NCBI GenBank assembly: GCA_963845755.1
Contig: CAWJTV010000019.1
Location: 160,001 to 224,000 of the forward strand
From: an uncultured Planctomycetota bacterium
Lineage (GTDB): Bacteria > Planctomycetota > Planctomycetia > Isosphaerales > Isosphaeraceae
Direction of reading: 5' to 3'
DNA length: 64,000 nucleotides
Part shown: piece after piece, positions 1-64,000 of the stretch
Layout of the letters: the number at the start of each line of letters is the position of its first letter
Numbering within the stretch: the first letter of the stretch is position 1
Program-made: the position numbers and the translations under genes
The notes under the pieces: model-generated
Told to the model about the DNA's origin: nothing
The model's database searches: none
Seen by the model: the letters and a program-made list of their open reading frames with translations, nothing else

Positions 1-58
1 ACGTCCCAAGAATTCTCCGAGATGGACGATCTGGGGGATTCCGGAGGCCGGCTCCGGT

Positions 59-3000
59 TCACCGGACGAATACGTCGGCGGGTAGATCGGGAAGGGATCC
101 GTTCAGGACCGACTCGGCCTCCTGGAGCAAGGCGTCGAATTCGGCAGATTGAGCCGCAGCCATCCCGCTCGCCGCGTTCCGCCACCGTAACGCTTGATCC
201 AGGGCGGTTCGCGCCAGTGCCCCCCGGCCGAGCCGTTGCCGGCACATGGACAGCAAGACCCAGTCGTAACCGATCTGGTCTGCGTTGCGGGCGATGTTCT
301 GCTCGAGTTCGGCCGCGGCTTCGGCGAAGCGGCCGGCGCGGTAAAGCGCCGCTCCCAGGGTATTTCGGAAAGCGGTTTCTTCGGGCACCAGATCAAGGGC
401 TTTTCGCGCCCAACGGATCGCTTCGTCGGTATTGCCGCGACCCGGCAAGGAGACGAGGCACCAGGCTAGACCGTTGGCGGCGAAGGCCGAGTCCGGGCTC
501 CGGGCCAGCGAGGCCCGATAGTCGGCCGCCGCCATCCGCCACCGACCCAACGTCAACCACCGGCCGGCCCGCGTGCGCAGCTCCTCGGCGTCGGCAAGGT
601 CGGGATCGAGCAACACCTGAACGGCAGACCTGGCCTCTCGTAGCGTTTGCCGAACCGCCAGAAGCCTGAGCCCCGCGGCGTCGGCCCCTTCGACCTCGAT
701 CCGGTCCACCGTGGGTTCATCGCCGGATGTCGCACGGCCACCAAAGATATCGGGAATGCCGGTTGCCAGACTCAGCTCGACGAGCCGGTCGCGGATCGTG
801 GACAGGTCCCAGACGTCCACCTGCTGGTCGGACCGCCCCGCAGCGAGAAAGCGGCCGTCGGGGCTGAAGACCAGGCAAGCCGTCAACACCCCATCGGGCG
901 CGTTGAGCGAGGCCAGAACGCGGCCGCTCTCCACCTCAACGAGTCGCACTACTGACAGGCTCGAATCCAGGAGCGCGACAATCCGACTGTCGGGGTGAAA
1001 CGCCATCCGCATGCCCCCGTTCTCCCCTCCATGATCGATCTCCGGCCCGAGCGTCCAGGAACCGGTCCTGAAGAATCGGTAGCGAGCCGTGCCACCCACG
1101 CCCAGCCACCGGCCATCGGGACTGAAGGCCACACGGGCGTTGCCGAGCGGAAGTTGCACCCGCAACTGGCCGGTAATCGCATCCCAGACTTTGACCTGCA
1201 GGGTGTCCGGAGACATTCCTAGGCTCGCGGTGGCGGCCCAGCGGCCATCTGGGCTGATCGCCAGATCGACCACGCGCTCGTGCGGTAAGAGCCAGGTCCG
1301 CCGCCACGGTCGTTCCGTGTCCAGGAGCATGGCACCGAGATAAGTCGGCGAACTGACGCCGATCAGCCGACCGCTCGAACCGGTCGTCAAGCCCTCGTAG
1401 ATCAAGCCGGTTCTCTGGTTGAACCGGGCCACTGGTTCTGGCGGTCCCATCCGCAAGAGATTCCCGGGGAGGCGCCGGACCGGCCATCGGCAGATGCCAC
1501 GTTCGTTGTAGGTCAGCAGCGACCCCTCGGGCAGGAACTGGGCCTCATCGCAGAAGCCGATCGGTAGGAAGGCGAGCGCCGCACCGTCGGATGCGCGGGC
1601 GATACACACACCCGGCCGCATCGCGATCGCGATCAGTTGGCCGTCGGGACTATACGCCACCCTCCAGGGCCCGGAAATCACGGTGCCGGCGCGATCGCCG
1701 AACATCCGACAATCGATCGTTCGTCGCGCATCTCCCGTGGTGATCCGGTGGAGGATCAATTCCTGGTCCTTACCAATCACCAGGCTGGAACCGCGCTCGG
1801 CCCAGCCCATGAAACCTCCCGTCAGGGTGAGGAGGAGGCGGCCCCGAAGTGGGTCCCACAACCGGGTCGTGCCGTCCCAACTCTGCGAGGCCAGCAAGTC
1901 GCCCCCCGGCTGGAACTGGACGTTGATCCCCTCGCCCTGGTGGCCCTGGAGCAGGGCGACCTCTTCACCGTCGGCGACGTCGTAGATCGAGATGGCCCGA
2001 TCGTGAACGATCGCCACGAGCCTTCCATTTCGGCTGAGTGCCAGGGCGCTCCCCACCCGGATGGAGGGAAGCTTGAGGTCGCGCACGATGCGGCCGCTCG
2101 CCGTGTCGTAGATAGCGGCGCGGGACTGATCGGGGCGGATGAGGGCCAGGTGACGGCCGTCCTCGGACAAAGACATCCAGGGGAACCCGATCCGTCTCGG
2201 CACGTCCAGTCCGAGCCGGAATCGCAGCGCCTCGGTCATGGCCGGCAGGTCGTAGACGCGCACGTCTCCGTCGGGGAGCAGGGCCGCCACCTGGCCGCCG
2301 TCAGCCCGGGCCGCCACACAGCGGACGTCGGCCGGCCAGACCGGTGGCACCTCGCCCCGCTCGAGATCCCAGAACTCATAGCGCGACGAGCCGGATTCGA
2401 CGTAGAGGAACCGGCCGCCCGGAACGAACCAGGGTCCGAACCGAGCCGATGGCCGATCGGAGACCAGGACTCCGACGTCGGCCCCATCCGACAATCGATG
2501 AATGTGGAGTAAATTGTTGCTCCGAATGACGCAACGGTCGGCGTCGAACGGAGAATGCCCGCGGTTCGGATCTCAAACCCGGCATCGACCAGGTCTGCAC
2601 CGGGCGGTCGTCCATCAGGGCCAGGGTCGCGATCGCCTCGTCGCGCAGGTCGGCCAGGTGTTCGGAGGAAGCCCCGACGGCATGAGCGATCTGCGCCGCG
2701 CTCCTCAGGCTCTGGAGTGCGTCGGACCGGCGCCGAGGCTGTCTCGAGTATCGCAAGGCCCGGGCCTGGAGGACCAGCGACCGGCCCAGCTCGGCCTGGG
2801 TCTTGAGCTGCTCGCTCTGGACGGCGTTCCGCTGCTGGCGGAACTTCCAGGCCGCCACCGTCGAACCGATCATCAGGAGGGACGTCAAGATCGCCGCCAG
2901 CAGGGTCAGGAGGGCGACGGCCGGTTTTCGCCGAGACCACCGCCACAGCCGTTCGGGGATCGAAAGCGGCCGCGATCGGATGGGGCGGCCTTCGACGAAC

Positions 3001-4280
3001 CGGCCCAGTTCCCTGGCCAGCTCGCCCGCATTCTCGAAGCGATCGGCAGGGTTCTTCGCGATGGCTTTGAGGACGATCGTCTCCAGGTCGCGCGGGATCT
3101 GGCGATCGTGCTTGCGGGGCCAGATCGGTTCCTCGTTGAGGATCGCGTGGATCAGTTGCAGCCGCCGGGAGGCCGTGAATGCCGGCTTGAGCGTGAGCAT
3201 CTCGTAGAGCGTGACCCCCAGGCTATAGACGTCACAGCGCGCGTCCGCCTTCCCTTGAAATCGCTCCGGCGCCATGTAACGCAACGTACCGACAACGTCC
3301 CCGGGTCTCGTCAGGTCGTCGGTCCCCTCCGACTTGGCCAGGCCGAAGTCGGTAACCCAGAGGGTCCCCTGGAGGTCGAGCAGCAGGTTCGCCGGCTTGA
3401 TATCGCGGTGGACAACCCCGTGACGATGCGCATAGGCCAGGGCATCGGCCGCCTGGACACCCAATCGCGCCACGTTGTGGAAATAGTGCGATTCCGCACG
3501 CCCCAGGATCGCGGAGGTCGACGAGGAGCCCATCGCAGGCCAGTCGGTCAACTTGGTCGTCGGCCTTGCGGCCTCGTGCGACGCGCCGGGCGGGGTTGTC
3601 GTCAACGGGACGGCCGTCTCCACCTCGGCCGGCAACGGCTGCGGGGATAGGCGGCGCGTCAAGAGCTTGCTGGCGAGGCTCACCGAGTTGTCCCCGGGCT
3701 CGAGGTGGGCGATCGTCTTCGCATGACGGGCGTCCCGGCGCTGGGCGAGGATCTCGCGGAGCACGGACTCCAGGCTCGGGCCCTGGATGTACTGCATGGC
3801 GAAGTAGTGTACGCCCTCGTGCACGCCGACCCCGAAGACCGGGACGATATTGGTGTGGTGCAACAGGGCCGCGGCCCGAGCCTCGCGATGGAACCGGATC
3901 AACTGGATCGATCCCGACTGTCGATTGAGGGACAGGACCTTCAAGGCCACGTGACGGCCGAGGCTCTCCTGCACGGCCTCGTAGACGGTCCCCATGCCGC
4001 CCCGCCCGATCTCGCGGAGAATCCGATAGTCGCCCAGTCGCTCGAGCGGGGTCCTGGCGGATGGCACCCGGTCGGCGGCGGGGTCGGAGTGCCGATCTTC
4101 CCCGCTTCCGATCTGCTCCATCATCACCAGGGTCGGGAACAGCTCTCGGATCTCATCGGCGAGGTCGGGGTAGCGGTCGGCATATTCGCTCAGCGCAGGC
4201 CGTTCTCCGCGGCGGTACCGCTCGGCGAATTCATGAGCCAGTGTGTTGAACACGTCCGGGTCGGACATCGACTCGCCCAT
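59..4280 (-). CDS. Ser/Thr protein kinase with WD40 beta-propeller and C-terminal TPR repeats (one frameshift near 2530)
   Basis: Hanks kinase motifs GRGGMG, VALK, HRDIKPANLL, DFG, APE in ORF 2376..4934. A hydrophobic helix follows, then WD40 repeats (GH...WD, VAFSPDG) and TPRs (NTLGAALYRAGRFAEA) in ORF 59..2494. Start MGESMSD at 4280. Confidence 0.9.
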
Positions 4281-4282
4281 GA

Positions 4283-4922
4283 TCAGGGCTCCAGCCAGTC
4301 GCTGTTGAGGCTGTTCAAAATCTCCTTGAGTCGTCGCAGCGCACGCATGTAACGCATGCCGGCGGCCTTCTCCTTGATCCCGAGCACCTGGGCGGTTTCG
4401 GCGGGCGAGAGCTGCTCGAAATGTCTCAGGGCGAGCACTTCGCGGTCGAGCGGGTCCATCGTGTTCAGCGCCTCCTGGAGTCGAATCTTGATCTCGAGCC
4501 GGATCGCCTCCTCGCTCGCGCGGGTCAGATTGCCCAGGAGTTCGGCCGCCAATGCCGTCGTGGTGGTTTCCGGCAGCGCCCCATCGTGGATCGATACCTC
4601 GCGGCGGGGATCGCGCATCTGGGTACCCAGGTGGTGGCGATGGATCTCGCGCGAGCTTGTTCCCCGCGATGCCCCTCAACCAGAGGAAAAATGGCATCGC
4701 GGGCTGCCGGAGATACGCGCCCAGATCCTGCCAGGCCTCGAGGTAGGCGTCCTGGAGGACGTCCGAGGGATCGACTCGCCCCTGGAGCCGCTGATCGAGG
4801 CGAAAGGCCACCATGCGGCGCAGCCGCTGACGGCTCGCTCCCACGAGGGCTTCCCAGCTCTCGGGATCGCCCCGGGCGGCGAGCTGCAATCGTTCGTCGT
4901 TTTCGTTCGTTTCCTCTGGCAT
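4283..4922 (-). CDS. ECF RNA polymerase sigma-70 factor, planctomycete type (frameshift near 4650)
   Basis: Region 2 RLRRMVAFRLDQRLQGRVDPSDVLQDAYLEA and region 4 DREVLALRHFEQLSPAETAQVLG...RYMRALRRL. The stop lies 2 nt before the kinase ATG. Confidence 0.9.
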
Positions 4923-5268
4923 CGAGGTAACCACGCTGGTTTCGTGGGCCGCGGGTCGATCGAAAAGTGACCGGCGAGACCTCGAGGTCTCTTGATGGGA
5001 TCCTGGGAATCCCTGCTGACTCGGGATGAGAGCCGTTCCTCTCGCAACTGGTCCATCTTAACTGTATCTCGGGCATTGACCGAATCCAACTTGTTTTGCA
5101 ACATTCTCTCTCGTCGCAACGATTTGCAAAGACGGAGATTTCTCATGCTGCTCCATGCTGGGATGACTTCTGATTGCCCGAACTGAGAATCTTTTCGAGA
5201 ATCTTGAAATAAGAACCCGCCAGGTGGGAAGTAAGAGGCAACATGGAAGCAGCAGGAGCGGTCAAGAC

Positions 5269-7517
5269 ATGGCAGGAGTTTTGTCCGATTCGACATCGCG
5301 GCTGATCGGTACACTCCTCGGCGAGGGCTCGCTCACGGGCATGACCAATGCGCAACTGCTCGATCGGTTCGTGTCGCAAGAGGGAGGCGCCCGCGGAATA
5401 TGCGTTCGAGGCCCTGGTCCGGCGGCACGGTCCGATGGTCATGAACGTTTGCCGAGGTGCCCTCGGCGACCTGCACGATGCCGAGGACGCCTTCCAGGCG
5501 ACGTTCCTGGTGCTGGCACGACGAGCCTCTTCGTTGCGAGACCCTGCGAGCCTGGGACCGTGGCTTCACGGCGTTGCGCGGCGGACGGCGCAGAAGGCCA
5601 GGGCACGGAGGTCACGGCTGGAACGTCTCATCCATCGGGCGGCGGCGACGGTCGGGATCGGGGCGGCGTCCCGAACCGATCGGAGTGCCCATGACGCGGA
5701 GGAGGCCGCACTGCTTCACGAAGAGATCGGCCGTTTGCCGGAGAGATACCGGAAACCCGTGGTCCTCTGCGACCTCGAGGGGCTGAGCCGTGAAGAGGCA
5801 GCCAGGCAGCTCGGCTGGCCCATCGGCACGCTGGGCGTGCGGTTGATGCGGGCACGGGAACGCCTCCGCGGCCGCTTGACCCGCCGGGGCATGGCCCCGG
5901 CGGGGTCGGCGATCCTCCCCCTGGGTCTTCCTGCCGAGCCGTTGTGCGGATCCCTGGCCGTCCAGACCGCCCGGGCGGCGTCGAGCTTCGCAACAGGGTC
6001 TGTCTCCACGTACGGGGCGATTCCCTCGCAGGTTACCGCGATCGCGGTCGGAGTATTGAGAACCATGTCGATCAAGAAACTGAGCATCGGAGCGGCGGCG
6101 ATTCTCGGCTGCATGCTCATCGCGGCCGGCTCGATCGTGCTGGCCTTCCAGGCGCCGACGAAGCGGCCGAACAATGGCAGCAAGGCGGCACCGCCGTCGA
6201 AGAAGGCGCCCGCCCAGGACGACACGGCAAAACCCTCGAAATCCATCCTGACGAACGGCGGGTTCGAACGTGGCGACAGTCAGGGCGTCGCACCGGCCGA
6301 TTGGAAGAAGGGGGCGGCGGTCCCACGCGTCTTGTACCTCTGGGACCGCAACAAAGCGCATGGAGGCAAAGCCAGCCTCCATTTGAGGAAGACCGTGGAG
6401 CGCTACTTCCCGATCGCCCAGTGGTCCCAGGAAGTCAAACGCCAGGGCAACGCCAAGCGGCTCAAGATCGTCGCCTTCATCAAGGCCCGGAAGATGGGAA
6501 AAGCCGTGCTGGACGTCCAGTTCGTCGATCGCAAAGACCAGTGGACCCATCAGTGGGTCGCTTACATCGGTGCGAAGGAGGCTGGCGACCCGCCGGTGAC
6601 GCACGACTGGAAGAAATACGAAGCGGTCGTGGTGATCCCCGATGGGGCCGTGAAGCTCATCATCGCTCCGCAGATCTATGGACCCGGCGACGTCTGGTTC
6701 GACGACGTCGAAGCCGAGTACACCGACGCGGAGGCGACCGAGCCGGTGGCCTCCCTCCCACCGGATGACTCCTCCAAGGAGGATGCCGATGCCGCACTGG
6801 CCGACGTGGCCGATGTCCCTGTCCAGGAACGGACGGCCAGTGATGACGCGCGGAAACGGTATTTCCTGATCGGGCCCACGGCCCAGTCGGACGCACCGGC
6901 CGACGGCTATCGGCTGCTGGTCGTGCTCCCCGGTGGCGACGGCGGGGCCGATTTCCAGCCATTCGTGCGGCGGATCGCCAAGTACGCCCTCCCGCCGGAT
7001 TACCTGGTCGCCCAGCTTGTGGCCGTCGCGTGGTCGCCCGAGCAGGCCAGGGACATCGTCTGGCCGACCGCGGCGGACAAGCTACCCGACGCCAAGTTCA
7101 CGACCGAGGATTTCGTGAACGCGGTGATCGCCGATGTGTCGCGGACGAACAAGATCGACGCGCAGCTTCGTCTTCACCCTGGGATGGTCCTCGAGCGGCC
7201 CCGCGTTGTACGCGAGCGTACTCCAGCAAGGCGCCCGACCGACCGGTTCGTTCGTCGCGATGTCCATCTTCAAACCCGGGCGCCACCGGCCTGTCCGGAA
7301 CGCCCAGGGACACGCCTATTACCTCCTGCACTCGCCACAGGACTCGTTGATTCCGATCGCCATGGCGCAGACGGCCGTTGACGACCTGCGGCAGTCCGGC
7401 GCCAAGGTCGAGCTGCGGACCTACGACGGCGGCCATGGCTGGCATGGGGACGTCTTCGGCGAGATCCGCCGGGGCGTCCGGTGGCTCGAGGCCAACCATT
7501 CCGCCCCGCCCAGTTGA
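5269..7517 (+). CDS. ECF sigma factor with C-terminal extension: TM helix, carbohydrate-binding-like domain and alpha/beta hydrolase (frameshifts near 5385 and 7160)
   Basis: AFEALVRRHGPMV...DAEDAFQATFLVLARRA and LPERYRKPVVLCDLEGLSREEAA; TM IGAAAILGCMLIAAGSIVLA; LTNGGFE...VWFDDV jelly-roll signature; GWSSSG, HSPQD and GGHGW hydrolase triad motifs. Confidence 0.8.
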
Positions 7518-7912
7518 GCGAACGACGATCCCTCCGGGGTCAGCGTCCGCCGGCCGCCGGGGCCGCGGCCCCCATGCGTCTGCTGGGTCGATCCGCAGGA
7601 ACTCGACTGCCTCCGCCGGCTGGCGTAGATGCCCAAGGGCTGGTGACAGCCCGCCCCACCACCGCACTGGACCACGACGAAGTCGCCACCCTCTCAGCAT
7701 CGCAGGACATAGGCCGGCGATCGGCTGAGCCGGTCGCGATTGCGGATGTCGCTGAGCATGGTCCGCGGGTCCGCATGCCCGGCGAAGTCTTGAAGGTCGA
7801 TGATGGCGGACCCGCGTCCTGCGCCGTCACCCGCAGCGAGTGCACGGACACGTTGGGGTCGAGCTCCTGCGGGGCAGCTCATCCTCTGGCGGCATAATCC
7901 TCGATCGGGGGA

Positions 7913-7941
7913 TTGACTCGGTGACAAGTTGTCACCATAAT
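7913..7941 (+). promoter_or_regulatory. sigma70-type promoter with a palindromic operator in the spacer
   Basis: TTGACT (7913-7918), 17-nt spacer, CATAAT (7936-7941). The 8-1-8 palindrome GGTGACAA-G-TTGTCACC sits at 7920-7936, about 30 nt before the blaI-like ATG. Confidence 0.75.
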
Positions 7942-7972
7942 GGCGATCGTCTGTAACCGATGGAGGATCGTC

Positions 7973-8371
7973 ATGAGAATTCCCCGGGAGCCTTTGTCGC
8001 CGGGCCAGCAGGAGATCATGGAGATCATCTGGGAAAAGGGCGAGGTCGCGGCCGTCGAGGTTCGGCAACTCCTGCCCGACGGCCGCGAGCTGGCGCGAGA
8101 GACGGTGCGCACCATGCTCGAGAGGATGGAAGACAGGGGGTGGCTCAAGCACCGCGTGGTGGGGCGGACCTTCTTCTATTCGGCGGCCGTCCCGCGCGAG
8201 GTCACGGCGGGCCAGAAGGTGATCGAGCTGATCGATACCGTCTGCGGCGGCTCGCCGGAGCGATTGATGACGGCCCTGCTGGACTATCGAGGGCTGTCTG
8301 CGGAGGAGGCGGCCCGCATCGAGGCGCTGATCAGGCAAGCGAAGGACAAGAAACCAGGCCCTCGAGGTTAG
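7973..8371 (+). CDS. BlaI/MecI/CopY family transcriptional repressor
   Basis: LSPGQQEIMEIIWEKG...TVRTMLERMEDRGWLKHRVVGRTFFYSA...LSAEEAARIEALI; directly upstream of an M56 peptidase. Confidence 0.92.
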   Translation: MRIPREPLSPGQQEIMEIIWEKGEVAAVEVRQLLPDGRELARETVRTMLERMEDRGWLKHRVVGRTFFYSAAVPREVTAGQKVIELIDTVCGGSPERLMTALLDYRGLSAEEAARIEALIRQAKDKKPGPRG

Positions 8372-8376
8372 GTGAC

Positions 8377-10448
8377 ATGCCGACGCTCATCGGACAACCG
8401 CTCGATAGCACGATCGACATCCTGATCCGGATCAGCATCATCCTCGGGGCCGGCCTGCTCCTTTCACGCGCGGCGAGGAGGGACGCGGCGATGCGACATG
8501 CGATCCTGGCCGCCCATCTCGCCGCGGCGCTCCTCGTGCCGGCGATGATGCTGACCATCCGGTCGCTGCCGGCACCCTGGTTGGAGTTGGGCCTGGTTGG
8601 CCGGGCGGGTCACGATGAGTCGGCGCAGCCGCCCAGGTGAGTTCGCGGCTGTCGAACGAAACGCGTCAGGGCCTCGCGAGTCCGGACCACCCCGCCCCGG
8701 CGATCGGCGCCGTGAGGGGTGGCGGGGCCCGACCGGGGCCAGCGGCCGATGCGTCCCCTCGGTTCGACGAGCGAGCGCTCGGCCCCCGCGCACCGAGCTG
8801 GTCGGAGACCGACGGCGGACGATTCGCGGCCGGCGCCCTGCTCTCGGCCTTGCTACTCGGGGCGATCGTCAAGATGACGGGGCTCGGGCTATCGGTGCTC
8901 CGCCTGCGGCGGATCGTGGCGCGGGCGCGCCCGCCGCTGCCGATCAGATCCAGTCCATGCTCGGCCTCGTCCAGCGGCGAGTCGGGATGCGACACCCGCC
9001 GCGGCTGTGGGAGAGTGCGGAGGTCTCCGCCCCGGTCGCGACGGGCGTGATCGGCGACCATGTCCTGCTACCGGAGGGCTGGGCCCGGAGGTTAACCGGT
9101 GACGAGCTGCTCGCGGTCCTCTGCCACGAGGCCGCGCACCTCGCGCGGCGCGATCACCGGGTGGTGATCCTGCAGGAGCTCCTCGGGAGCGTGCTCTGGT
9201 TCCATCCTCTGGCGCATCTGTTCAATCGCGCGCTGAATCGCGTGCGGGAGGAGGTCTGCGACAATTACGTGATCATCATGGCGGAGCGCCCGGCCTACTG
9301 CGAGGTCCTGCTGCGACTCGCCGCCGGCCGCCCGCATGCGACTCCGCGTGGCGCCGCCACGATGTGGGCGCGTCATTGGTGTCTCGAGGATCGGATCCGG
9401 GGAATCCTGGACGAGCGGCGCCCGACGAGGACCAAGATCTCGCGCGCCGCCCGCTCGGCGACGGCGGTCCTTGCCCTGGCGATCTGCGGCCTCGTTGCCA
9501 TGCCCCAGCGCAGGCGCGTCTCGGGCCGACGATCGTGGCGAGGCGACGGCCCGGCACGAATCTTCACAATCCGCAGCGCGCGGCCCGGCCGAGATCGAGA
9601 TGACGAGACGTATTATCAGGTCCTTCCCCGTGAAGGGGGAGGAGACGCTCTGCATCCAGAACCTCGCTGGCCGCGTCGAACTCGTGCCCGGCGACGGGTC
9701 GGAGGTCAGGGTCGAGGCGATCGTCCGAGTGGGCGACCTGGCGGAAGCCGAGCTGACTCGCCTGATCGACTCCATCCGATGGGTCGAGGCACCAACCGAG
9801 GACGCAGGGCCGCGATGGGGACTCTCATTCCCGACGGAGGATTACCCGACGGTTCGGTATCCCGTGGCGGGTGAGACGAAGGTCAACCTGGACACGGTGC
9901 GCTATCTCGATCGCGAGATCCGCATCTCGAGTCGTAGGGCCGAAGCGACGCCGTCTGTGGAGTTCGACCTCCGCATCTCGCTGCCGCCCGGCGTGCGGGT
10001 CGCGGTCGACAACGCGGTGGGGCCGATCGACGGCGACTCGGTCGCTTCCCCGCTGAGGTTATCGACGCGGCACGGGGTCATCAAGCTCGGGAACGTGCGG
10101 GCCTCGATCGACGCGACATCGGAGTTCGGCGACGTCCTTATATCGAGGTCGGACGCCGATGCCGTCGTCCACACGGGTCGCGGCGGCATCGAACTTTCGC
10201 GAGTCACTCGAGGTCACGTGACCCTCTCCACGCGCACGGGCCACTGCCGGATCGCCCGACTGCCCGAGACCGGCTTCAAGCTCCAGTACTCGGGCGCCCG
10301 CCCGATCGACGTCGTGGGCGGGGACGTAATGCGTATCTCGTCCGGGAGCGGCGGTCGACGGAACGAATTGCTCTCTCGCGGGACGGGGGGGCCGTCGATC
10401 GCGGTCACCTCCGGCACCGGGGACACCGTCGTCGAAACGGGCCCGTAG
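8377..10448 (+). CDS. BlaR1-like M56 metallopeptidase with C-terminal DUF4097/adhesin-like beta-repeat domain (several frameshifts)
   Basis: N-terminal TM helices; HEAAH zinc motif, WFHPL and REEVCD; C-terminal repeats such as VDNAVGPIDG, STRHGVIKL and TSGTGDTVV. Confidence 0.8.
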
Positions 10449-10550
10449 GACGGCACACGAGCAACCTCCAGGACCAGAAACGTGTCCCTTGAACCCCTCG
10501 GTGTAGGGTCGCGCCCCCGTGCGCCTCATTTCCGAAAGGATGGGAAGAAC

Positions 10551-12300
10551 ATGATGATACGATCCCGTCGAACGCCGGCCCGACTCATCCCGGCGGTACT
10601 CGCGGCGCTCGTCCTGTCCGATGGGGCTGGCGCCGACGACGTTCGTGTCGGCCGGGGCGTCGCGGCCGGGGAAGTCCATCCGCCCTCTCCCGGCCGGCTG
10701 ACGACGCGAGACGACCACATGCGTGCGTTCGACGAAGAGCTGCGTGCGTTCGCGGCGCTGCTCGACCTGCCCGGCATGGTCGTCGTCGTCGCACAGGACG
10801 GCAAGATCGTCCATCGCCTCGAATGGGGCCATGCCGACGTCGATGCCCATGAGCGAGCGACGATCGATCGACTGTTCTGGATCGCGTCAGTGACCAAGAC
10901 ATTCACCGCGACTCTGATCATGCAGATGGTCGACGAGGGGCTCATCAGCCTCGACGATCGGATCATCGAGTACTGGCTCCCGTCATTCTTCCCGGTGAGA
11001 ATCACGCCGGATTACCGGCTTCGCCACGTCCTGGGCCACACCGCCCAGGGCACCCCGGGACGGACGTTCGTCTACAGCGGCGGGCGTTACGGCTTCTCCT
11101 ACGGCGTGTTCGAGAAGGTCGGCGGACTGCCGCTGAAGGAGCGGCTGATCCGACGTGTCCTCGACCCGCTCGAGATGAAATCGACGATGCCCGGTATCGG
11201 GGACGAGCGCTACAAGCGCCTGCGCGGCAGGCTGGTGACCCCCTACCGGTACGACCCGGTGAACCGTCGGCACGTCAAAGCGCCGGACGTGCTTCAGGCG
11301 GGAGACATGTTCGCGTCGACCGGCATGGCGAGCTCCGCCGTCGACTTGGTGCGCTACGCTCACGCGCTCGATACTCACGCGCTGATCTCGGCCGGCGCGC
11401 ACGCGGAGATGACGCGGCCCGCCGTATCGACCGACGGCCGCACGCTGCCGTACGGCGTCGGCTGGTTCGTACAGGAGTGCGACGGTGAGAAGCTGGTCTG
11501 GCATTACGGGTACGGAGCGGCCGACTCCGCCTTGCTGGTCCGCGTCCCCCGCCGCGGGCTCACCCTGGTCGCGCTCGCCAATTCCGATCAGCTATCGGCC
11601 AGCAGCCTGCTCGGCCACGGCGACGTGCTGACCTCGCCCGTCGCCGTCTCATTCGTGAAGCACTTCGTCTCGCCCGGGAATGCCCCGCTGGCGTCTTCCG
11701 ACTACGACGCGGCGACCGCCGCGGTCGAACAACACCTTGACGGGTTGCGACGGGGCGGGGCGTCGGCAATCTACGATGACGAAGTCTTCGCGCAAGCGCT
11801 GGCCCGCGACTACCTCGGCCGCCGAGACTCGCGAGAGGACTCGAGGGCTAAGGACCTATTGCGTTGGCTGCTCCACAAATCCCCTGGGCGGCTGGGACGG
11901 GCCGACACGGCCACTCTCAACCTCCTGTCCCGGCAGTCCGACCCCGAGTTGCTCGCCTCGGCCGGCCCCCTCCTCGAATTGCTCCGGGCACGCGAGCCGG
12001 AGAACCCCGAGGTCCTGGCCGCGGCCGTCCAGTATCACGAAAAATCGGGGCACGAAGGCCAGGCCGTCGAACGCGCGCCGGCGGCTCGCGGCCCTCAAAG
12101 GGTACGAGGACGACTCTCGCAAACAGGAAGCAGCCCTCTGGCTCGGCAAACACCTCAGCCGCACCGACCCGGAACTGGCCAGGGCCTACCTCTGGAACGC
12201 GATGGCGTGGTCGTACAACTCCGGTAACGGCGACCTCGGTGGCCGGGTCACTCGTGCGATCGACGATCTGAGGCTCACGCGTCGAGAGGCGACCAAGCGG
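10551..12300 (+). CDS. Serine hydrolase (beta-lactamase class C-like family) with helical C-terminal extension; 3' end uncertain (frameshift near 12075)
   Basis: Signal peptide, SxxK motif IASVTKTF, PGRTFVYS, YGVGW...WHYG. Confidence 0.8.
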
Positions 12301-12445
12301 GGTTCGAGTGATACCCTCCGCCGTGGTGGTGCGCCCCCTGAGGATCCACAACGCCGCCGGCCATCAAGCAGCCTTTTCAGCCGATCGTGTGACTCACAGA
12401 TTCTAGACGGAGTCGGCCTGTCCGGCCCGGATCACAAGGGACTCA

Positions 12446-13783
12446 ATGATGCGGAACTCATGCGCGATTCGTCGCCGAGCGATCCTTTTCTGCCTGGTAT
12501 CGGCGGCTTCGCTGGCACCGATCGCCGACGCGGATGCCCAGGCAGCGGAGAAGTCCCCGAAGGCGACCCTGGTCCGGGCCGCGCGGCTGGTGGACGTGAA
12601 GGCGGGCAAGATCCTCGAGGATCGCGGGGTCTGGATCGAGGGTGACCGCATCAAAGAGGTCGGGCCGATCGCTGACGTTCGCAAGCACGCGCCACGCGAT
12701 GTGGAGGAAGTGGACCTGAGGGATGCGACGATCCTGCCCGGCCTGATCGACTGCCATACCCACCTCCTCATGAATTACTCGAAGCAGATGGGCGACGACG
12801 TGAACATGCTGCTGACGGTTGCCCAGCTCGGGACGACCCGGCGCGCCCTGCTCGGCGTGGCGATGGCGCGAGAGGACCTGGAGGCGGGCTTCACGACGGT
12901 GCGCGACCTGGGCAACTCGGGCGTCAACGGCGACGTCGCCTTGCGCGAGGCGATCCGGGCCGGCTGGGTCGTCGGGCCGAGGATCGTGGCCTCCACGCGG
13001 GCGCTGTCGGCCGTCGGGGGTCAGTTCGGCGACCTGGCGCACGAGGCCCAGAAGTTGATCGAGCACGAGTACGTGGCCGTCAGCGGCGTCGAGGACGCCC
13101 GCCGCGCCGTGAGGCAGGCGATCTACGACGGTGCTGACTGTATCAAGGTGATCGTCAACACTGGCCCTCGCGTGGTGTCGCTGGAGGAGATGAGGGTTAT
13201 CGTCGAGGAAGCTCACCGCGTCAACAAGAAGGTCGCCGCTCACGCCGATGGTGACCCGGCGACGCGGATCGCCGCCGAGGCGGGCGTTGACTCGATCGAG
13301 CACGCCTACACCGTGCCCGATGATGTGCTCAAGATCATGGCGGAGAAACACATCTTCCTCGTCCCCACCGACTTCCCGGCCGTCGACAGCTACGCAACCC
13401 CGCCCATCCCGCCCGAGATGGCCGTGGGTATCCAGCGATTTATCGACGCCAACCACGACCGGCTCAGGCGGGCGATCAAGCTGGGAGTCCCGATCGCCAC
13501 CGGGTCCGACACGTATTTCCAGACACCGGGGAAGACGCGCGGCCAGGCGAGTCTCGCGATGCTCCGCTCTCACGTCGCGGCCGGCATGACCCCAGCCCAG
13601 GTCCTTCGCGCGGCCACCGCCGACGCCGCCGAGTTGCTCGGCATGGCCGACCAGATCGGCTCGATCGAGGCCGGCAAGTTCGCCGACATCATCGCCGTAC
13701 CCGGCAACCCCCTCGACGATATCGGTGCGATCGAGCGCGTGAGCTTCGTGATGAAGGGAGGCGCCATCGTTCATCGCCGGTGA
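12446..13783 (+). CDS. Secreted metal-dependent amidohydrolase (Xaa-Pro dipeptidase-like)
   Basis: ILPGLIDCHTH, GFTTVRDLG, GADCIK, AAHADG, SIEHA, GSD, GSIEAGKFADIIAV. Confidence 0.9.
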   Translation: MMRNSCAIRRRAILFCLVSAASLAPIADADAQAAEKSPKATLVRAARLVDVKAGKILEDRGVWIEGDRIKEVGPIADVRKHAPRDVEEVDLRDATILPGLIDCHTHLLMNYSKQMGDDVNMLLTVAQLGTTRRALLGVAMAREDLEAGFTTVRDLGNSGVNGDVALREAIRAGWVVGPRIVASTRALSAVGGQFGDLAHEAQKLIEHEYVAVSGVEDARRAVRQAIYDGADCIKVIVNTGPRVVSLEEMRVIVEEAHRVNKKVAAHADGDPATRIAAEAGVDSIEHAYTVPDDVLKIMAEKHIFLVPTDFPAVDSYATPPIPPEMAVGIQRFIDANHDRLRRAIKLGVPIATGSDTYFQTPGKTRGQASLAMLRSHVAAGMTPAQVLRAATADAAELLGMADQIGSIEAGKFADIIAVPGNPLDDIGAIERVSFVMKGGAIVHRR

Positions 13784-14081
13784 ACCAACCCGCGGGGGTG
13801 TTCACGGGACGACGACCTGTCGGATCACCGACCCCTTCGGCGCGAGTATCCCGTTCTACACGGCGATCAACGCGGTGACGAAGACGGGCTGGGAGGGACG
13901 GAGGCGAAGCCGGACGTCGCCGTGCCGGCCAACTAGCGGGCCGGACGGCAATCGGCCGCGTTACGATCGAGCGGCTCAGTATCGACGATCCGTTCCGCGT
14001 CGAACTCTGCGAGGAGCTGATGGCGGAGGGGCTGTTCCCGCCGGTGTGATGTGCATGCGCGATCAATGGCGCGGCACGGCC

Positions 14082-15747
14082 TCACGCGGCGACCGAGGGC
14101 ACACCGGCCCGCTCGGGTCGGACGCGCGGTCCGTTGAGGAAGCGCCCTAACCAGGTGTAGCGCACCAGCACCTGGTATGTCCACAATAGGAACGAAGTCA
14201 CAACCGCGACGATGAGCACGAACTTCGCGAAGGCCGGGAGCGGCCAGTCCCGCACCGCGTACTGGGCCGCGATGACCAGAGGCAGGTGGGCGAGGTAGAG
14301 CCAGTAGGCCGAGTCTGACAGATACGCGCATCGTCGGGCTCTCAACCGGGCAGACCCGACGGAACAGTCCCATCAGGCCGAACGTCATGAGCCAGGGGTA
14401 GGCCGCTTGCAAGCCGACCAGGAGGATCCGGCGCGGCAGCGGGTCGAGCGCGATACCGGCGACACTTGGCGATGCGGGCCATCCCACGGACAGGGCCATC
14501 CCCAACGGTAGGACGACAATTAGACCGATCGCAAGCGGGAGCCACCAAGGCTCGCCGACCCGATCGGAGCGGTCGTCGAACCCGTAATAGAGCGCACCGA
14601 ATCCGAAGAAGATCGCGTAATACCCCAGGACGTGCGGGATCGGCAGGAGTCCCGACGACGTATCCGGCCCGAAGATCGGCGAAGTGCCGCCGGATCCCAT
14701 GAACGACTGCGGGAGCATCGTCAGGGGGATCAGCCAGAGGTAGTGGGCGGGCGAGACGACCAACCACGCGGGCAGTCGGATCGTCGGGAGCCGCGCGCTA
14801 AGGGCGGAGACGGCCGCCAGCCCGAGCACAAGCCACCAGAGGAACCACAGGAACCAGAGGTGGCTCAAGAGGGGAATCTGCATGAGCAGGTCCGCCAGGC
14901 CCGCCGTCCGCCCTGTCGTCGCACCCCTCTGGCGCAGGGACTCCGCGATCGCGGCCTTGCGGAGGCCCAGGCCGTCCTTTTTCACCGGGAGCTGGAGGAG
15001 CGACGCGAAGTAGAGCGTCGTCCCCTCGTCAACGGACGCATTATCGAGCGGGGTCTCGCCGCGTTTGTTCGCCGCGTTGACGTTCGCTCCATTCTTGATG
15101 AGCGCGGCGACGACCTCCTGGTTGCCGAGGAATGCCGCCGCATGCAGGGGCGTCCCGCCGTCGATCGCGACGGCCTTCACGTCCGCGCCTCGCCTGATGA
15201 GCAGCTCAGCGGCCTCCGCGCGATTCGACAGTGCCGCGCGGTGCAGGGGCGTCAAGCCGAGTTCGCCATCCAGACCATTAACCGCCGTCCCATTCGCCAG
15301 GTGCCGCTCGATCGCGTCGAGGTCGCCCGCTTCTGCCGCCACCCAGATCGTCGATGCGTCTGCGGTCGCGGAGGTATTGCTGGATTTACGGGGAGACGAC
15401 ATCGCGATGGAAGAGATCCAGTTCGTGGCCGGGACGACGGTCACCATGCCCGCCAATAAAGGGAGGAACACCCGGCGGAAGCGGTGCTTGACCAGTGCCC
15501 CGCGGCCCCGTCGTTGCAACAGCATCGCGCTGAAGAAGCCGCTCATGACGAAGAAGACCGGCATGCGGAAGCCGTGGATGGCCGAGACGAGGACCCCGAA
15601 CGTGGCGTCCTGCCGAGTATCCGCGACGACCCAGAATGACGGGAAGAACGAGAGAGCCGCGTGCAGGGCGATCCCGAGCAGCATGGCGACGGCCCGCAGG
15701 GCGTCAAGGTCGGATCGGCGGGAAAGGGGTGGGTTTTGGTCGCTCAT
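14082..15747 (-). CDS. Acyltransferase-3 (OpgC-like) membrane protein with inserted ankyrin repeats (frameshift near 14330)
   Basis: [44 protein letters not shown] and [12 protein letters not shown] motifs; ankyrin repeats [18 protein letters not shown] and GETPLDNA. Confidence 0.85.
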
Positions 15748-15949
15748 GGAAGATGTTCGCTCGGCCTCGTTCGATATTGAGTCGGGGCTTCCCGGCAGAA
15801 CCGTGGTGGCCCGGCGGCCTGGCCGGCCGAGTCCGATCGTCATCCGTGTTACACGAGCGGGCAGGCCATCGAGCGGCAGGCGGCGAAGTTGCCGGAGTTC
15901 CTGCACCGGATGGGCCGCGAGGCGAAGCAGGAACACATTGGGCTTAGAG

Positions 15950-16012
15950 GCCCTAACAAAGATGGGGACTGGCACCTCGAAGACTCGGAGCCAGTCCCCA
16001 TTTTGTTAGGGC
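15950..16012. repeat. Stand-alone inverted repeat (REP-like hairpin)
   Basis: GCCCTAACAAAGATGGGGACTGGC ... GCCAGTCCCCATTTTGTTAGGGC, a near-perfect stem of about 23 bp. Confidence 0.8.
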
Positions 16013-16227
16013 TTGTTATGATCGACCGCGATGACCTGGAGATCGACTTCCCACGGGGAAGGACAGTGTGCGTCCGGCCAAACCCATCTCCCGCCCCGCG
16101 CAGGTCTTGGGCATGAATGTGCTGGCTCTGGGATGCATCCGGAGCGAGGGGGTGGAGAAGCAGATCGTAGGTGGAGTAGACTACGGATCGTACCGCTAAG
16201 ACGAGTCGTGAGGCCGCGAGACATCCG

Positions 16228-16833
16228 ATGGAGCTGGATCACGTCACCTTCGTCGGGCCGCCCATTGATGACGGCGAGATCCTTGCCAAGATCCCGGCCA
16301 ACCTCGCTGGTCTGTTGCAGCAGTTGAACGGATTCATCCAATTCCACGGCGGTCTTCATGTTCGGGGAGCGTGTCGGCAGCCGTCCTGGCACTCGCTCCG
16401 AGATGCCTGGGTCGGAGTGCATGCTTTCCACAGCCTCTACCCGGCGGTCCATCTGGAGGACATTCCCTTTGCGGAGGATTGCTTGGGCGACCAGTTCATC
16501 CTGCGCGATGGGCGAGTGCTTCGGCTATCAGCCGAAACGGGGGAGTTGCAGGCGTTAAACTTGGACCTCGCCGGGTTCTTCCACGCAGTTCAGGCCGATC
16601 CGATCGAATTCTTGTCTCTCGAGCCCCTCCTCCAATTCCAGCGAGACGGCGGCGCGCTGGAACTGGGGCAGTTGCTCGCCGCGTACCCACCCTTCTGCAC
16701 CGAGCAATCGGCGGACGGCGTTCACCTGGCGCCCATCTCTGCACACGAGCGTCGGCGGTTCCTGGCGGACTTCGCCGCGCAGATCCACGATGTGCCGGAA
16801 GGTGGGAAGATCGTGTTCAAGCTCGGCGAGTGA
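16228..16833 (+). CDS. SMI1/KNR4 (SUKH)-like immunity-type protein
   Basis: IPANLAGLLQQLNG...IPFAEDCLGDQFILRDGRVLRLSAETGE...LDLAGFF. Confidence 0.65.
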   Translation: MELDHVTFVGPPIDDGEILAKIPANLAGLLQQLNGFIQFHGGLHVRGACRQPSWHSLRDAWVGVHAFHSLYPAVHLEDIPFAEDCLGDQFILRDGRVLRLSAETGELQALNLDLAGFFHAVQADPIEFLSLEPLLQFQRDGGALELGQLLAAYPPFCTEQSADGVHLAPISAHERRRFLADFAAQIHDVPEGGKIVFKLGE

Positions 16834-16834
16834 G

Positions 16835-17130
16835 TCAGCGTCCGTCCCGGAGCGTCGCGTCGGCGGCCACAACGGGCGACCAGCGGTCGGGAGGAAGCTC
16901 GGCCCGGTGCTCCTTCGGGAGAGCCGGTAACCGCTCCAGCACATCACGCAGGTACACGAACGGGTCGTGGCCGTGACGCTGGCAGCTCGACACTACGCTG
17001 AACAGCACTACCATCGTCTTGCCGCCGTTCTCACTCCCAGTAAACAACCAATTCTTGCGTCCTGTATTAATTGTCTTCATATGTTGATTGGCCGCATTGT
17101 TGTCGATCACCAGGTACCTCGACCCCGCCG
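16835..17130 (-). mobile_element. IS66 family transposase (TnpC) C-terminal remnant
   Basis: IDNNAAN...GRKNWLFTGSENGG...SVVSSCQRHGHDPFVYLRDVLERLP...ELPPDRW; the N-terminal part is absent. Confidence 0.85.
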
Positions 17131-17413
17131 TCCCGCGCATGTTGCACGAACAGCCGAACGCGTTCGGCCTGACGATTAACTCCAGCACCTATGATTGCGA
17201 GCTCTGCGAAGGCCCAGTGATGCGTGGCGGCGACGGGTGTGGGTCGGTTTGCGGTCGCATCGGCAAGCTCATCACGTGGTTTCCGCTCGCTTCGTCCTTC
17301 CGGATTCGAGACGAGGAGATCAATGGGTGGTGGATCGACCAGGTTTTCGTCCGGCACGTGCGCTCGATCATTCCAGATGGACTGATCGCGTGTTTGTTGG
17401 TCGGAGGCTTTAG

Positions 17414-17569
17414 GAGCGTTTGGAAACAAGGAAGTTGCCGCCAGTGAACGAGCTTGGCGCCAGAAGCCGTGCCTCACGTCTTCACCGGCGTGGCATGCCG
17501 GCAGCGGTCGGCTTTCCGTCCGTTTGGCCACCTTAGGAGAAAACCGCGAGTCCTTTCTTCGGAACGCTC
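17414..17569. mobile_element. MITE-like element with terminal inverted repeats
   Basis: Ends GAGCGTTTGGAA and TTCGGAACGCTC. Partial inverted copies lie at about 19614-19687 and 19890-19950. Confidence 0.6.
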
Positions 17570-17726
17570 TTAAGTTAGGGATCGAAGAGTCTCACGCGGA
17601 GACGCGGAGCACGCGGAGTCCGACCGAGGCAGCCGAGGATCGGATTTCGCATGCGAAGCGGGTTTTCTCCGCGTCTCCGCGTGAAATCCGGATTGGGAAC
17701 GGACCGCGTTGCGGTTCAACGGCGTT
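17548..17726. repeat. ~180-bp repeat, copy 1 (inverted relative to 19735-19912)
   Basis: Reverse complement of 19735-19912. Contains an internal 18-bp IR TCACGCGGAGACGCGGAG (17592-17609 and 17667-17684). Confidence 0.85.
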
Positions 17727-18321
17727 GTGACATCCAGTCCATGCTGTCCCATAGCGGCAGCGCGCAAGTTCTTCCGGGAACCGGTCCGGAGCACGCATGA
17801 AGAGCGGGTCGATCAGGCCGACGCTCGCCCCGGCGCGGCGGATACCGATGGCGATCCTCGCCGCGTCGGGGCCGGGCGGCAACTCGCACTCGGCGACGAA
17901 CGGCTCGTCGGGCTACCGCGACCGTCCCTTGCGGAAATCCGCCACCTTCGCATGGGCGGTCTTGAAATGCGCCACACACCTCCTCCACACCGCGCAAGAA
18001 ATCCTCGAGTCGAACGGAGGCGAGCCCGAACGTGACGATGGCAGTGACTACACCAGCCTGGCACGCGAACGGAGCCGGCCCTCGATGAGATCTTCGCATC
18101 CCTTGCCGTCCCAGGCCAGTGGTTCATTTCGGGTTTCGCGTGCCGGGATGATTGCGTTGTCCGCGTTTTCCCTTTATCCTACGGTCGTCATGGAACTCAC
18201 ACCCGGCTTCGGGGTGCCGGCGCGGCGGTCATGCGTGCGAGGTTTCGACACGCGGGGACGAACCTCTCTGCACCGCCGCGAATTCGTCCCCGCTCTCCTG
18301 GCTCAATCGGAGTCTACACCA

Positions 18322-19500
18322 ATGGTATTCGACGGCCTTCTCGCCGCGCGATGGTGGTTACTGACGATACTGATCTGCACCGTCACAACAGGCTTCGCTA
18401 CGCCTCCGAGCTCCGGGGCGGACCCCGAGAAGTTCTGGGTCTTCGTGGGGACCTACACCGGCCGCAGCGGCAGCAAGGGGATCTACCGGATGGAGTTCGA
18501 CCCGGCATCGGGCAAGCTGTCGGAGCCGACGCTTGCCGCCGAGTTGGACAATCCCTCGTTCCTCGCGGTCCACCCGACGCACAAGTACCTCTACGCTGTG
18601 AACGAGAGCGACGGCAGGGACAACGGCGCAGTGACCTCGTTCGCTCTCGACCCCAAATCGGGGGAGCTGACCAAGCTCAACCAGCAGTCATCGATGGGGA
18701 ACGGGCCGTGCCACCTGGTGGTCAACGCCACCGGCAAGAACGTCCTCGTGGCCAACTACGGCGGCGGCAATGTGGCCGTGCTGCCCATCGGCCCCGATGG
18801 AAAACTCGGTGCCGCCTCTGAGTTCATCCAGCACAAGGGCAAGGTCTTCGACGCCAGACGGCAGGGGAGTCCACACGCTCATTCGATCAACGTCAACAAG
18901 GCCAATCGATTCGCCGTGGTCGCCGACCTCGGCCTCGACCGCGTCTTCGTCTACAAGTTCGACCCGACCCAGGGCAAACTCGCGCCCAATGACCCGCCGG
19001 CGACCAAGCTCAAGGATCGCTCCGGCCCTCGCCATTTCGCGTTTCATCCCGACGGCAAGCACGCCTATGTGATCAATGAAATCAACTGCACCGTGACCGC
19101 GTTCGATTACGATCCCGATCACGGGACGCTCACCGAGATCCAGACCATTCCGACGATGCCCACCGGGGTCCAGTCCCGGCACTCGACCGCCGAGGTTGTG
19201 GTCCACCCGTCGGGTCGATTCCTCTACGGCTCGAACCGAGGTCACGACAGCCTGGCCGTCTACACGATCGAGCCCGGGACCGGCCGCCTGACGCTCGTCG
19301 AGTACCAGCCCACTCGTGGAAAGACCCCACGCAACTTCGCGGTCGATCCGACTGGTGCTTATGTGCTGGCCGAGAACATGTCTTCCAACACAATCGTCGT
19401 CTTCCGGGTCAACCCCGCGACCGGTGCTCTCAGCCCGACAGGCCAGGTCGTCGAGGTGCGCAGTCCCTGTTGCGTGAAGTTCGTCCCGATTCCGAAGTGA
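18322..19500 (+). CDS. pgl: Lactonase family 7-bladed beta-propeller (6-phosphogluconolactonase-like), probably exported
   Basis: FVGTYT...SKGIY, NPSFLA, GPCHL, VANYGGG, PHAHS, ADLGLDRV, GPRHFAFHP, SNRGHDS, TPRNF. Confidence 0.9.
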   Translation: MVFDGLLAARWWLLTILICTVTTGFATPPSSGADPEKFWVFVGTYTGRSGSKGIYRMEFDPASGKLSEPTLAAELDNPSFLAVHPTHKYLYAVNESDGRDNGAVTSFALDPKSGELTKLNQQSSMGNGPCHLVVNATGKNVLVANYGGGNVAVLPIGPDGKLGAASEFIQHKGKVFDARRQGSPHAHSINVNKANRFAVVADLGLDRVFVYKFDPTQGKLAPNDPPATKLKDRSGPRHFAFHPDGKHAYVINEINCTVTAFDYDPDHGTLTEIQTIPTMPTGVQSRHSTAEVVVHPSGRFLYGSNRGHDSLAVYTIEPGTGRLTLVEYQPTRGKTPRNFAVDPTGAYVLAENMSSNTIVVFRVNPATGALSPTGQVVEVRSPCCVKFVPIPK

Positions 19501-19734
19501 CGCCTCGTGCGACGTACCGCCCTGCGAATGTCTCCAACGCCGACCCGCCGGGTGACCGGCGGTCCGGCAGACGGGGCGAGGCGACGATGAGGTTCACCGC
19601 ACCGCAGTGGTCAAGAGTGTTCGGAAGAAAAGACTCCCGGTTTCTTGGTAGGGTGGCCAAACGGACCGAGAGCCGACCGCTGCCGGCTTGGCTGGCCGAT
19701 GAAGGGGTTCGGTAGCTCAGATTCCCATCGCTCG

Positions 19735-19912
19735 AACGCCGTTCTACCGCAACGCGGTCCGTTCCCAATCCGGATTTCACGCGGAGACGCGGAGACGCGG
19801 AGAAATCCCGTTTCGCATGCGAAATCCGATCCTCGGCTGCCTCGGTCGGACTCCGCGTCTCCGCGTGAGACTCCTCGATCCCTAACTTAAGAGCGTTCCG
19901 AAGAAAGGACTC
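19735..19912. repeat. ~180-bp repeat, copy 2 (inverted)
   Basis: Reverse complement of 17548-17726. Confidence 0.85.
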
Positions 19913-20067
19913 TCGTTCAATGGTTGCACCTTCATCGTTTCCGAACGCCCCAAGAGACCCGCACCGGAAGGACGGACCCTCCCGGCTTCCGCCGGGGTGG
20001 TCAATCCTCCATTGCCACAGCCGCTTCATGGGCAAGGCTGTGTGGGCATGCCGGTCCGAAACGCGAA

Positions 20068-21231
20068 TCAGCCGTTCCGTTCGCGGGGCTCCCAGCCGAA
20101 GGGATGGAGGGCGTCCTTGAGCGCCAGGCCCACGACCTCGATCTCCTTGGGGTTGTTCGTGCCCAGTCCGAAGGAGGCCGCCATGGCCAGATGGTTGGCC
20201 TCGGGGTACGGCCCCGTCCCGGCGCGCCCATCGGGTCGTAGCCCATGACGGCCGTGGCGACGGAGTCGGTGCAAACCGGGTTGCGGCCGGCCAGCAGGAG
20301 CCCTGGCTTCTGGATGGCCAGTTCCTTGAGCCATGGTCCCTCGCCGCCGGAGACGGTCTCGATCCCATCGATGATCGTCAGGTCGATCGGCCGGATCCCG
20401 AGCGAGTCGAACCGTGTGCCGCGGTACCCGGTACGTCGGCCGCCGGGGCGACTTCGGGTCAACCTCCTGGGGCAAGCCGTCCGCCGGCCGCTCTTCGCCG
20501 GTGTGGAAGATCGCGATTCGGGCCGAGGTGCTCTTTTCGTTCGGCTTGTGGTGCGAGTAGAGCGACGTGGGCGTGATCCCGAAGTTGTTCTTGATGCCCA
20601 GGGTCACGCCGGCGGTCGCATGGTTCTTCAACTTGGCCAGTGAGATGTAGACGTCGCAGTCGATGTAGGAGTGGTTCAGGTGGTAGGCCGGGAACAGGCT
20701 GCCGCCCCAGGGGACCTTCACCTCGGTGTACTGCTTTCCCTTGCCCAGGTTGTGCGTGTCCTCGTAGTCGACGGCCGCTTTCAAGGCCCCCAGGGCGTTC
20801 AGGTCCCAGCCGGCGTCGCGGAGGTACGGCTCGAACGGATCATTCTGGTAGGTGCATTCGACGAAGCGGATGCGACGGGCTCCGGCCTGGTCGAGCAGGG
20901 TCGCGGTGGCCAGGACGACATCCGGATGAACGTGGTAAGTCCGGCCGGCGGGCAGGCCAAGCGCCTGCTGGCGCGGGTTGCCTGTAAGGTTGACCTTGAC
21001 GGCGACCGTCTTGCCGTTGACCAGCTTGGCGAGACCGCCAAGCTGGTCCATCATCGTCTTGAGTTGGCGATAAACGGCCTCCCGGTCATACGCCTTGCAG
21101 CGGGCGATGCTCACCGGAGCGGACGGCTTCGCCGCCGCGGCTCGGAGTGGCGATTGGATCAACGGGAGCGGGGCCAGGAGGGAGGCCCCGGCGACTCGCA
21201 GGAATTCCCGGCGATTGCGACATGGTCCCAT
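20068..21231 (-). CDS. Tat-exported DUF362 family protein (frameshifts near 20410 and 20225)
   Basis: NRREFL Tat signal, VAVKVNLTG, ISLAKLKNHATAGVTLGIKNNFG, LTIIDGI, NPVCTDSVATAVMGYDP. Confidence 0.85.
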   Translation of the reverse strand: MGPCRNRREFLRVAGASLLAPLPLIQSPLRAAAAKPSAPVSIARCKAYDREAVYRQLKTMMDQLGGLAKLVNGKTVAVKVNLTGNPRQQALGLPAGRTYHVHPDVVLATATLLDQAGARRIRFVECTYQNDPFEPYLRDAGWDLNALGALKAAVDYEDTHNLGKGKQYTEVKVPWGGSLFPAYHLNHSYIDCDVYISLAKLKNHATAGVTLGIKNNFGITPTSLYSHHKPNEKSTSARIAIFHTGEERPADGLPQEVDPKSPRRPTYRVPRHTVRLARDPADRPDDHRWDRDRLRRRGTMAQGTGHPEARAPAGRPQPGLHRLRRHGRHGLRPDGRAGTGPYPEANHLAMAASFGLGTNNPKEIEVVGLALKDALHPFGWEPRERNG

Positions 21232-21445
21232 GGCGATTCTCCGTTGTTCGAGATTGGATCGGGCTGTTTGCGAAGGGAAGGGGGCGAGTCGTCTCTCGAA
21301 GGCAATCGCACCTTGCCCACGTTACGGCCCGCACCTCAGGTGCCTACGCACCGATTAGACCGATCTCTTCCCGCCAAGTCCAGGGAGCATCGACCTTCGG
21401 CGGAGATTCTCCCTGGACCCGGACGGGCTCCGAGCCTGCTCGCAC

Positions 21446-22870
21446 TCACCGGGCCAGCCATCGCGACAACCGCGGTCCACCCGCGTCGGCCCACCGCATC
21501 AGGATCGCCAGTTCCTTCGGCTGCGGGAGCGTGTTGAACCGCTTCCGGGCCTGGACAATTTGTAGGTCGGCATTCGAGACCTCCAGCGTTACCAGCCGCG
21601 TCTCTGGTCCCGGTGGTTCGACGACTCTCAGACTCCAGATCGAGCTTCGCCCCGATTCACAGGAGCCCGCGTAGGTCCCCACGCAATGGTTCATCGCCTG
21701 CCCTTCCTCGTCCAGCTCCCGTGAGCAGAGGAGCTCGGCGATCGTGTAGATCCTCCGTGTTTCGCCCTCGGTTTCCTTGAAGACGAATGGTGCGATCCCG
21801 CTCGCCGTCCAGGAGGTGGGCCTCCGGGTTCGATGAGACGCGAGACTCTGGTGCCACTCGGCAATCGCCTGGAGCAAGGTCTCGGGGTCCCGGTCCTTGA
21901 TGGTCAGGTTCGGTTGCCGCGGCACCAGCCTGGGCTGCCCCGGCAGGTGGGCGCTCGGATTGGGCACCTCGGCGACGAACCGCTGATTGTACAAGTAATC
22001 GATGATCGGTCCGTAGTGGATCGAGTCCAGCATCGGGTGGGCGATCAGCCAGCGGAAGACCGAGATCCAGAACGCGTCGTCGGCGAACACCCTGCGGAGC
22101 CGCGTGCCGAGCACGCTCCGTACCAGGCGCTCGCTGCCGCCGAGATCCAGGATCTGCGCCCATCGGAACGCGCCGATCACATCGAAGTCGTCGGGGGCCT
22201 GGAGGTAATGGTGCGCCTGCTTCTTCGTCAGCGGGATCGGCAGCCCGTCCGCCGTCCGGATGTTCTGACCCTGCGCGACGTGAATGAACCACCTCTGGTG
22301 GAGCACACCATCGGCGGTCAACTCCTCCAGCCAGGCGCCGTTCATGAACACCGGGACGTCGTAGCGCGCGAACAGGTGACGGGCCAGCGCAGTGCAGTTG
22401 CCAGCGGGCGACGAGACTGCGCGGCTTCCAATCCTCCGGCCGGCGGATCCAGTTTGAGCTGTGGGCCGCTAGGGCAAGCAGTGTATGCGCATGTCGCTCC
22501 GCATCGTTTCCCCGGAAGAGGCTCGTCCGCCGTTGACACGAGAAGACCAGGTCGCTGAGCGCTTCCATGTCCACGGTCACCGGACCGCCGGTCCGGTACA
22601 ACGCGAGGTTAATCTCCGCGAAGGGCTTGATGACGCGATAAAGGTCGGACGTCGGCACAGGTGGCCGGCCCGCAACTCGGCGATCCGGCGGAGCAGGGGG
22701 TTCGACTCGCGGGGGAGCGATTCCGACCCCCGCCGCAGCCGATGGGCCAGTCGGGCCCTGGACAAGGCGGCGGCCTGAGTGTCCACCCGGAACCGGCGCT
22801 CGGTGCGTTCCTGGAGCTTCCGTTTGGTCTCTAACCGTCTGAGCTTGTTGGACTTGGGTTTGACGTCCAT
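21446..22870 (-). CDS. PcfJ-like domain protein (frameshifts near 22650 and 22395)
   Basis: HLFARYDVPVFMNGAW, WFIHVAQGQNIR, AEWHQSL, ELDEEGQAMNHCVGTYA...SIWSLR...LVTLEV...IVQARKRFN. Confidence 0.8.
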
Positions 22871-22974
22871 GGCGCCGTCTCGTTACGCAAGGAGCAACGA
22901 ACCAATCGACCCGACCTCCCGATGTAGACACGTCGGGGGAGGCCGGGTTCACCGCTCGTTGCACCTTGATCCCA

Positions 22975-24694
22975 TCAGTCCGGCGCGTCGGGGATCTTTC
23001 CTTTCTGATCCAGGATCCTCCAGGGCAGTACGCCGCCCTTGGCCATGCTGGTCAACACCGCCAGGCTGAAGAGGATCAGGCCGATGGCGATGTAGTCGAG
23101 GCCCGTCACGACGCGCCGGAGCGAGCCATAGCCCCGACAGCCAACGGCCACCAGCCAGGCGGCCAGGATGAGCCCGGCGGCCGCGAGCGAGGTCCGGTGT
23201 CCCAGCACGAAGCCGTAGCCCGCGATCACCAGGGCCATCGCCAGCGGGTAGGATTCCATCGCCCATGTCGGGACGGCCCCGGTTCGTTCGATGCGACCCG
23301 ACAATACGACGAGCGCGGCCAGCAGGGCCATCGTCGCTCCGGCGGCCCGGAGGATGTGCCCGAGCCGGTCGTCGAACGCCGCGCCGACGACCAGCACGGC
23401 AACCAGGATCAGGTGGAAGGCGACCGGTCCTTGATGACTCCCCGCGCCCGTCGCCGGCAAAGCGATCATCGCGGACGCCGCCAGCCCACCGGCCCCGATC
23501 AGGCAGCGCCAGGCATCGCGACGGCGCAAACCCATCGCCGTCTGCAAGGCGGCGGCCGTCAGGATCGGCAGCGCCCGCGGCGGGACGAGCTCGCCCAGGT
23601 CCAGCGTCTGTGGAGCGACAACTCCCAGCGTCACGATCGCCGCTGTCATCGCATCGAACGCCAACGGCACGCGTCGAACCATCGCATAGGCGTAGAATCC
23701 CGCCGAGGCCAGCAGGGTCAGGTAGAGCGGGGTCCCGCCGAGCCGGGAGATGAACCGGCCGAGGAACCACTGGTACGTCGGGTCGGCGCGATGACCGAAC
23801 AGTGTCAGGAAAACCAGGATCGCGGGGACGACCAAAGCCGCGTGGAGGACGCCGGCTCGTCGTCTCGACCAGCCCGATCTCCAGCAGGATCACGCCTATC
23901 GACAAACCCAGAGGCACCAGGAAGTACGGCCCGAAGATGTACGGCTCGGACTCGGCGGGCGGGATGTGGTGCATGGAGAAGCAGAGCAGGGCGGACCGCG
24001 CCGCGACTCCGAAGGCCAGCACGCCGAAGAGGGTCCAGGGATACCACGCCCAGGCCCAGGGGCTCCCGTTGTCGCGCACATAATCGCGCCCGCGGCGGAT
24101 CGCGGGCAGCAGCGTGAGGAAGACCAGTGCGGCGACGGGCGAGAAGCCGAACAGCGACCAGCCCAGCGACTCGCTCCGGGGGTAGTCCAGCACCGGGGTG
24201 ATCGCCACGGGATAGAGGAAGAACAGGGCCAGGATCACGTAGTACGGCACACGGAACAGCGGCGGCAGGTGCAGGCGGATCGACCGCAGCATCCCCTCGC
24301 TCACCAGCACGGCGAACAGCAGCCCCACGAGGTAGCAGACGACCCCGCGCGCCGGACTGATCGAGAGGACCTCGTCGAACGTCACCGACGTGGCCAGGAA
24401 CATCAGCACGACCAGCAGCAGCACCGTCCGGACGTCATCCCAGACGCCGACGAGCCGCACGAGCAGGCACGCCGTCACCGCCAGCAGCAGCGTGTATCCC
24501 GCCATCCCGAACAGGAGCGCCCAGGTCTGGTACGCATCGACCTGTGCCCCGAATGAGACCCACAATCCCAGGCAGACGAGCAAGGCACTGAGGACGTAGA
24601 ACGGATTGCTCGTGCAGACCCAACGGATCAAACCACGAGAGCCCCCGGCGAGCGCCGGCGGCGCGGACGCAGATCGGACATCGAGAAGAGTCAT
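22975..24694 (-). CDS. Multi-pass integral membrane protein of unknown function (frameshift near 23850)
   Basis: NPFYVLSA start motif and many hydrophobic segments across ORFs 22949..24805 and 22975..23835. Confidence 0.7.
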
Positions 24695-24984
24695 GATGTA
24701 AGCCCTTGATATGAGGATGCGGGCTTCGGGCACCGGATGAGCAAGAATACGGAGGTTGCCCGGTCCCGTCCCCGGATCATAACTCTTCCAGGACAACAGT
24801 CGCAAGAGGTGGACATCGAGCCGGGGCCGCCTCGCGCGGACCTTCCACGGGCCGCAGGCGATAGATCATGTCGCCGGGCTGCGTGTCGTACTTCGAGTCC
24901 TTCTGGCCGCCATCGTCCCGGCCGTCCTTGCCGACGGAGTAGACGACTGGCTGACCCTCGACCACGGCCAATCGCATCGGCTTG

Positions 24985-26335
24985 GGCGAACGGCAGAAAT
25001 TAATTTACCTGCAAGACAGGCGTTTTCGGCTTGATCGTGATGTCATACTTCGGTAACGCCGCCAAACGCTCCAGCGCGCTTCGTACTCCTTCATCTCCTT
25101 GGCCGGAACTCGTACGCCATCGGGATACTCGCCATGGAGCCGCTTCACCGTCGGGTGCCGACCCTTCCAGACCATCCGGAGGGCGCATTGCAGCACGACC
25201 TTCAGACAGGTCAATAAGACGCCGTTCCATTTCTTCTCCAACGCCGACCAGCAGCGTTCGATCGGATTGTATTTGCTGTGATAAGGGGGATAGTACACCA
25301 AGCGAATCTCCAACCCCGACCCGTCGGCGAATTCCACCATCCGTTTCAAGAACTGGGTCCGCCGGCCTGAGTTCTTCGGGCCGTTGTCGACGTAGATCAC
25401 CAAGCGTTTGATATGTCCCAAACCCGACCGGACCTCCAGCCACCACATCCTCAAGGCATCGACCCAGGCATCGCTGGTCTCGCGCTCGCCAAACAGAAGC
25501 ATCAACGCGCCCGTTGCCATCATCAGGACGCCGAAGGGGACCAGTTTCTCCTTGGCGGGCGGATCATGGTCCCATCCCTTGGTCACTTCACCGTCGGCGT
25601 CAGTCCGGGTTTTTTCCCCCCCGAGCGTAATCGCCCAATCCCACCTTGGCTTTGGTATCCATGGAGATCTCCAGAGTTTCCGGATCGGCCCGCGCCTGTT
25701 CCCGTACGGTCTTGATGTTGGCGAAGATCGCGTCGGTCTCTTTGGTCTTCTTCAGCGGTTTGCCCTTCTGAATCCGCTTGAGCCGATAGTTCATCCGATT
25801 GAGGATGTCCCGCATCGTGCGGCTCGCTGGGCAACTCCTCGAGGGCATAGCCCTTGGCGATCAGGGCGTCGCGCACCTCAGCCGCCGACAAGTTGGTGTA
25901 CCGCCGCGGCGACTTGAGTTCCGGATCGGCGTGCGAATGGGGTCCCACGATGGCGCGGATATCGGTCGCCAATTGGGGATCCTTGTCTTCGCTGCGCGGC
26001 CGGCCCCGTGCGGCAAAATCCTCCAGACACCGGAGGCCTTGCCGGGCCTCATGGAGTCCTTTCTCGACCGTCTCGCGCCCCCCAGCCGAAACGGCGTTCG
26101 GCTTTGCGAGCGCTGCCGTTGCATAATTCGGTAGCGACCTCGGCGAGGAACAAGCGGCGCTGGTATCCGGTCAGGCGCTGGCGCCGGAACGAAGCAAGTC
26201 ATCAACGCAGGCGGCGGACGTGTCCATGAGCGTGACCCCCCTCCTGAGACAAGACAATCCTCAAGGAACAGTCTCGCATCCCGCGGGATGGCCGGAAACC
26301 TCAGTTCTTGGGTAGGATTCCACCCACCGATCGCC
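24985..26335 (-). mobile_element. ISAzo13 family insertion sequence, 1351 bp
   Basis: Imperfect TIRs GGCGAACGG / GGCGATCGG; 3-bp direct repeat TTG at 24982-24984 and 26336-26338. Confidence 0.9.
25005..26227 (-). CDS. ISAzo13 family DDE transposase (split over several frames)
   Basis: LTGYQRRLFLAEV, TMRDILNRMNYRLKRIQKGKPLKK, ISMDTKAKV, DHD, VDNGPKNSGRRTQF, YYPPYHSKYNPIERCWSALE. Confidence 0.9.
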
Positions 26336-27952
26336 TTGCCGTCGTAGGGGTCGATCGGAATGGCCTTCAGGCCGGACTCCTTCATGGCCACCGTCAGGGC
26401 GCGGGGCAAGCCTCGGTGCGATAGCTCCCAGCGACGCATGATGATCAGACATTCGGTAGCGCGGAGGCTCGCCGTCTGTCGACCCGTGCCCTGTGCGAAG
26501 GCCCCGACGGCGGGCCCCAGTAGGTTGAGCAATGTCGAGACCGCGGGGTCGCCGCCATCCGCCCTCACTTCGGCGACCTTCGTGAGTCGTTCGGCGTACG
26601 GTAAGTCGTCCAGACTCAACAGCGTGCGGTAGTAATCATTAACAGCGCGCATTCCCCGAGGGGCTGCGGAAAGCGCGTGCTTCGCGATGGGGGCATCCGC
26701 GTCCTTGGGTGTCGTCCGGGATCCATCGGGGCGGCCGGGATTCGGCTTCGGGACAGCCTTGGCATTCGCCTTGCCGATATTGTCACCCAGGGCCTTGAAC
26801 AGATTGAATGGATTTCGATCGAGATCCCGGAACGCGGTGCGGGAGGTCACATACTCCGCGCGGAGCCCCTCGATATAGGCATTGCCCAAGGTCGCCTCAT
26901 GGCCAAGCAACAGCTTGAGCAGGCGGTCGCAGTGCTCGACGCGGAGCCCGGGGGCGGCCAGAATCGTCGCGATGATGTCGGTGCAGGTGACCTGAGTGAT
27001 GGCCGACGCCACCAGTTGGGTGATGATGGCCCCCCGAGGTTGCAGGTCGCGGACCAGCCGGAGGACCATCTCGACCTCGCGGATCGCCGCGTCGAAGTCC
27101 TGCCTCTCGGTGGCGCGCCGCACCCGCAACGACGAGATCCGCGCGACCTGTCGAGCCGCCTGGAGGTGGGGCCGTGACGCCGAAGGTCCCAGGCCGGTCT
27201 CGAAGACGCACCGGTCGCGCCGTTGGGCCTCGGCGAGCTTGCGGAACCCGACGTCGTAGAGCTTGATAACCTCGTCGATCTCCTGCGACGGAACGGACTG
27301 CGGATCGACCCGGAGCCGCTGGTACAGCGGAGTGTGGCGACCCATGTGAGCCTGGGCGGCCTCGCTTCGACGATCTCGTTCGGGACCTGCGGGAAAACAG
27401 ACGGCCACCTCGGAGTCGAACTCGAAGAAAGCGTCGAGGTAAAGCGGCGCGGCGTTTTGGTCTTGGGGCACGACGGCGAAGAGTTCGGCGACTTTGAAGG
27501 GCGCCTCGGCCCCGATCCAGTCCGGCGCCTTCGTGACCGCGCCCGGGATTATCGGGTAAGGATTACCCGTCACGGAGTTCTTGCCGTCTCGGGAGATCTC
27601 CTGTCCCGGCACCACGATTGCCCCGAGCCAGCACAGGGCCACCCCACAAACGACCGGGGCCATTCGTCTCCTCATACCGGGTCCGACGGGCTTTCGACGC
27701 ATGGTGGGGTCCTGAGATTGGTCCGGATCGTCCCGGCTCGTGGTCACGGATCGCTGGGGCGAGCCTCGCCTTATGATCGTTGTAATGTGCGTCTCGGACG
27801 AATGTCAATCGATCATTGCGTTGGCCGGGTTTCATGCCGTTCTCCGAGTAAAGTCATCGCCGGCCGGTCTCCGCATCCTATGGTCATTCAGGACGGATTT
27901 GCGTTAGCCTGGAGTGGTTGTTCCACGATGGCCCCACGATTGCGGAGGAACT

Positions 27953-29606
27953 ATGTCCTGGATGGTTCGATCGGTCCTCGTCGCCCTGGTGTTGGGATCC
28001 GGCATGTCGGCGTGCGCTCGGGGACAGTCGAGCGATTCGAGGGCGGATGCGATCGCCGACCCGGCGTGGCTGCGGGCGTTCCTGGAACGCGAGCGGCAGG
28101 CGCATCGATTGCCGGCCATCGCGGCGGCGGTCGTCATCGAGGGGAAGATCGTGGCGGCGTCGGCGGTAGGGATCCGGAAGGCCGGGTCTTCCATCCGCGT
28201 GACCCGGAACGACCCCTTCCACCTGGGTTCGCTCGTCAAGCCGATGAGCGCGACGATGTTCGCCGTACTGGTCGATCGGGGCCTGCTCCGCTGGGACATG
28301 ACGATGGCGGAGATGTTTCCCCAGCTAGTCAATACGATGAAGCCGGACTACCGCGGCGTGACGATCGAGCAGCTCTTGGGCCATATCGGCGGCTTCCCGT
28401 ACCAGCCGGAGACATCCGAGGGGATCACCGACGCGCGGGCGAGCACGCTGACGGGCCGCCGCTACGAATATGTCAAGGCCGCGATCGAGGATCCCCCCGC
28501 CGCGCCGCCCGGGACGAAGGTGATCTACTCGGGAGGGGGGATCGTGGTGGCCAGCGCGGCCGAACGCCTCAGCCGCCAGTCCTACGAGACCCTCATGCAG
28601 CGCTACCTGTTCAAGCCCCTGGGCATGGCCCACGCCGGGTTCGGCAACACGGCGGCGACGCACGGGCGGATCGACGGCCCCTGGAGCCACGTCATCAAGG
28701 CCGACGCCGTCACGCCGATCCCCCCCGATCGATCGCAGGCGGTCCAGACCCGGGCCCCGGTCGGCCGGAATGCGTACTGCTCGATCGTCGACCTGGCCCG
28801 CTTCGCCGCGCTCCACATCCAAGGAGCGGCGCGGCCAGAGCCAGTTCCTCCGGCCCGAGACCTTCCGGCGGCTGCACACCGCCGTGTCCCCGGGCAACTT
28901 CGCGCCGGGCTGGGCGATCGAGCACCCCGAGTGGTTTAAGGGCACCGTGCTGGCACACAACGGGAGCAACGGCCAGAACTACGCGGTCTGTCGCATGGCT
29001 GCCGAGGAGGGCTTTGCCATCTGCGTGATGACCAACCTGGGCGGCGAGGAGGCCAACGGCGCCTGCGAGTCGGTCCTCGCCTGGCTGGGCGCCCGGAGCC
29101 TCCGCGGGCGGTTCACCGACGACGGCAGCCTGGCCGCCCGTCCCACTCCTCCGCACCCCGACATCCTTCTGGAAAGCCTCGCGCCGGAGAAGGCCACCAC
29201 GGGATTCGGACAGGTCCGGATCAAGAAGACGGCTGCGGATACGCCGATCTCGCTCGACGGGGTCACCTACTTTCATGGCATCGGCGTGCATGCCAACTCC
29301 GAGCTGCTCTACGCGCTGAAGCCCGACTACCGGCGGTTCGTCGCCCAGGTCGGCATCGACGACAAGCAGACCTGGCACGGCACCATCGTGGTGAAGGTCT
29401 ATGCCGGGACCAAGCTGCTCCTCGAGACGGGGGTCATCCGGGGCGGCGATTCGCCCTGGGGCATCGACGTCCCCCTGCCCAAGGTCGTCAACGGCCGCCC
29501 ACCGCAGCAGCTCCGACTGGTGGTCAACGGCACCCCCGACGGCATCGATTGGGACCTGACCGACTGGATCCACGCGGGATTCCTGACCGGCCAACAGGGC
29601 GGGTGA
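27953..29606 (+). CDS. Secreted serine hydrolase (beta-lactamase family) with C-terminal NPCBM/NEW2 domain (frameshift near 28825)
   Basis: FHLGSLVKPM (SxxK), PGTKVIYS, LAHNGSNG; C-terminus GVTYFHGIGVHANSELLY...RRFVAQVGIDD...QLRLVV...DWIHAGF. Confidence 0.85.
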
Positions 29607-29644
29607 GTCGCCACCCGTCCGCCTCTTCCCCCAAGGCACCTCGC

Positions 29645-29820
29645 GGGAATCCGGAATCGGGAATCGGGGATCTCGAATCCGGAATCGGGGATCTCGAATC
29701 CGGAATCTCGAATCCGGAATCTCGAATCTCGAATCGGGGATCTCGAATCCGGAATCTCGAATCTCGAATCGGGAATCCGGAATCTCGAATCGGGAATCCG
29801 GAATCTCGAATCCGAAATTC
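29645..29820. repeat. Heptamer tandem array (GAATCTC / GAATCCG / GAATCGG), about 25 units
   Basis: Directly visible between two convergent genes; same unit family as the arrays at 43020-43845. Confidence 0.95.
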
Positions 29821-29857
29821 TTCAGGGATTGTGGCCGTCGCCGACACAGCAGGCCGG

Positions 29858-31089
29858 CTATGGGGCGCACTCCGGCATATTGGTCAAGGCGAGGCTGACC
29901 TTCTCCTTCATCTGGCCCAGCGCATCCTTGTAGAGCAGGTGCTCGACCTCTTCGGACGGCGCCGATCCGACCGCCAGGCTTCTGGACAGATAGGCGGGAA
30001 GATCGGGGACCGGGACACGCGACCGCGCGCCGGAAAGGTCTGCCACTTCTCGACGCCATGAGCGGTCAACATCAAGTTGACCCGGATCAGGGTCACCCGG
30101 CTTTCCGACGACAGGTAGGTGCCTTCCCGCTGCTCGGCGACGCGGATTTGCAGGCGATACCGGGCCCGCTTCCAGGAGTCGGCCCAGGGCGACTCCGCGC
30201 GATAGGGGAGATACCCTTTGCCCTCCAGGCCCTTCAGGACGACCGGTATCAGACTCGAGGTGAAGGACGCCTCCGAACCGAAGACGAACTTGCCCTGGAT
30301 CGGCGCGACGACGACTCCATGGCTCGCCAGCAGACGGGTGACCAGCTCCTCGGTCGCCTGTCGCCGGGTTTGCCGGCCTGCGGCGTCCAGGTGCTTGAGG
30401 AGCTTGGCGATCCGATCGCAGGACTGGAGCGCGACGACGACCTTACCGTCGCGGAACGACCGCTCGGCCGAGGCCAGCTCGACGTCCAGGTGTTGACCGA
30501 CCTTCGATCGAAAGCGCTGGGCGATCCGGGACCCGAGGGGCTCGAGGTCGGGATCGCGCTCGCTCCGGGCGATCAGGTTCAACCACTCCCCCAGGGGCAG
30601 CGATAACGGGGCGTTCTGGTCGAGAGCGTCGAGGGCCTTCTCGGCATCCCGGCGCGCGAGGTCCTGGCGGCGCGTCCGTTGTGCCTCCCACATCTCCTCC
30701 TGGGGCGATCCCTCGGCCGACCGGGCGAGCTCCAGCGCCGCATCGAGGTCGATCAGGGCCTCACCGAGATGCCCGGCCTGTTCGTGGGCCTCGGAGGACG
30801 CGATCATCCGGTGGATCGAGGCGGCTCGCCGCGACTGCTGGTCCTTCCGCCAGAACCGCACGCTGCCCCAGGTCAGGATCGCCGCGAGCGACAGGCCGAT
30901 CGCCAACCATGCCCAGATGGCCCATCTCGGCCAGGAACGCCGCCGATTCCGCGACGCCCCCGGGACGCGCGGCAAGTAGGGGACTTCCAGAAGTTGCTGG
31001 CAGAACCCGCATCGGACCTGTCGCCCGGGTGCCAGGCCCCGCAGTTCGACGATGCCGCCGCATTCCGGACAGGCGAACGACCCGTTCAT
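29858..31089 (-). CDS. Zn-ribbon + TM + helical hypothetical protein (frameshift near 30030)
   Basis: FACPECG...VRCGFCQ, TM WAIWAWLAIGLSLAAILTWG. Confidence 0.65.
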
Positions 31090-31264
31090 CGCGCCACTCT
31101 CTCTGGTCCGGTCCTTTCCGCGATGGACCGCCGATGCCCCAGCTCATTCCCTCCAGGATAGCGTCAATCACCGCCGTTTGGGATCGCAGTCGAGGACAAT
31201 CTCCGCGGGACATGGCCGGGACGCACCGTTTGTGCCCGAAGTCGGGGCGATCCGGCCCGGCCCG

Positions 31265-32318
31265 CTACTCCGTCCTGGTGACAAATGCGGGCGAGATGTG
31301 AATGACGCATCCGCCCGTGCCGCCCGGCAAGAGCAAGGTCACGTCCAGCTCGAACTTCGCGGCCGCCCCGTCGACCACGAGGACATCGTCATACGTTTCC
31401 TTGGAGGCCATTTTCCGTTCGGCTTCCTTCGGTGCCGCCACCGGGTTCAGGCCGATCGGCGACAGATTCTGATTGCGGATGGCGGTGTTCTTGCCGGGCT
31501 TCGACCAGTAGCGATAGCTCCGGGGCCCGGGCGCGAGATTGGTAACGCGCACGGTGATAAACATTTGCGGCAGAATGCCCAGGCCCTCGAGCCGTCCCAC
31601 TTCCGCCTTCTGGACACACACTTCCCAATCGCCGACTTTCACGGGTTTTCCCGCGTCGGCTTTGACCAGGGCCTGGGGTGGCGGCGGGGTTGCGGGTTCA
31701 GCCGGCGTCACGCCCTTCCCGGCCTTCTTCTTGGCCGCGACCGCCTCGGCCTTGGCCATTTCCTCGCGATAGTTCTTGGCGGTGTCGCTTTGCGATTGAA
31801 TGTATCTCCACAGCCAACTCAACCCCACAAACGAGGCATATCCCACCCCCAGGAGCACGACGGTCAGGACCACGGCCATCTGATATCGTGACTCGCCGAA
31901 GCGGACCTGCTTCCCGCCGATGAGCCGTTCCTTCGAGCTCCGGGCGGCCAGCGCCGTGGGATTGTCCACCAGCTTGGAATTGGTGAGGGACGTGTAGCGG
32001 CCCACCGGTTCATCATCGTCCACGGGGACCCTCCGAGCCACCGGGATCATCGTCGGCCAGCCGTTCGCGCAACGGCCGCTCGGCGACCCGCTGACCCCCT
32101 CGGCTCCCGGTCGAGCCGCGATCGTCGTCATCCAGCAGCTCGGCCAGCGGAATGCTCTCGATGGCCTCACCGGGACCGTCGGCGACCGGTCCGTTCTCGG
32201 CGGGGCGGTACGGGAACTGTTTGCCGCAGTGCTTACAGGTGACCTTGGCACCCGCTGGTACGACTTTAGCCGTCCTTGCAGCGTTCCCGCAGTGCGGGCA
32301 TTGCAAGATTGTCGCCAT
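31265..32318 (-). CDS. Zn-ribbon + linker + TM + Ig-like (DUF4352-like) hypothetical protein (frameshift near 32050)
   Basis: LQCPHCG...VTCKHCG, TM MAVVLTVVLLGVGYASFVGLSWLW, VKVGDWEVCV...ITVRVTN. Confidence 0.6.
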
Positions 32319-32694
32319 CGTTGGGATCCTTGTGATGATCAACCTTTCGTTGAGACCTGGGCGAACGGTCTTCGACGTTGACCTGCATGCGAGCGGTCTC
32401 ACAAACGATCACCAGGACCGCCTGGGACCCGAATCGGAATCTCCCGGGATCGGTCGAGGTGCGGGACATTCGGCCTGGCGGTACGCATATCGCCCGAGCC
32501 GCCCCGCTCGTCGCGTTGAGTTTTTCCAACACCGGAATCCGCAGCACATCGTGCGTCCATCGACCCCATCAGCGACCAGGCGGATCTTCCTGAACGGATG
32601 TCGATAGATCCGACACACGATTCCTGGTTCCACGAGCGTCATGCCCTGTGGAGTCAGTGATCGAGAACCGGCCCGCGAACGGCATCCGGTCTTT

Positions 32695-32754
32695 GTCGGG
32701 TGGGTGAAACCCACCGAGATCGGGGCCATTCCTGGTGGGTTTCACCCACCCTAC
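32695..32754. repeat. REP-like doublet
   Basis: GTCGGGTGGGTGAAACCCACC ... GGTGGGTTTCACCCACCCTAC; each half is palindromic and the halves are inverted, with a GTAG-type end. Confidence 0.8.
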
Positions 32755-32892
32755 CGGATTCTCAGGCAAACCCCTGAACGCCAACGTAGTCACCATCAAT
32801 GGTATTGCCAAATGGCTCAAAACGCAAGCCAGAATCGGTTGAGGAAGGCCTCCGCAAGTTGCACGCATTACGGCACTCACGAAATCGATCTC

Positions 32893-33150
32893 AGAGTCTG
32901 TTCCCTAAGTCCCCTCCTGAGCCCCCGGATGGGGGCGGAAGCACGTAGCCAGGGGCGTGAGCCCCTGGACGAGGGGAGTTCCTCCGATCCGGGAAGCCCC
33001 GGAGGGGCGACAGAAAGCCTGTGGCTCTGGGGACTTCTGTCGCCCCTCCCGGGGCTCGAACGACGGTTGAGGGGGTCGCGGTCGATCATCCAGGGGCTCA
33101 CGCCCCTGGCTACGTCCGGTCGCCCCTCTGGGGCTTTGGGAACAGACTCT
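32893..33150. mobile_element. MITE-like element, copy 1 (about 258 bp)
   Basis: TIRs AGAGTCTGTTCC / GGAACAGACTCT; nested internal palindromes (CCAGGGGCGTGAGCCCCTGG); near-identical to 34814-35070. Confidence 0.8.
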
Positions 33151-33373
33151 CAACGAAAAACGCCCGGCGGAAGTCCCTCAATGGGACTTTCCCGGGCGTC
33201 GTCCAGACCACTCGCCAACCGCGCGACGCGAAACGCCGGCTTGACCGTTTCGTTTCGATCAAGTCCGGCGCAGCCACACTCTCATCAAACACTCACACTC
33301 TCGTCCATTCGCGACCGACCGATCCGATCGGCAAGGACCGCTCGGATCGGCCGCCCGATGGAGATTGCTCAGC

Positions 33374-34674
33374 TCACGGCACGAAGGCGTCTTGCGAGAG
33401 CGGCATCTGCTTGCAGTACAGCGGCAGCCGGCTGCCGGCGGGCGTGATCAGCTTCGAGTAGACGGTGCCGTCGATCGTGTTGGGGGTGAACCGCACGGCG
33501 CCGTCGCAGAACATCATGTTGCTGCCGCCAGGATGGCCGCTGTTGGTGAACGGGAACGAGCCCTCGATCGTCAGGCCGGCTTGCTGGGCGAAGTTGATGT
33601 TCTCGAAGGTGCCGACCTTGTTCGTGAAGGACCAGCCCACTCCGTCGAGGTCGCCGGAGACCGTACCGGCGCCGAGCTGACGCTCGCCGGGGCCAGTGTG
33701 CCCGACGTACAGTTGTAGGTGGCCGTTGCGCAGATCGCAGACGAGCCGATGAACATGCTCAGGGTCGGCTGCGGTGCGGACCAGTTCCCCTCCAGAGTGC
33801 CGGTGAATGCACTCGGATTGGCGACGCCGGTCAGCGTGTTCTCGCTCATCAGGAGCGTGCTGCTCGAACCGTCGGAGAGGCTCGTCAGGGTCGACCGCAC
33901 GTTCCAGGGGATCTTGACCTGCACGCCTTGCGGGAACGTCGAATTCAGGAACATCACGCCGAGCTTCTGGGTCACACCCATGGTGCTGAGGTAATTCGCG
34001 GGCGCGCTACCCGGCGCCCAGGTCATGATCTGGGGGGTCTGCCCGCCGTCGATCTGCGAGCCGATCAAGCTGTAGGGGATGGCATGCCACAGTGTGAACC
34101 CGCCGTTGACCGCATAGCTCATGTTCCCCTGGTTGGGCTGGGCCGTGACGTCATCCGGGCACTTCAAGACGCCGATGGCCGTGTTGCCGATCGTGTAATT
34201 GCTCGCCTGGCCGGCGATGTAGTTCGTCGGGTCGTAATAGCTCACCGCTCCGTTCCCGGTCGACGAGGTGGTCGGCGGGAACATCGTCCACTGGTTGAAC
34301 ATGTCCTGGGCTTCCATGTAGGGAAGGATCGGGACGACCCAGCTATACATGGGAACCGCGGTCTGTCTTGGGGTGCCGCCGGGCATGAAGCCGTTGATGA
34401 CCGACTGGCTCGGATCGATCGTGCCGGAGGTCAACGAGGTCAGGGTCGTGGCGTCCTCGCAGAACTCACCGGCCGGGGGGAAGGCATTCTGGCTGTTGAC
34501 GTACTGGAGGATGGCCAGGCCAACGTTGCGCATGTTACTGGCGCACTGGGTGCGCCGGCCCGCCTCGCGGGCGGACTGGACGGCGGGCAACAAGAGGCCG
34601 ACGAGGATGCCGATGATGCTGATCACCACCAGCAGCTCGATCAGCGTGAAACCGCGGCGACGGCGAGTCTTCAT
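33374..34674 (-). CDS. DUF1559 prepilin-type protein with H-X9-DG motif (frameshift near 33660)
   Basis: [81 protein letters not shown]. Confidence 0.93.
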
Positions 34675-34813
34675 GAGTGGTCCTTTCCGAGAATGAGAGT
34701 GGGCTGAACTTAATTCTAACTCCGGACTGGGGGCTTCGACAAGGTTCTTGGTCAGTGAGTAGTCGTCAGTAGTCAGTTGTCATTTGTCAGGAACCGCGCC
34801 TCATCCGGTCTTG

Positions 34814-35070
34814 AGAGTCTGTTCCATAAGTCCTTTCCTGAGCCCCCGGATGGGGGCGGAAGCACGTAGCCAGGGGCGTGAGCCCCTGGACGAGGGGAGT
34901 TCCTCCGATCCGGGAAGCCCCGTAGGGGCGACAGAAACCCTGTGGTTCTGAGGACGTCTGTCGCCCCTCCGGGGCTCGAAGGACGGTCGAGGGGGTCGCG
35001 GTCGATCGTCCAGGGGCTTGCGCCCCTGGCGACGTCCGGTCGCCCCTCTGGGGCTTTGGGAACGGACTCT
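34814..35070. mobile_element. MITE-like element, copy 2
   Basis: Same TIRs and interior as 32893-33150, same orientation. Confidence 0.8.
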
Positions 35071-35111
35071 GAACACTGAAAACTGAACACTGAAAACCAG
35101 GAGCGAAGCGA

Positions 35112-38100
35112 CTACTGAATGATCTTGCGATACAGGACCGCCGCGCGGAACCCGCCGACGTCGTTGTAGTTGAAGCCGGTGAGCTTGAGCCGGTCCACGA
35201 TGAAGAAGCCGCGATAGCGGACCTGGGTGCCGCTCAACTTGCCGACCTCGGGGCCCATGATGTCGTACGCGAGCTGGGGCAACCCCTGGCCGAGCATGCC
35301 GATGTCCCCCTGCTTCTTGATCTCGAAGAACCCGATCGTGATCCAGACCGCGTACTGGTGGGTCCGGACCGTGGTCAGGTTCATCGCCGCCTGCATCATC
35401 TCCGACCGCCAGTACGGATGCTGCCGGTCATCGGGATTCACGCCAGCAGCACCACCGGTGCCGAGGTAGGGTTTGTTCGACGCTGGCGTGCCTGTGTTCG
35501 AGTAGCCGTTGTAGAACGTCAGAGTTGCCCGGTACGAAGGGCGCGGCAATGACTGTAGGGGGGATAAGGCGAGCGAGACCGGTGGTAGCGTCGCCCGTCG
35601 GCGTCAGCATCGGAGGCAGGCCGGCGGCGTTGGGGTAGTAAACCCCGCCGCCAGAATTAGTCATGCCGCCACCCGAAGTCGGTCGGGAACCATGACCACG
35701 GGAGGCTCGTGAACCCGTTGCTGAGCGTGTACATCGGCACCGCTCGGGAGGTTAGTCGGTGATTGTACGGGTTGTACCCCTGGTTGGCGACGATGTTATT
35801 GATCCAGGGATCGCCGGAGTCGGTGGCGTTGCTCAGGGCCGGCGGGATGTTGCCGTTGGCGATGAGGCCGGTGGGGTCGGGGATGCCGACGTACCCCATC
35901 GGGTTAATTGACGTAGGGGTAGCCCTCGAAGTGGCGTCCGGCTGGACCTGCCCCGCGCCAAAGGCGTCCGGCGGCTGGAACAACCGGGCCGGCGGGATGG
36001 CCGGGGGCATCGCCACGTGCCGTCCAGGCCGATGGTGGTTGTCCCGGTCGGCCATGCGATGTTCACCGGCAGTGGGAGACCCGCGGGCACGGTGTTGGTG
36101 GAATCGGTGGTCAATCCCGGCGGTCCAGACCGGATAGGGGCGGGCGTGAAAGACCACACAGGACGGAGGGGTCGACGGTCGTGTAAAGGTTGGGGTCGCT
36201 CGACGCATACCCCTGCGAGAGGAACGGGTTCCTCACGCCCGGATCTCCCGAGTAGACGACCGGCATGGACCGGCGATTGCGGGAAGATCGGGCCTTCGCC
36301 GTCGTATCCGGCGGAGCCTGGCGTGATGTAAGGTGCGTAGTAGTTCGGCTGCGGGCCGAGCATCGCATTGAGGTAGTTATTATTGAGGAAGTACCAGCTC
36401 GAGGGTGCGGTTGGCCGGGGTATAGATCATCGCCTGGGCGTTGGTCACGGTCGCGAGCAGCTGGGGTACGGCGGCTATTGGGGTTCGGTGATCATCGCCG
36501 GGTTGCTGTAAATCGACGGCGGCTGTGCGGCGGGCCGCATGATCGTGTAGTTGATGTCCGGGAACGAGAGCGAGCGGAACGGGAACTCGGCCGGGATCGG
36601 CCCCGTGTAGCCGATGGTCGACGACAGGTTCGGCGTCGCCACGGCACTGTTCTGTCCCGTCGCGCCGACCCCGTACCCGAACAGGTAGCCGGACCCGCCA
36701 TGACGCTGCCAGAGGAACTGCGCGAACGCCGCCTTGATCCGGTTGCCGGGGCTGGGCAGTAAGCACCGGCGTTGCCGTTAATCGCGATGATTCGACTTGA
36801 ACGCCGATGGGATCCTGGGCCAGATACCCCTGCTGGACGGAAGTTCTGGTCGGTGATCGGATACACGTAGTTCGGCGCGCCGGTCGGCTGGATCGCGCTG
36901 ACGACCAGCGGGACCGGCGGCCCGCCGAGCGGGATCGGCGGGAGTGGCACCGTGCCGCCATTGGTCCAGGTGGACAGGGGCATCGTGTAGGGCAACCACG
37001 TCGTGGCGTTGCTGTTGGGCCCGGCCAGCAATGGCAGCTCGATCGAGTTTAACAGGGTCTGGCTATAATCCGATGATCGTCTGACGCCCGAACACGGCGA
37101 AGAACGCTTCCTCGTCGATGATGAGGTTGAGGTTCATCAGGCCCGGCTTGGTATCCTGCCGCGCCCAGTCGAAGTTCATCCCACCGGCGACCGTGCCGAT
37201 CGAGCCGTTCATCTGGCTGGGCACCTCGAAGAACTCGAGCATCTTGAACCAGCCGTCGCTGGCCGGGCCGCCCACGACGGGGGCGGCGATGTTCACGCTG
37301 TGCCCGAGGCCGACGCGCTGGGACGGGTCCGTGGCGCCGGGACCGCGAGCCAGCGCCGCCAACGTCCCGGTCGTCGAATCTTCGGCGGCACCAGCGGCGG
37401 GATAGAGGAACGTCGACGCCCCCGTGTAGAAGAACTTGTCCACCAGGTAGGGGTAGCTATGGGGCTGGATGGGCGCCGTGACAGGGCCGGCTGGGTCGGT
37501 GGAAGGGGTCACTGGTCGGGACCGACGCCGGAACCGACGCCGGGGGGGTGCCCGTCGGGCTGCCCCCCAGCGAGCTGGCGGCGGTGAGCTTCGAGACCGA
37601 CAGGAACGGCACGGTCGCCGTGGCGAAGGGCACGACCGGGGGTGCTGTAGGCGCGGTGCGCGGTGGTCGTCAGTCGTGGGCCCGTTGGTGTGAGGTCGGC
37701 GTCACGTCCGGCGTGACCAGGCTGAAGATATCGGCCGCGTTCATCTGCGACGGCGCGAACTCGACGAACTGCTTGGTGAACAGCCCCGGCGGGCAGCCGG
37801 GAACCAGCGTCACCTCGGCCACGCTGGTGAAGTCCCGATCGTTGAACACGAAGTAATCCCAGTTCTCGGCCGCGTCGTTGTTGAATCCCAGAGTGTGGTA
37901 ATAGTAGTTGGTCGACGCGTTCCCTGACGGCTCCGAAATTGGCGTAGCCCGTAGGCGGTCGCTTGAGCTGTAATGCTGTGGGGACGCCGATCTGTTCGCT
38001 GTAGCCGTATCGCGGGTCTGGGGGCTGAGTGGTCGTGATGGCTCCCTGAGCGTTGGCCGTCGGGGACGCTGTGGCGTTCGGCATCGGCACGGCGTGTCCG

Positions 38101-41100
38101 CCGCGATACGGCTGGAGCCGCTGGGCCGAGTAGATCGTGTTGGGCTTGGAGCCGGCGCCACATACAGGACGCCGCCGGTCAACGTCCAGGCCGTGTCCTG
38201 CGTTGGCCCGTCCCATCGATGTAAGGAAACCGCATGGAGTTGACCACGCACATCGGGTTGGTCGCGGACACCGGCGCGAACGGATTGGCGGGGCGCCGCA
38301 GGCAGACCCACAAGAACTCGGCGGACCCGATCGCTGGGGCCCCGGTGCTACCGATGAGACCGGGAGATTCCATTGAAGATTGCTGATTCCGCTCAACGTC
38401 GTGTCGGTGGATCGGCGCCGGGAGAATCCCGAAGTGATAGGAGGTTGCGGTCGCTGCCGAAGGGGGGAGGGGAGCCGGTGGCTCTCATCGGGTCGTAGGT
38501 GGATGACAGCAGTTGCGTGACGGGGAGGGTATGGAGCGGCGAGTGGGGGTCCAGGACTCGTTGGCGGCGATGTACGGACTGCCGATGACGTAGAAGTAGG
38601 TCGTCGGTGGGGTGGGCGGGGTCGCCGCGCTCGGAGGGTTCGGGCTCGGCGTCGTGAATGGGTAGCTGGTCACGCTGCGTGTCGCTGGGACTGAGAGGGA
38701 GCAGGGTGACGTCGCCCTCGTTCGGCGCCGTTCGGTGTTCGGCCCTCCGAACGAGTCCCGGTTCAGGGGGAGCAGGCCGTAATAGGTGGCCTGCGGAACC
38801 GAGGGGTGGCACCTCGCCACGGTAAGGATCCGGACGGCCCGCGGGGGTATCGGCCAGGAAGACCAGGTCCCAGGTGCCGCCGGAGTAGGGATCGCTCGGG
38901 GTATAAGTCGAAGCCGCCCAGGTCGAGGACGCTGGCCTGGTAGGGCGGGGTCGTGGGGCCTGGAATGTTGCCGCCCGTGGCGGGGCCCGTGACGGGAGGA
39001 CTCTCTGGGAGAGGCCCGTAGCCGTAGTAATTGTGGGGGTCGGTCGGAGTGCCGTAGTCATACGTCGGGTTGTAGGCCGCGGTCAGCGTGTTGACCAGCT
39101 CGATGAAGAAGCGGTTGGTGTACTTGGCCGTGCTGGTGTGCCGATGCCGGTCCGGCTCTGGAAGCCGTAGGCCAGCACTTCGTTGATCGCGACCGGGTTG
39201 TACTCCATGCCGTACTGGTCGAGGAGGCCGCCAGGGGTTCCGGCAGGGGACAAGGGACGCCAGGTTGAGCGTCGGGTAAGCCAGGGCGTTGGTACTGGGC
39301 GTCATCCAGACGTCCGGGTTGACCCAGTGGGTCATGGTGGCATCCGGGTCGCGGAAGTCGATGATGTTGATGACGAACTGGCTGAGCTGCGCCCGTTCCT
39401 CGGCCGTGTCGATCGAGTCCGGCGGCAGGATCCATTTCAGGATCTGATAGGTGTCGCTGATCCACTTCTGCCGGATCGGCTCGTTGCAGTCGTTGGAGAC
39501 CGGCAGCGGGTAGTTCAGGTTGATCTTCCGATCGCGGTGGGCCAGCGACGGGGTATAGGTCCCAGCAACCTGCGTGCTGGCATTCACGCCCACGGCGAAC
39601 CGGCTGTTGTACTGGAAGGTATTGCCGGGGTTATCGTTGGACCAGGCGAAGCCGTTCGACTCCCAGCTATCGGTGCTGAAGAGCCGGCGCCGCCGCAGAC
39701 CGTCGATCGTGTTGGTGAAGCTGATCGGCGCGAGCTGGGACAACCGGCTGGTCAACGTCGCCCCATCCACGTCCTGCTGCCGGTACAGCCACTCCAGGTC
39801 GCTGATGCCGAACGGCGAGTCGAGTATCGGGTTCGGCGAGTAGAGGTTCATCTCGTCGGCCTCGTTCATGGCGTCCGAACTGCGTCTTGCGGCTGACGTG
39901 CGAATCGTAGGTCGGGAAGGAAGTAGGGCGCGGTGGGGGGCGTGTAGGCAGGAGGGCCGGGCGGCGGACTCGCGCCGACCATTTCCCCGACGGTCAGCGT
40001 GTTTTGATCGATGGGCATGGCGGCGACGCCGCTGGGTAGATGGTGGTCGTGTAGCTGAACGCCGTGCCGGCGAACTGGAACTGGTTGGGGAATTTGTATC
40101 GACTCGTAGCCGTGGAACGGGTTATTCGTCACGTCGGGCTCGTAGATGACGGTGGCCGTGGGCGCGGGTGGATACGAGGTAAAATCGGCGGTCCACGGTA
40201 TCGGAACGCCGGGGTCCATCGGCGGGCTCGCCTGGTTGTTCTGCCACCAGTCTCCGAAGCCGGCCGGGGTGCCCGTCCCGGGGATGGTCATCGTCATCGG
40301 GTTGTAGGGCGCGATGGCACCATAGGGGAAACTCGTGGTGTCCGACGACGTGATGTTGATCGGGCCCGGTACGCCCGGGGGGCGGTAGTAGCTGTTGAAC
40401 GCAACGCGGCCGAAGACGTCGGAGCCCCGGCTCGTGCCCACGGCTCCCGGTACCGTTGATATCGGCCGGCGTCACGTACCGCCGCATCCGCTCGACCGGC
40501 AGCATCAGCGCGCCGGCAGGGTCGTAGTAGTCGAGGTCGAAGATCTCGCCGAAGCGAGTCGCAGGGCCGCCGACTGGGGGGAAAGATGTCGAACGCGTTG
40601 TCGTTATCGTCGGCCCCGTCGCGGGGGAACGGCGTGGTGCCGTTGTAGGTCAGGTTGGCGATCAGGTCGGCGATGTCGAACGAATACCCGGCCCGGACCG
40701 GATTGATATAGTTGGTCTGCAACAGGTTGGCAACCGGCGGGGTCCCTGTGGGACTGGGATTGTTGAACGGCTGGCCGGGGACGGATGCGGCCTCGCCCCA
40801 CCGCCCGCCGACCGGCGCGGTGCGTGCGCTGGACCAGCATGGCCCCGCTGGGGTCCGTGAAGCCCCCGGGGTTGGCGATATCGGCGAGATCCGCGATCCC
40901 ATTGGGCAGGTAATAGGGATTGCCACTGGCGAGGCCCGACCATGCCCCGTAGACGATGTTGTCGTCGCCGTTGATCGTGCCCGTGGAGTCGGTGGTGAAG
41001 GGGTTCGACGTGCTGGGGTTGAGCTGCGGCCGCGTGCCGGCCAGCAGGTTGCGGAGCTGAATCAGTCGGACGTCGATCGATTTATAGAAGCCAGACACCT

Positions 41101-42864
41101 GGTTGATCGCGTTATCCGCCTGGGTGTTGAAAGTGCCGTGGTCGGAGAACCCCAGTAGGTGGTCGCCGGTACCGAGGGGATAGGTGGCTGGGGGTGGCGA
41201 TGCCATTCCCAAATTGGTTGAACGGATCGACGTCGCTTCCGTAACTGATAAGCATTCTGAAGCGCGTACTGCGGGTCGATCTCGCTGACCGAGTTGCCCA
41301 GGTGCTGGGCCTGAGCCGCGAGTGCGCTGACGGTGGCTGGGTCCCGGCCCGCGAGGTTGCCGGCCGTGTTGAGCGGGATGCGGCCGTTGAGGCCGATGAC
41401 CATGAAGGCGAACAGCGGCTTGTTGAGCTGCCCGCGCGTGTCGCGGCGGGCGGGATAGCCCAGGTCGAGCCAGACCGAGTCGGTGATCCCGTCGCCGTCG
41501 TTGTCCACATCGTAGGCGATCTTCCCCGTGTTCGCGTCGGGGATCAGGTCCGGGAACGTGTTCGCGTCGTGGCCGTCGGCCGCGACCGGCCGGAGGATGC
41601 GGCCCAGCGAGTCATAATTCGGGATCCCGAACAGGCCATTCGGGAACCGGAAGGCCTGACTCCAATCGAGCGGATTATTCGTCTTCTGGCCCGTGGGACC
41701 GTTGTAGCGGAGGATCCCCGGCCGGTGGAACGACGGGATCATCACCTGGCCGTCGGCGCTCTGGATCGCCAGGAACCAGTTCTCCAGGTCGCAGGCGTCG
41801 TAATCCTCGTCCATGCCCACGGTGTTCGGCCCGGGGACGTTGAGCGCGAGGTTATAGCGGAAGTTGCCGTAGTAAGAGTAGGGCAGCCCGGTCACAGTCG
41901 AGAAGCTGTTTCCCTGCCCCGGACCGTTGAACGCGTGCAGCCAGCGGCCGTCGAGCGTGAACGGGTAATTGGCGGGGCCGGCGCCGGAGTAGTACGGGAT
42001 GCTCGGATACGCCCCATTCCCGCTCAACTGCAACATGGCCTGTTGCGTCGGGACGTACGCCAGCGGCAGGGTATTCGTGTTCGACCCGGGCTGGTTCCAG
42101 CCCGGGAACAGCGGCGGTGGCGTGGTCGCGCCACTCGGGTTCCAGCTCGTGAATCCGAGCGTCGGATTATTCAGGACCGCTTGGTTCTTATAGGTATTGC
42201 CCATCGTCGTCAACGAGGGTGAGTGGCGAGTCGATCGGGCTGAGCCGGAAGGCGTGGAAGCCCTGGCCCCCGTACGTCGTCCCGGCCCCGGCCGGCGCGA
42301 AATCGTTGACGATGACCTCCAACGACTGGCTCACCGCCTGGGGATACGTGGTTGTGCTCGTCGTCGGCGTGGGCCCGATGTACGACATCCGGACGATCCA
42401 GCGGGTGAAGTTGTAGCCATACAGCAGCGGGGAGTTCGCGGGGATCGGAATATTCGTCAGCACGTCGTAATACGTGACTCCGTTGATAACGACCGGAGCG
42501 ATCAACAACGCGCCCGTCAGCGGGTTGGCCTGGAGCTGCAAGGTGCCATTGGTCGCCGGGTTGTACGTCAGGTAGCCGTTCCGGAACGCGTCGTTGCCGT
42601 ACATGTCGCGGGCGAGGCTGTGGCCGTGGAGCACCGAACGGGGGTCGTTCGTGTCGGTGATCAACTGCGAGAGGGCGAAGTCCATCAGCTCGTCGTCCTG
42701 CGGCTGGATGACCGACTGCGCGAAGTTGGCGCGTTGATCTTCGACTGGCCGCTGAAGGTGGCGAAGGTGACCCCGATCAGGGCCAGCAGGCCGAGCATCG
42801 CCAGGACCAGGACCAGGACGATCCCGCGCCGCGCCCGCTTGTGATGTCGTAGATTGGCCAGCAT
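35112..42864 (-). CDS. Giant (~2,500 aa) PilX/GspK-like minor pilin or adhesin, fragmented by many indels
   Basis: Start MLANLRHHKRARR-GIVLVLVLAMLGLLALIGVTFATFSG (class III signal lacking Glu5) after an SD GAGGGAG. Continuous coding-like P/T/N/G-rich frames include MDEDYDACD, DVDNDGDGITDSVWLDLG, GRIPLNTAG, RKINLN, QFVINIIDFRDPD and NLTTVRTHQYAVWITIGFFE...YRKIIQ*. It could be more than one gene. Confidence 0.7.
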
Positions 42865-43019
42865 GAGACGAGTCTCCCTCTATTTCAGTTCCTCGCGATT
42901 GCGACAGCCCACCAGAATCGGGCCCGCGCTGTGTCTTGATCGTGATTGGATCGCGTTTCGTACCGTAATTCGATGCTCTCCGAACATCCGTGGTTCCCGA
43001 TGTCTCTTGTCAGGGTCAT

Positions 43020-43095
43020 CGATTCGAGATTCCGGATTCGAGATTCGAGATTCCGGATTCGAGATTCGAGATTCCGGATTCGAGATTCCGGATTC
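43020..43095. repeat. Heptamer array (GATTCGA / GATTCCG), about 11 units, starting at the four-helix-bundle stop codon
   Basis: Directly visible; reverse complement of the 43643-43845 array. Confidence 0.95.
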
Positions 43096-43616
43096 AGCCC
43101 GGCTTCCCATTTCCATTCCGAGACGAAATAGCCGTCCTGGCGGCCTCGTCCTGGATGGCCTGCAATTTCACGAGGCACTCATCCCGACGTTTCACGGCTT
43201 GAGTTCGTTCTCGCGCCTGGGAATTCTGCGACCGCACACCTTGAAAACCCGAATCCTTGATGGACTCGATCCAACCCCCGAGTTGTCTCGAGATGCTCTC
43301 CCCGCGGCGGAGGAGATCCTCAAGATCGCGGTGCAAATCCTCCGGTCGTGGAAGTCGTTCGAGAAGATGGAGCATCGACCGGACTTCCGCGCACGATCCT
43401 CGGGCGATGTAGAGGAAGTTCAGGAGCTCATTATTGGTTCCGCGATCGAATCCCTCGGCGATATTGTTCGAGATGGAGATGGTCGCCCGCTCGATCTGAA
43501 TCTTGAGATCGCCCAGAGCGTTCAACACGCCCGTCGCCGACAATCGGAAGACGGCAAGAGCCATTTCGATCACGTCGTTCCAGACGGGCAACTCTTTCGA
43601 ATCGCTTGTATTTCAT
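43094..43616 (-). CDS. Four helix bundle protein (23S rRNA IVS protein / Avd-like fold family); frameshift near 43592
   Basis: MKYKRFE-LPVW...LKIQIERATISISNNIAEGFDRGTNNELLNFLYIARGSCAEVRSML. Confidence 0.9.
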
Positions 43617-43642
43617 GGGAACTTCCTCAGGCGACTTCTTTG

Positions 43643-43845
43643 GGCATCTCGAATCCGGCATCTCGAATCCGGAATCTCAAATCTCGAATCTCAAATCTCG
43701 AATCCGGCATCTCGAATCCGGCATCTCGAATCTCGAATCCGGCATCTCGAATCTCGAATCCGGCATCTCGAATCCGGCATCTCGAATCTCGAATCCGGCA
43801 TCTCGAATCCGGAATCTCGAATCTCGAATCCGGAATCTCGAATTC
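43643..43845. repeat. Heptamer array (GAATCTC / GAATCCG / GCATCTC), about 29 units
   Basis: Directly visible between the Uma2 stop (43855) and the SD of the four-helix-bundle gene. Confidence 0.95.
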
Positions 43846-43854
43846 AGCCTTCCC

Positions 43855-44632
43855 TTACTCCCCTTCCCCGCGCCGAGGTGCGGCCCGGGCCAACCGTCGT
43901 GCCTTCTTCTTCATTTCCGCTCGGAGGCGCAGAGCCCAGGCCGATTCATCCCTCGTGTCTTCCTCGATCACCCAGCGTCGAACCTCCTCAGCCCGGACCG
44001 GTAAGAAACCGCTGGACGTCACGGTCGCATACGTCCCCTCTGGCGTGAGTCGTTCGATGGTGAGGGTGTCGCCATGGAGTCGCCAGACCTCGGCGACGCG
44101 GAGTGCGGCAGAGATCCCTGCACGGTCAACCTGGGGCCGGGACACATCGACCTCGATCGCCAGGTCGGGGTTGGGATACTCGGCAATATCGTCTGAATCG
44201 CGCTCTAGCGACGCGGCGTCCATGGCCAGTTTCTCGAGGAGGAAGTAGTAACATTGGTCGGACTGCAGACCACGCGCGATCTCGGGCCGTTTCCAGGTCG
44301 TGTCCGCCAGGCTGGAGTAGGGGATCGACAAGACCTGGGCGACCGCCTCGACGAACTGGCCCAATAACTTGTTGCGTTTTCCATGCCTCCGTCCTCTGGA
44401 CATGACCTCCAGGTCCCTCCCGTCGTAATCGACGTGGAGGTTGCTGCCTTCCGGAATCGAGTCCACCAGCTCCTCGTAGAAGGCCCAGTCCTTGTCATGG
44501 AACACCACGCGCTGCTCGGGGACGGCGGTCAACCACCGGAGGACTTCCAGGGGCGGCACGCCGCACAAGGGGCCCCGACAATTCGAGCGGGGCGGAAGCC
44601 GTCATCGGGATCAGGCTGGTCGCGGTGCTCAT
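43855..44632 (-). CDS. Uma2 (DUF820) family PD-(D/E)xK-like protein, copy 2 (frameshift near 44565)
   Basis: DWAFYEELV, YDGRDLEVMS, GLQSDQCYYF, NPDLAIEVDVS, VAEVWR. Confidence 0.9.
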
Positions 44633-44701
44633 GGGATTCCCTCCAAACTTCCGCGTTGCTCGCCCGTCGAGGTGCGAGGCGCGGGACTCGTGGGCCCGCC
44701 T

Positions 44702-45472
44702 CTACTTCGCTTCCCCGCGCCGACGTGCGGCCCGGGCCAACCGTCGCGCTTTCTTCTTTGTTTCCGTCAATAATCGCCGGATCCACGCCGACTCATCACT
44801 CGTATCTTCCTCAACGACCCAGTGCCAGATTTCCTCGGCGCGAACCGGTAGAAAGCTGCTCGAATCGACTGGCGCATAGGTCCCGGTTGACGTCAGCCGC
44901 TCGATGATGACCTGCTCTGCCTCGAAGCGCCAGACTTCGGCGACGCTCAGGGCGGCATAGATCCCGGCCCGGTCAACCTTGGGCGGGGAGATGTCCACCT
45001 CGATCGCCAGGTCGGGGTTGGGGTAGTCGGCGATGTTCGGCGAGCGCCGCAAGCGTGCCACGGTAGCCAGTTTTTCCGGCTGGAAGAAATAGCACTGGTC
45101 GGCCTCCAGGCCGCGTGAGATTTCGGGCCGTTTCCAGGTCGTCTGGGCCAATGCCCTGAAGGGTATTCCCATCGCGGCCGCAACCAGACTGACGAACTGC
45201 CCGAGATAATGCTTCACATCCTCGTGATCTGGACCGACCGCCATGACCTCGAGATCCTTCCCATCATAATCGACGTGGATGTTGCTCCCTTCCGGGATCG
45301 AGTCCACTAACTCTTCGTAGAAGGCCCAATCGACGCCATGGATCACCACGCGCTGCTCGGGGACCGCGGTCAACCAGCGGAGCACGTCGAACGAGGGAAC
45401 GCCCGCCGCGGCGCTCGGGATCTCGAGCGGCGGAGGGACCGTGAGGATCGTCGGGGTCATCGCCGTGCTCAT
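44702..45472 (-). CDS. Uma2 (DUF820) family protein, copy 1
   Basis: VDWAFYEELV, YDGKDLEVM, GLEADQCYFF, NPDLAIEVDIS, IYAALSVAEVWRF. Confidence 0.92.
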   Translation of the reverse strand: MSTAMTPTILTVPPPLEIPSAAAGVPSFDVLRWLTAVPEQRVVIHGVDWAFYEELVDSIPEGSNIHVDYDGKDLEVMAVGPDHEDVKHYLGQFVSLVAAAMGIPFRALAQTTWKRPEISRGLEADQCYFFQPEKLATVARLRRSPNIADYPNPDLAIEVDISPPKVDRAGIYAALSVAEVWRFEAEQVIIERLTSTGTYAPVDSSSFLPVRAEEIWHWVVEEDTSDESAWIRRLLTETKKKARRLARAARRRGEAK

Positions 45473-45574
45473 CAATCCTCCCTCGACGACTTCAGCCGGC
45501 GTCGGGAAGACCCGCGCCGAACGAGAACCGTCGCCATGCTGCCCTTTTCTCGCCTACTGCCTACTGCCTACGGT

Positions 45575-47954
45575 TCAAAGCTTATCCGAGAAATCCTGCC
45601 GGATCGTCAACGACTTGATCCGTTGATTGGTGGGATCGACGACCCGGATCTGGATCTGGATCCCGCGGAGCGGCGCCGAGTACGGCGGCGGATACGATGG
45701 ATAGAGCGGCGGCGCAAACGGGTAGCCTTGCGGAAACCCGCCGTTCAGGCTGGCGACGCCGGTCCTCGGCGCCACGCTGTAATCGGTTAACCAGGAATCC
45801 CACACCCGCCGGAGACGCACGATCCCGTTCGAGTTGTCGCCGACATTGCCGTTGTTATAATTTCCGCCGTTGGCCACGAGAAACGGGCTGAGGACTCCCA
45901 GATAATTCGCCGCCACGCCCGACTGGGCGTCATAGACATTGTCGTTGATCAGGGGCGGCATCCGTCCCTCGTGGGCGAACGTCTGGCCGAGCGTGTTGTA
46001 AATGACGGTCGTGGGATTCGTCTGGGGATTGGCGGGCGGCCAGGCGAACAGCGACGGCGTGCCCGCCAACGGCGTGTTGGACGTGCCGGCGAGGAACAGG
46101 GACGTCGGACGGACCGTGGTCGGATTGAAGTTGCCGATATTGAGGTTGTACGGACCCCCCGTCACGTTCTGATAAGGGAGGTACATCCGGAGATCATCGC
46201 CCCACCCCAGGTCGGCATACGAGCCCAGGCACGGCTCGAACGCCTTGACGTCGAAGCTCCGCACGCCCGTCATGATCAGGTCGTCTTCCCACGTCTGGGA
46301 CCAGAGCGGCATGTTCAGGTTCCCGTTGTTCGGATTCGTGAGGAAGACGGAAAAAATCCCTTGTCCGTCGCAGTAAAGCTGGTCCGTGTTTCGAAGCCAT
46401 GGGACATTGACCGTGCTCGCGCCGGCGTTCCAACTGGAAATCATCGGCGGGAGCAAGTTCTTGAGCACATTATTCGGATTCGCGAGATTGACGGTACCAC
46501 CAGTGACGTTGAGCAAGGCGTAGGTCAATCCCGCGGGCGGCTGAGGCGACACGGCTCCGCCGTTACTGGCCAGCCGGACCGGCCCGACATTCACCTGCAC
46601 GGTCGGATCGGTCCAGTTGGGCGAGAGGGTCTCGCGCCACGTGGGGAAGCCCCACCAGGTCTGGAGCGGCTGAATCTGGGCCGTCTCGTTCGTGGGTAGG
46701 GGATTGACCGGGGTGGGCAGGTTGTCGCCCAGATCCAGCGGGTTATGGTTCAGGGCATTCAGGTACGTCAGGCCGCCCGTGTCGAACTGGACCAACTGTC
46801 CGCTGGCATTGGCATAGGGCCCAGGCGCGTGAATCCAGCCGTACTGGTCGGCCGAGATAGCTTGCGCCCGGGAATAGGCGCCCGGGAACACGTAGGGAAA
46901 GGCCAGGAAGTTGACCCCATTGGCCCCGGGCGCTGTTGAGGATCTGCTGGACCCCCGTCTGGTAAGTGGGACTGGATGAGGGTGAGTTGATCAGATACGG
47001 TCCTGTGGTCGTGGTGAAGAGATTCGGATACAACGACGTGTAGAGGTCCGGGATGTTGTCGCTGTTGACGTCGTCGGGGATACCATCGGGCCGACTGGTC
47101 GAGGTATTCACGTCCAGGAAATCATTGGCATACCGCGGGTAAAAGGCCCGGTTCTCGCGGTTGGTCAGGTTGCCCAGCGTGTTCAACAGGATCGTCGTCT
47201 GGGCCTGCGAGGCCAGCGTCGGGGTCGTGTTGAGGTTCGGCCCGCTGGGGGCCGGATGCGCCGAGAGGTCGTTCACGCCCTGCCAGCTCACGACGGGACC
47301 GTTGTTGGCCGGCCCGCCGAAGATCGTCGGCTGGAAGTTGGTCTGGACGAGATTCCCGTTGACGGTGGTGAAACCGGTGTTGGCGATCGTCGGCACGATC
47401 GCCGACTGGAGCTGGGGCGCGACCAGCAGGACGCGGCGATACAGGTTCCCGTTGCGGAGGAAATAGATGATCTCGGCGTAGTCGCTGGTCACCGTGACCG
47501 GGAAGCTCGCGAAGTTCGAGAAAGGCGTGGTCTGACTCGCCCCGAAGATCTGATTCGTATTGGCGTTGAACCAGGGATTGACCCACATCCGCCCGGTGAA
47601 CGGCCGGCCCCCCGGCGCCTTGGCGGTGAACCGGATGTAGTCGTCGCAGTCCTCGCCCTGATTGTCGGCGAACTCGTTTTCGCCGTACTCGAAATAGCCG
47701 AGGTTCAGGGTGGGGTCCAGCGGCGGCGTGAACCGGGCCGTGACGCCCTCGAGGTCGGCGCGGATGATGCCGTCGATCCGGCGGAGCTGGTCGTCCAGTT
47801 GCTGGTACGCCTGGGCCGCCGAGACGGCGCCGGTCGCCGCCTGGAAGATCTGGACCAGGATCGTCATGATGATCACCAGCACGGCGACGGTGACCAGCAT
47901 CTCGACCAGGGTCACGCCTCTTCGACGATTCTTGGTCCTCGGCCCTTGGCGCAT
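45575..47954 (-). CDS. Large PilW/GspJ-like minor pilin (frameshift near 46915)
   Basis: RRRGVTLVEMLVTVAVLVIIMTILVQIF...QLRRIDGIIRADL; YAEIIYFLR...LYRRVLL; C-terminus PLRGIQIQIRVVDP...TIRQDF. Confidence 0.85.
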
Positions 47955-48029
47955 CGGAATGTGGTCTTCGGTCGTTAGCGAGCATCATTGCGCTCCCGTT
48001 CATTCGATCCACGCAGGAGGGAGAGTGAT

Positions 48030-48420
48030 AGTCTGTTCCGGAAATCCGGTCCCGGGCGAGCGGGGGGCGTCAGCCCCCTGTCTTCTCGGGTTCCGGACAG
48101 GGGGCTGACGCCCCCCGCTCGCCTTTTCGGAACAGACTCTGAGTGCCGAGACACGGAGATTGGAGACCGCCTCTTCACGCCCCGAAGGGGCCGCAACAGA
48201 CAGCACGACTCAGGGCCGATGCGAGGAACCCCCCGGAACCCCCCCTTCGTAAGGGGGGGAGAGGAAAGGAGCCAATCCGCCTCAATGGTCCCCCCCTTAC
48301 GAAGGGGGGGTTCCGGGGGGTTCCTCGCGAGAGAGCTTCGAGTGTGTGCAACCCAACTGAGAAGATCCCGTCCCGGGGCGTTGCCCCGGCTGATCGGTTC
48401 TGGCCCCTTCGGGGCAGGAA
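48030..48420. repeat. Cluster of a short MITE-like element and nested REP-like inverted repeats
   Basis: 48030-48140 has ends AGTCTGTTCC / GGAACAGACT; the outer IR GCCCCGAAGGGGCC (about 48179 / 48403) encloses the inner IR GAGGAACCCCCCGGAACCCCCCCTTCGTAAGGGGGG (about 48222-48260 / 48289-48328). Confidence 0.8.
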
Positions 48421-48528
48421 TTCGACACAACTGGCACCACATCACACGTTCGCTTTCCCTGAGACGAGGATTCATTGAACTTCCACGCGTCCCTCTTATC
48501 TCTGATCATCCGCCAGACACACAAATCC

Positions 48529-50263
48529 CTACGGAACCGTCCCGAATGGCGACTGTCCCCCGTTGCTTGACGAACGAACAAAGAACGTTTGCGGGATGAC
48601 ATTGATGACGTTGGGGGCGATCAGGGCCGCATTGAGGTAGACCGGCAGCGGGCCGTTGGTGCCCGGCATCAAGACGGTCCGCGACACCAGGGACTGATTG
48701 ACATACACGATCATGGAACGATGGCCGCTGACGGTGGCATCGGGGATCGCGCTGGTGATCTTCTGGATCTGGTACCAGTAGCAGCGCTGGGGCGGCGTGT
48801 TATCCCACTCGAAGTTGTTGGCCGGATTGGGATACCCGGCCGGGGCCCCGTTGACCGCGTTGAGGAACCGCCCTGTGCCTGCCGTCGGGTTGTAGACCAC
48901 GAGCTGCTGTCGTTCATAGGTCACGTCGGCGATCCAGTCGCCCACGCGGACGACCGGGTCGGGGATACTGTCGGGCCAGCGGAGCAGCACGGTGCGATCG
49001 GCGGCGGAGCCGTAGCCCGGCCCGCCACTGGGCACGATCGTGTTGCTGTAGCCGAAGATCGCCTCGACGACCGTCTCCCCCTCGACCTGGTAGGACTGGA
49101 ACGATCCGCCTGGCGGATACGGCACGCTGGCCGGAACCTGGATGCCGAACGGCCGGTTCTCCCAGATCACGATATTGCCGTCGTAACACGAGGCATTGCC
49201 CGCGTTGGTCAATTGCCCGGTGAACATCCAGGAGTACCGCCAGAGGAGCGAGATCGAGCCCCCGGCGTTCTGATTCACACTCCCCGCGGGGGGACTCAGG
49301 TCGGGGAGCACCGGGCTGGGGCCGGTGACGGCGACCCCATAGTTGGTGGCCCCCTGTCCGTTGAGCGTGTAGGTGTTGTTCTGCGGGTCCTGCCAGACCA
49401 TGTCCTCCTGGGAGACGAAGACGTTCGGCACGGAGGACGCCATCGGCATGACCGGGATCTGCACGCCCGAGCTCATGATATACGGGCGGTTGAAGTTGGT
49501 GATCCGCTGCAAGCCGTGGGCGCTGGGGACGCCTCGGCCATCGGGGTCGGGCCGCATGTAGCCGATCCCGGAGCCGAACCGGGCCTCGTAGGTATCGCCC
49601 ATGTAGTAGCCCGGGGTGCTGTTGACGGTGCTGATCGTCTGGTACCGCCAGAGCGGGTCGTACGCGAACGGCAGGCCGGGACCAGAGCCAGGATAGCTTG
49701 TGGTACTCAGGGGATTCGGGAGCGACCCGGACTTGTTCCAGGCACCGGGATTGTTCGCATCGAACGGATCATCGCCGTAGAAGGCGGTGTCCTGGTACAG
49801 CGGGTTGTAGCTGGGGCCGCTATTATTGCTCACCAGGTACGGCGAGGAGTACCACGGCGTCAGCGGGAAGCCCAGTGCGGCGAACCGGTAGTTGAGGTTC
49901 TCGGCGTACTGGAACGAAGGGCCGTAGAACAGGCCGCGCGAGGACATGTCCGCGGCCGCGGTCTGGAGCAAGAGCGACGAGCGCGTGTAGCGCGTCGCGT
50001 CGCGGAGCCGCAGCAACCCGATCGGGAACAAGGTCGCCAGCGAGACCAGGCCGATGCCCAGGATCATGATGGCGATCAGGATCTCGGTCAGCGTGATGCC
50101 CCGGCGATGGCACGAGCGTCGCTGTAGCGATCCGTAAGAGGGGGACAACCGAGGCGCACCCCTTCCCCCCCTTACGAAGGGGGGGCCAGGGGGAGTTCCG
50201 CAGCCCGTAAGCAACCCCGCCGCAAACCCGACTATTCATGACGTCGGTCGCCATTACGATCAT
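48529..50263 (-). CDS. PilV/GspI-like minor pilin; start uncertain (ATG 50263 with one indel, or TTG 50214)
   Basis: RRGITLTEILIAIMILGIGLVSLATLFPIGLLR; RYSWMFT. Confidence 0.85.
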
Positions 50264-51979
50264 GGGTTCCCCCCTTGTACGCCCTGTTGCGCCTGGGTAT
50301 AGGGCCAGTTGGGACTGTAGTTTGCCAGCGGGGTGGAGGACCCCTCCGGGTTATTGGTGAACCCGCCCGCGTTGAAATTGAACAGGAACGGCATGTTCGA
50401 GTGAGAGAGGATCTGTCCCGTCCGCGTGAACAGCGTAACCAGCGCGTATTCTCCCTTGAGCTCCTGACCGTCGAAACGCGCGGGCGCAGGCCCTGGGGCA
50501 CCGGCAAGTAGGGATTGGAGTTCTGAGCCTGGCTCGGCGTGGCCAGGTCGCCCCGCTCAGCCAGCCAGAGGTGTACGAACGCCGCCCCCAGATTGAACGA
50601 CGACGGGCTCGAATAGACCGTCGTCGGCAGCACGGTCCCGTCCGGGTTGAGCACGATGTCCACGTAGCCGGTATGCTTGAAGTGAAGATCGACCATCCCC
50701 GCCGCCAGGCGGGATCGTTCGTTTCGAAGGGGGCACGGTCTGGTTGTTCGCGTTCAGGAACGACCCCCAGCCGGTCAGGTCGACCACGACCCCCGTCGGC
50801 AGGGCGATCTCTCGGGAGTTGGGCGACGGTGCCGGCCGACGCTTGATGGTATAAACCTGGTTCGTAAGCGGAGTCGTGAACAGGCTGTTCTGGCCGCGCC
50901 CAGCAATTGCTCGGGCTCCCACTCTGTGACGAACTGGCCGTTAATGACCGCGTTCTCGTCGACGAAGCCATTGCCGTTGTTGTCCACGCCATCCCAGCCC
51001 TCGTCGATCCAGCCGTTGTCGTTGTCATCCTGGCTGTTGACGAGGAAGAGGAAATCGGGCTGATAGCGCGTCTGGCAAGCGCCGGCGGGGCCGTTGTACT
51101 GCGCGATCAGCGGAGAGAGGATCCCGGGCGGCCCGACATTCACGAACATCTCGGGGTTGCTGTAGAACGTCCCGTTGATGGTCGTCCCGGCCGGCGATAT
51201 GGCCATGGGACCCACGACGGTATACCACGGACCGGAGTTGTTGATCTGGATCTTGTCGCCCACCCGGATGTTCCAGAACCAGTTCGTTGGTGGGTTAGGC
51301 ATCGGTGGGCAGGTCCCCGGCGCGAAGGTGGTCTCCTGGACCATGAGGACGTTGGCGAGCGGATAGGTTCCTCCTCCATCGCCGGGATAGGCCAGCGGGG
51401 TCGGCGAACCGGCCTGCGCCTGGAAAATGGCCCCGGTGAGCAGCCCTTCACGTCCAGGAATCCCTCCGTATACTCGGGCGCCGGGTCGATGGGGATGATC
51501 CGGTTGGCGGCGAGGATCTGCGAGGCGTCCACCTGGCCGTAGTACGGGCTCGTGTTGTTGGTGACATACGTCAAATAGGTCGGGTCGGGCAGCAAGCGGA
51601 TCCCGCTGGGCAAGTTGGTACTGATGGCCTTGTCGTGCGCACCGACCAGCATACCCTGAACGAGCCGCTCGGCCTCCGAGACCTCGCGATGGGCCAGCGC
51701 CGGCAGGACCGTCGGCAGCGCCACGGCGCTGACGATCAGGATGATCAGGATCACGACCAGGAGCTCGATGAGGGTGAAACCCCTTCTTGGATCGCTTATC
51801 GATCGAGTCGAGCACGCCTCGGGGCCGATGCGAACATACCCCCCCTGGCCCCCGCTTCGTAAGGGGGGGAAACTGAGGAGGACTGGCCCATATTCCTTTC
51901 CCCCCCTTACGAAGCGGGGGCCAGGGGGGGTTCCCCACGCGTGCCAAAGCCAACTGTGAACCGCCCTGGCGAGAATCAT
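50260..51979 (-). CDS. FimT/GspH-like minor pilin (several frameshifts)
   Basis: [25 protein letters not shown]...EAERLVQGMLVGAHDKAI; DDNDNGWIDEGWDGVDNNGNGFVDE; ATG overlaps the upstream TGA. Confidence 0.8.
51838..51931. repeat. ~35-bp perfect inverted repeat (REP-like doublet) inside the predicted prepilin leader
   Basis: ACCCCCCCTGGCCCCCGCTTCGTAAGGGGGGGAAA and its reverse complement at about 51897-51931. Confidence 0.9.
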
Positions 51980-53547
51980 CCCGAACCTCCGATCGCGACG
52001 GTCGTCTGCAAGTTCTGGTTGCTGATATCGTCCTGGGCCGCCTGGAGCAGGTCGTAGCTGGTCGGATTGGTCGGGTCGGTCCCCGGGTTGTAGCCGACCG
52101 TCGTGCTCTGGATCGAGGCGTGCTGGGTGAAATCGGCCACGTCGTTGATGGAAAAGGGCATGGCGTTGTTCTCGTTGGCGATCAGCGCGAAGGCGGCACT
52201 CGACCCGAAAGCCTTCATCGCGGCGTCGGAGTAGAGGAAGACCCCGAACTGTTGATTCAGCCCCGAGGAGACGATCAGGAATTTGGAGTAGTACGCCCGG
52301 CGCCCGCCATAGGCCGTCCCGCGGTCCCAGAACGTGGTCCCACCCGGGGTCGGGTAAGGCTCGGTCAGGCGGTGGAAGAAATACTCGAAGGCCTGGACGC
52401 CGCCGCTGCCACCGGCCTGGCTCGCCGTCCCGGGGAATGCGAAGACGGCCGTGTTGAAGGCGTTGTTGTAGGAGCTCGACCACCAGGCCGGCAGCATCAG
52501 TTGCTGGTTCTGATCGAGCGGGTTTTGCTCGCGCTCCTGGAACGCGGTCAGATAAGGGGGGGCCATGGTCCAGGCGTTCTCGCTGTTGGCGATGATCGTC
52601 TGCCCGCGCTGGATGTCGGAGTGATACAGGAGCGGCCACCGGAAGAACTGGAGCGGCTGGCCCCAGGCGTCGACGAACTCGGGCAGGCCGTCGTCGTCGG
52701 TATCCTGGACCTCCCGGTCGGTGAAGTCGTCGGGATTGTAGATCGCACCCAGCGGGCCCCGGCCTTCGACCAGGATGGCGTAGAGCATCTCCGAACGCGC
52801 CGTGTTGTGCGTGTGGTTCGTCAGGTTCGCCACGACCTGGGCCTGATTCGTGGTGGTGACGCCCTCGGCCCACTCGTCGATCAGGCCGTTGCCATTGTTG
52901 TCGATCATGTCGTAGCCCTGGGGCAGGTAGCCCAGGTTCTTGTAAAGCCCCGCCGCCGCCGGATAAGAGGCACCGAAGATACCGGTCCCCTGGGGAATGT
53001 AGGGATTGCCCGACTGGGGCCCGAGGATCGCGTTCCCCGTCGGGAGGACGTAGCCGGCGACAGCGTCAAGCTGGCTGTATCCCGTGGAGCCGCCCAGCGG
53101 CTGGCCCGGGAACGGGTTGGCCGCGAAGTTGATCGGGTAGGGGCCCGTCGCGTTCTGCACGAAGAAGACGTCGGGCAACTCACTCTTGATATAGTCATAC
53201 CAGGCGATGACTTCAGCACGCGTGGGGCCCAGGATCGCCCCATTATTCGGGAGGGTGGACTGCCCGTAGACGCTGCTGTTATAGATATTCGACATCGCGA
53301 GATGTGCCAGGTCGTAATCGGGCCGGGTCAGGAGCAGGGCCTCGATCCGGTCGTTGAGCCCGGTCTCCAGCTTGGTGATGAGACTCTGGGTCGCCCGCTC
53401 CTCCGCCCGGCGGCGGGCCTCCATCGACGCGTTGATGATGAAGCCGACGATGATCGAAATGATCACCATCACGACCATCAATTCGACCAGGGTGAACCCA
53501 TCGGGGATCCGGGATTTGGGATTTCGGATTCGGGCTTGGTTTCGCAT
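51976..53547 (-). CDS. Prepilin-type N-methylation domain protein (523 aa)
   Basis: DGFTLVELMVVMVIISIIVGFII; DTDDDGLPEFVDAWGQPLQFFRWP; LIVSSG. Confidence 0.9.
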   Translation of the reverse strand: MRNQARIRNPKSRIPDGFTLVELMVVMVIISIIVGFIINASMEARRRAEERATQSLITKLETGLNDRIEALLLTRPDYDLAHLAMSNIYNSSVYGQSTLPNNGAILGPTRAEVIAWYDYIKSELPDVFFVQNATGPYPINFAANPFPGQPLGGSTGYSQLDAVAGYVLPTGNAILGPQSGNPYIPQGTGIFGASYPAAAGLYKNLGYLPQGYDMIDNNGNGLIDEWAEGVTTTNQAQVVANLTNHTHNTARSEMLYAILVEGRGPLGAIYNPDDFTDREVQDTDDDGLPEFVDAWGQPLQFFRWPLLYHSDIQRGQTIIANSENAWTMAPPYLTAFQEREQNPLDQNQQLMLPAWWSSSYNNAFNTAVFAFPGTASQAGGSGGVQAFEYFFHRLTEPYPTPGGTTFWDRGTAYGGRRAYYSKFLIVSSGLNQQFGVFLYSDAAMKAFGSSAAFALIANENNAMPFSINDVADFTQHASIQSTTVGYNPGTDPTNPTSYDLLQAAQDDISNQNLQTTVAIGGSG

Positions 53548-53807
53548 GGCGGCCTACCGTCGAGAGTGGTGATCAGTCGGGTCTCGATCGTGGGATTTCC
53601 GGTTGTTCGATCGACCTCACGGACAATCCCAAATCGAAAACCCAAAATCCCAAATAATTAAGTGCATTCTTCGATCGGGGCCGGCGCCCGCCGCCCTCAC
53701 CGGGCGGCCACGGGCGGGCCTGCGTAGGTCAGGCCTTCCATCGGGCCTGACAGTTATGTCTCGCCAGGCCGGAAAGCCTGACCTGCCGACTTGCCGGAGT
53801 CTTACGA

Positions 53808-55049
53808 CTACCGGAGTGCCGATGCCTTGAAATTGCTCAGATTATCGTACTCCCGCTGCCGGATGCTGGCGTCGCCCAGCGGGTTTCCGGTCGAGGCGTT
53901 GATCGTATTATTAGGGTCCACCGGCAGCGGGACGGTGGTCGACTGCGTCGATTGCTGATACTGGCCGCCGACCCCGTACAGACCGTCGATCCCCGCGGAG
54001 ATAATCTGGAAGGTCTGCGGCTTCTGATAGGTGACCGTCCCGGTGGTAGCCGGGGCCGTCAGCGTGCTCGTGTACGGATTGGGCGACGGCGAGATGGAGA
54101 CATACGGGGTCGTGGCGCTGCCGTACGTCAAGAAACCCACGTAGTACTGGAGCGCGGTGATTCCCGTGCCGGTCACCGCATCGGTCTCGACGAAGTTCAC
54201 GTCGTTGGGGTCGTAGTTCCCCCTGCCGTAGGCGCTGAAGTAGGCGTAGAAGTTGACGGGACCCGAGCCGGTACCGGCCCCGGTCGGCGGACCGTTGTTG
54301 AGCGTGTCGTAATAGGCCGGGATGCCGGGGTTGATCCCGGCGGGGCCATTCAGGGTCGTGTTCGTGGGATCCAGGAACAGCCGGCCGGCATTGAACTCGA
54401 AGGTCGATTGCTGACGGTTGGCGTTGTACATCGGGTTGTTGACGATGCTATTGCTGAACGGGTTGACCGGGTCCCTGCCGAAGCCCGTCATGCCGTAACC
54501 GCCGGAGCTCGAATCGAAGAGCGGGATGCCGCCCAGGAAGAAGACCAGGCACTCGTGTCCGTGGAGGATATAGGCACCATCCAGGGTGCCGTTGCCGTTG
54601 AAGTCGTACCAGTAAGTGTTACTGAGGTTCGGCGGCGAGGACCCGTTGGTGCTCAACTGGACCTTGGGCCAGAATCTCCGGAGGGCGGTCAGCGTCCGCG
54701 AGGCGAGCTGACCGACCGTGATGTCGTGTGTGCCCGGCGAGGTCGGGTCGATGGAGCTGAGCGGTAACGTATTCCCGACGTAGGGCGTGTAGTTCCCGTT
54801 CTCGACCAGCAGCACGCGGCTCGGGGGATAGTCCCCGTACGTGCTCTTGAAACTCTCCAGCGCCTGGGCGAACTGGGTGATCTCGGCCAGGACCTGGGCC
54901 TGCCTGGCGCTCTTGACAGCGCCGAAGATCGCCGGCAGCAAGAGCGCGATCAGGATCCCCAGCACGACGATGACGATCAGGAGCTCGACGAGGGTGAAGC
55001 CTCGTGGTCCTCGGTCCCGGGTCCCGGGTTGCTTGGCGTCGAACCTCAT
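53808..55049 (-). CDS. GspG/PilA-like pilin or pseudopilin (413 aa)
   Basis: RGFTLVELLIVIVVLGILIALLLPAI...ALESFKSTYGDYPP; FQIISAGIDGLYG...DNLSNF. Confidence 0.9.
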   Translation of the reverse strand: MRFDAKQPGTRDRGPRGFTLVELLIVIVVLGILIALLLPAIFGAVKSARQAQVLAEITQFAQALESFKSTYGDYPPSRVLLVENGNYTPYVGNTLPLSSIDPTSPGTHDITVGQLASRTLTALRRFWPKVQLSTNGSSPPNLSNTYWYDFNGNGTLDGAYILHGHECLVFFLGGIPLFDSSSGGYGMTGFGRDPVNPFSNSIVNNPMYNANRQQSTFEFNAGRLFLDPTNTTLNGPAGINPGIPAYYDTLNNGPPTGAGTGSGPVNFYAYFSAYGRGNYDPNDVNFVETDAVTGTGITALQYYVGFLTYGSATTPYVSISPSPNPYTSTLTAPATTGTVTYQKPQTFQIISAGIDGLYGVGGQYQQSTQSTTVPLPVDPNNTINASTGNPLGDASIRQREYDNLSNFKASALR

Positions 55050-55149
55050 TGGTCATGTCTCCACTCTTCTTCGATGCCGCGTTGTGGCGAGGTCCCGCTC
55101 CGGAAGACCAGGGCGGTTCGCGAACGGGTTGTATGCAAACCACCACAGG

Positions 55150-55200
55150 TACGAATATTGAAATATCTTATTTATATTATTAGCGCCGATGCATTTAGTG
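55150..55200 (-). promoter_or_regulatory. AT-rich island, probable promoter for the pilin genes
   Basis: GAATATTGAAATATCTTATTTATATTATTAG in a GC-rich background, about 110 nt upstream of the first pilin ATG. Confidence 0.5.
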
Positions 55201-55274
55201 TACGGATGCTTCACCTGTTATCCCACCTGTTCTCTGGCGGACAACTCCGGAGCGCGAGGCGCGCCGGAGGCGCC

Positions 55275-56520
55275 CTAGCCGGAGAGCTTCGAGATCAGCG
55301 TGATGAGCGGGAGGAACAGCGCGATGACGATGAAGCCGATGATGCCGCCGAGGATGACGATCATGATGGGCTCGAGCAGGCTGACGAGGCTCTCGACGGC
55401 CGTCTCCACCTCTTCGTCGTAATTGTCGGCGATCTTGTTGAGCATGGTGTCGAGCTCGCCGGTCTCCTCGCCGACGTCGATCATGTTGACGACGATGTCG
55501 TCGAACGATCCGGGCTTCCTTGAGCGGCTGTGCGATCGTCTCGCCCTCGCGGATGCTCTCGTAGATCCGCGTGAAGGCCCGCTCGAAGACGGCGTTGCCC
55601 GCGGTGTCGCGGACGATGTTCAGCGACTCCAGGATCGGCACGCCCGACTGGACCAGCGTGCCCAGGGTCCGCATGGTCCGGGCCACCGTCAACTTCTCGA
55701 CGATCATGCCCATGACCGGGATCATCAGCTTGATCCGGTCGCAGATGTAGGCCCCCGTCTTGTTGCGGTAGAGCAGCTTGAGGAAGATCCAGACGAACAA
55801 GGGCGCCAGGAAGATGATGTAGAAATACTTGATGAGGAAGTGGCTGGCCTTGATCAGGAAGATGGTCATGCCGGGCAGCGGCACGCCGAAGTCGGCGAAG
55901 ATCGCCTCGAACTTGGGGATGATGAAGTAGAGGATGAAGCCCACGATCACGCAGGCGACGAAGATGACCACGACCGGGTAGACCATCGCCGCCTTGACCC
56001 GGCGCTTCAGCGACTGGGCCTTCTCCTTGAAGTCCGCCAGGCGCTGGAGGATCGCCTCGAGTGCACCACCGGCCTCGCCCGCCTTGATCATGTTGCAGTA
56101 CAGCCGGTCGAACGCCTTGGGATGCTTGGCGCAGGCCTCGGAGAGCGTCTGGCCGCTCTCGATGTCCTCGACGACGTCCTGGAGCGAGTTCTTCAGCACG
56201 CCCGGCTTGCACTGCCCCTCGAGGATCTTCAGGCTGCGCAGGATCGGCAACCCGGCGTCCTGCAAGGTCGAGAGCTGGCGCGTGAAGACGCACAACTGCT
56301 TGGTCGAGATCCGGCCGATCGTGAACGACTTCTTCTTCCGCCGGCCCCCCTTCTTGGCCTTGGCGCGGGTGCTGGTCTTCTTCGCCTTCTCGGAGATCTT
56401 CGTGACGAAGAACCCCTTCTGGCGGATCAGTTGCTGCGCCTCTTCCTGGGTCGAGGCGTCGATCGAGTCCTTGACCTCGCGCCCGGTGTGGTCCATCGCC
56501 TCGTACTGGTAGGTCGGCAT
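55275..56520 (-). CDS. pilC: PilC/GspF platform protein (frameshift near 55500)
   Basis: [56 protein letters not shown]. Confidence 0.93.
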
Positions 56521-56649
56521 GGGGGTCGCTCCTCGCTCCAGTGGTCAGGGGTCGGTGGTCGGACGAAAGACGCGTCTCTCGCACCGCCGATCACGACTGG
56601 CTGACCTTCTTGCTGTTTTGTGTCTCTTCTGACCACTGACCACGGCTGG

Positions 56650-58368
56650 TTACATATCGTCCAACATCGTCTCCCGCAGCACTTCCTCGATGGAGGACTT
56701 CCCGTTGTGGATGTACTCCATGCCGACTTCGCGGAGGGTCTTCATGCCGAACTTGCGGCAGGCGTTGCGGAAATCGTCGAGGGAGGCCTCGGAGATGATC
56801 ATCTCGCGCAGGGTGTCGTTCATCACGAGCAGCTCGTAGATGCCCTGCCGGCCCTTGTATCCGGTGTTATTGCACTTGTCGCAGCCCTTGCCGTAGAAGA
56901 ACTTCTTGGTGGTGGCCTGCTCGGGGGTCATGCCGAGCTCCATGCAGACCTCGGGGGTCGGCGTGAATTCGGTCTTGCAGAACTGGCAGAGGCGGCGGAC
57001 CAGCCGCTGGGCGAGCACGGCCTCGACCGTGGCGGTGATCAGGAACGTGGGCACGCCCATGTCGCGGAGCCGGGTGACCGCCGAGGGCGCGTCGTTGGTG
57101 TGCAGCGTCGTGAAGACGATGTGGCCCGTCAGCGAGGCCTGGATCGAGATCTCCGCGGTCTCCAGGTCGCGGGTCTCGCCCACCAGGATCTTGTCCGGGT
57201 CCTGCCGCAGGATCGACCGCAGGCAGCTGGCGAAGGTCACGCCGATGTCGGGGTTCACCGGGATCTGGATCAGGCCCTCGATGTCGTATTCGACCGGCTC
57301 CTCGGTCGTGATGATCTTGTCCTCGATCCGATTGAGGTGGTTCAGCGTGGCATACAGCGTGGTCGTCTTCCCCGAGGAGGTCGGGCCGGTCACCAGGATG
57401 ATGCCGTTGGGCTTCTCGATGATGTCGTGCCACGTCTTCAGCGTGTCGTCGGGCATGCCCAGCAGCTTGAGGTCGAGCTGGACGACCGTGCGGTCGAGGA
57501 TCCGCAGCACGACGCTCTCGCCAAACATCGTCGGCAGGGTCGAGACCCGGATGTCCACCTCGTTGCCGCCCAGGGCGAGCTGGATCCGGCCGTCCTGCGG
57601 CAGCCGGCGCTCGGCGATGTCGAGGTTCGACATGACCTTGATCCGGCTGGAGATCGCCGGGGCCAGGTGCCGTGGCGGCGGGACCAGCTCGTAGAGGATC
57701 CCGTCCACCCGATACCGCATCTTGTACTCTTCCTCGAACGGCTCGAAGTGGATGTCCGACGCCTTGTCCTTGATCGCCAGCAAGAGCACCATGTTGAGCA
57801 GCTTGCGGACCGGCGCGGCCTCCGCCATCTCCTCGATGGCCTCCAGGTCGATCGTGTTCTCGTTACGGCCCGCCAGCTTGGCCAGCCCCTTGTCCGACTC
57901 GATCTGCTTGACCACATCCTGGATGCTCTCGTGGTGGCCGGCATAAAGCCGCTCGATGGCCGCCATCACGTCGGACTCCGACGCGATCGCCCCCTTCACC
58001 TCCGTGCTCAGGAACATCCTCAGGCTGTCGAGCGTCGAGGGGTTCTGCGGCTCCGCCATCGCGACCGTGATGCTCTTGTCCTTCTTGTTCTGCGAGATCG
58101 GCACGATCTTGTAGGCCGTGGCCATGCTCTCGTTGACCAGGTCCGTCATCTCGGCGGGGATCGTCACGTCGGCCAGCTTCACGACCTTCATCCCGAGCTG
58201 CTCGCCCAGCGCCTTGAGCACCTGGTCTTCCTTGACCAGCCCCATCCGCACGGCCGTCTTGCCCAGCAGCTCGGTGCCGGTGCGCTTCTGCTCCTCCAGG
58301 ATCTTCCAGAGAGTCTCCTCGTCCAGATAACCCATGTCAACCATGATCGTGCCGAGTCGTCGTGCCAT
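56650..58368 (-). CDS. pilB: PilB/GspE assembly ATPase with MshEN-like N-terminus
   Basis: ASDIHFEP, RLPQDGRI, GPTSSGKTT, LRQDPD..LVGE, TGH...TLHTN, CxxC...CxxC, GYKGR. Confidence 0.93.
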   Translation of the reverse strand: MARRLGTIMVDMGYLDEETLWKILEEQKRTGTELLGKTAVRMGLVKEDQVLKALGEQLGMKVVKLADVTIPAEMTDLVNESMATAYKIVPISQNKKDKSITVAMAEPQNPSTLDSLRMFLSTEVKGAIASESDVMAAIERLYAGHHESIQDVVKQIESDKGLAKLAGRNENTIDLEAIEEMAEAAPVRKLLNMVLLLAIKDKASDIHFEPFEEEYKMRYRVDGILYELVPPPRHLAPAISSRIKVMSNLDIAERRLPQDGRIQLALGGNEVDIRVSTLPTMFGESVVLRILDRTVVQLDLKLLGMPDDTLKTWHDIIEKPNGIILVTGPTSSGKTTTLYATLNHLNRIEDKIITTEEPVEYDIEGLIQIPVNPDIGVTFASCLRSILRQDPDKILVGETRDLETAEISIQASLTGHIVFTTLHTNDAPSAVTRLRDMGVPTFLITATVEAVLAQRLVRRLCQFCKTEFTPTPEVCMELGMTPEQATTKKFFYGKGCDKCNNTGYKGRQGIYELLVMNDTLREMIISEASLDDFRNACRKFGMKTLREVGMEYIHNGKSSIEEVLRETMLDDM

Positions 58369-58541
58369 TGGTCATTGGTCCTTGGTCGTGTGATCGTGAT
58401 CGGGGTTCCTGGTCAGATCTCTGGTTTCCGGAGTTGTCGGGATCGGGCGCGATCCGCGGAGTTCCCGTCTCGATAATTGCGGCGGGCGCCGGGCGAATGC
58501 CCGCGGAGCGACCGCCAGGTTAATGACCAATGACCAATGAC

Positions 58542-59657
58542 TCATCCTTCCTCTTCCTCCTCCTCGCCCTCTTCATCCTCGTCGAAGATTCCCTTCTTGG
58601 CGTTCTCGATGCGCTCGCGCAGGTCGTTCGGTTTCCGGGACTTGAACATCACCTCGCTCTCCTCGACCAGGCCCTGCTTCCAGAGGTTGAAGAGGCTGTC
58701 GTCGAGCAGGATCATGCCATGCTTGCGCCCGGTCTGGATGGAGGAATCGATCCGGTACGTCTTGTTCTCGCGGATTAAGTTGGAGATCGCCGGGGTGACG
58801 ACGAGCATCTCGTAGGCGGCCACCAGGCCCTTGGGCTTGCGGGGCAAGAGCGCTGCGCAGGATGCCGAGGATCGCCACCGACAACTGGGTGCGGATCTGG
58901 TCCTGCTGATCCTTGGGGAACACGTCGATGATCCGGTTGACGGTGCCCTCGGCCGAGTTGGTGTGCAGGGTGGCGAAGACGATGTGGCCGGTCTCGGCCG
59001 CGGTGATCGCCGCGGAGATCGTGGCCAGGTCGCGCATTTCGCCGACCAGGATGATGTCGGGGTCCATCCGCAGGGCCCGGCGAATCGCCTCGGGGAAATC
59101 GGGCACATCGACGCCGATCTCACGCTGATTGATCAGCGACTTGTTGTGCTTGTGGAAATACTCGATCGGGTCCTCGATCGTGATGATGTGGCGATCCATC
59201 GTGCCGTTGATCCAGTTGATCATCGACGCCAGGCTCGTGGTCTTCCCCGAGCCGGTTGGACCCGTCACCAGGATCAGTCCCCGCGGCCGGGTGATCAACC
59301 CCTCGATCACCGGCGGCAAGCCGAGCTGTTCAAACGTCAAGAACTCGTTGGGGATCCGCCGCAACACCAACCCGACATTGCCACGCTGCTTGTAAATGGC
59401 AACCCGGAACCGGGCCATGTCGCCGAACGCAAAGCCGAAGTCGGTCCCCCCAACTTCTTGCAGCTCCTGCTGACAACGCTCCGGCGCGATGCTCTTCATC
59501 AAGGAGACCGTGTCCGAGGGCTCGAGCACCTTGGTCGCCAGGGGCGCATATGCCCATGCAGCCGAAGCATCGGCTGGCTGCCGACAGTCAGATGGAGGTC
59601 GCTCGCTTTCTGGGTGCAGACGGTCTGAAGCAGTTTATCGATGAGCAGCGTACCCAT
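58542..59657 (-). CDS. pilT: PilT retraction ATPase (frameshifts near 59560 and 58855)
   Basis: KASDLHLTVG, GPTGSGKTTSLAS, TIEDPIE, QREIG, ALRMDPDIILVGEMRD, AAETGH, AISNLIRE. Confidence 0.93.
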
Positions 59658-60022
59658 TGCCCTGGAATCCCTCCGCGGAAACGTCGATGGAACCCGTCGT
59701 CATCAATTCTCACACCCGCCATCGGGGCTTGACTTTTCCTGTCAACCAGGTGTCCACCGAATTCTGACCGTATACCTTGAGGTTAGGGCGATGGCTTGTT
59801 GCCCCCCGACACGGTGATTATTCGGATGGATTCCCTCCAGAATCAAGCGATTGACAGGGTGGTCTCACCCACAAACACCAGATGATTCACGCTTGTCTGT
59901 CCCCATTGCCTGGCGTTGGAGACCCTATGGAATGCCAGGAGGTAGCATCCTTCTCGGCGCAATTGCGGCCTCGATGCGATCGGGGAGCGTGATCGGTCCG
60001 AGGTCGCGGCTCGCCTGTGCGC

Positions 60023-61754
60023 TCACTTCTTGACCGCGGGCTCCGCCATCTCACGCTGAGTGATGCGCAACACCTCGTCGAGGGTGGTCGTACCCTTGAG
60101 GGCCTTAATCATACCGTCCTCGAACAAAGTATGCATCCCCTGTTTACGGGCCATCTTACGTACATTCTGCGTCGATTCCCCCTTGAAGGCCATTTCCCGG
60201 ACGTGCGAGCTCATGGTCATCAGCTCGTAGATGCCCATCCGACCGCGATAGCCCGTCTTATTGCAATAGGCACATCCCTTGCCCTTCATGAAGTTCGCTT
60301 TCTTGACGATCTCCGGCCGCAGCCCGAGAGCGGTCAAGAGGTGCGCAGGGGGGCTCATAACGGTGCTTGCACTTCGGGCAAACCTTCCGCACCAGCCGCT
60401 GCGCCATGATCGCAAGCACCGAGCTTGCAACCAAAAATGGCTGGATACCAATATCCACCAGACGTGTAATGGCACTGGGCGCATCGTTCGTGTGCAATGT
60501 ACTGAAAACCAAGTGTCCGGTCAGACTGGCTTGAATTGCGGTCTCGGCTGTCTCCAGGTCGCGGATTTCACCCACCAGGAGGATGTTGGGATTCTGTCGG
60601 AGCATGGCCCGGATGATGCGGGCGAACGTCATCCCGATCTTGGCTTTCACTTCACATTGGTTCACGCCGGGCAGGTAGTATTCGACAGGATCCTCGGCCG
60701 TGATGATCTTCACATCGGGCCGGTTCAGCTCATTGAGCGCGGCATAAAGCGTGGTGGTCTTCCCCGAGCCGGTCGGGCCGGTCACCAGCAAGATGCCGTT
60801 GGGACGTTTGATCAGTTGCTTGAACCGGCCCCAGTCGTCATCGCCGAAGCCGAGGTCCTGCAATCCCACCTTGATATTATCGCGGTCCAGGATTCGCATC
60901 ACGACCGATTGGCCATGGCTGGTTGGGATGATGCTGACGCGCAGGTCGATATCCTTGCCGGCGACGAGGATCTTGATCCGTCCGTCCTGGGGGCGGCGTT
61001 TCTCGGCGATGTCGATCGACCCCATGATCTTGATACGGCTGACGATGGCACCCAGCAATCGCCGGGGGGCGTTGTCCCGCTCCATCAGCACACCGTCGAT
61101 CCGATAACGGATCCGCACCCGATCGGCGAAGGGCTCGATATGGATGTCGCTGGCGCGTTGCTGCACGGCCTCTTGGATGATGAGGTGCACCAACTTGATG
61201 ACGGGCGCATCCCCTTCCTCCAGGGTGTTGGTGGTCCCGCCCTTGCTGGTGGCGACCCCACCTTCATCGGCGAAGTCGATCGCGGTATCGGTGAACTCTT
61301 GCAGCATCGAGTCCACCGATTCCGTCTCCGTCGAGGCGCTCCCATAGTATTTGTTGATCGCCTCGACGATTGCTTCCTTGGGAGCCAACGAGACCTCGAT
61401 CTCCCGATTCAGCACGAATCGAAGCTTGTCGATTGTCTCGAAGTCCATGGGATCATGCATGATAACGCGAATGACACCGCTTTCCTGCGCGAGGGGCATG
61501 ACGATGTTTTCGCGGGCGAGTGACTCGGGGACGAGCTCGATCACCGACGGGGGGATTTCGATCTCGTGCAATTCCACGAAGGCAAGGCCATGCTGTTCGG
61601 CCTTGGCTTTCATGATATCGTCGGCGTCAGCATAGCCGAGCCTCATCAGCGCTTCCTCGACCGCCCCTTGCGACCGGCTCGCTTCCTTGAGTTGATCGGG
61701 CCCGATCACCCCGCGGCGGATGAGAATCTCGGTCCATTCCCGACTCTTGGCCAT
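60023..61754 (-). CDS. pilB: Second PilB/GspE assembly ATPase (frameshift near 60350)
   Basis: ASDIHIEP, RRPQDGRI, GPTGSGKTT, LRQNPN..LVGEIRD, TLHTND, CPKC...CAYC, GYRGR, GTTTLDEVLRIT. Confidence 0.92.
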
Positions 61755-62082
61755 AACTGTCGACTCCGGAGATGAATGTGACACGGGCTGGGGATGGAAA
61801 ACGGGAGCGGTTGTCGGCGAACAACGGCAACACCGGCCCGTCTTCCCCACTTGCTGGAAGATGGCGAGGGTAGAGCTAGCGGGATAATGGGAATTACGAC
61901 AATACGACCGATTCCGTGACGAGCCTCTGGACGTCCCGGCCGAACCAACACCCACCGAGCGCGAATGACAGGAATGATCGAATCGATGAGGACGCTTGAA
62001 CTTACCAAGAATTTGACGCGGCGGCAAGGAAATGGTTCAAAAAGATACACGTTCGCATGGTGCTGGCAGGCTGGATCGCCTC

Positions 62083-63145
62083 TCAAGGCGACGTCCCAGA
62101 TGACGGTCCGGGCGCCCGGGACGACCTCGCCGATGATCCAGGCGGGGGTCCGTGCCTTCAGGTTGAGGTGGCGGACGATCGAATCGGCGTAGAACTCGGC
62201 GACGACGAGGATCAGGCCGATGCCCATGTTGAAGACCCGGTCCATCTCGGCCTGATCGACTGCGCCCAGACGCTGGAGCCAGGGGAACACTTTGGGCACC
62301 GGCCAGGACCCGCGGCTGAGGCGAATGGCGAAGTCCTCGGGAAGGATGCGTGGAGGGTTATCGACGAGGCCGCCGCCGGTGATATGGGCGATCCCGTGGA
62401 CGATCCGCTTGACCCGGTAGTGCCGGTACACGGTCTTGACGGCGCGGACGTAGATCCGGGTCGGTTCGAGCAACTCCTCGGCCACTGAGCGGCCCAGCTC
62501 TTCGACGAACGTCTCGGGCGCCAGGCCCGCCCGTTCGAAGACGATCTTCCTCGCCAGGCTATAGCCGTTGGAATGAAGGCCGGAGCTGGCCAGGCCCACG
62601 ACCTTGTCCCCGGGGCGGATGTCCTGGCCGTCGAGGATGTGTTTCCGCTCGACGACGCCCACGCAGAACCCGGCGAGATCGTATTCGCCCGGCTGATAGA
62701 AGTCGGGGAGGATCGCGGTTTCGCCGCCCAGGAGCGCGCACTCAGCATCGATGCAGCCATCGCTGATCCCCTGGACCACCTGGCTGGTCATGTCCGGGTC
62801 GTCTCGGCTCATGGCGACATAATCGAGGAACAGCAGTGGCTCGGCCCCCGCGCAGAGGCAATCGTTGACCGACATGGCAACCAGGTCGATGCCGACGGTC
62901 CCATGGCGGCCGGTGGCGAAGGCCAGTTTGAGCTTGGTCCCGACGCCGTCGGTCGAGGCGACGAGGACCGGGTCCCGATAGGTGCGCGAGAGCAGCCCGA
63001 TCTGATCGTCGAGGCGAAAGAGCCCCGCAAACCCGTCCTTCCACTCGATCACCCGCGGCGTGTAGGTGCGCCGAAGCAACGGCGGGAACCGGGAGATCGT
63101 CTCCTCATAGGTTTCGAGATCCACGCCGGCCGCTCGATAATCCAT
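62083..63145 (-). CDS. purM: Phosphoribosylformylglycinamidine cyclo-ligase (AIR synthetase); true stop uncertain
   Basis: MDYRAAGVD, STDGVGTKL, IDLVAMSVND, GAEPLLFLDY, GGETA, SSGLHSNGYSL, AHITGGG, FNMGIG. Confidence 0.95.
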
Positions 63146-63505
63146 GGATTGATCCCCAGGCGCGAATCGCCCGCTCGCCCCGACCGTGGCAACCGGCGGC
63201 ACCCTGCGACGACCCGCATGGTCCTACACGTCGCGGTATCACCACACCCCTTTGGCCCCGCCATCTTACGGCTTCCGAAGGGCCTTGAGAAGCGCGGTAG
63301 CCGCGTTCAGGATTTCAGATCCCAGGGATCCGGACGATGAAGGCTCGGCCTGTGTCCAGCCTTCTCCTTGATCCCCGCTTCGCTTGGGGTTATCCTGATA
63401 GTTAACACGGCTCGACACACCGGCCGAGGCCGGCCCGCCTCAATGGACTTGCCGGAACTCGACACTCGATCGATATCCGCCAACGACCGCACGGAGACTT
63501 GCAGC

Positions 63506-63973
63506 ATGATCCGCAAATGGATGGTTTTCACCCTCAGCGCCGGGCTTCTCATCTCCCTGGGAGCCGGCGTCACATTCTCCCAGGCGGACGACGAGGAGTC
63601 GGAGCTGGGGAAGGTTATGGAGAAGGTGCAGAAGGAGAACGGGGCCATCATCAAGGGGACGCGGACTCCCACCTACTTCAAGAGGTATCACAAGGACGTC
63701 CAAAAGAGCGCCAAGGAGTTGGTGAAGTTGGCCAAGCAGGCCAAGCCGTTGAAGGACGCCTTGAAGAAGGCCAAGGACGAGAAGGACCCTCAGAAGAAGT
63801 GGAACGAGCTGATGGACGAGTTCATCAAGACGTCCGAAAAGTTCGAGAAGGTCTTGGCGAAGTCGGGTACGAGCACCGAGGAGGCGAAGAAGGCGAAGGA
63901 CGCCTTCCGGCCCGTGACCAAGAGCTGCACGGATTGCCATACGGTCTTCCGCGTGGATGAAGAGAAGTTCTGA
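63506..63973 (+). CDS. Secreted class II (c'-like) cytochrome c
   Basis: Signal peptide, helical Lys-rich body, single C-terminal CTDCH heme motif. Confidence 0.85.
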   Translation: MIRKWMVFTLSAGLLISLGAGVTFSQADDEESELGKVMEKVQKENGAIIKGTRTPTYFKRYHKDVQKSAKELVKLAKQAKPLKDALKKAKDEKDPQKKWNELMDEFIKTSEKFEKVLAKSGTSTEEAKKAKDAFRPVTKSCTDCHTVFRVDEEKF

Positions 63974-64000
63974 GGACCCCGCTGGCGTGGGTATCACCGG

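Follow-up and report, generated by a model that had tools for sequence, protein, structure and literature searches.

The window analysed here, a 64,000-nucleotide stretch of the genome of an uncultured Planctomycetota bacterium, carries pilus genes whose sense strand is the minus strand, and inverted pairs of heptamer arrays lie at five of the gene junctions (Table 1). All five pairs reported in the initial annotation were recovered at their coordinates by Tandem Repeats Finder (TRF) and direct reading. At pilT/pilB, the 5' arm adjoins the TGA codon at 58542-58544 with zero gap, and the pilB ATG (58368-58366) falls within the last unit of the 3' arm. The pilC ATG follows 18 nt past the end of the pilB/pilC 3' arm, with a conserved GGAGCGACC ribosome-binding region in between. 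For the pilin/pilin pair, the upstream pilin stop is located about 150 nt before the 5' arm, and the 3' arm lies where the N_methyl gene 51976-53547 encodes its leader peptide. The weaker pair at pilX/DUF1559 has its 5' arm downstream of gene 35112-35549 and its 3' arm, which is only partially complementary to this 5' arm, upstream of the DUF1559 gene 33571-34674. Pfam yielded no family for the genes that had been labelled pilX (35112-35549, 41062-42213 and 42188-42685).

Table 1. Heptamer arrays and associated elements in the window
Feature	Position	Strand	Units (sense) or content	TRF	Remark
pilT/pilB 5' arm	58522-58541	minus	GTCATTG x3	AATGACC x2.9	
pilT/pilB 3' arm	58366-58387	minus	ACCAAGG ACCAATG ACCAATG	CATTGGT x3.1	
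pilB/pilC 5' arm	56629-56645	minus	CCGTGGTCAGTGGTCAG	CTGACCA x2.1, at 56629-56643	4 nt past pilB TAA
pilB/pilC 3' arm	56538-56563	minus	CCGACCACCGACCCCTGACCACTG	GTGGTCG x3.1, at 56541-56562	
Unpaired heptamers	55013-55029	minus	CCGGGAC CCGGGAC CGAGGAC	GGTCCCG x2.4	
pilin/pilin 5' arm	53624-53655	minus	ATTTGGG-type units	AATCCAA, at 53625-53655	
pilin/pilin 3' arm	53503-53534	minus	CCGAATC/CCAAATC units	GGGATTT, at 53511-53534	
Degenerate heptamers	47930-47950	minus	CCAAGGG CCGAGGA CCAAGAA		Below TRF threshold, seen by eye only
Unpaired array	45552-45571	minus	AGGCAGT x2.9	GCCTACT x2.9	5'-arm type
Cassette 5' arm (Uma2/pilX)	43646-43845	minus	~28 units GATTCGA/GATTCCG/GATGCCG; TRF span 43646-43843		
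Cassette cargo gene	43094-43591	minus	165 aa, PF05635 23S rRNA intervening-sequence protein		E 5.8e-20
Cassette 3' arm (Uma2/pilX)	43021-43095	minus	~10 NNGAATC units	GATTCGA x~10	
pilX/DUF1559 5' arm	35069-35097	minus	GTTTTCA GTGTTCA x2	CTGAAAA x4.1	Weaker pair
MITE-like repeat	34791-35068		Independent element		Between arms of weaker pair
pilX/DUF1559 3' arm	34751-34790	minus	TGACAAA TGACAAC TGACTAC TGACGAC ...	GTCAGTA x5.7	Weaker pair

The arrays exceed the chance level, and the complementarity of the arms does so by far. TRF returned 13 period-7 rows for the window; in 30 dinucleotide shuffles the mean was 2.6 and the maximum 8. The window has five inverted period-7 pairs, against one summed over all 30. 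Minimum-free-energy folds of the sense strand predict arm-to-arm pairing at all five junctions, in line with the earlier proposal that each spacer and its cargo fold into a hairpin; the fold z-scores are -4.3, -1.3, -1.7, -7.8 and -9.6, so that two of the five junctions are not significant as whole-region energies. The additional idea that distinct units prevent cross-pairing did not hold, since the cognate duplex was clearly best in only three of five rows, one cross-junction pair passed the same complementarity test, and two of five neighbouring elements have a unit in common (random expectation 0.22).

Unpaired arrays also occur. The array at 45552-45571 starts a few nucleotides past the stop of gene 45575-46891. 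In the N_methyl gene 53808-55049, the heptamers at 55013-55029 encode a portion of the leader peptide, and those at 47930-47950, visible as annotated but degenerate, fall in leader-peptide coding sequence in the N_methyl gene 46743-47954; prepilin leader-peptide coding sequence thus holds these two arrays as well as the left pilin/pilin arm. A further long unpaired array (29646-29816) lies at a synteny breakpoint relative to G001, a genome of the same genus.

Two of the pairs enclose cargo. At Uma2/pilX the annotated arrays are present, but the PF05635 gene between them, which has the same orientation as its flanking genes, had been missed. Arrays directly bracket three of this genome's five PF05635 genes, with a different unit in each case. 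Across 30 genomes of the class, 18 of 30 such genes passed a strict bracketing test and 0 of 54 control windows did. The genome holds 21 near-full-length copies of the second cargo, the MITE-like repeat; the copy at 34791-35068 alone is flanked by arrays on both sides, and it is missing from the same gap in G001.

The PF05635 cassette recalls Coxiella burnetii's 23S rRNA intervening sequence (IVS), which is described as comprising an S23p/PF05635 reading frame, tandem heptamers at its 5' end and terminal inverted repeats that form a long stem, and as being tolerated because RNase III excises this stem (PMC4990558). The cargo family and the tandem heptamers are shared, and the long stem and its excision are predicted here; an RNase III gene was found in this genome. 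In contrast to the Coxiella IVS, the cassettes lie between protein-coding genes and not in rRNA, their entire arms are heptamer arrays, and the majority of pairs carry no reading frame. No intervening sequence interrupts the 23S rRNA here, of which 2801 nt match across a 2925-position model, and the tie to rRNA intervening sequences is therefore one of analogy.

Heptamer pairs are a genome-wide feature and not peculiar to the pilus operon. A scan of the 14.3-Mb genome gave 1223 period-7 arrays, 839 of them wholly intergenic, and 222 nearest-partner inverted pairs; within 3 kb, 333 pairs of arrays were inverted and 141 direct. Almost no inverted pairs formed at the other periods, with 13 among 620 period-8 arrays and 22 among 1962 period-9 arrays. 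Altogether 275 units occur, 31 of them among the pairs, which fall into two classes. The first is a dispersed MITE/REP-like family with GATTCNN units, including 154 hairpins with common non-repeat flanks (CCTAACGCGGCCTTCGGCCGCAACCC... / ...CCCAGAGGCGCG). GGGAATC (canonical form AATCGGG) is one unit of this family, with 102 arrays; CGGAATC (221 arrays) is commoner, and TCGAATC and TGGAATC account for 70 and 49. A search with the 26-nt four-unit pattern GATTCNNGATTCNNGATTCNNGATTC gave 676 matches here and 606, 131, 68 and 5 in four relatives; the remaining 26 of 31 genomes had none, and a reversed-pattern control also gave none. Copies of the GAAGGAT/GAAGGCT pairs likewise have a conserved loop in common.

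The second class consists of 66 locus-specific pairs built on other units. The claim that one arm lies by a stop codon and the other often by the next start applies to this class genome-wide, but not to the GATTCNN class: an arm lies 20 nt or less from a called gene end in 78% of locus-specific pairs and in 6.7% of the GATTCNN class. Distances to starts are approximate because genes were called with a rough in-house caller, which gave 11537 genes and 74% coding sequence. Stop codon and 5' arm are separated by a median of 15 nt (at most 20 nt in 27 of 49), and in 17 of 38 co-directional locus-specific cases neither arm is more than 35 nt from a called gene end, against 1 of 86 GATTCNN cases. 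The 3' arm frequently ends at the next ribosome-binding site, and an SD-like motif plus start was found within 40 nt of it in only 14 of 49 pairs. Flanking genes are co-directional at 49 pairs, convergent at nine and divergent at eight, close to the background of 67.5, 16.3 and 16.2%.

The order of the arms is constant. One and the same arm is 5' in nearly every pair (59:1, 52:0, 16:1, 14:0, 11:0, 9:0, 8:0 and 7:0 by unit), and the arm after stops is always G/T-rich and that before starts A/C-rich, on either strand. Unit variants in one arm tend to be mirrored in the other (z > 0 in 31 of 35 pairs). Covariation specific to the RNA strand gave no signal: locus-specific pairs show 32 G·U and 27 A·C mismatches on the sense strand (p 0.60) and the GATTCNN class 54 and 69, with no wobble signature, so the importance of RNA pairing gains no support.

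Array pairs turn over very fast, as comparison with relatives shows. G001, with flanking genes 74-90% identical, has other units or elements at pilT/pilB, pilB/pilC, pilin/pilin and pilX/DUF1559, including a hairpin not made of heptamers at pilB/pilC, and its upstream cassette arm holds about 4 units against about 28 here. A further cassette (C36:339110-339623) is absent from the orthologous gap in three relatives, which have three different fillers, and homology restarts exactly at the outer end of its right array. Among metagenome relatives, the pilB/pilC gap is full of varied, nested arrays at 84-89% pilB identity and holds none at 74-83%; the pilus junction gaps of most relatives (73-83% pilB identity) are without arrays. 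No public sequencing run covers more than 0.20 of the window, and the contigs compared come from relatives. One relative, G015, retains the pilT/pilB pair with the units changed on both arms (CGTGGTC/GACCACG against ATTGGTC/GACCAAT here).

Our favoured reading, to which we give about even chances, is that the junction pairs are fast-turnover, tolerated ("selfish" or near-neutral) repeat elements resembling intervening sequences. Of the roles suggested in the initial annotation, the trace left by a mobile system whose insertion into operons does no harm fits best, given the dispersed copies, the presence or absence of cassettes and the PF05635 cargo. The uncorrelated arm lengths within pairs (rho ~0.1) count against it, and neither a transposase nor a target-site duplication nor any other mobility machinery was identified.

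The pairs share features with several repeat systems. REP/BIME/REPIN and MITE-type palindromes are likewise dispersed as conserved copies (here the GATTCNN hairpins), form hairpins and often lie just past stop codons. Such palindromes act as mRNA stabilisers elsewhere. Unlike them, the arms here are tandem heptamers of variable number, and no target-site duplication or cognate transposase accompanies them (none of eight Y1_Tnp genes is bracketed by heptamer hairpins). Among cyanobacteria, the tandem heptanucleotides of Calothrix PCC 7601 are named STRR. Three such repeats are cited in Rehm et al. (2015, PMC4692102), and MacGregor (2015, PMC4679880) describes direct TAACTGA repeats in marine Beggiatoaceae, cyanobacteria and Bacteroidetes. 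As reported there, these heptamers are intergenic, keep a single orientation relative to the downstream start codon, have a core like the ACTGA of the start-preceding arms here and are patchily spread across phyla; they differ in being direct arrays, with an inverted partner in one of 170 TAACTGA sets (PMC4679880), whereas arrays here are mostly paired, with the partner adjoining the upstream stop codon. Also close are the inverted GGGAATC/(GGGANTN)n pairs of Xanthomonas campestris and X. axonopodis, described as mostly intergenic tandem 7-nt units that include the identical unit GGGAATC (GATTCCC on the other strand) and form close opposite-strand couples in 70 and 75 cases (PMC4692102). The present host belongs to another phylum, has about 30 units where one is described for Xanthomonas, a subclass that spans stop codon to next start, and cargo genes between arms; the "convergent" arm order in that report may also differ from the order here.

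Host-selected operon punctuation, the first alternative, seems to us unlikely. The stems would then function as RNA elements between cistrons: on termination at the stop codon, a ribosome would melt the stem base and free the ribosome-binding site and start, giving translational coupling independent of distance, and, instead or in addition, RNase III cleavage would set unlike stabilities for the upstream and downstream cistrons. The tight approach of both arms to gene ends is consistent with this, as are the base composition of the arms, the changed pair retained in G015 and the predicted pilT/pilB fold, in which the unit holding the pilB ATG pairs with that adjoining the pilT stop. A selected function could just as well explain the tight stop-codon abutment and the universal arm order of independent units. 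However, the genes around 17 of the 66 pairs are convergent or divergent, which precludes coupling there, and the background-like gene orientation, the lack of a G·U excess, the few SD-like motifs near 3' arms, the array-free gaps of most relatives and the non-heptamer hairpin of G001 all argue against punctuation. We do not think that the host makes dedicated regulatory use of the pairs; neither flanking-gene orientation nor G·U mismatches gave any sign of it.

Distinctly unlikely is a local mutational by-product, with neither mobility nor function, in which arrays grow by slippage and are matched by hairpin-templated repair (quasi-palindrome correction). Heptamers are the top class of long simple-sequence repeats in many bacteria (Mrazek 2007, as cited in PMC4679880), and the array length difference between congeners, the uncorrelated arm lengths, the mirrored unit order and the lack of an identified transposase would all be compatible with such an origin. 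Against it, the common flanks of the 154 copies and the conserved loop of another family require copying between sites, entire gene-bearing cassettes are present or absent between relatives, the spread among genera is patchy, and a strict single arm order over about 30 units is unexpected under symmetric slippage. Very unlikely, in our judgement, are single-stranded protein-binding arrays whose complementary arm would act as a switch that hides them. The 3' arms have an ACTGA-like core in common (ACTGAAA, ACTGAAC, ACTGACC, ACTGACT) and lie 7-43 nt before starts (median per unit), arrays without partner occur, at tight divergent flanks only the proximal arm could fall in each 5' UTR, and 169 TAACTGA sets are reported mostly a few nucleotides upstream of starts (PMC4679880); but some 30 different units are hard to square with one binding protein, the GATTCNN class lies away from starts, arrays here are mostly paired, and exact TAACTGA is neither in the top 50 of the 275 units by frequency nor one of the 31 pair units. 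Finally, G-quadruplexes or other non-B DNA that would affect transcription or replication, an explanation put forward for the Xanthomonas repeats, are extremely improbable: the GGGAATC unit is present, its oligonucleotides form G-quadruplexes in vitro (PMC4692102) and a long unpaired array marks the G001 breakpoint, but most units, including CGGAATC, TCGAATC, TGGAATC and all stop-to-start units, have no GGG runs and so cannot form the G3 quadruplexes on which that report focuses, and arm-to-arm complementarity is the defining feature here.

Interpretation of the pairs as tolerated intervening-sequence-like elements would assign the heptamer arrays the role of terminal inverted repeats of intervening cassettes, which accumulate in the sole free space of packed operons, between stop codon and next ribosome-binding site. 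Once transcribed, the outermost units would pair into a long stem with the stop codon and the following start adjacent at its foot, irrespective of what the loop contains, and by analogy with 23S rRNA intervening sequences this stem would be a likely RNase III substrate. The initial interpretation is partly supported: its statement that no mechanistic description is known is correct insofar as the cited reports establish no mechanism, whereas the class itself is in print. We class the pairs together with the inverted Xanthomonas pairs and the cyanobacterial and Beggiatoaceae heptamers as repeats of one kind, an already known class of arrays and not a pilus-operon device. Juxtaposition of stop and start, together with RNase III cleavage, would make their insertion harmless to the operon.

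We found that the inverted pairs of tandem 7-nt arrays at the pilus-gene junctions are real and exceed chance: every array reported in the initial annotation was recovered by Tandem Repeats Finder (TRF) and direct reading, 13 period-7 TRF rows in the window compare with 2.6 on average (at most 8) across 30 dinucleotide shuffles, and five inverted period-7 pairs compare with one in total over all 30 shuffles. As had been proposed, cognate arms pair with each other at 5/5 junctions in MFE folds (whole-region z-scores -4.3, -1.3, -1.7, -7.8 and -9.6), and the terminal arms of a cassette of 836 nt pair as a stem in the fold (z -7.8). Read in the sense direction, the pilT/pilB gap consists of TGA followed directly by three GTCATTG units, 135 nt, and ACCAAGG ACCAATG ACCAATG directly followed by GCA, the ATG of pilB lying inside the last unit of the 3' arm, while the sequence between pilB and pilC is TAA-ccag-CCGTGGTCAGTGGTCAG ... 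CCGACCACCGACCCCTGACCACTG-gagcgaggagcgaccccc-ATG.

Features of the window, with positions and strand
Feature	Position	Strand	Basis
T2SSE ATPase, pilT-like	58573-59529	minus	Pfam
T2SSE ATPase, pilB-like	56650-58368	minus	Pfam
T2SSF	55195-56520	minus	Pfam
N_methyl pilin-like gene	53808-55049	minus	Pfam
N_methyl pilin-like gene	51976-53547	minus	Pfam
N_methyl pilin-like gene	48529-50214	minus	Pfam
N_methyl pilin-like gene	46743-47954	minus	Pfam
Two Uma2 genes	43852-45472	minus	Pfam
PF05635 gene, 165 aa	43094-43591		E 5.8e-20
Arms bracketing the PF05635 gene	43021-43095 / 43646-43845
DUF1559 gene	33571-34674	minus	Pfam
MITE	34791-35068
Unpaired GGAATCN array, ~24 units	29646-29816
Heptamers encoding part of prepilin leaders	53503-53534, 55013-55029, 47930-47950
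AT-rich stretch TAATAATATAAATAAGATATTTCAATATT	55150-55195
Octamer inverted arrays ACGCGGAG vs CTCCGCGT, first copy	17593-17618/17666-17682
Octamer inverted arrays ACGCGGAG vs CTCCGCGT, second copy	19779-19803/19851-19866
Decamer inverted arrays GGAACCCCCC vs GGGGGGTTCC	48225-48244/48305-48324

The ORFs initially named pilX have no Pfam family in our Pfam search. The pilT-like gene (58542-59529) looks frameshifted at about 58850: its 318-aa ORF matches relatives in one frame over residues 1-231 and in another over 226-315, the pilT C-terminus, up to the array-abutting TGA, lies in a second ORF (58542-59123), and contigs of relatives have 1-nt insertions at 58852-58858. This frame break is either genuine or due to an indel in the assembly (the genome is 87.9% complete). 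The strongly AT-rich stretch that separates the T2SSF gene from the first of the pilin genes, in a genome of 64% G+C, may be a promoter for the pilins, in which case the transcript assumed to be single would be interrupted. In three N_methyl genes, heptamers encode part of the prepilin leader peptide, for example an array-encoded MRNQARIRNPKSRIPDG directly ahead of FTLVEL, and the orthologous leader in G001, a genome of the same genus, comes from a different heptamer, GCCCGAC. Inverted arrays with longer units also occur, the octamer arrays twice, 2.2 kb apart.

The initial annotation had read the arrays as a hairpin system of the pilus operon, and the genome-wide census contradicts this specificity. 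The genome (14.27 Mb, 49 contigs, ~64.5% G+C) holds 8594 merged TRF arrays, with 1223 of period 7 and 275 strand-collapsed units. Period-7 arrays within 3 kb of each other form 333 inverted versus 141 direct pairs, and inverted pairs of other periods number 13 for period 8 (620 arrays), 22 for period 9 (1962 arrays) and 7 for period 6 (840 arrays). Collapsing to nearest partners leaves 222 inverted pairs, 221 of them with called genes on both sides, separated by spacers with a median of 36 nt and a tail to 3 kb. Gene calls came from our own crude codon-bias caller (11537 genes, 74% coding), which misses genes and gives approximate starts; by these crude calls, 839 of the 1223 period-7 arrays are fully intergenic. 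Flanking genes of the pairs are co-directional in 140 cases, convergent in 41 and divergent in 40, the same orientation as that of all intergenic gaps >30 nt (5842, 1556 and 1729, respectively); a system peculiar to pilus genes or operon junctions was therefore rejected.

The pairs fall into two classes. The first, 155 of the 221 pairs, is an element built on GATTCNN and scattered over the genome: 154 copies have in common, around a hairpin of ~83 nt, the left flank CCTAACGCGGCCTTCGGCCGCAACCC and the right flank CCCAGAGGCGCG, resembling MITEs in their conserved flanks and terminal inverted repeats. Its four-unit pattern GATTCNNGATTCNNGATTCNNGATTC (26-nt span) has 676 matches here and 606, 131, 68 and 5 in four relatives, with none in the remaining 26 of the 31 genomes searched and none for a reversed-pattern control. 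The 9-mer GGCCGCAAC occurs 526 times genome-wide and adjoins GATTC arrays in only 154 cases, so that this flank is common to other dispersed repeat families. No target-site duplication is evident in the flanks listed, and no transposase was linked to the elements. The arrays differ from REP/REPIN systems in that no Y1_Tnp (RAYT) gene is flanked by the repeats: none of the eight Y1_Tnp matches in the genome is bracketed by heptamer hairpins.

The second class comprises 66 locus-specific pairs with other units (including GAAGGAT, AGTAGTC, AGGCAGT, AGTGGCA, GTCATTG and CCGTTGT) and mostly unique loops; four of the window pairs belong here, and the Uma2-side pair has the class-1 unit type. The proposal that one arm follows a stop codon and the other precedes the next start holds for this class, in which 78% of the pairs have an arm within 20 nt of a called gene end, and fails for the first class, with only 6.7%. 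Among its 49 co-directional pairs, the 5' arm begins at a median distance of 15 nt past the upstream stop (27 pairs at ≤20 nt), and the 3' arm ends at a median distance of 43 nt short of the called start (24 pairs at ≤35 nt). A stop triplet lies at the 5' arm in 34 of these 49 pairs versus 16 of 91 in class 1. For every unit, the same arm is the 5' one (59:1, 52:0, 16:1, 14:0, 11:0, 9:0, 8:0, 7:0 and so on). Because an inverted pair is identical on both strands, this fixed order is a true handedness and not an effect of gene direction, and on any mRNA it places the G/T-rich arm after stops and the A/C-rich arm before starts; per-unit medians put the A/C-rich arms 7-43 nt ahead of called starts. 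Intrinsic terminators probably do not account for the hairpins, since in gaps read by eye the 3' arms lead into a ribosome-binding site and a start, without T-runs.

Comparison with relatives revealed rapid turnover. The pilus region of G001 is syntenic with the window and its genes are 74-90% identical, yet every junction differs: pilT/pilB has CAGTCGG/CTGACCG-type units, pilB/pilC a hairpin of 23-nt repeats instead of heptamers, pilin/pilin a different 473-nt insert with GCCCGAC heptamers in the leader-coding region, and pilX/DUF1559 related arms with other cargo and without the MITE. The cassette with the PF05635 gene is in place there, with ~4 units in its upstream arm versus ~28 in the window. 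The expectation that units would change while complementarity is kept was borne out at pilT/pilB of the relative G015 (pilB 89% identical), where both arms changed together (CGTGGTC/GACCACG versus ATTGGTC/GACCAAT here), but most relatives lack arrays at these gaps. At pilB/pilC, G017 and G022 have yet other units; among the loci listed from L004 on in which this gap is visible, none holds heptamer arrays there except G022 (L024), the G001 hairpin being non-heptameric. Across 39 full-length metagenome relatives, a clade at 84-89% carries nested many-unit arrays in this gap and a clade at 74-83% none; the metagenome scan for closer relatives gave nothing above 89% pilB identity. A second PF05635 cassette of this genome (contig C36, 339110-339623) is absent from the orthologous gap in three relatives, G001, G015 and G014, where the filler differs from one genome to the next. 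The point at which homology resumes coincides exactly with the right array's outer end, and in G001 the gene upstream takes its stop codon from a heptamer array.

Further observations concern the surroundings of the arrays. The unpaired GGAATCN array lies exactly at a synteny breakpoint with G001, where window positions 26827-29610 match inverted, ~40 kb from the match of 29859-32397. At a G001 locus (G001:C10:139740-140060, L148), the upstream gene runs into an AGTGGCT array and ends at an array-supplied TAG; heptamer arrays can thus donate stop codons. A CCCCCCTTGCGAAGGGGGG-type palindrome and short hairpin repeats of the form GTCAGGC...GCCTGAC recur in the same gaps of different genomes, at window positions 53660-53800, at a G015 locus (L149) and at G001 junctions. 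These gaps are sinks of several repeat families. Beside the PF05635 cassette, the window's two Uma2 genes match about four tandem copies in G001.

The PF05635 gene, whose product belongs to the 23S rRNA intervening-sequence proteins, is the only ORF cargo among the five window pairs. Three of the five PF05635 genes in the genome are directly bracketed by inverted heptamer arrays, with a different unit each, and the remaining two have arrays within ~170 nt. The family is present in 34 of 61 genomes sampled from the taxonomic class. Taking one locus per genome (30 loci) and requiring inverted tandem arrays of equal period within 450 nt, a strict automated test found 18/30 PF05635 loci bracketed (periods mostly 7, also 6, 8 and 14) and 0/54 control windows from the same loci; a further three or four loci appear bracketed by eye. 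Co-occurrence across genomes is not usable as evidence: all five array-bearing relatives have the gene, but the array-free ones were scored for a single unit, and some of them are PF05635-positive. The MITE was also dismissed as a part of the system, as of 21 near-full copies only the window's own lies between arrays.

The window cassette resembles a 23S rRNA intervening sequence in combining a PF05635 ORF with terminal inverted repeats that form a predicted stem. The 23S intervening sequence of Coxiella is described as carrying a PF05635-family gene, a terminal stem of 28 bp that RNase III cleaves and, at its 5' end, GACAGAT heptamers in tandem (PMC4990558), and PF05635 is reported to resemble the Avd protein of diversity-generating retroelements (PMC10053308). 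The cassettes described here differ in lying between protein-coding genes, not in a 23S rRNA helix; the genome's own 23S rRNA is a single match (2801 nt over a 2925-position model) without an insert. An RNase III gene is present.

These data fit a tolerated class of rapidly evolving repeats that behave like the terminal inverted repeats of intervening cassettes and occupy the space left free between a stop codon and the ribosome-binding site that follows. By pairing, the outermost units would bring stop and start together, whatever the loop contains, and the long stem would probably be a substrate for RNase III, as in rRNA intervening sequences. Both effects would explain how insertions survive in tight operons.

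A role in coupling or processing that is selected by the host appears unlikely. It is weakened by the background-like orientation of flanking genes, by the lack of arrays in most relatives and by the absence of a strand-specific wobble signal: G·U and A·C mismatches on the sense strand are unbiased (32 vs 27 in class 2, 54 vs 69 in class 1). Arm lengths within pairs are uncorrelated (rho about 0.1). Variant units are mirrored between arms with z >0 in 31 of 35 cases, 7 of the 35 exceeding the 95th percentile of unit-order shuffles. The suggestion that distinct units prevent cross-pairing did not hold: the duplex matrix speaks against it, one cross-junction pair passes the complementarity test, and neighbouring elements share a unit in 2/5 pairs against a random expectation of 0.22. 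No public sequencing run contained more than 0.20 of the sampled words, and run-derived contigs at ≥85% likeness were short and covered coding parts of relatives, with short sides at the pilT/pilB gap.

The tolerated repeat class could be extended to a joint reading, distinctly unlikely, in which inverted heptamer arrays and Avd-like PF05635 proteins form one widespread class of 'intervening-sequence' elements. Gene-bearing cassettes would be its autonomous form and ORF-less pairs non-autonomous derivatives; the elements would colonise transcribed gaps, exactly between stop codon and ribosome-binding site, here and rRNA helices in other lineages, and would be rendered harmless by outermost units zipping stop to start and by RNase III excision. 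The way in which the element copies itself, possibly from an RNA template because Avd is the protein that assists diversity-generating retroelements, would then explain the fixed arm order and the 7-nt period.

Few unexplained repeats of bacterial genomes are as abundant as tandem heptamers; those of Calothrix are known as STRR. Three Calothrix heptanucleotides are cited in the introduction of Rehm 2015 (PMC4692102), which describes GGGAATC-type arrays of Xanthomonas (per genome 186 and 183, of which opposed pairs make up 70 and 75 cases) and interprets them as G-quadruplex formers. We likewise found tandem 7-nt units (at least two) with opposite-strand arrays close together; GGGAATC accounts for 102 arrays (as AATCGGG), most arrays have related GATTCNN or unrelated units, GGGAATC itself is absent from the four strongest pairs of the window, and most units lack the GGG runs needed for a G-quadruplex. 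MacGregor 2015 (PMC4679880) describes direct repeats of TAACTGA a short way ahead of start codons; near-start forward arrays exist here too, with TAACTGA outside the 50 commonest units and ACTGA-core relatives present. The initial statement that no mechanistic description was known must therefore be qualified: the class is already in print, though unexplained. Among the papers searched, none connects inverted heptamer arrays with PF05635 genes that lie outside rRNA and none treats such arrays in planctomycetes; nor did we meet there the many-unit stop-to-start class, the strict arm order or a measured PF05635 association outside rRNA.

For annotation, these arrays matter in that they supply stop codons, encode prepilin leader peptides and lie at a rearrangement breakpoint. 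Unusually informative in this genome are the strict arm order, the exact stop-to-start class, the replacement of whole fillers between congeners and the PF05635 link (18/30 vs 0/54). If causal, this link would provide a genetic home for these repeats and would tie Avd-like proteins to both rRNA intervening sequences and the hairpins of operon gaps.

Follow-up and report, generated by a model that had tools for sequence, protein, structure and literature searches.

The locus considered here raises the question of why a four-helix-bundle (4HB) gene is held in the loop of a long stem of heptamer repeats inside a pilin operon, and whether such a stem serves the transcript or marks an element whose gain, movement and loss take place in the DNA. 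In the initial annotation it was taken for an mRNA analogue of the intervening sequences (IVSs) of 23S rRNA, an interpretation that is supported in part. The window, by which the whole analysed stretch of 64,000 nucleotides is meant, covers positions 160001-224000 of contig C19 in a genome of 14.3 Mb with 64% G+C and 49 contigs. On its minus strand a prepilin-type gene, a lone TAGGCAG array, two successive Uma2 genes and the 5' arm are followed by the ribosome-binding site (RBS), the 4HB gene, the 3' arm, 156 nt and the giant gene of the pilin operon (Table 1). The operon is of pilus type, with prepilin N-methylation motifs in several genes and a GspF/PilC-type gene at 55195-56520.

Table 1. 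Features of the cassette and its surroundings, in window positions.
Feature	Position	Strand	Remarks
5' arm	43646..43845	-	~28 heptamer units GATTCGA/GATTCCG/GATGCCG
RBS-like GAGGA	43624..43628	-	7 nt 5' of ATG 43616; motif and spacing shared with G001 and L095
4HB gene (TIGR02436/PF05635)	43094..43616	-	~173 codons; extra base near 43595-43597
Helix 4 start	43301..43348	-	heptamer-encoded in many subclade relatives; non-periodic in the window copy
3' arm	43021..43096	-	~11 units GAATCCG/GAATCTC; pairs with the 5' arm over 75 nt
Uma2 (PF05685) gene	43855..44568	-	directly 5' of the cassette, same junction
Second Uma2 (PF05685) gene	44702..45475	-	profile match
Lone 5'-type heptamer array, TAGGCAG	45552..45571	-	immediately 3' of the stop of the upstream host gene
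Upstream host gene	45575..47954	-	prepilin-type N-terminus; one frame change in assembly
Downstream host gene	35112..42864	-	giant protein, 2454 aa in G015; frame-broken; ATG 156 nt past the 3' arm
Lone array, GATTCGA/GATTCCG family	29646..29816	-	~24 units; partner arm absent

Tandem Repeats Finder detected arrays of period 7, 14 or 21 at 43646-43843 (~28 units) and at 43021-43095 (10.7 units). The 5' arm begins ~10-12 nt past the Uma2 TAA (43855-43857) and the first base or bases of the 3' arm fall within the TGA of the 4HB gene (43094-43096), so that the described position of the gene, between a 5' array of ~28 units lying ~10 nt after the Uma2 stop and a complementary array of ~11 units at its own TGA, is confirmed. 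The arms share 75-nt inverted matches in many registers, the best of them 95% complementary, and their best local alignment contains 71 Watson-Crick pairs and 4 mismatches. When 871 nt of the minus strand were folded, the gene was looped out with a minimum free energy of -398.5 kcal/mol (z = -8.6; none of 20 shuffles reached this value), in agreement with the earlier description of a ~75-bp duplex possible in several registers. No minus-strand promoter-like site was found at the locus, terminator-like sites were no more frequent than by chance, and the region 41500-46500 gave no Rfam match at E<=0.1. Tight translational coupling across the stem was considered and rejected for the window locus because 156 nt separate the 3' arm from the next ATG; the paralogues on contigs C30 and C36 differ in this respect. 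Elsewhere in the window a long inverted repeat of 8-nt units (17480-17726 and 19613-19915, with segments of 61-92 nt that are 83-97% complementary) surrounds ~2 kb; this element is not a heptamer cassette.

The open reading frame 43094-43591 matched TIGR02436 with 77.3 bits (cut-off 24) and PF05635 with 71.9 bits (cut-off 33.8), and the closest named relatives of its product belong to Isosphaeraceae metagenome-assembled genomes (MAGs). The orthologue in the same-genus genome G001 matched the sequence of PDB entry 2GSC (XCC0516) with E=8e-10, while a single-sequence structure model was all-helical at low confidence (pLDDT 51), too weak for a fold search. Comparison of the window protein with that of G001 gave dN 0.11 and dS 0.88 (dN/dS ~0.12), a ratio by which purifying selection on the protein is indicated. 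The gene model requires correction: the true start is ATG 43616, one base out of frame with the gene body, the shift lying at the A-run near 43595-43597. At the position of this break the frame is intact in G001, and the 7.7-kb downstream gene is split into 16 frame pieces relative to the intact relative in G015, far more than the neighbouring genes. Since frame breaks are frequent in this assembly and G001 is intact, the break in the 4HB gene is likely an assembly error, a real lesion being the alternative. The 16 pieces of the giant gene (35112-42864) may themselves reflect either an error-rich assembly or true decay. Two paralogues, at C36:339194-339514 and C38:71021-71341, carry an in-frame TAG each with intact arms, and at L032, L048, L068 and L200 the 4HB frames are open over 470-760 codons, which suggests fusion with a neighbouring gene.

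Inverted arms are not a peculiarity of the window copy. Paralogues mostly without inverted arrays had been named as the outcome that would count against the initial annotation, and the reverse was found: all five TIGR02436 genes of the genome are flanked by inverted arms, made of five different and internally matched units. With an arm call threshold of score >=14, arms were present in 55 of 71 family loci and in 24 of 30 phylum loci, the latter being the best 30 of more than 350 matches. From a list of 89 family matches, L001-L005 and 69 further ones were taken up; L147 (no HMM match), L116 (core identical to L050) and 7 of 126 loci with short flanks were left out of the counts. The threshold was reached by 1 of 595 shuffled and 60 of 1500 cross-paired controls for the family set, by 2 of 300 and 41 of 870, respectively, for the best 30 of more than 350 phylum matches, and by 16 of 119 controls in direct orientation. 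Arm length ranges from ~21 to 105 nt and the unit is variable. By crude strand calls, both neighbours are co-oriented with the cassette in 76 of 100 arm-bearing loci.

The distribution of arms is uneven between protein clades. Of the 48 named loci in the protein subclade to which the window gene belongs, most of them from Acidobacteria, only 7 reach the arm threshold; many occupy one conserved site, have an upstream array alone or none, and look domesticated. One clade of 8 members has no arms and another of 9 members has hexamer arms throughout. Arm units diverge as the proteins do (Mantel rho 0.33, p=0.0005), and sharing a genome has no bearing on unit distance (rho -0.01, p=0.65), both p-values being overstated because kin are not independent; the proportion of locus pairs within one unit mismatch rises from 0.01-0.03 below 40% protein identity to 0.5 above 70%. 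According to these comparisons of sequence the arm unit follows the protein lineage and not the host genome, a link for which co-descent alone suffices, without binding of the arm by the protein. The number of units per array was also considered as a possible trace of the protein: a length peak at 5 units, one for each subunit of a pentamer, was rejected as evidence because the detection threshold shapes the histogram, in which the observed peak is at 4-5 units. Seven cassettes (L149, L150, L167, L170, L175, L177, and L197) lie between genes which, from their resemblance, we take to be cas1-cas2, atpG-atpD, groES-groEL, and carA-carB.

At the junction itself, 26 relatives possess the downstream gene, of which 20 were compared and the other 6 left out. 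In 18 of the 20 the two host genes are adjacent and the junction is empty, and the 4HB gene is absent from it in 19. The junction of G015 contains two Uma2 genes and a decayed 3'-type array with no 4HB gene, and that of G001 contains four Uma2 genes and the cassette, where the arm lengths are the reverse of those in the window (~3-4 units in the 5' arm, ~250 nt in the 3' arm). In the named Isosphaeraceae MAG L095 the cassette, with arm unit GATTACA, occupies the same junction but adjoins the upstream host gene on its 3' side, ahead of the one Uma2 present there. Uma2 is present at the junction in 0, 1, 2 or 4 copies among the relatives, and the lone array after the upstream host stop is TAGGCAG in the window, TGTTCAG in G001, and TGTTCGG in G015. 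It follows from this comparison that the cassette is gained or lost at the junction, that its arms change in length and unit, and that its place relative to Uma2 varies; the order in L095 could also be explained by tandem duplication with differential loss. No mobility enzyme was found, and no target-site duplication was evident in a three-way junction alignment whose members are too diverged to decide the matter; movement is therefore inferred from presence, absence and order only. As side observations, the Uma2 tandem is found at the junction in the window (43855-45475), L006, L007, and L095 with copy numbers of 1, 2, 2 and 4 among them, and the cassette-free orthologous junction L024 (G010) has a duplicated small hairpin of GACAGAT, which is also the heptamer given for the Coxiella IVS in the pertinent part of PMC4990558.

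In some relatives the repeat is present within the gene as well. Helix 4 in the window subclade often starts with LKSEISNLKS or LESEIRNLKS, encoded by 3-4 heptamers of the unit class of the arm, three heptamer units being equal to seven codons, that is one heptad. An internal array at p<0.01 against synonymous resampling was detected in 18 of 61 subclade genes and in 0 of 65 genes of other clades, and 17 of the 18 arrays are located at the helix 4 start. Compared in the inverted sense with the upstream arm of its own locus the internal array gave 15.2, versus 12.0 with the arms of other loci (permutation p<1e-4, n=20), and in L050 it has the form of an in-frame expansion. On a poorly resolved tree the internal array requires at least 8 changes; it is present in the 11-row clade containing the window gene, and the window's own copy has none at helix 4. 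We read the internal array as a probable product of local DNA copying between arm and gene; it shows repeat DNA taken up as coding sequence for an amphipathic helix.

Heptamer arrays are also in excess in the genome as a whole, where arrays of period 7 number 244 but those of periods 5 and 8 only 7 and 13, respectively; at a loose threshold the number of period-7 arrays is 568, many of them of the GATTC family. Adjacent inverted pairs with loops of <=60 nt have the polarity of the cassette in 97 of 98 cases, as judged with a motif list drawn up after the arrays had been viewed. The only cargo found in matched array pairs is 4HB genes, which are contained in all three cassette-polarity adjacent pairs with loops of 251-700 nt. 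Lone arrays lie 3' of a same-strand stop in 37 of 225 cases in the 5'-type reading, in 7 of 225 in the other reading, and in 44 of 3000 at random. No 4HB remnant was detected by HMM or blastn in 16 loops of 61-250 nt, which counts against the proposal that empty hairpins are decayed full ones. Many abundant heptamer units of the genome have no matching intact 4HB gene.

Most junctions of the pilin operon have heptamer arrays, mostly of units other than those of the window cassette. The proposal that the window cassette is the 'full' form of these empty hairpins fits the common polarity and the 4HB content of the large loops, but the unit of most empty hairpins in this operon differs, and these would therefore be empty forms of other cassette lineages. 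Gene-less heptamer hairpins, each of its own unit, are seen at the successive operon junctions 58366-58541, 56540-56640, 53500-53655, and 34751-35097, and a palindromic element is nested within the last pair. At 53500-53530 and 55006-55029 the 3'-type arrays overlap the N-terminal codons of pilin-type genes. Dozens of near-identical copies of a short, conserved GATTC/GAATC hairpin, whose loop measures 12-14 nt, are spread over the genome (for example, C9:52778-52853, C18:14270-14350, and C47:125830-126332), often in tandem clusters ~150 nt apart; the hairpin is REP/BIME-like in appearance and built from arm-type units.

The choice between a stem acting in RNA and an element acting as DNA can be approached through the arms. 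A stem selected in mRNA predicts more G·U than A·C mismatches and a more stable duplex in the sense strand, and neither was found. The arm mismatches comprise 79 G·U and 84 A·C (27 and 30, respectively, in the best 30 of more than 350 phylum matches), so the excess of G·U is absent in both sets; the sense duplex is the more stable one at 48 and the antisense duplex at 52 of 101 loci (p=0.76), and in the window the values are -131.8 and -132.4 kcal/mol. These are therefore signs of the DNA level. In G001 a stem is possible over ~24 bp only.

Cassettes nested inside other genes provide a second line of evidence. Through the cassette the -1 frame is free of stops in 13 of 170 loci and the +1 frame in 0 of 170, and in 8 of the 13 the open stretch extends far in both directions; the four host sites concerned are two DNA methylases, the BREX gene pglX, and one gene without family match. 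Nested cassettes with an open host frame in such genes are L154, L155, L157, L158, L159, L180, L030, and L036, whereas in L169 and L176 the nested form is broken. The host frame has no need to stay open unless ribosomes translate through the cassette, since cutting would destroy the frame and splicing would make it unnecessary; the nested copies are thus likely neither spliced nor routinely cut. A spliced intron was also rejected on account of these frames, together with the lack of a cassette-skipping joint in RNA-library contigs of G115, which is a weak test. At this two-cassette locus of a phylum relative, the sequence was found in contigs of 13 RNA-labelled datasets; those of 4 RNA libraries from 4 studies span the arm boundaries, no skip or back-joint at the cassette was seen in them, and the joints listed all belong to another repeat element (3014-3235). 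The contigs are no evidence either way, because DNA may be present in the libraries, rare forms are lost in contig assembly, and RNA ends are not visible in contigs.

The readings of the locus can now be weighed. In the excision reading selection acts on pairing of the arms in the mRNA, and RNase III releases a gene RNA of 0.6-0.8 kb, by which the operon message is split. The stable predicted stem (duplex of about -132 kcal/mol), an RNase III gene in the genome (TIGR02191, 216 bits), and complementarity that persists as the unit drifts all agree with it. So does the analogy in build with rRNA IVSs, which is upheld by the same architecture in the Coxiella IVS, cut by RNase III at the first heptamer according to the relevant passages of PMC4990558. 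Nevertheless, excision as the working principle is not supported, in view of the arm mismatches, the duplex stability and the open frames of nested copies, to which the short stem of G001 and the lack of a spreading route from excision are added; the reading as a whole is unlikely, and what stands of the mRNA-IVS analogy is the architecture. RNase III cutting of the intergenic 75-bp stem could occur as a side effect. The improbable reading of chance, by which generic heptamers pile up at junctions in a genome rich in repeats and lie beside the gene by accident, can appeal to the 568 period-7 arrays of the loose threshold with their many GATTC members, but it is contradicted by the arm counts, by controls of 0.2-5%, by the five internally matched units at five paralogues, and by a cargo survey in which matched pairs contained 4HB genes only, and hardly any weight is left to it.

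Two further readings give the protein a function at the arrays. As a regulator in the service of the host, the 4HB protein would bind junction arrays to tune translation or decay, its own arms being an autoregulatory site. Purifying selection and the arrays beside stops and starts at nearly every junction of the pilin operon fit such a role, and a post-transcriptional regulator has been proposed for the Beggiatoaceae repeats in the part of PMC4679880 concerned with them. It is nevertheless quite unlikely: the gene is patchy (31 of 61 family genomes) and 18 of 20 junctions are empty, in-frame stops occur in two of the five own paralogues, many abundant units have no intact partner gene in the genome, and a regulatory role hardly accounts for copies that lie within methylase coding sequence. 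Of similarly low probability, slightly lower if anything, is a non-autonomous retro-element, in which the closed RNA stem is bound by an Avd-like pentamer and handed to a host reverse transcriptase (RT), by which the looped-out gene is copied, the arrays being produced by RT stuttering or template jumps. Support for it comes from the structural homology of PF05635 and Avd (as given in PMC10053308), from passages of bioRxiv 10.1101/2023.10.23.563531 on the diversity-generating retroelement (DGR), where Avd is a positively charged RNA-binding pentamer needed by the DGR RT and the template must be enclosed by flanking RNA, from 42 RVT_1 matches in the genome, and from repeat units even in the gene interior. 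Against it, none of the five paralogues adjoins an RT, the nearest on the window contig being ~62 kb off, and the RNA-level pairing signal is absent. By analogy, a retro route through the homology of PF05635 with Avd and the RNA-binding and RT role of the latter would have low odds.

The reading that we prefer, with a probability of roughly 0.58, is that of a promoterless hitchhiking 4HB cassette whose gain, movement and loss are events at the DNA level; as a rule it would be read along with the host transcript and not be excised from it. It is built on the observed anatomy of the locus, the presence and absence of the cassette at the junction, the arms on nearly all family members, and the tie between arm unit and protein lineage. 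Purifying selection, the common polarity of gene-less hairpins and lone arms, and the open host frames of nested copies belong to the same body of observation.

For such a hitchhiking cassette the following course of events may be proposed. The arms would be kept matched by local DNA copying, either by slippage, by template switching or by gene conversion between them, and in the window subclade this copying would also have reached helix 4 of the gene. New insertions may arise when arms recombine with arrays of the same unit, or with empty hairpins, that lie between genes. The heptamer excess of the genome would then consist of empty hairpins and lone arms left after loss of the gene. The protein is likely pentameric, as XCC0516 and Avd are; it probably binds its own arm sequence and so may aid the persistence of the cassette, and the ORF-bearing 23S IVSs would be copies that landed in rRNA and are removed there by RNase III. 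A wider proposal, which we regard as doubtful, is that 4HB genes with their arms form an undescribed class of mobile element without encoded nuclease or transposase, in which the Avd-like pentamer recognises its own arms and drives copying through host recombination or RT; such copying would write units into junctions and helix 4, and both the rRNA ORF-IVSs and the heptamer excess of bacteria would go back to it.

No description of this cassette class was found in the open-access PMC and bioRxiv literature (subscription papers and supplements were outside the scope), and in the parts of PMC8700078 and PMC5524665 that concern such genes they are merely listed. The cassette would link PF05635/TIGR02436, a very large and Avd-homologous family, with the unexplained heptamer excess and polarity at gene junctions, and the ORF-bearing 23S IVSs would become one of the places in which a general cassette has landed. 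Each protein clade, the hexamer clade included, has a predicted cognate unit, and binding specificity is therefore open to swap tests.

Among known systems, REP/BIME elements with RAYT and MITEs resemble the hairpins described here in being scattered between genes and in having a less frequent form that contains a gene. The difference is in the cargo, which is a 4HB gene and not an HUH or DDE transposase, and in the arms, which are tandem arrays that vary in length and have lineage-specific units; of 10 Y1_Tnp genes 9 were checked and none has a period-7 array within 1.5 kb, and no RAYT or RT neighbour was found among the cassettes and arrays checked. PF05635, the family of the window protein, has a four-helix-bundle fold homologous to that of Avd, which in the DGR forms a nucleic-acid-binding pentamer according to the parts of PMC10053308 and bioRxiv 10.1101/2023.10.23.563531 devoted to it; unlike an Avd-bearing DGR, the cassette has no adjacent RT (the nearest RVT_1 on the contig is at ~62 kb), no template or variable repeat was apparent at the locus, and its arms are tandem heptamers.

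The junction repeats of Xanthomonas (GGGAATC, of the same unit family as the window arms), Nostoc, and Beggiatoaceae (TAACTGA) are likewise 7-nt units, G-rich after stops and C-rich before starts, as described in the sections of PMC4692102 and PMC4679880 on these repeats. There the Xanthomonas repeats form 70-75 inverted pairs with the G-rich strand after stops and the Beggiatoaceae repeats lie just 5' of start codons, a polarity that is the same as in the cassette arrays; these sections make no mention of four-helix-bundle, S23 or intervening-sequence genes, and unlike the published repeats the window arrays are the arms of a gene cassette. The closest comparison is with the 23S IVS of Coxiella burnetii, which in the account of PMC4990558 has a 28-bp terminal stem and heptamers of variable number just 5' of the S23p ORF, in the first of which RNase III cuts; the window cassette also has terminal inverted repeats closing a stem around an S23p-type (PF05635) ORF, with heptamers 5' of it. 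Unlike the Coxiella IVS it lies outside 23S or 16S rRNA, between protein-coding genes (Uma2 and the pilin-operon gene), its stem is 75 bp instead of 28 bp, its RBS is within the loop, its protein is under purifying selection, and its nested relatives keep the host frame open.
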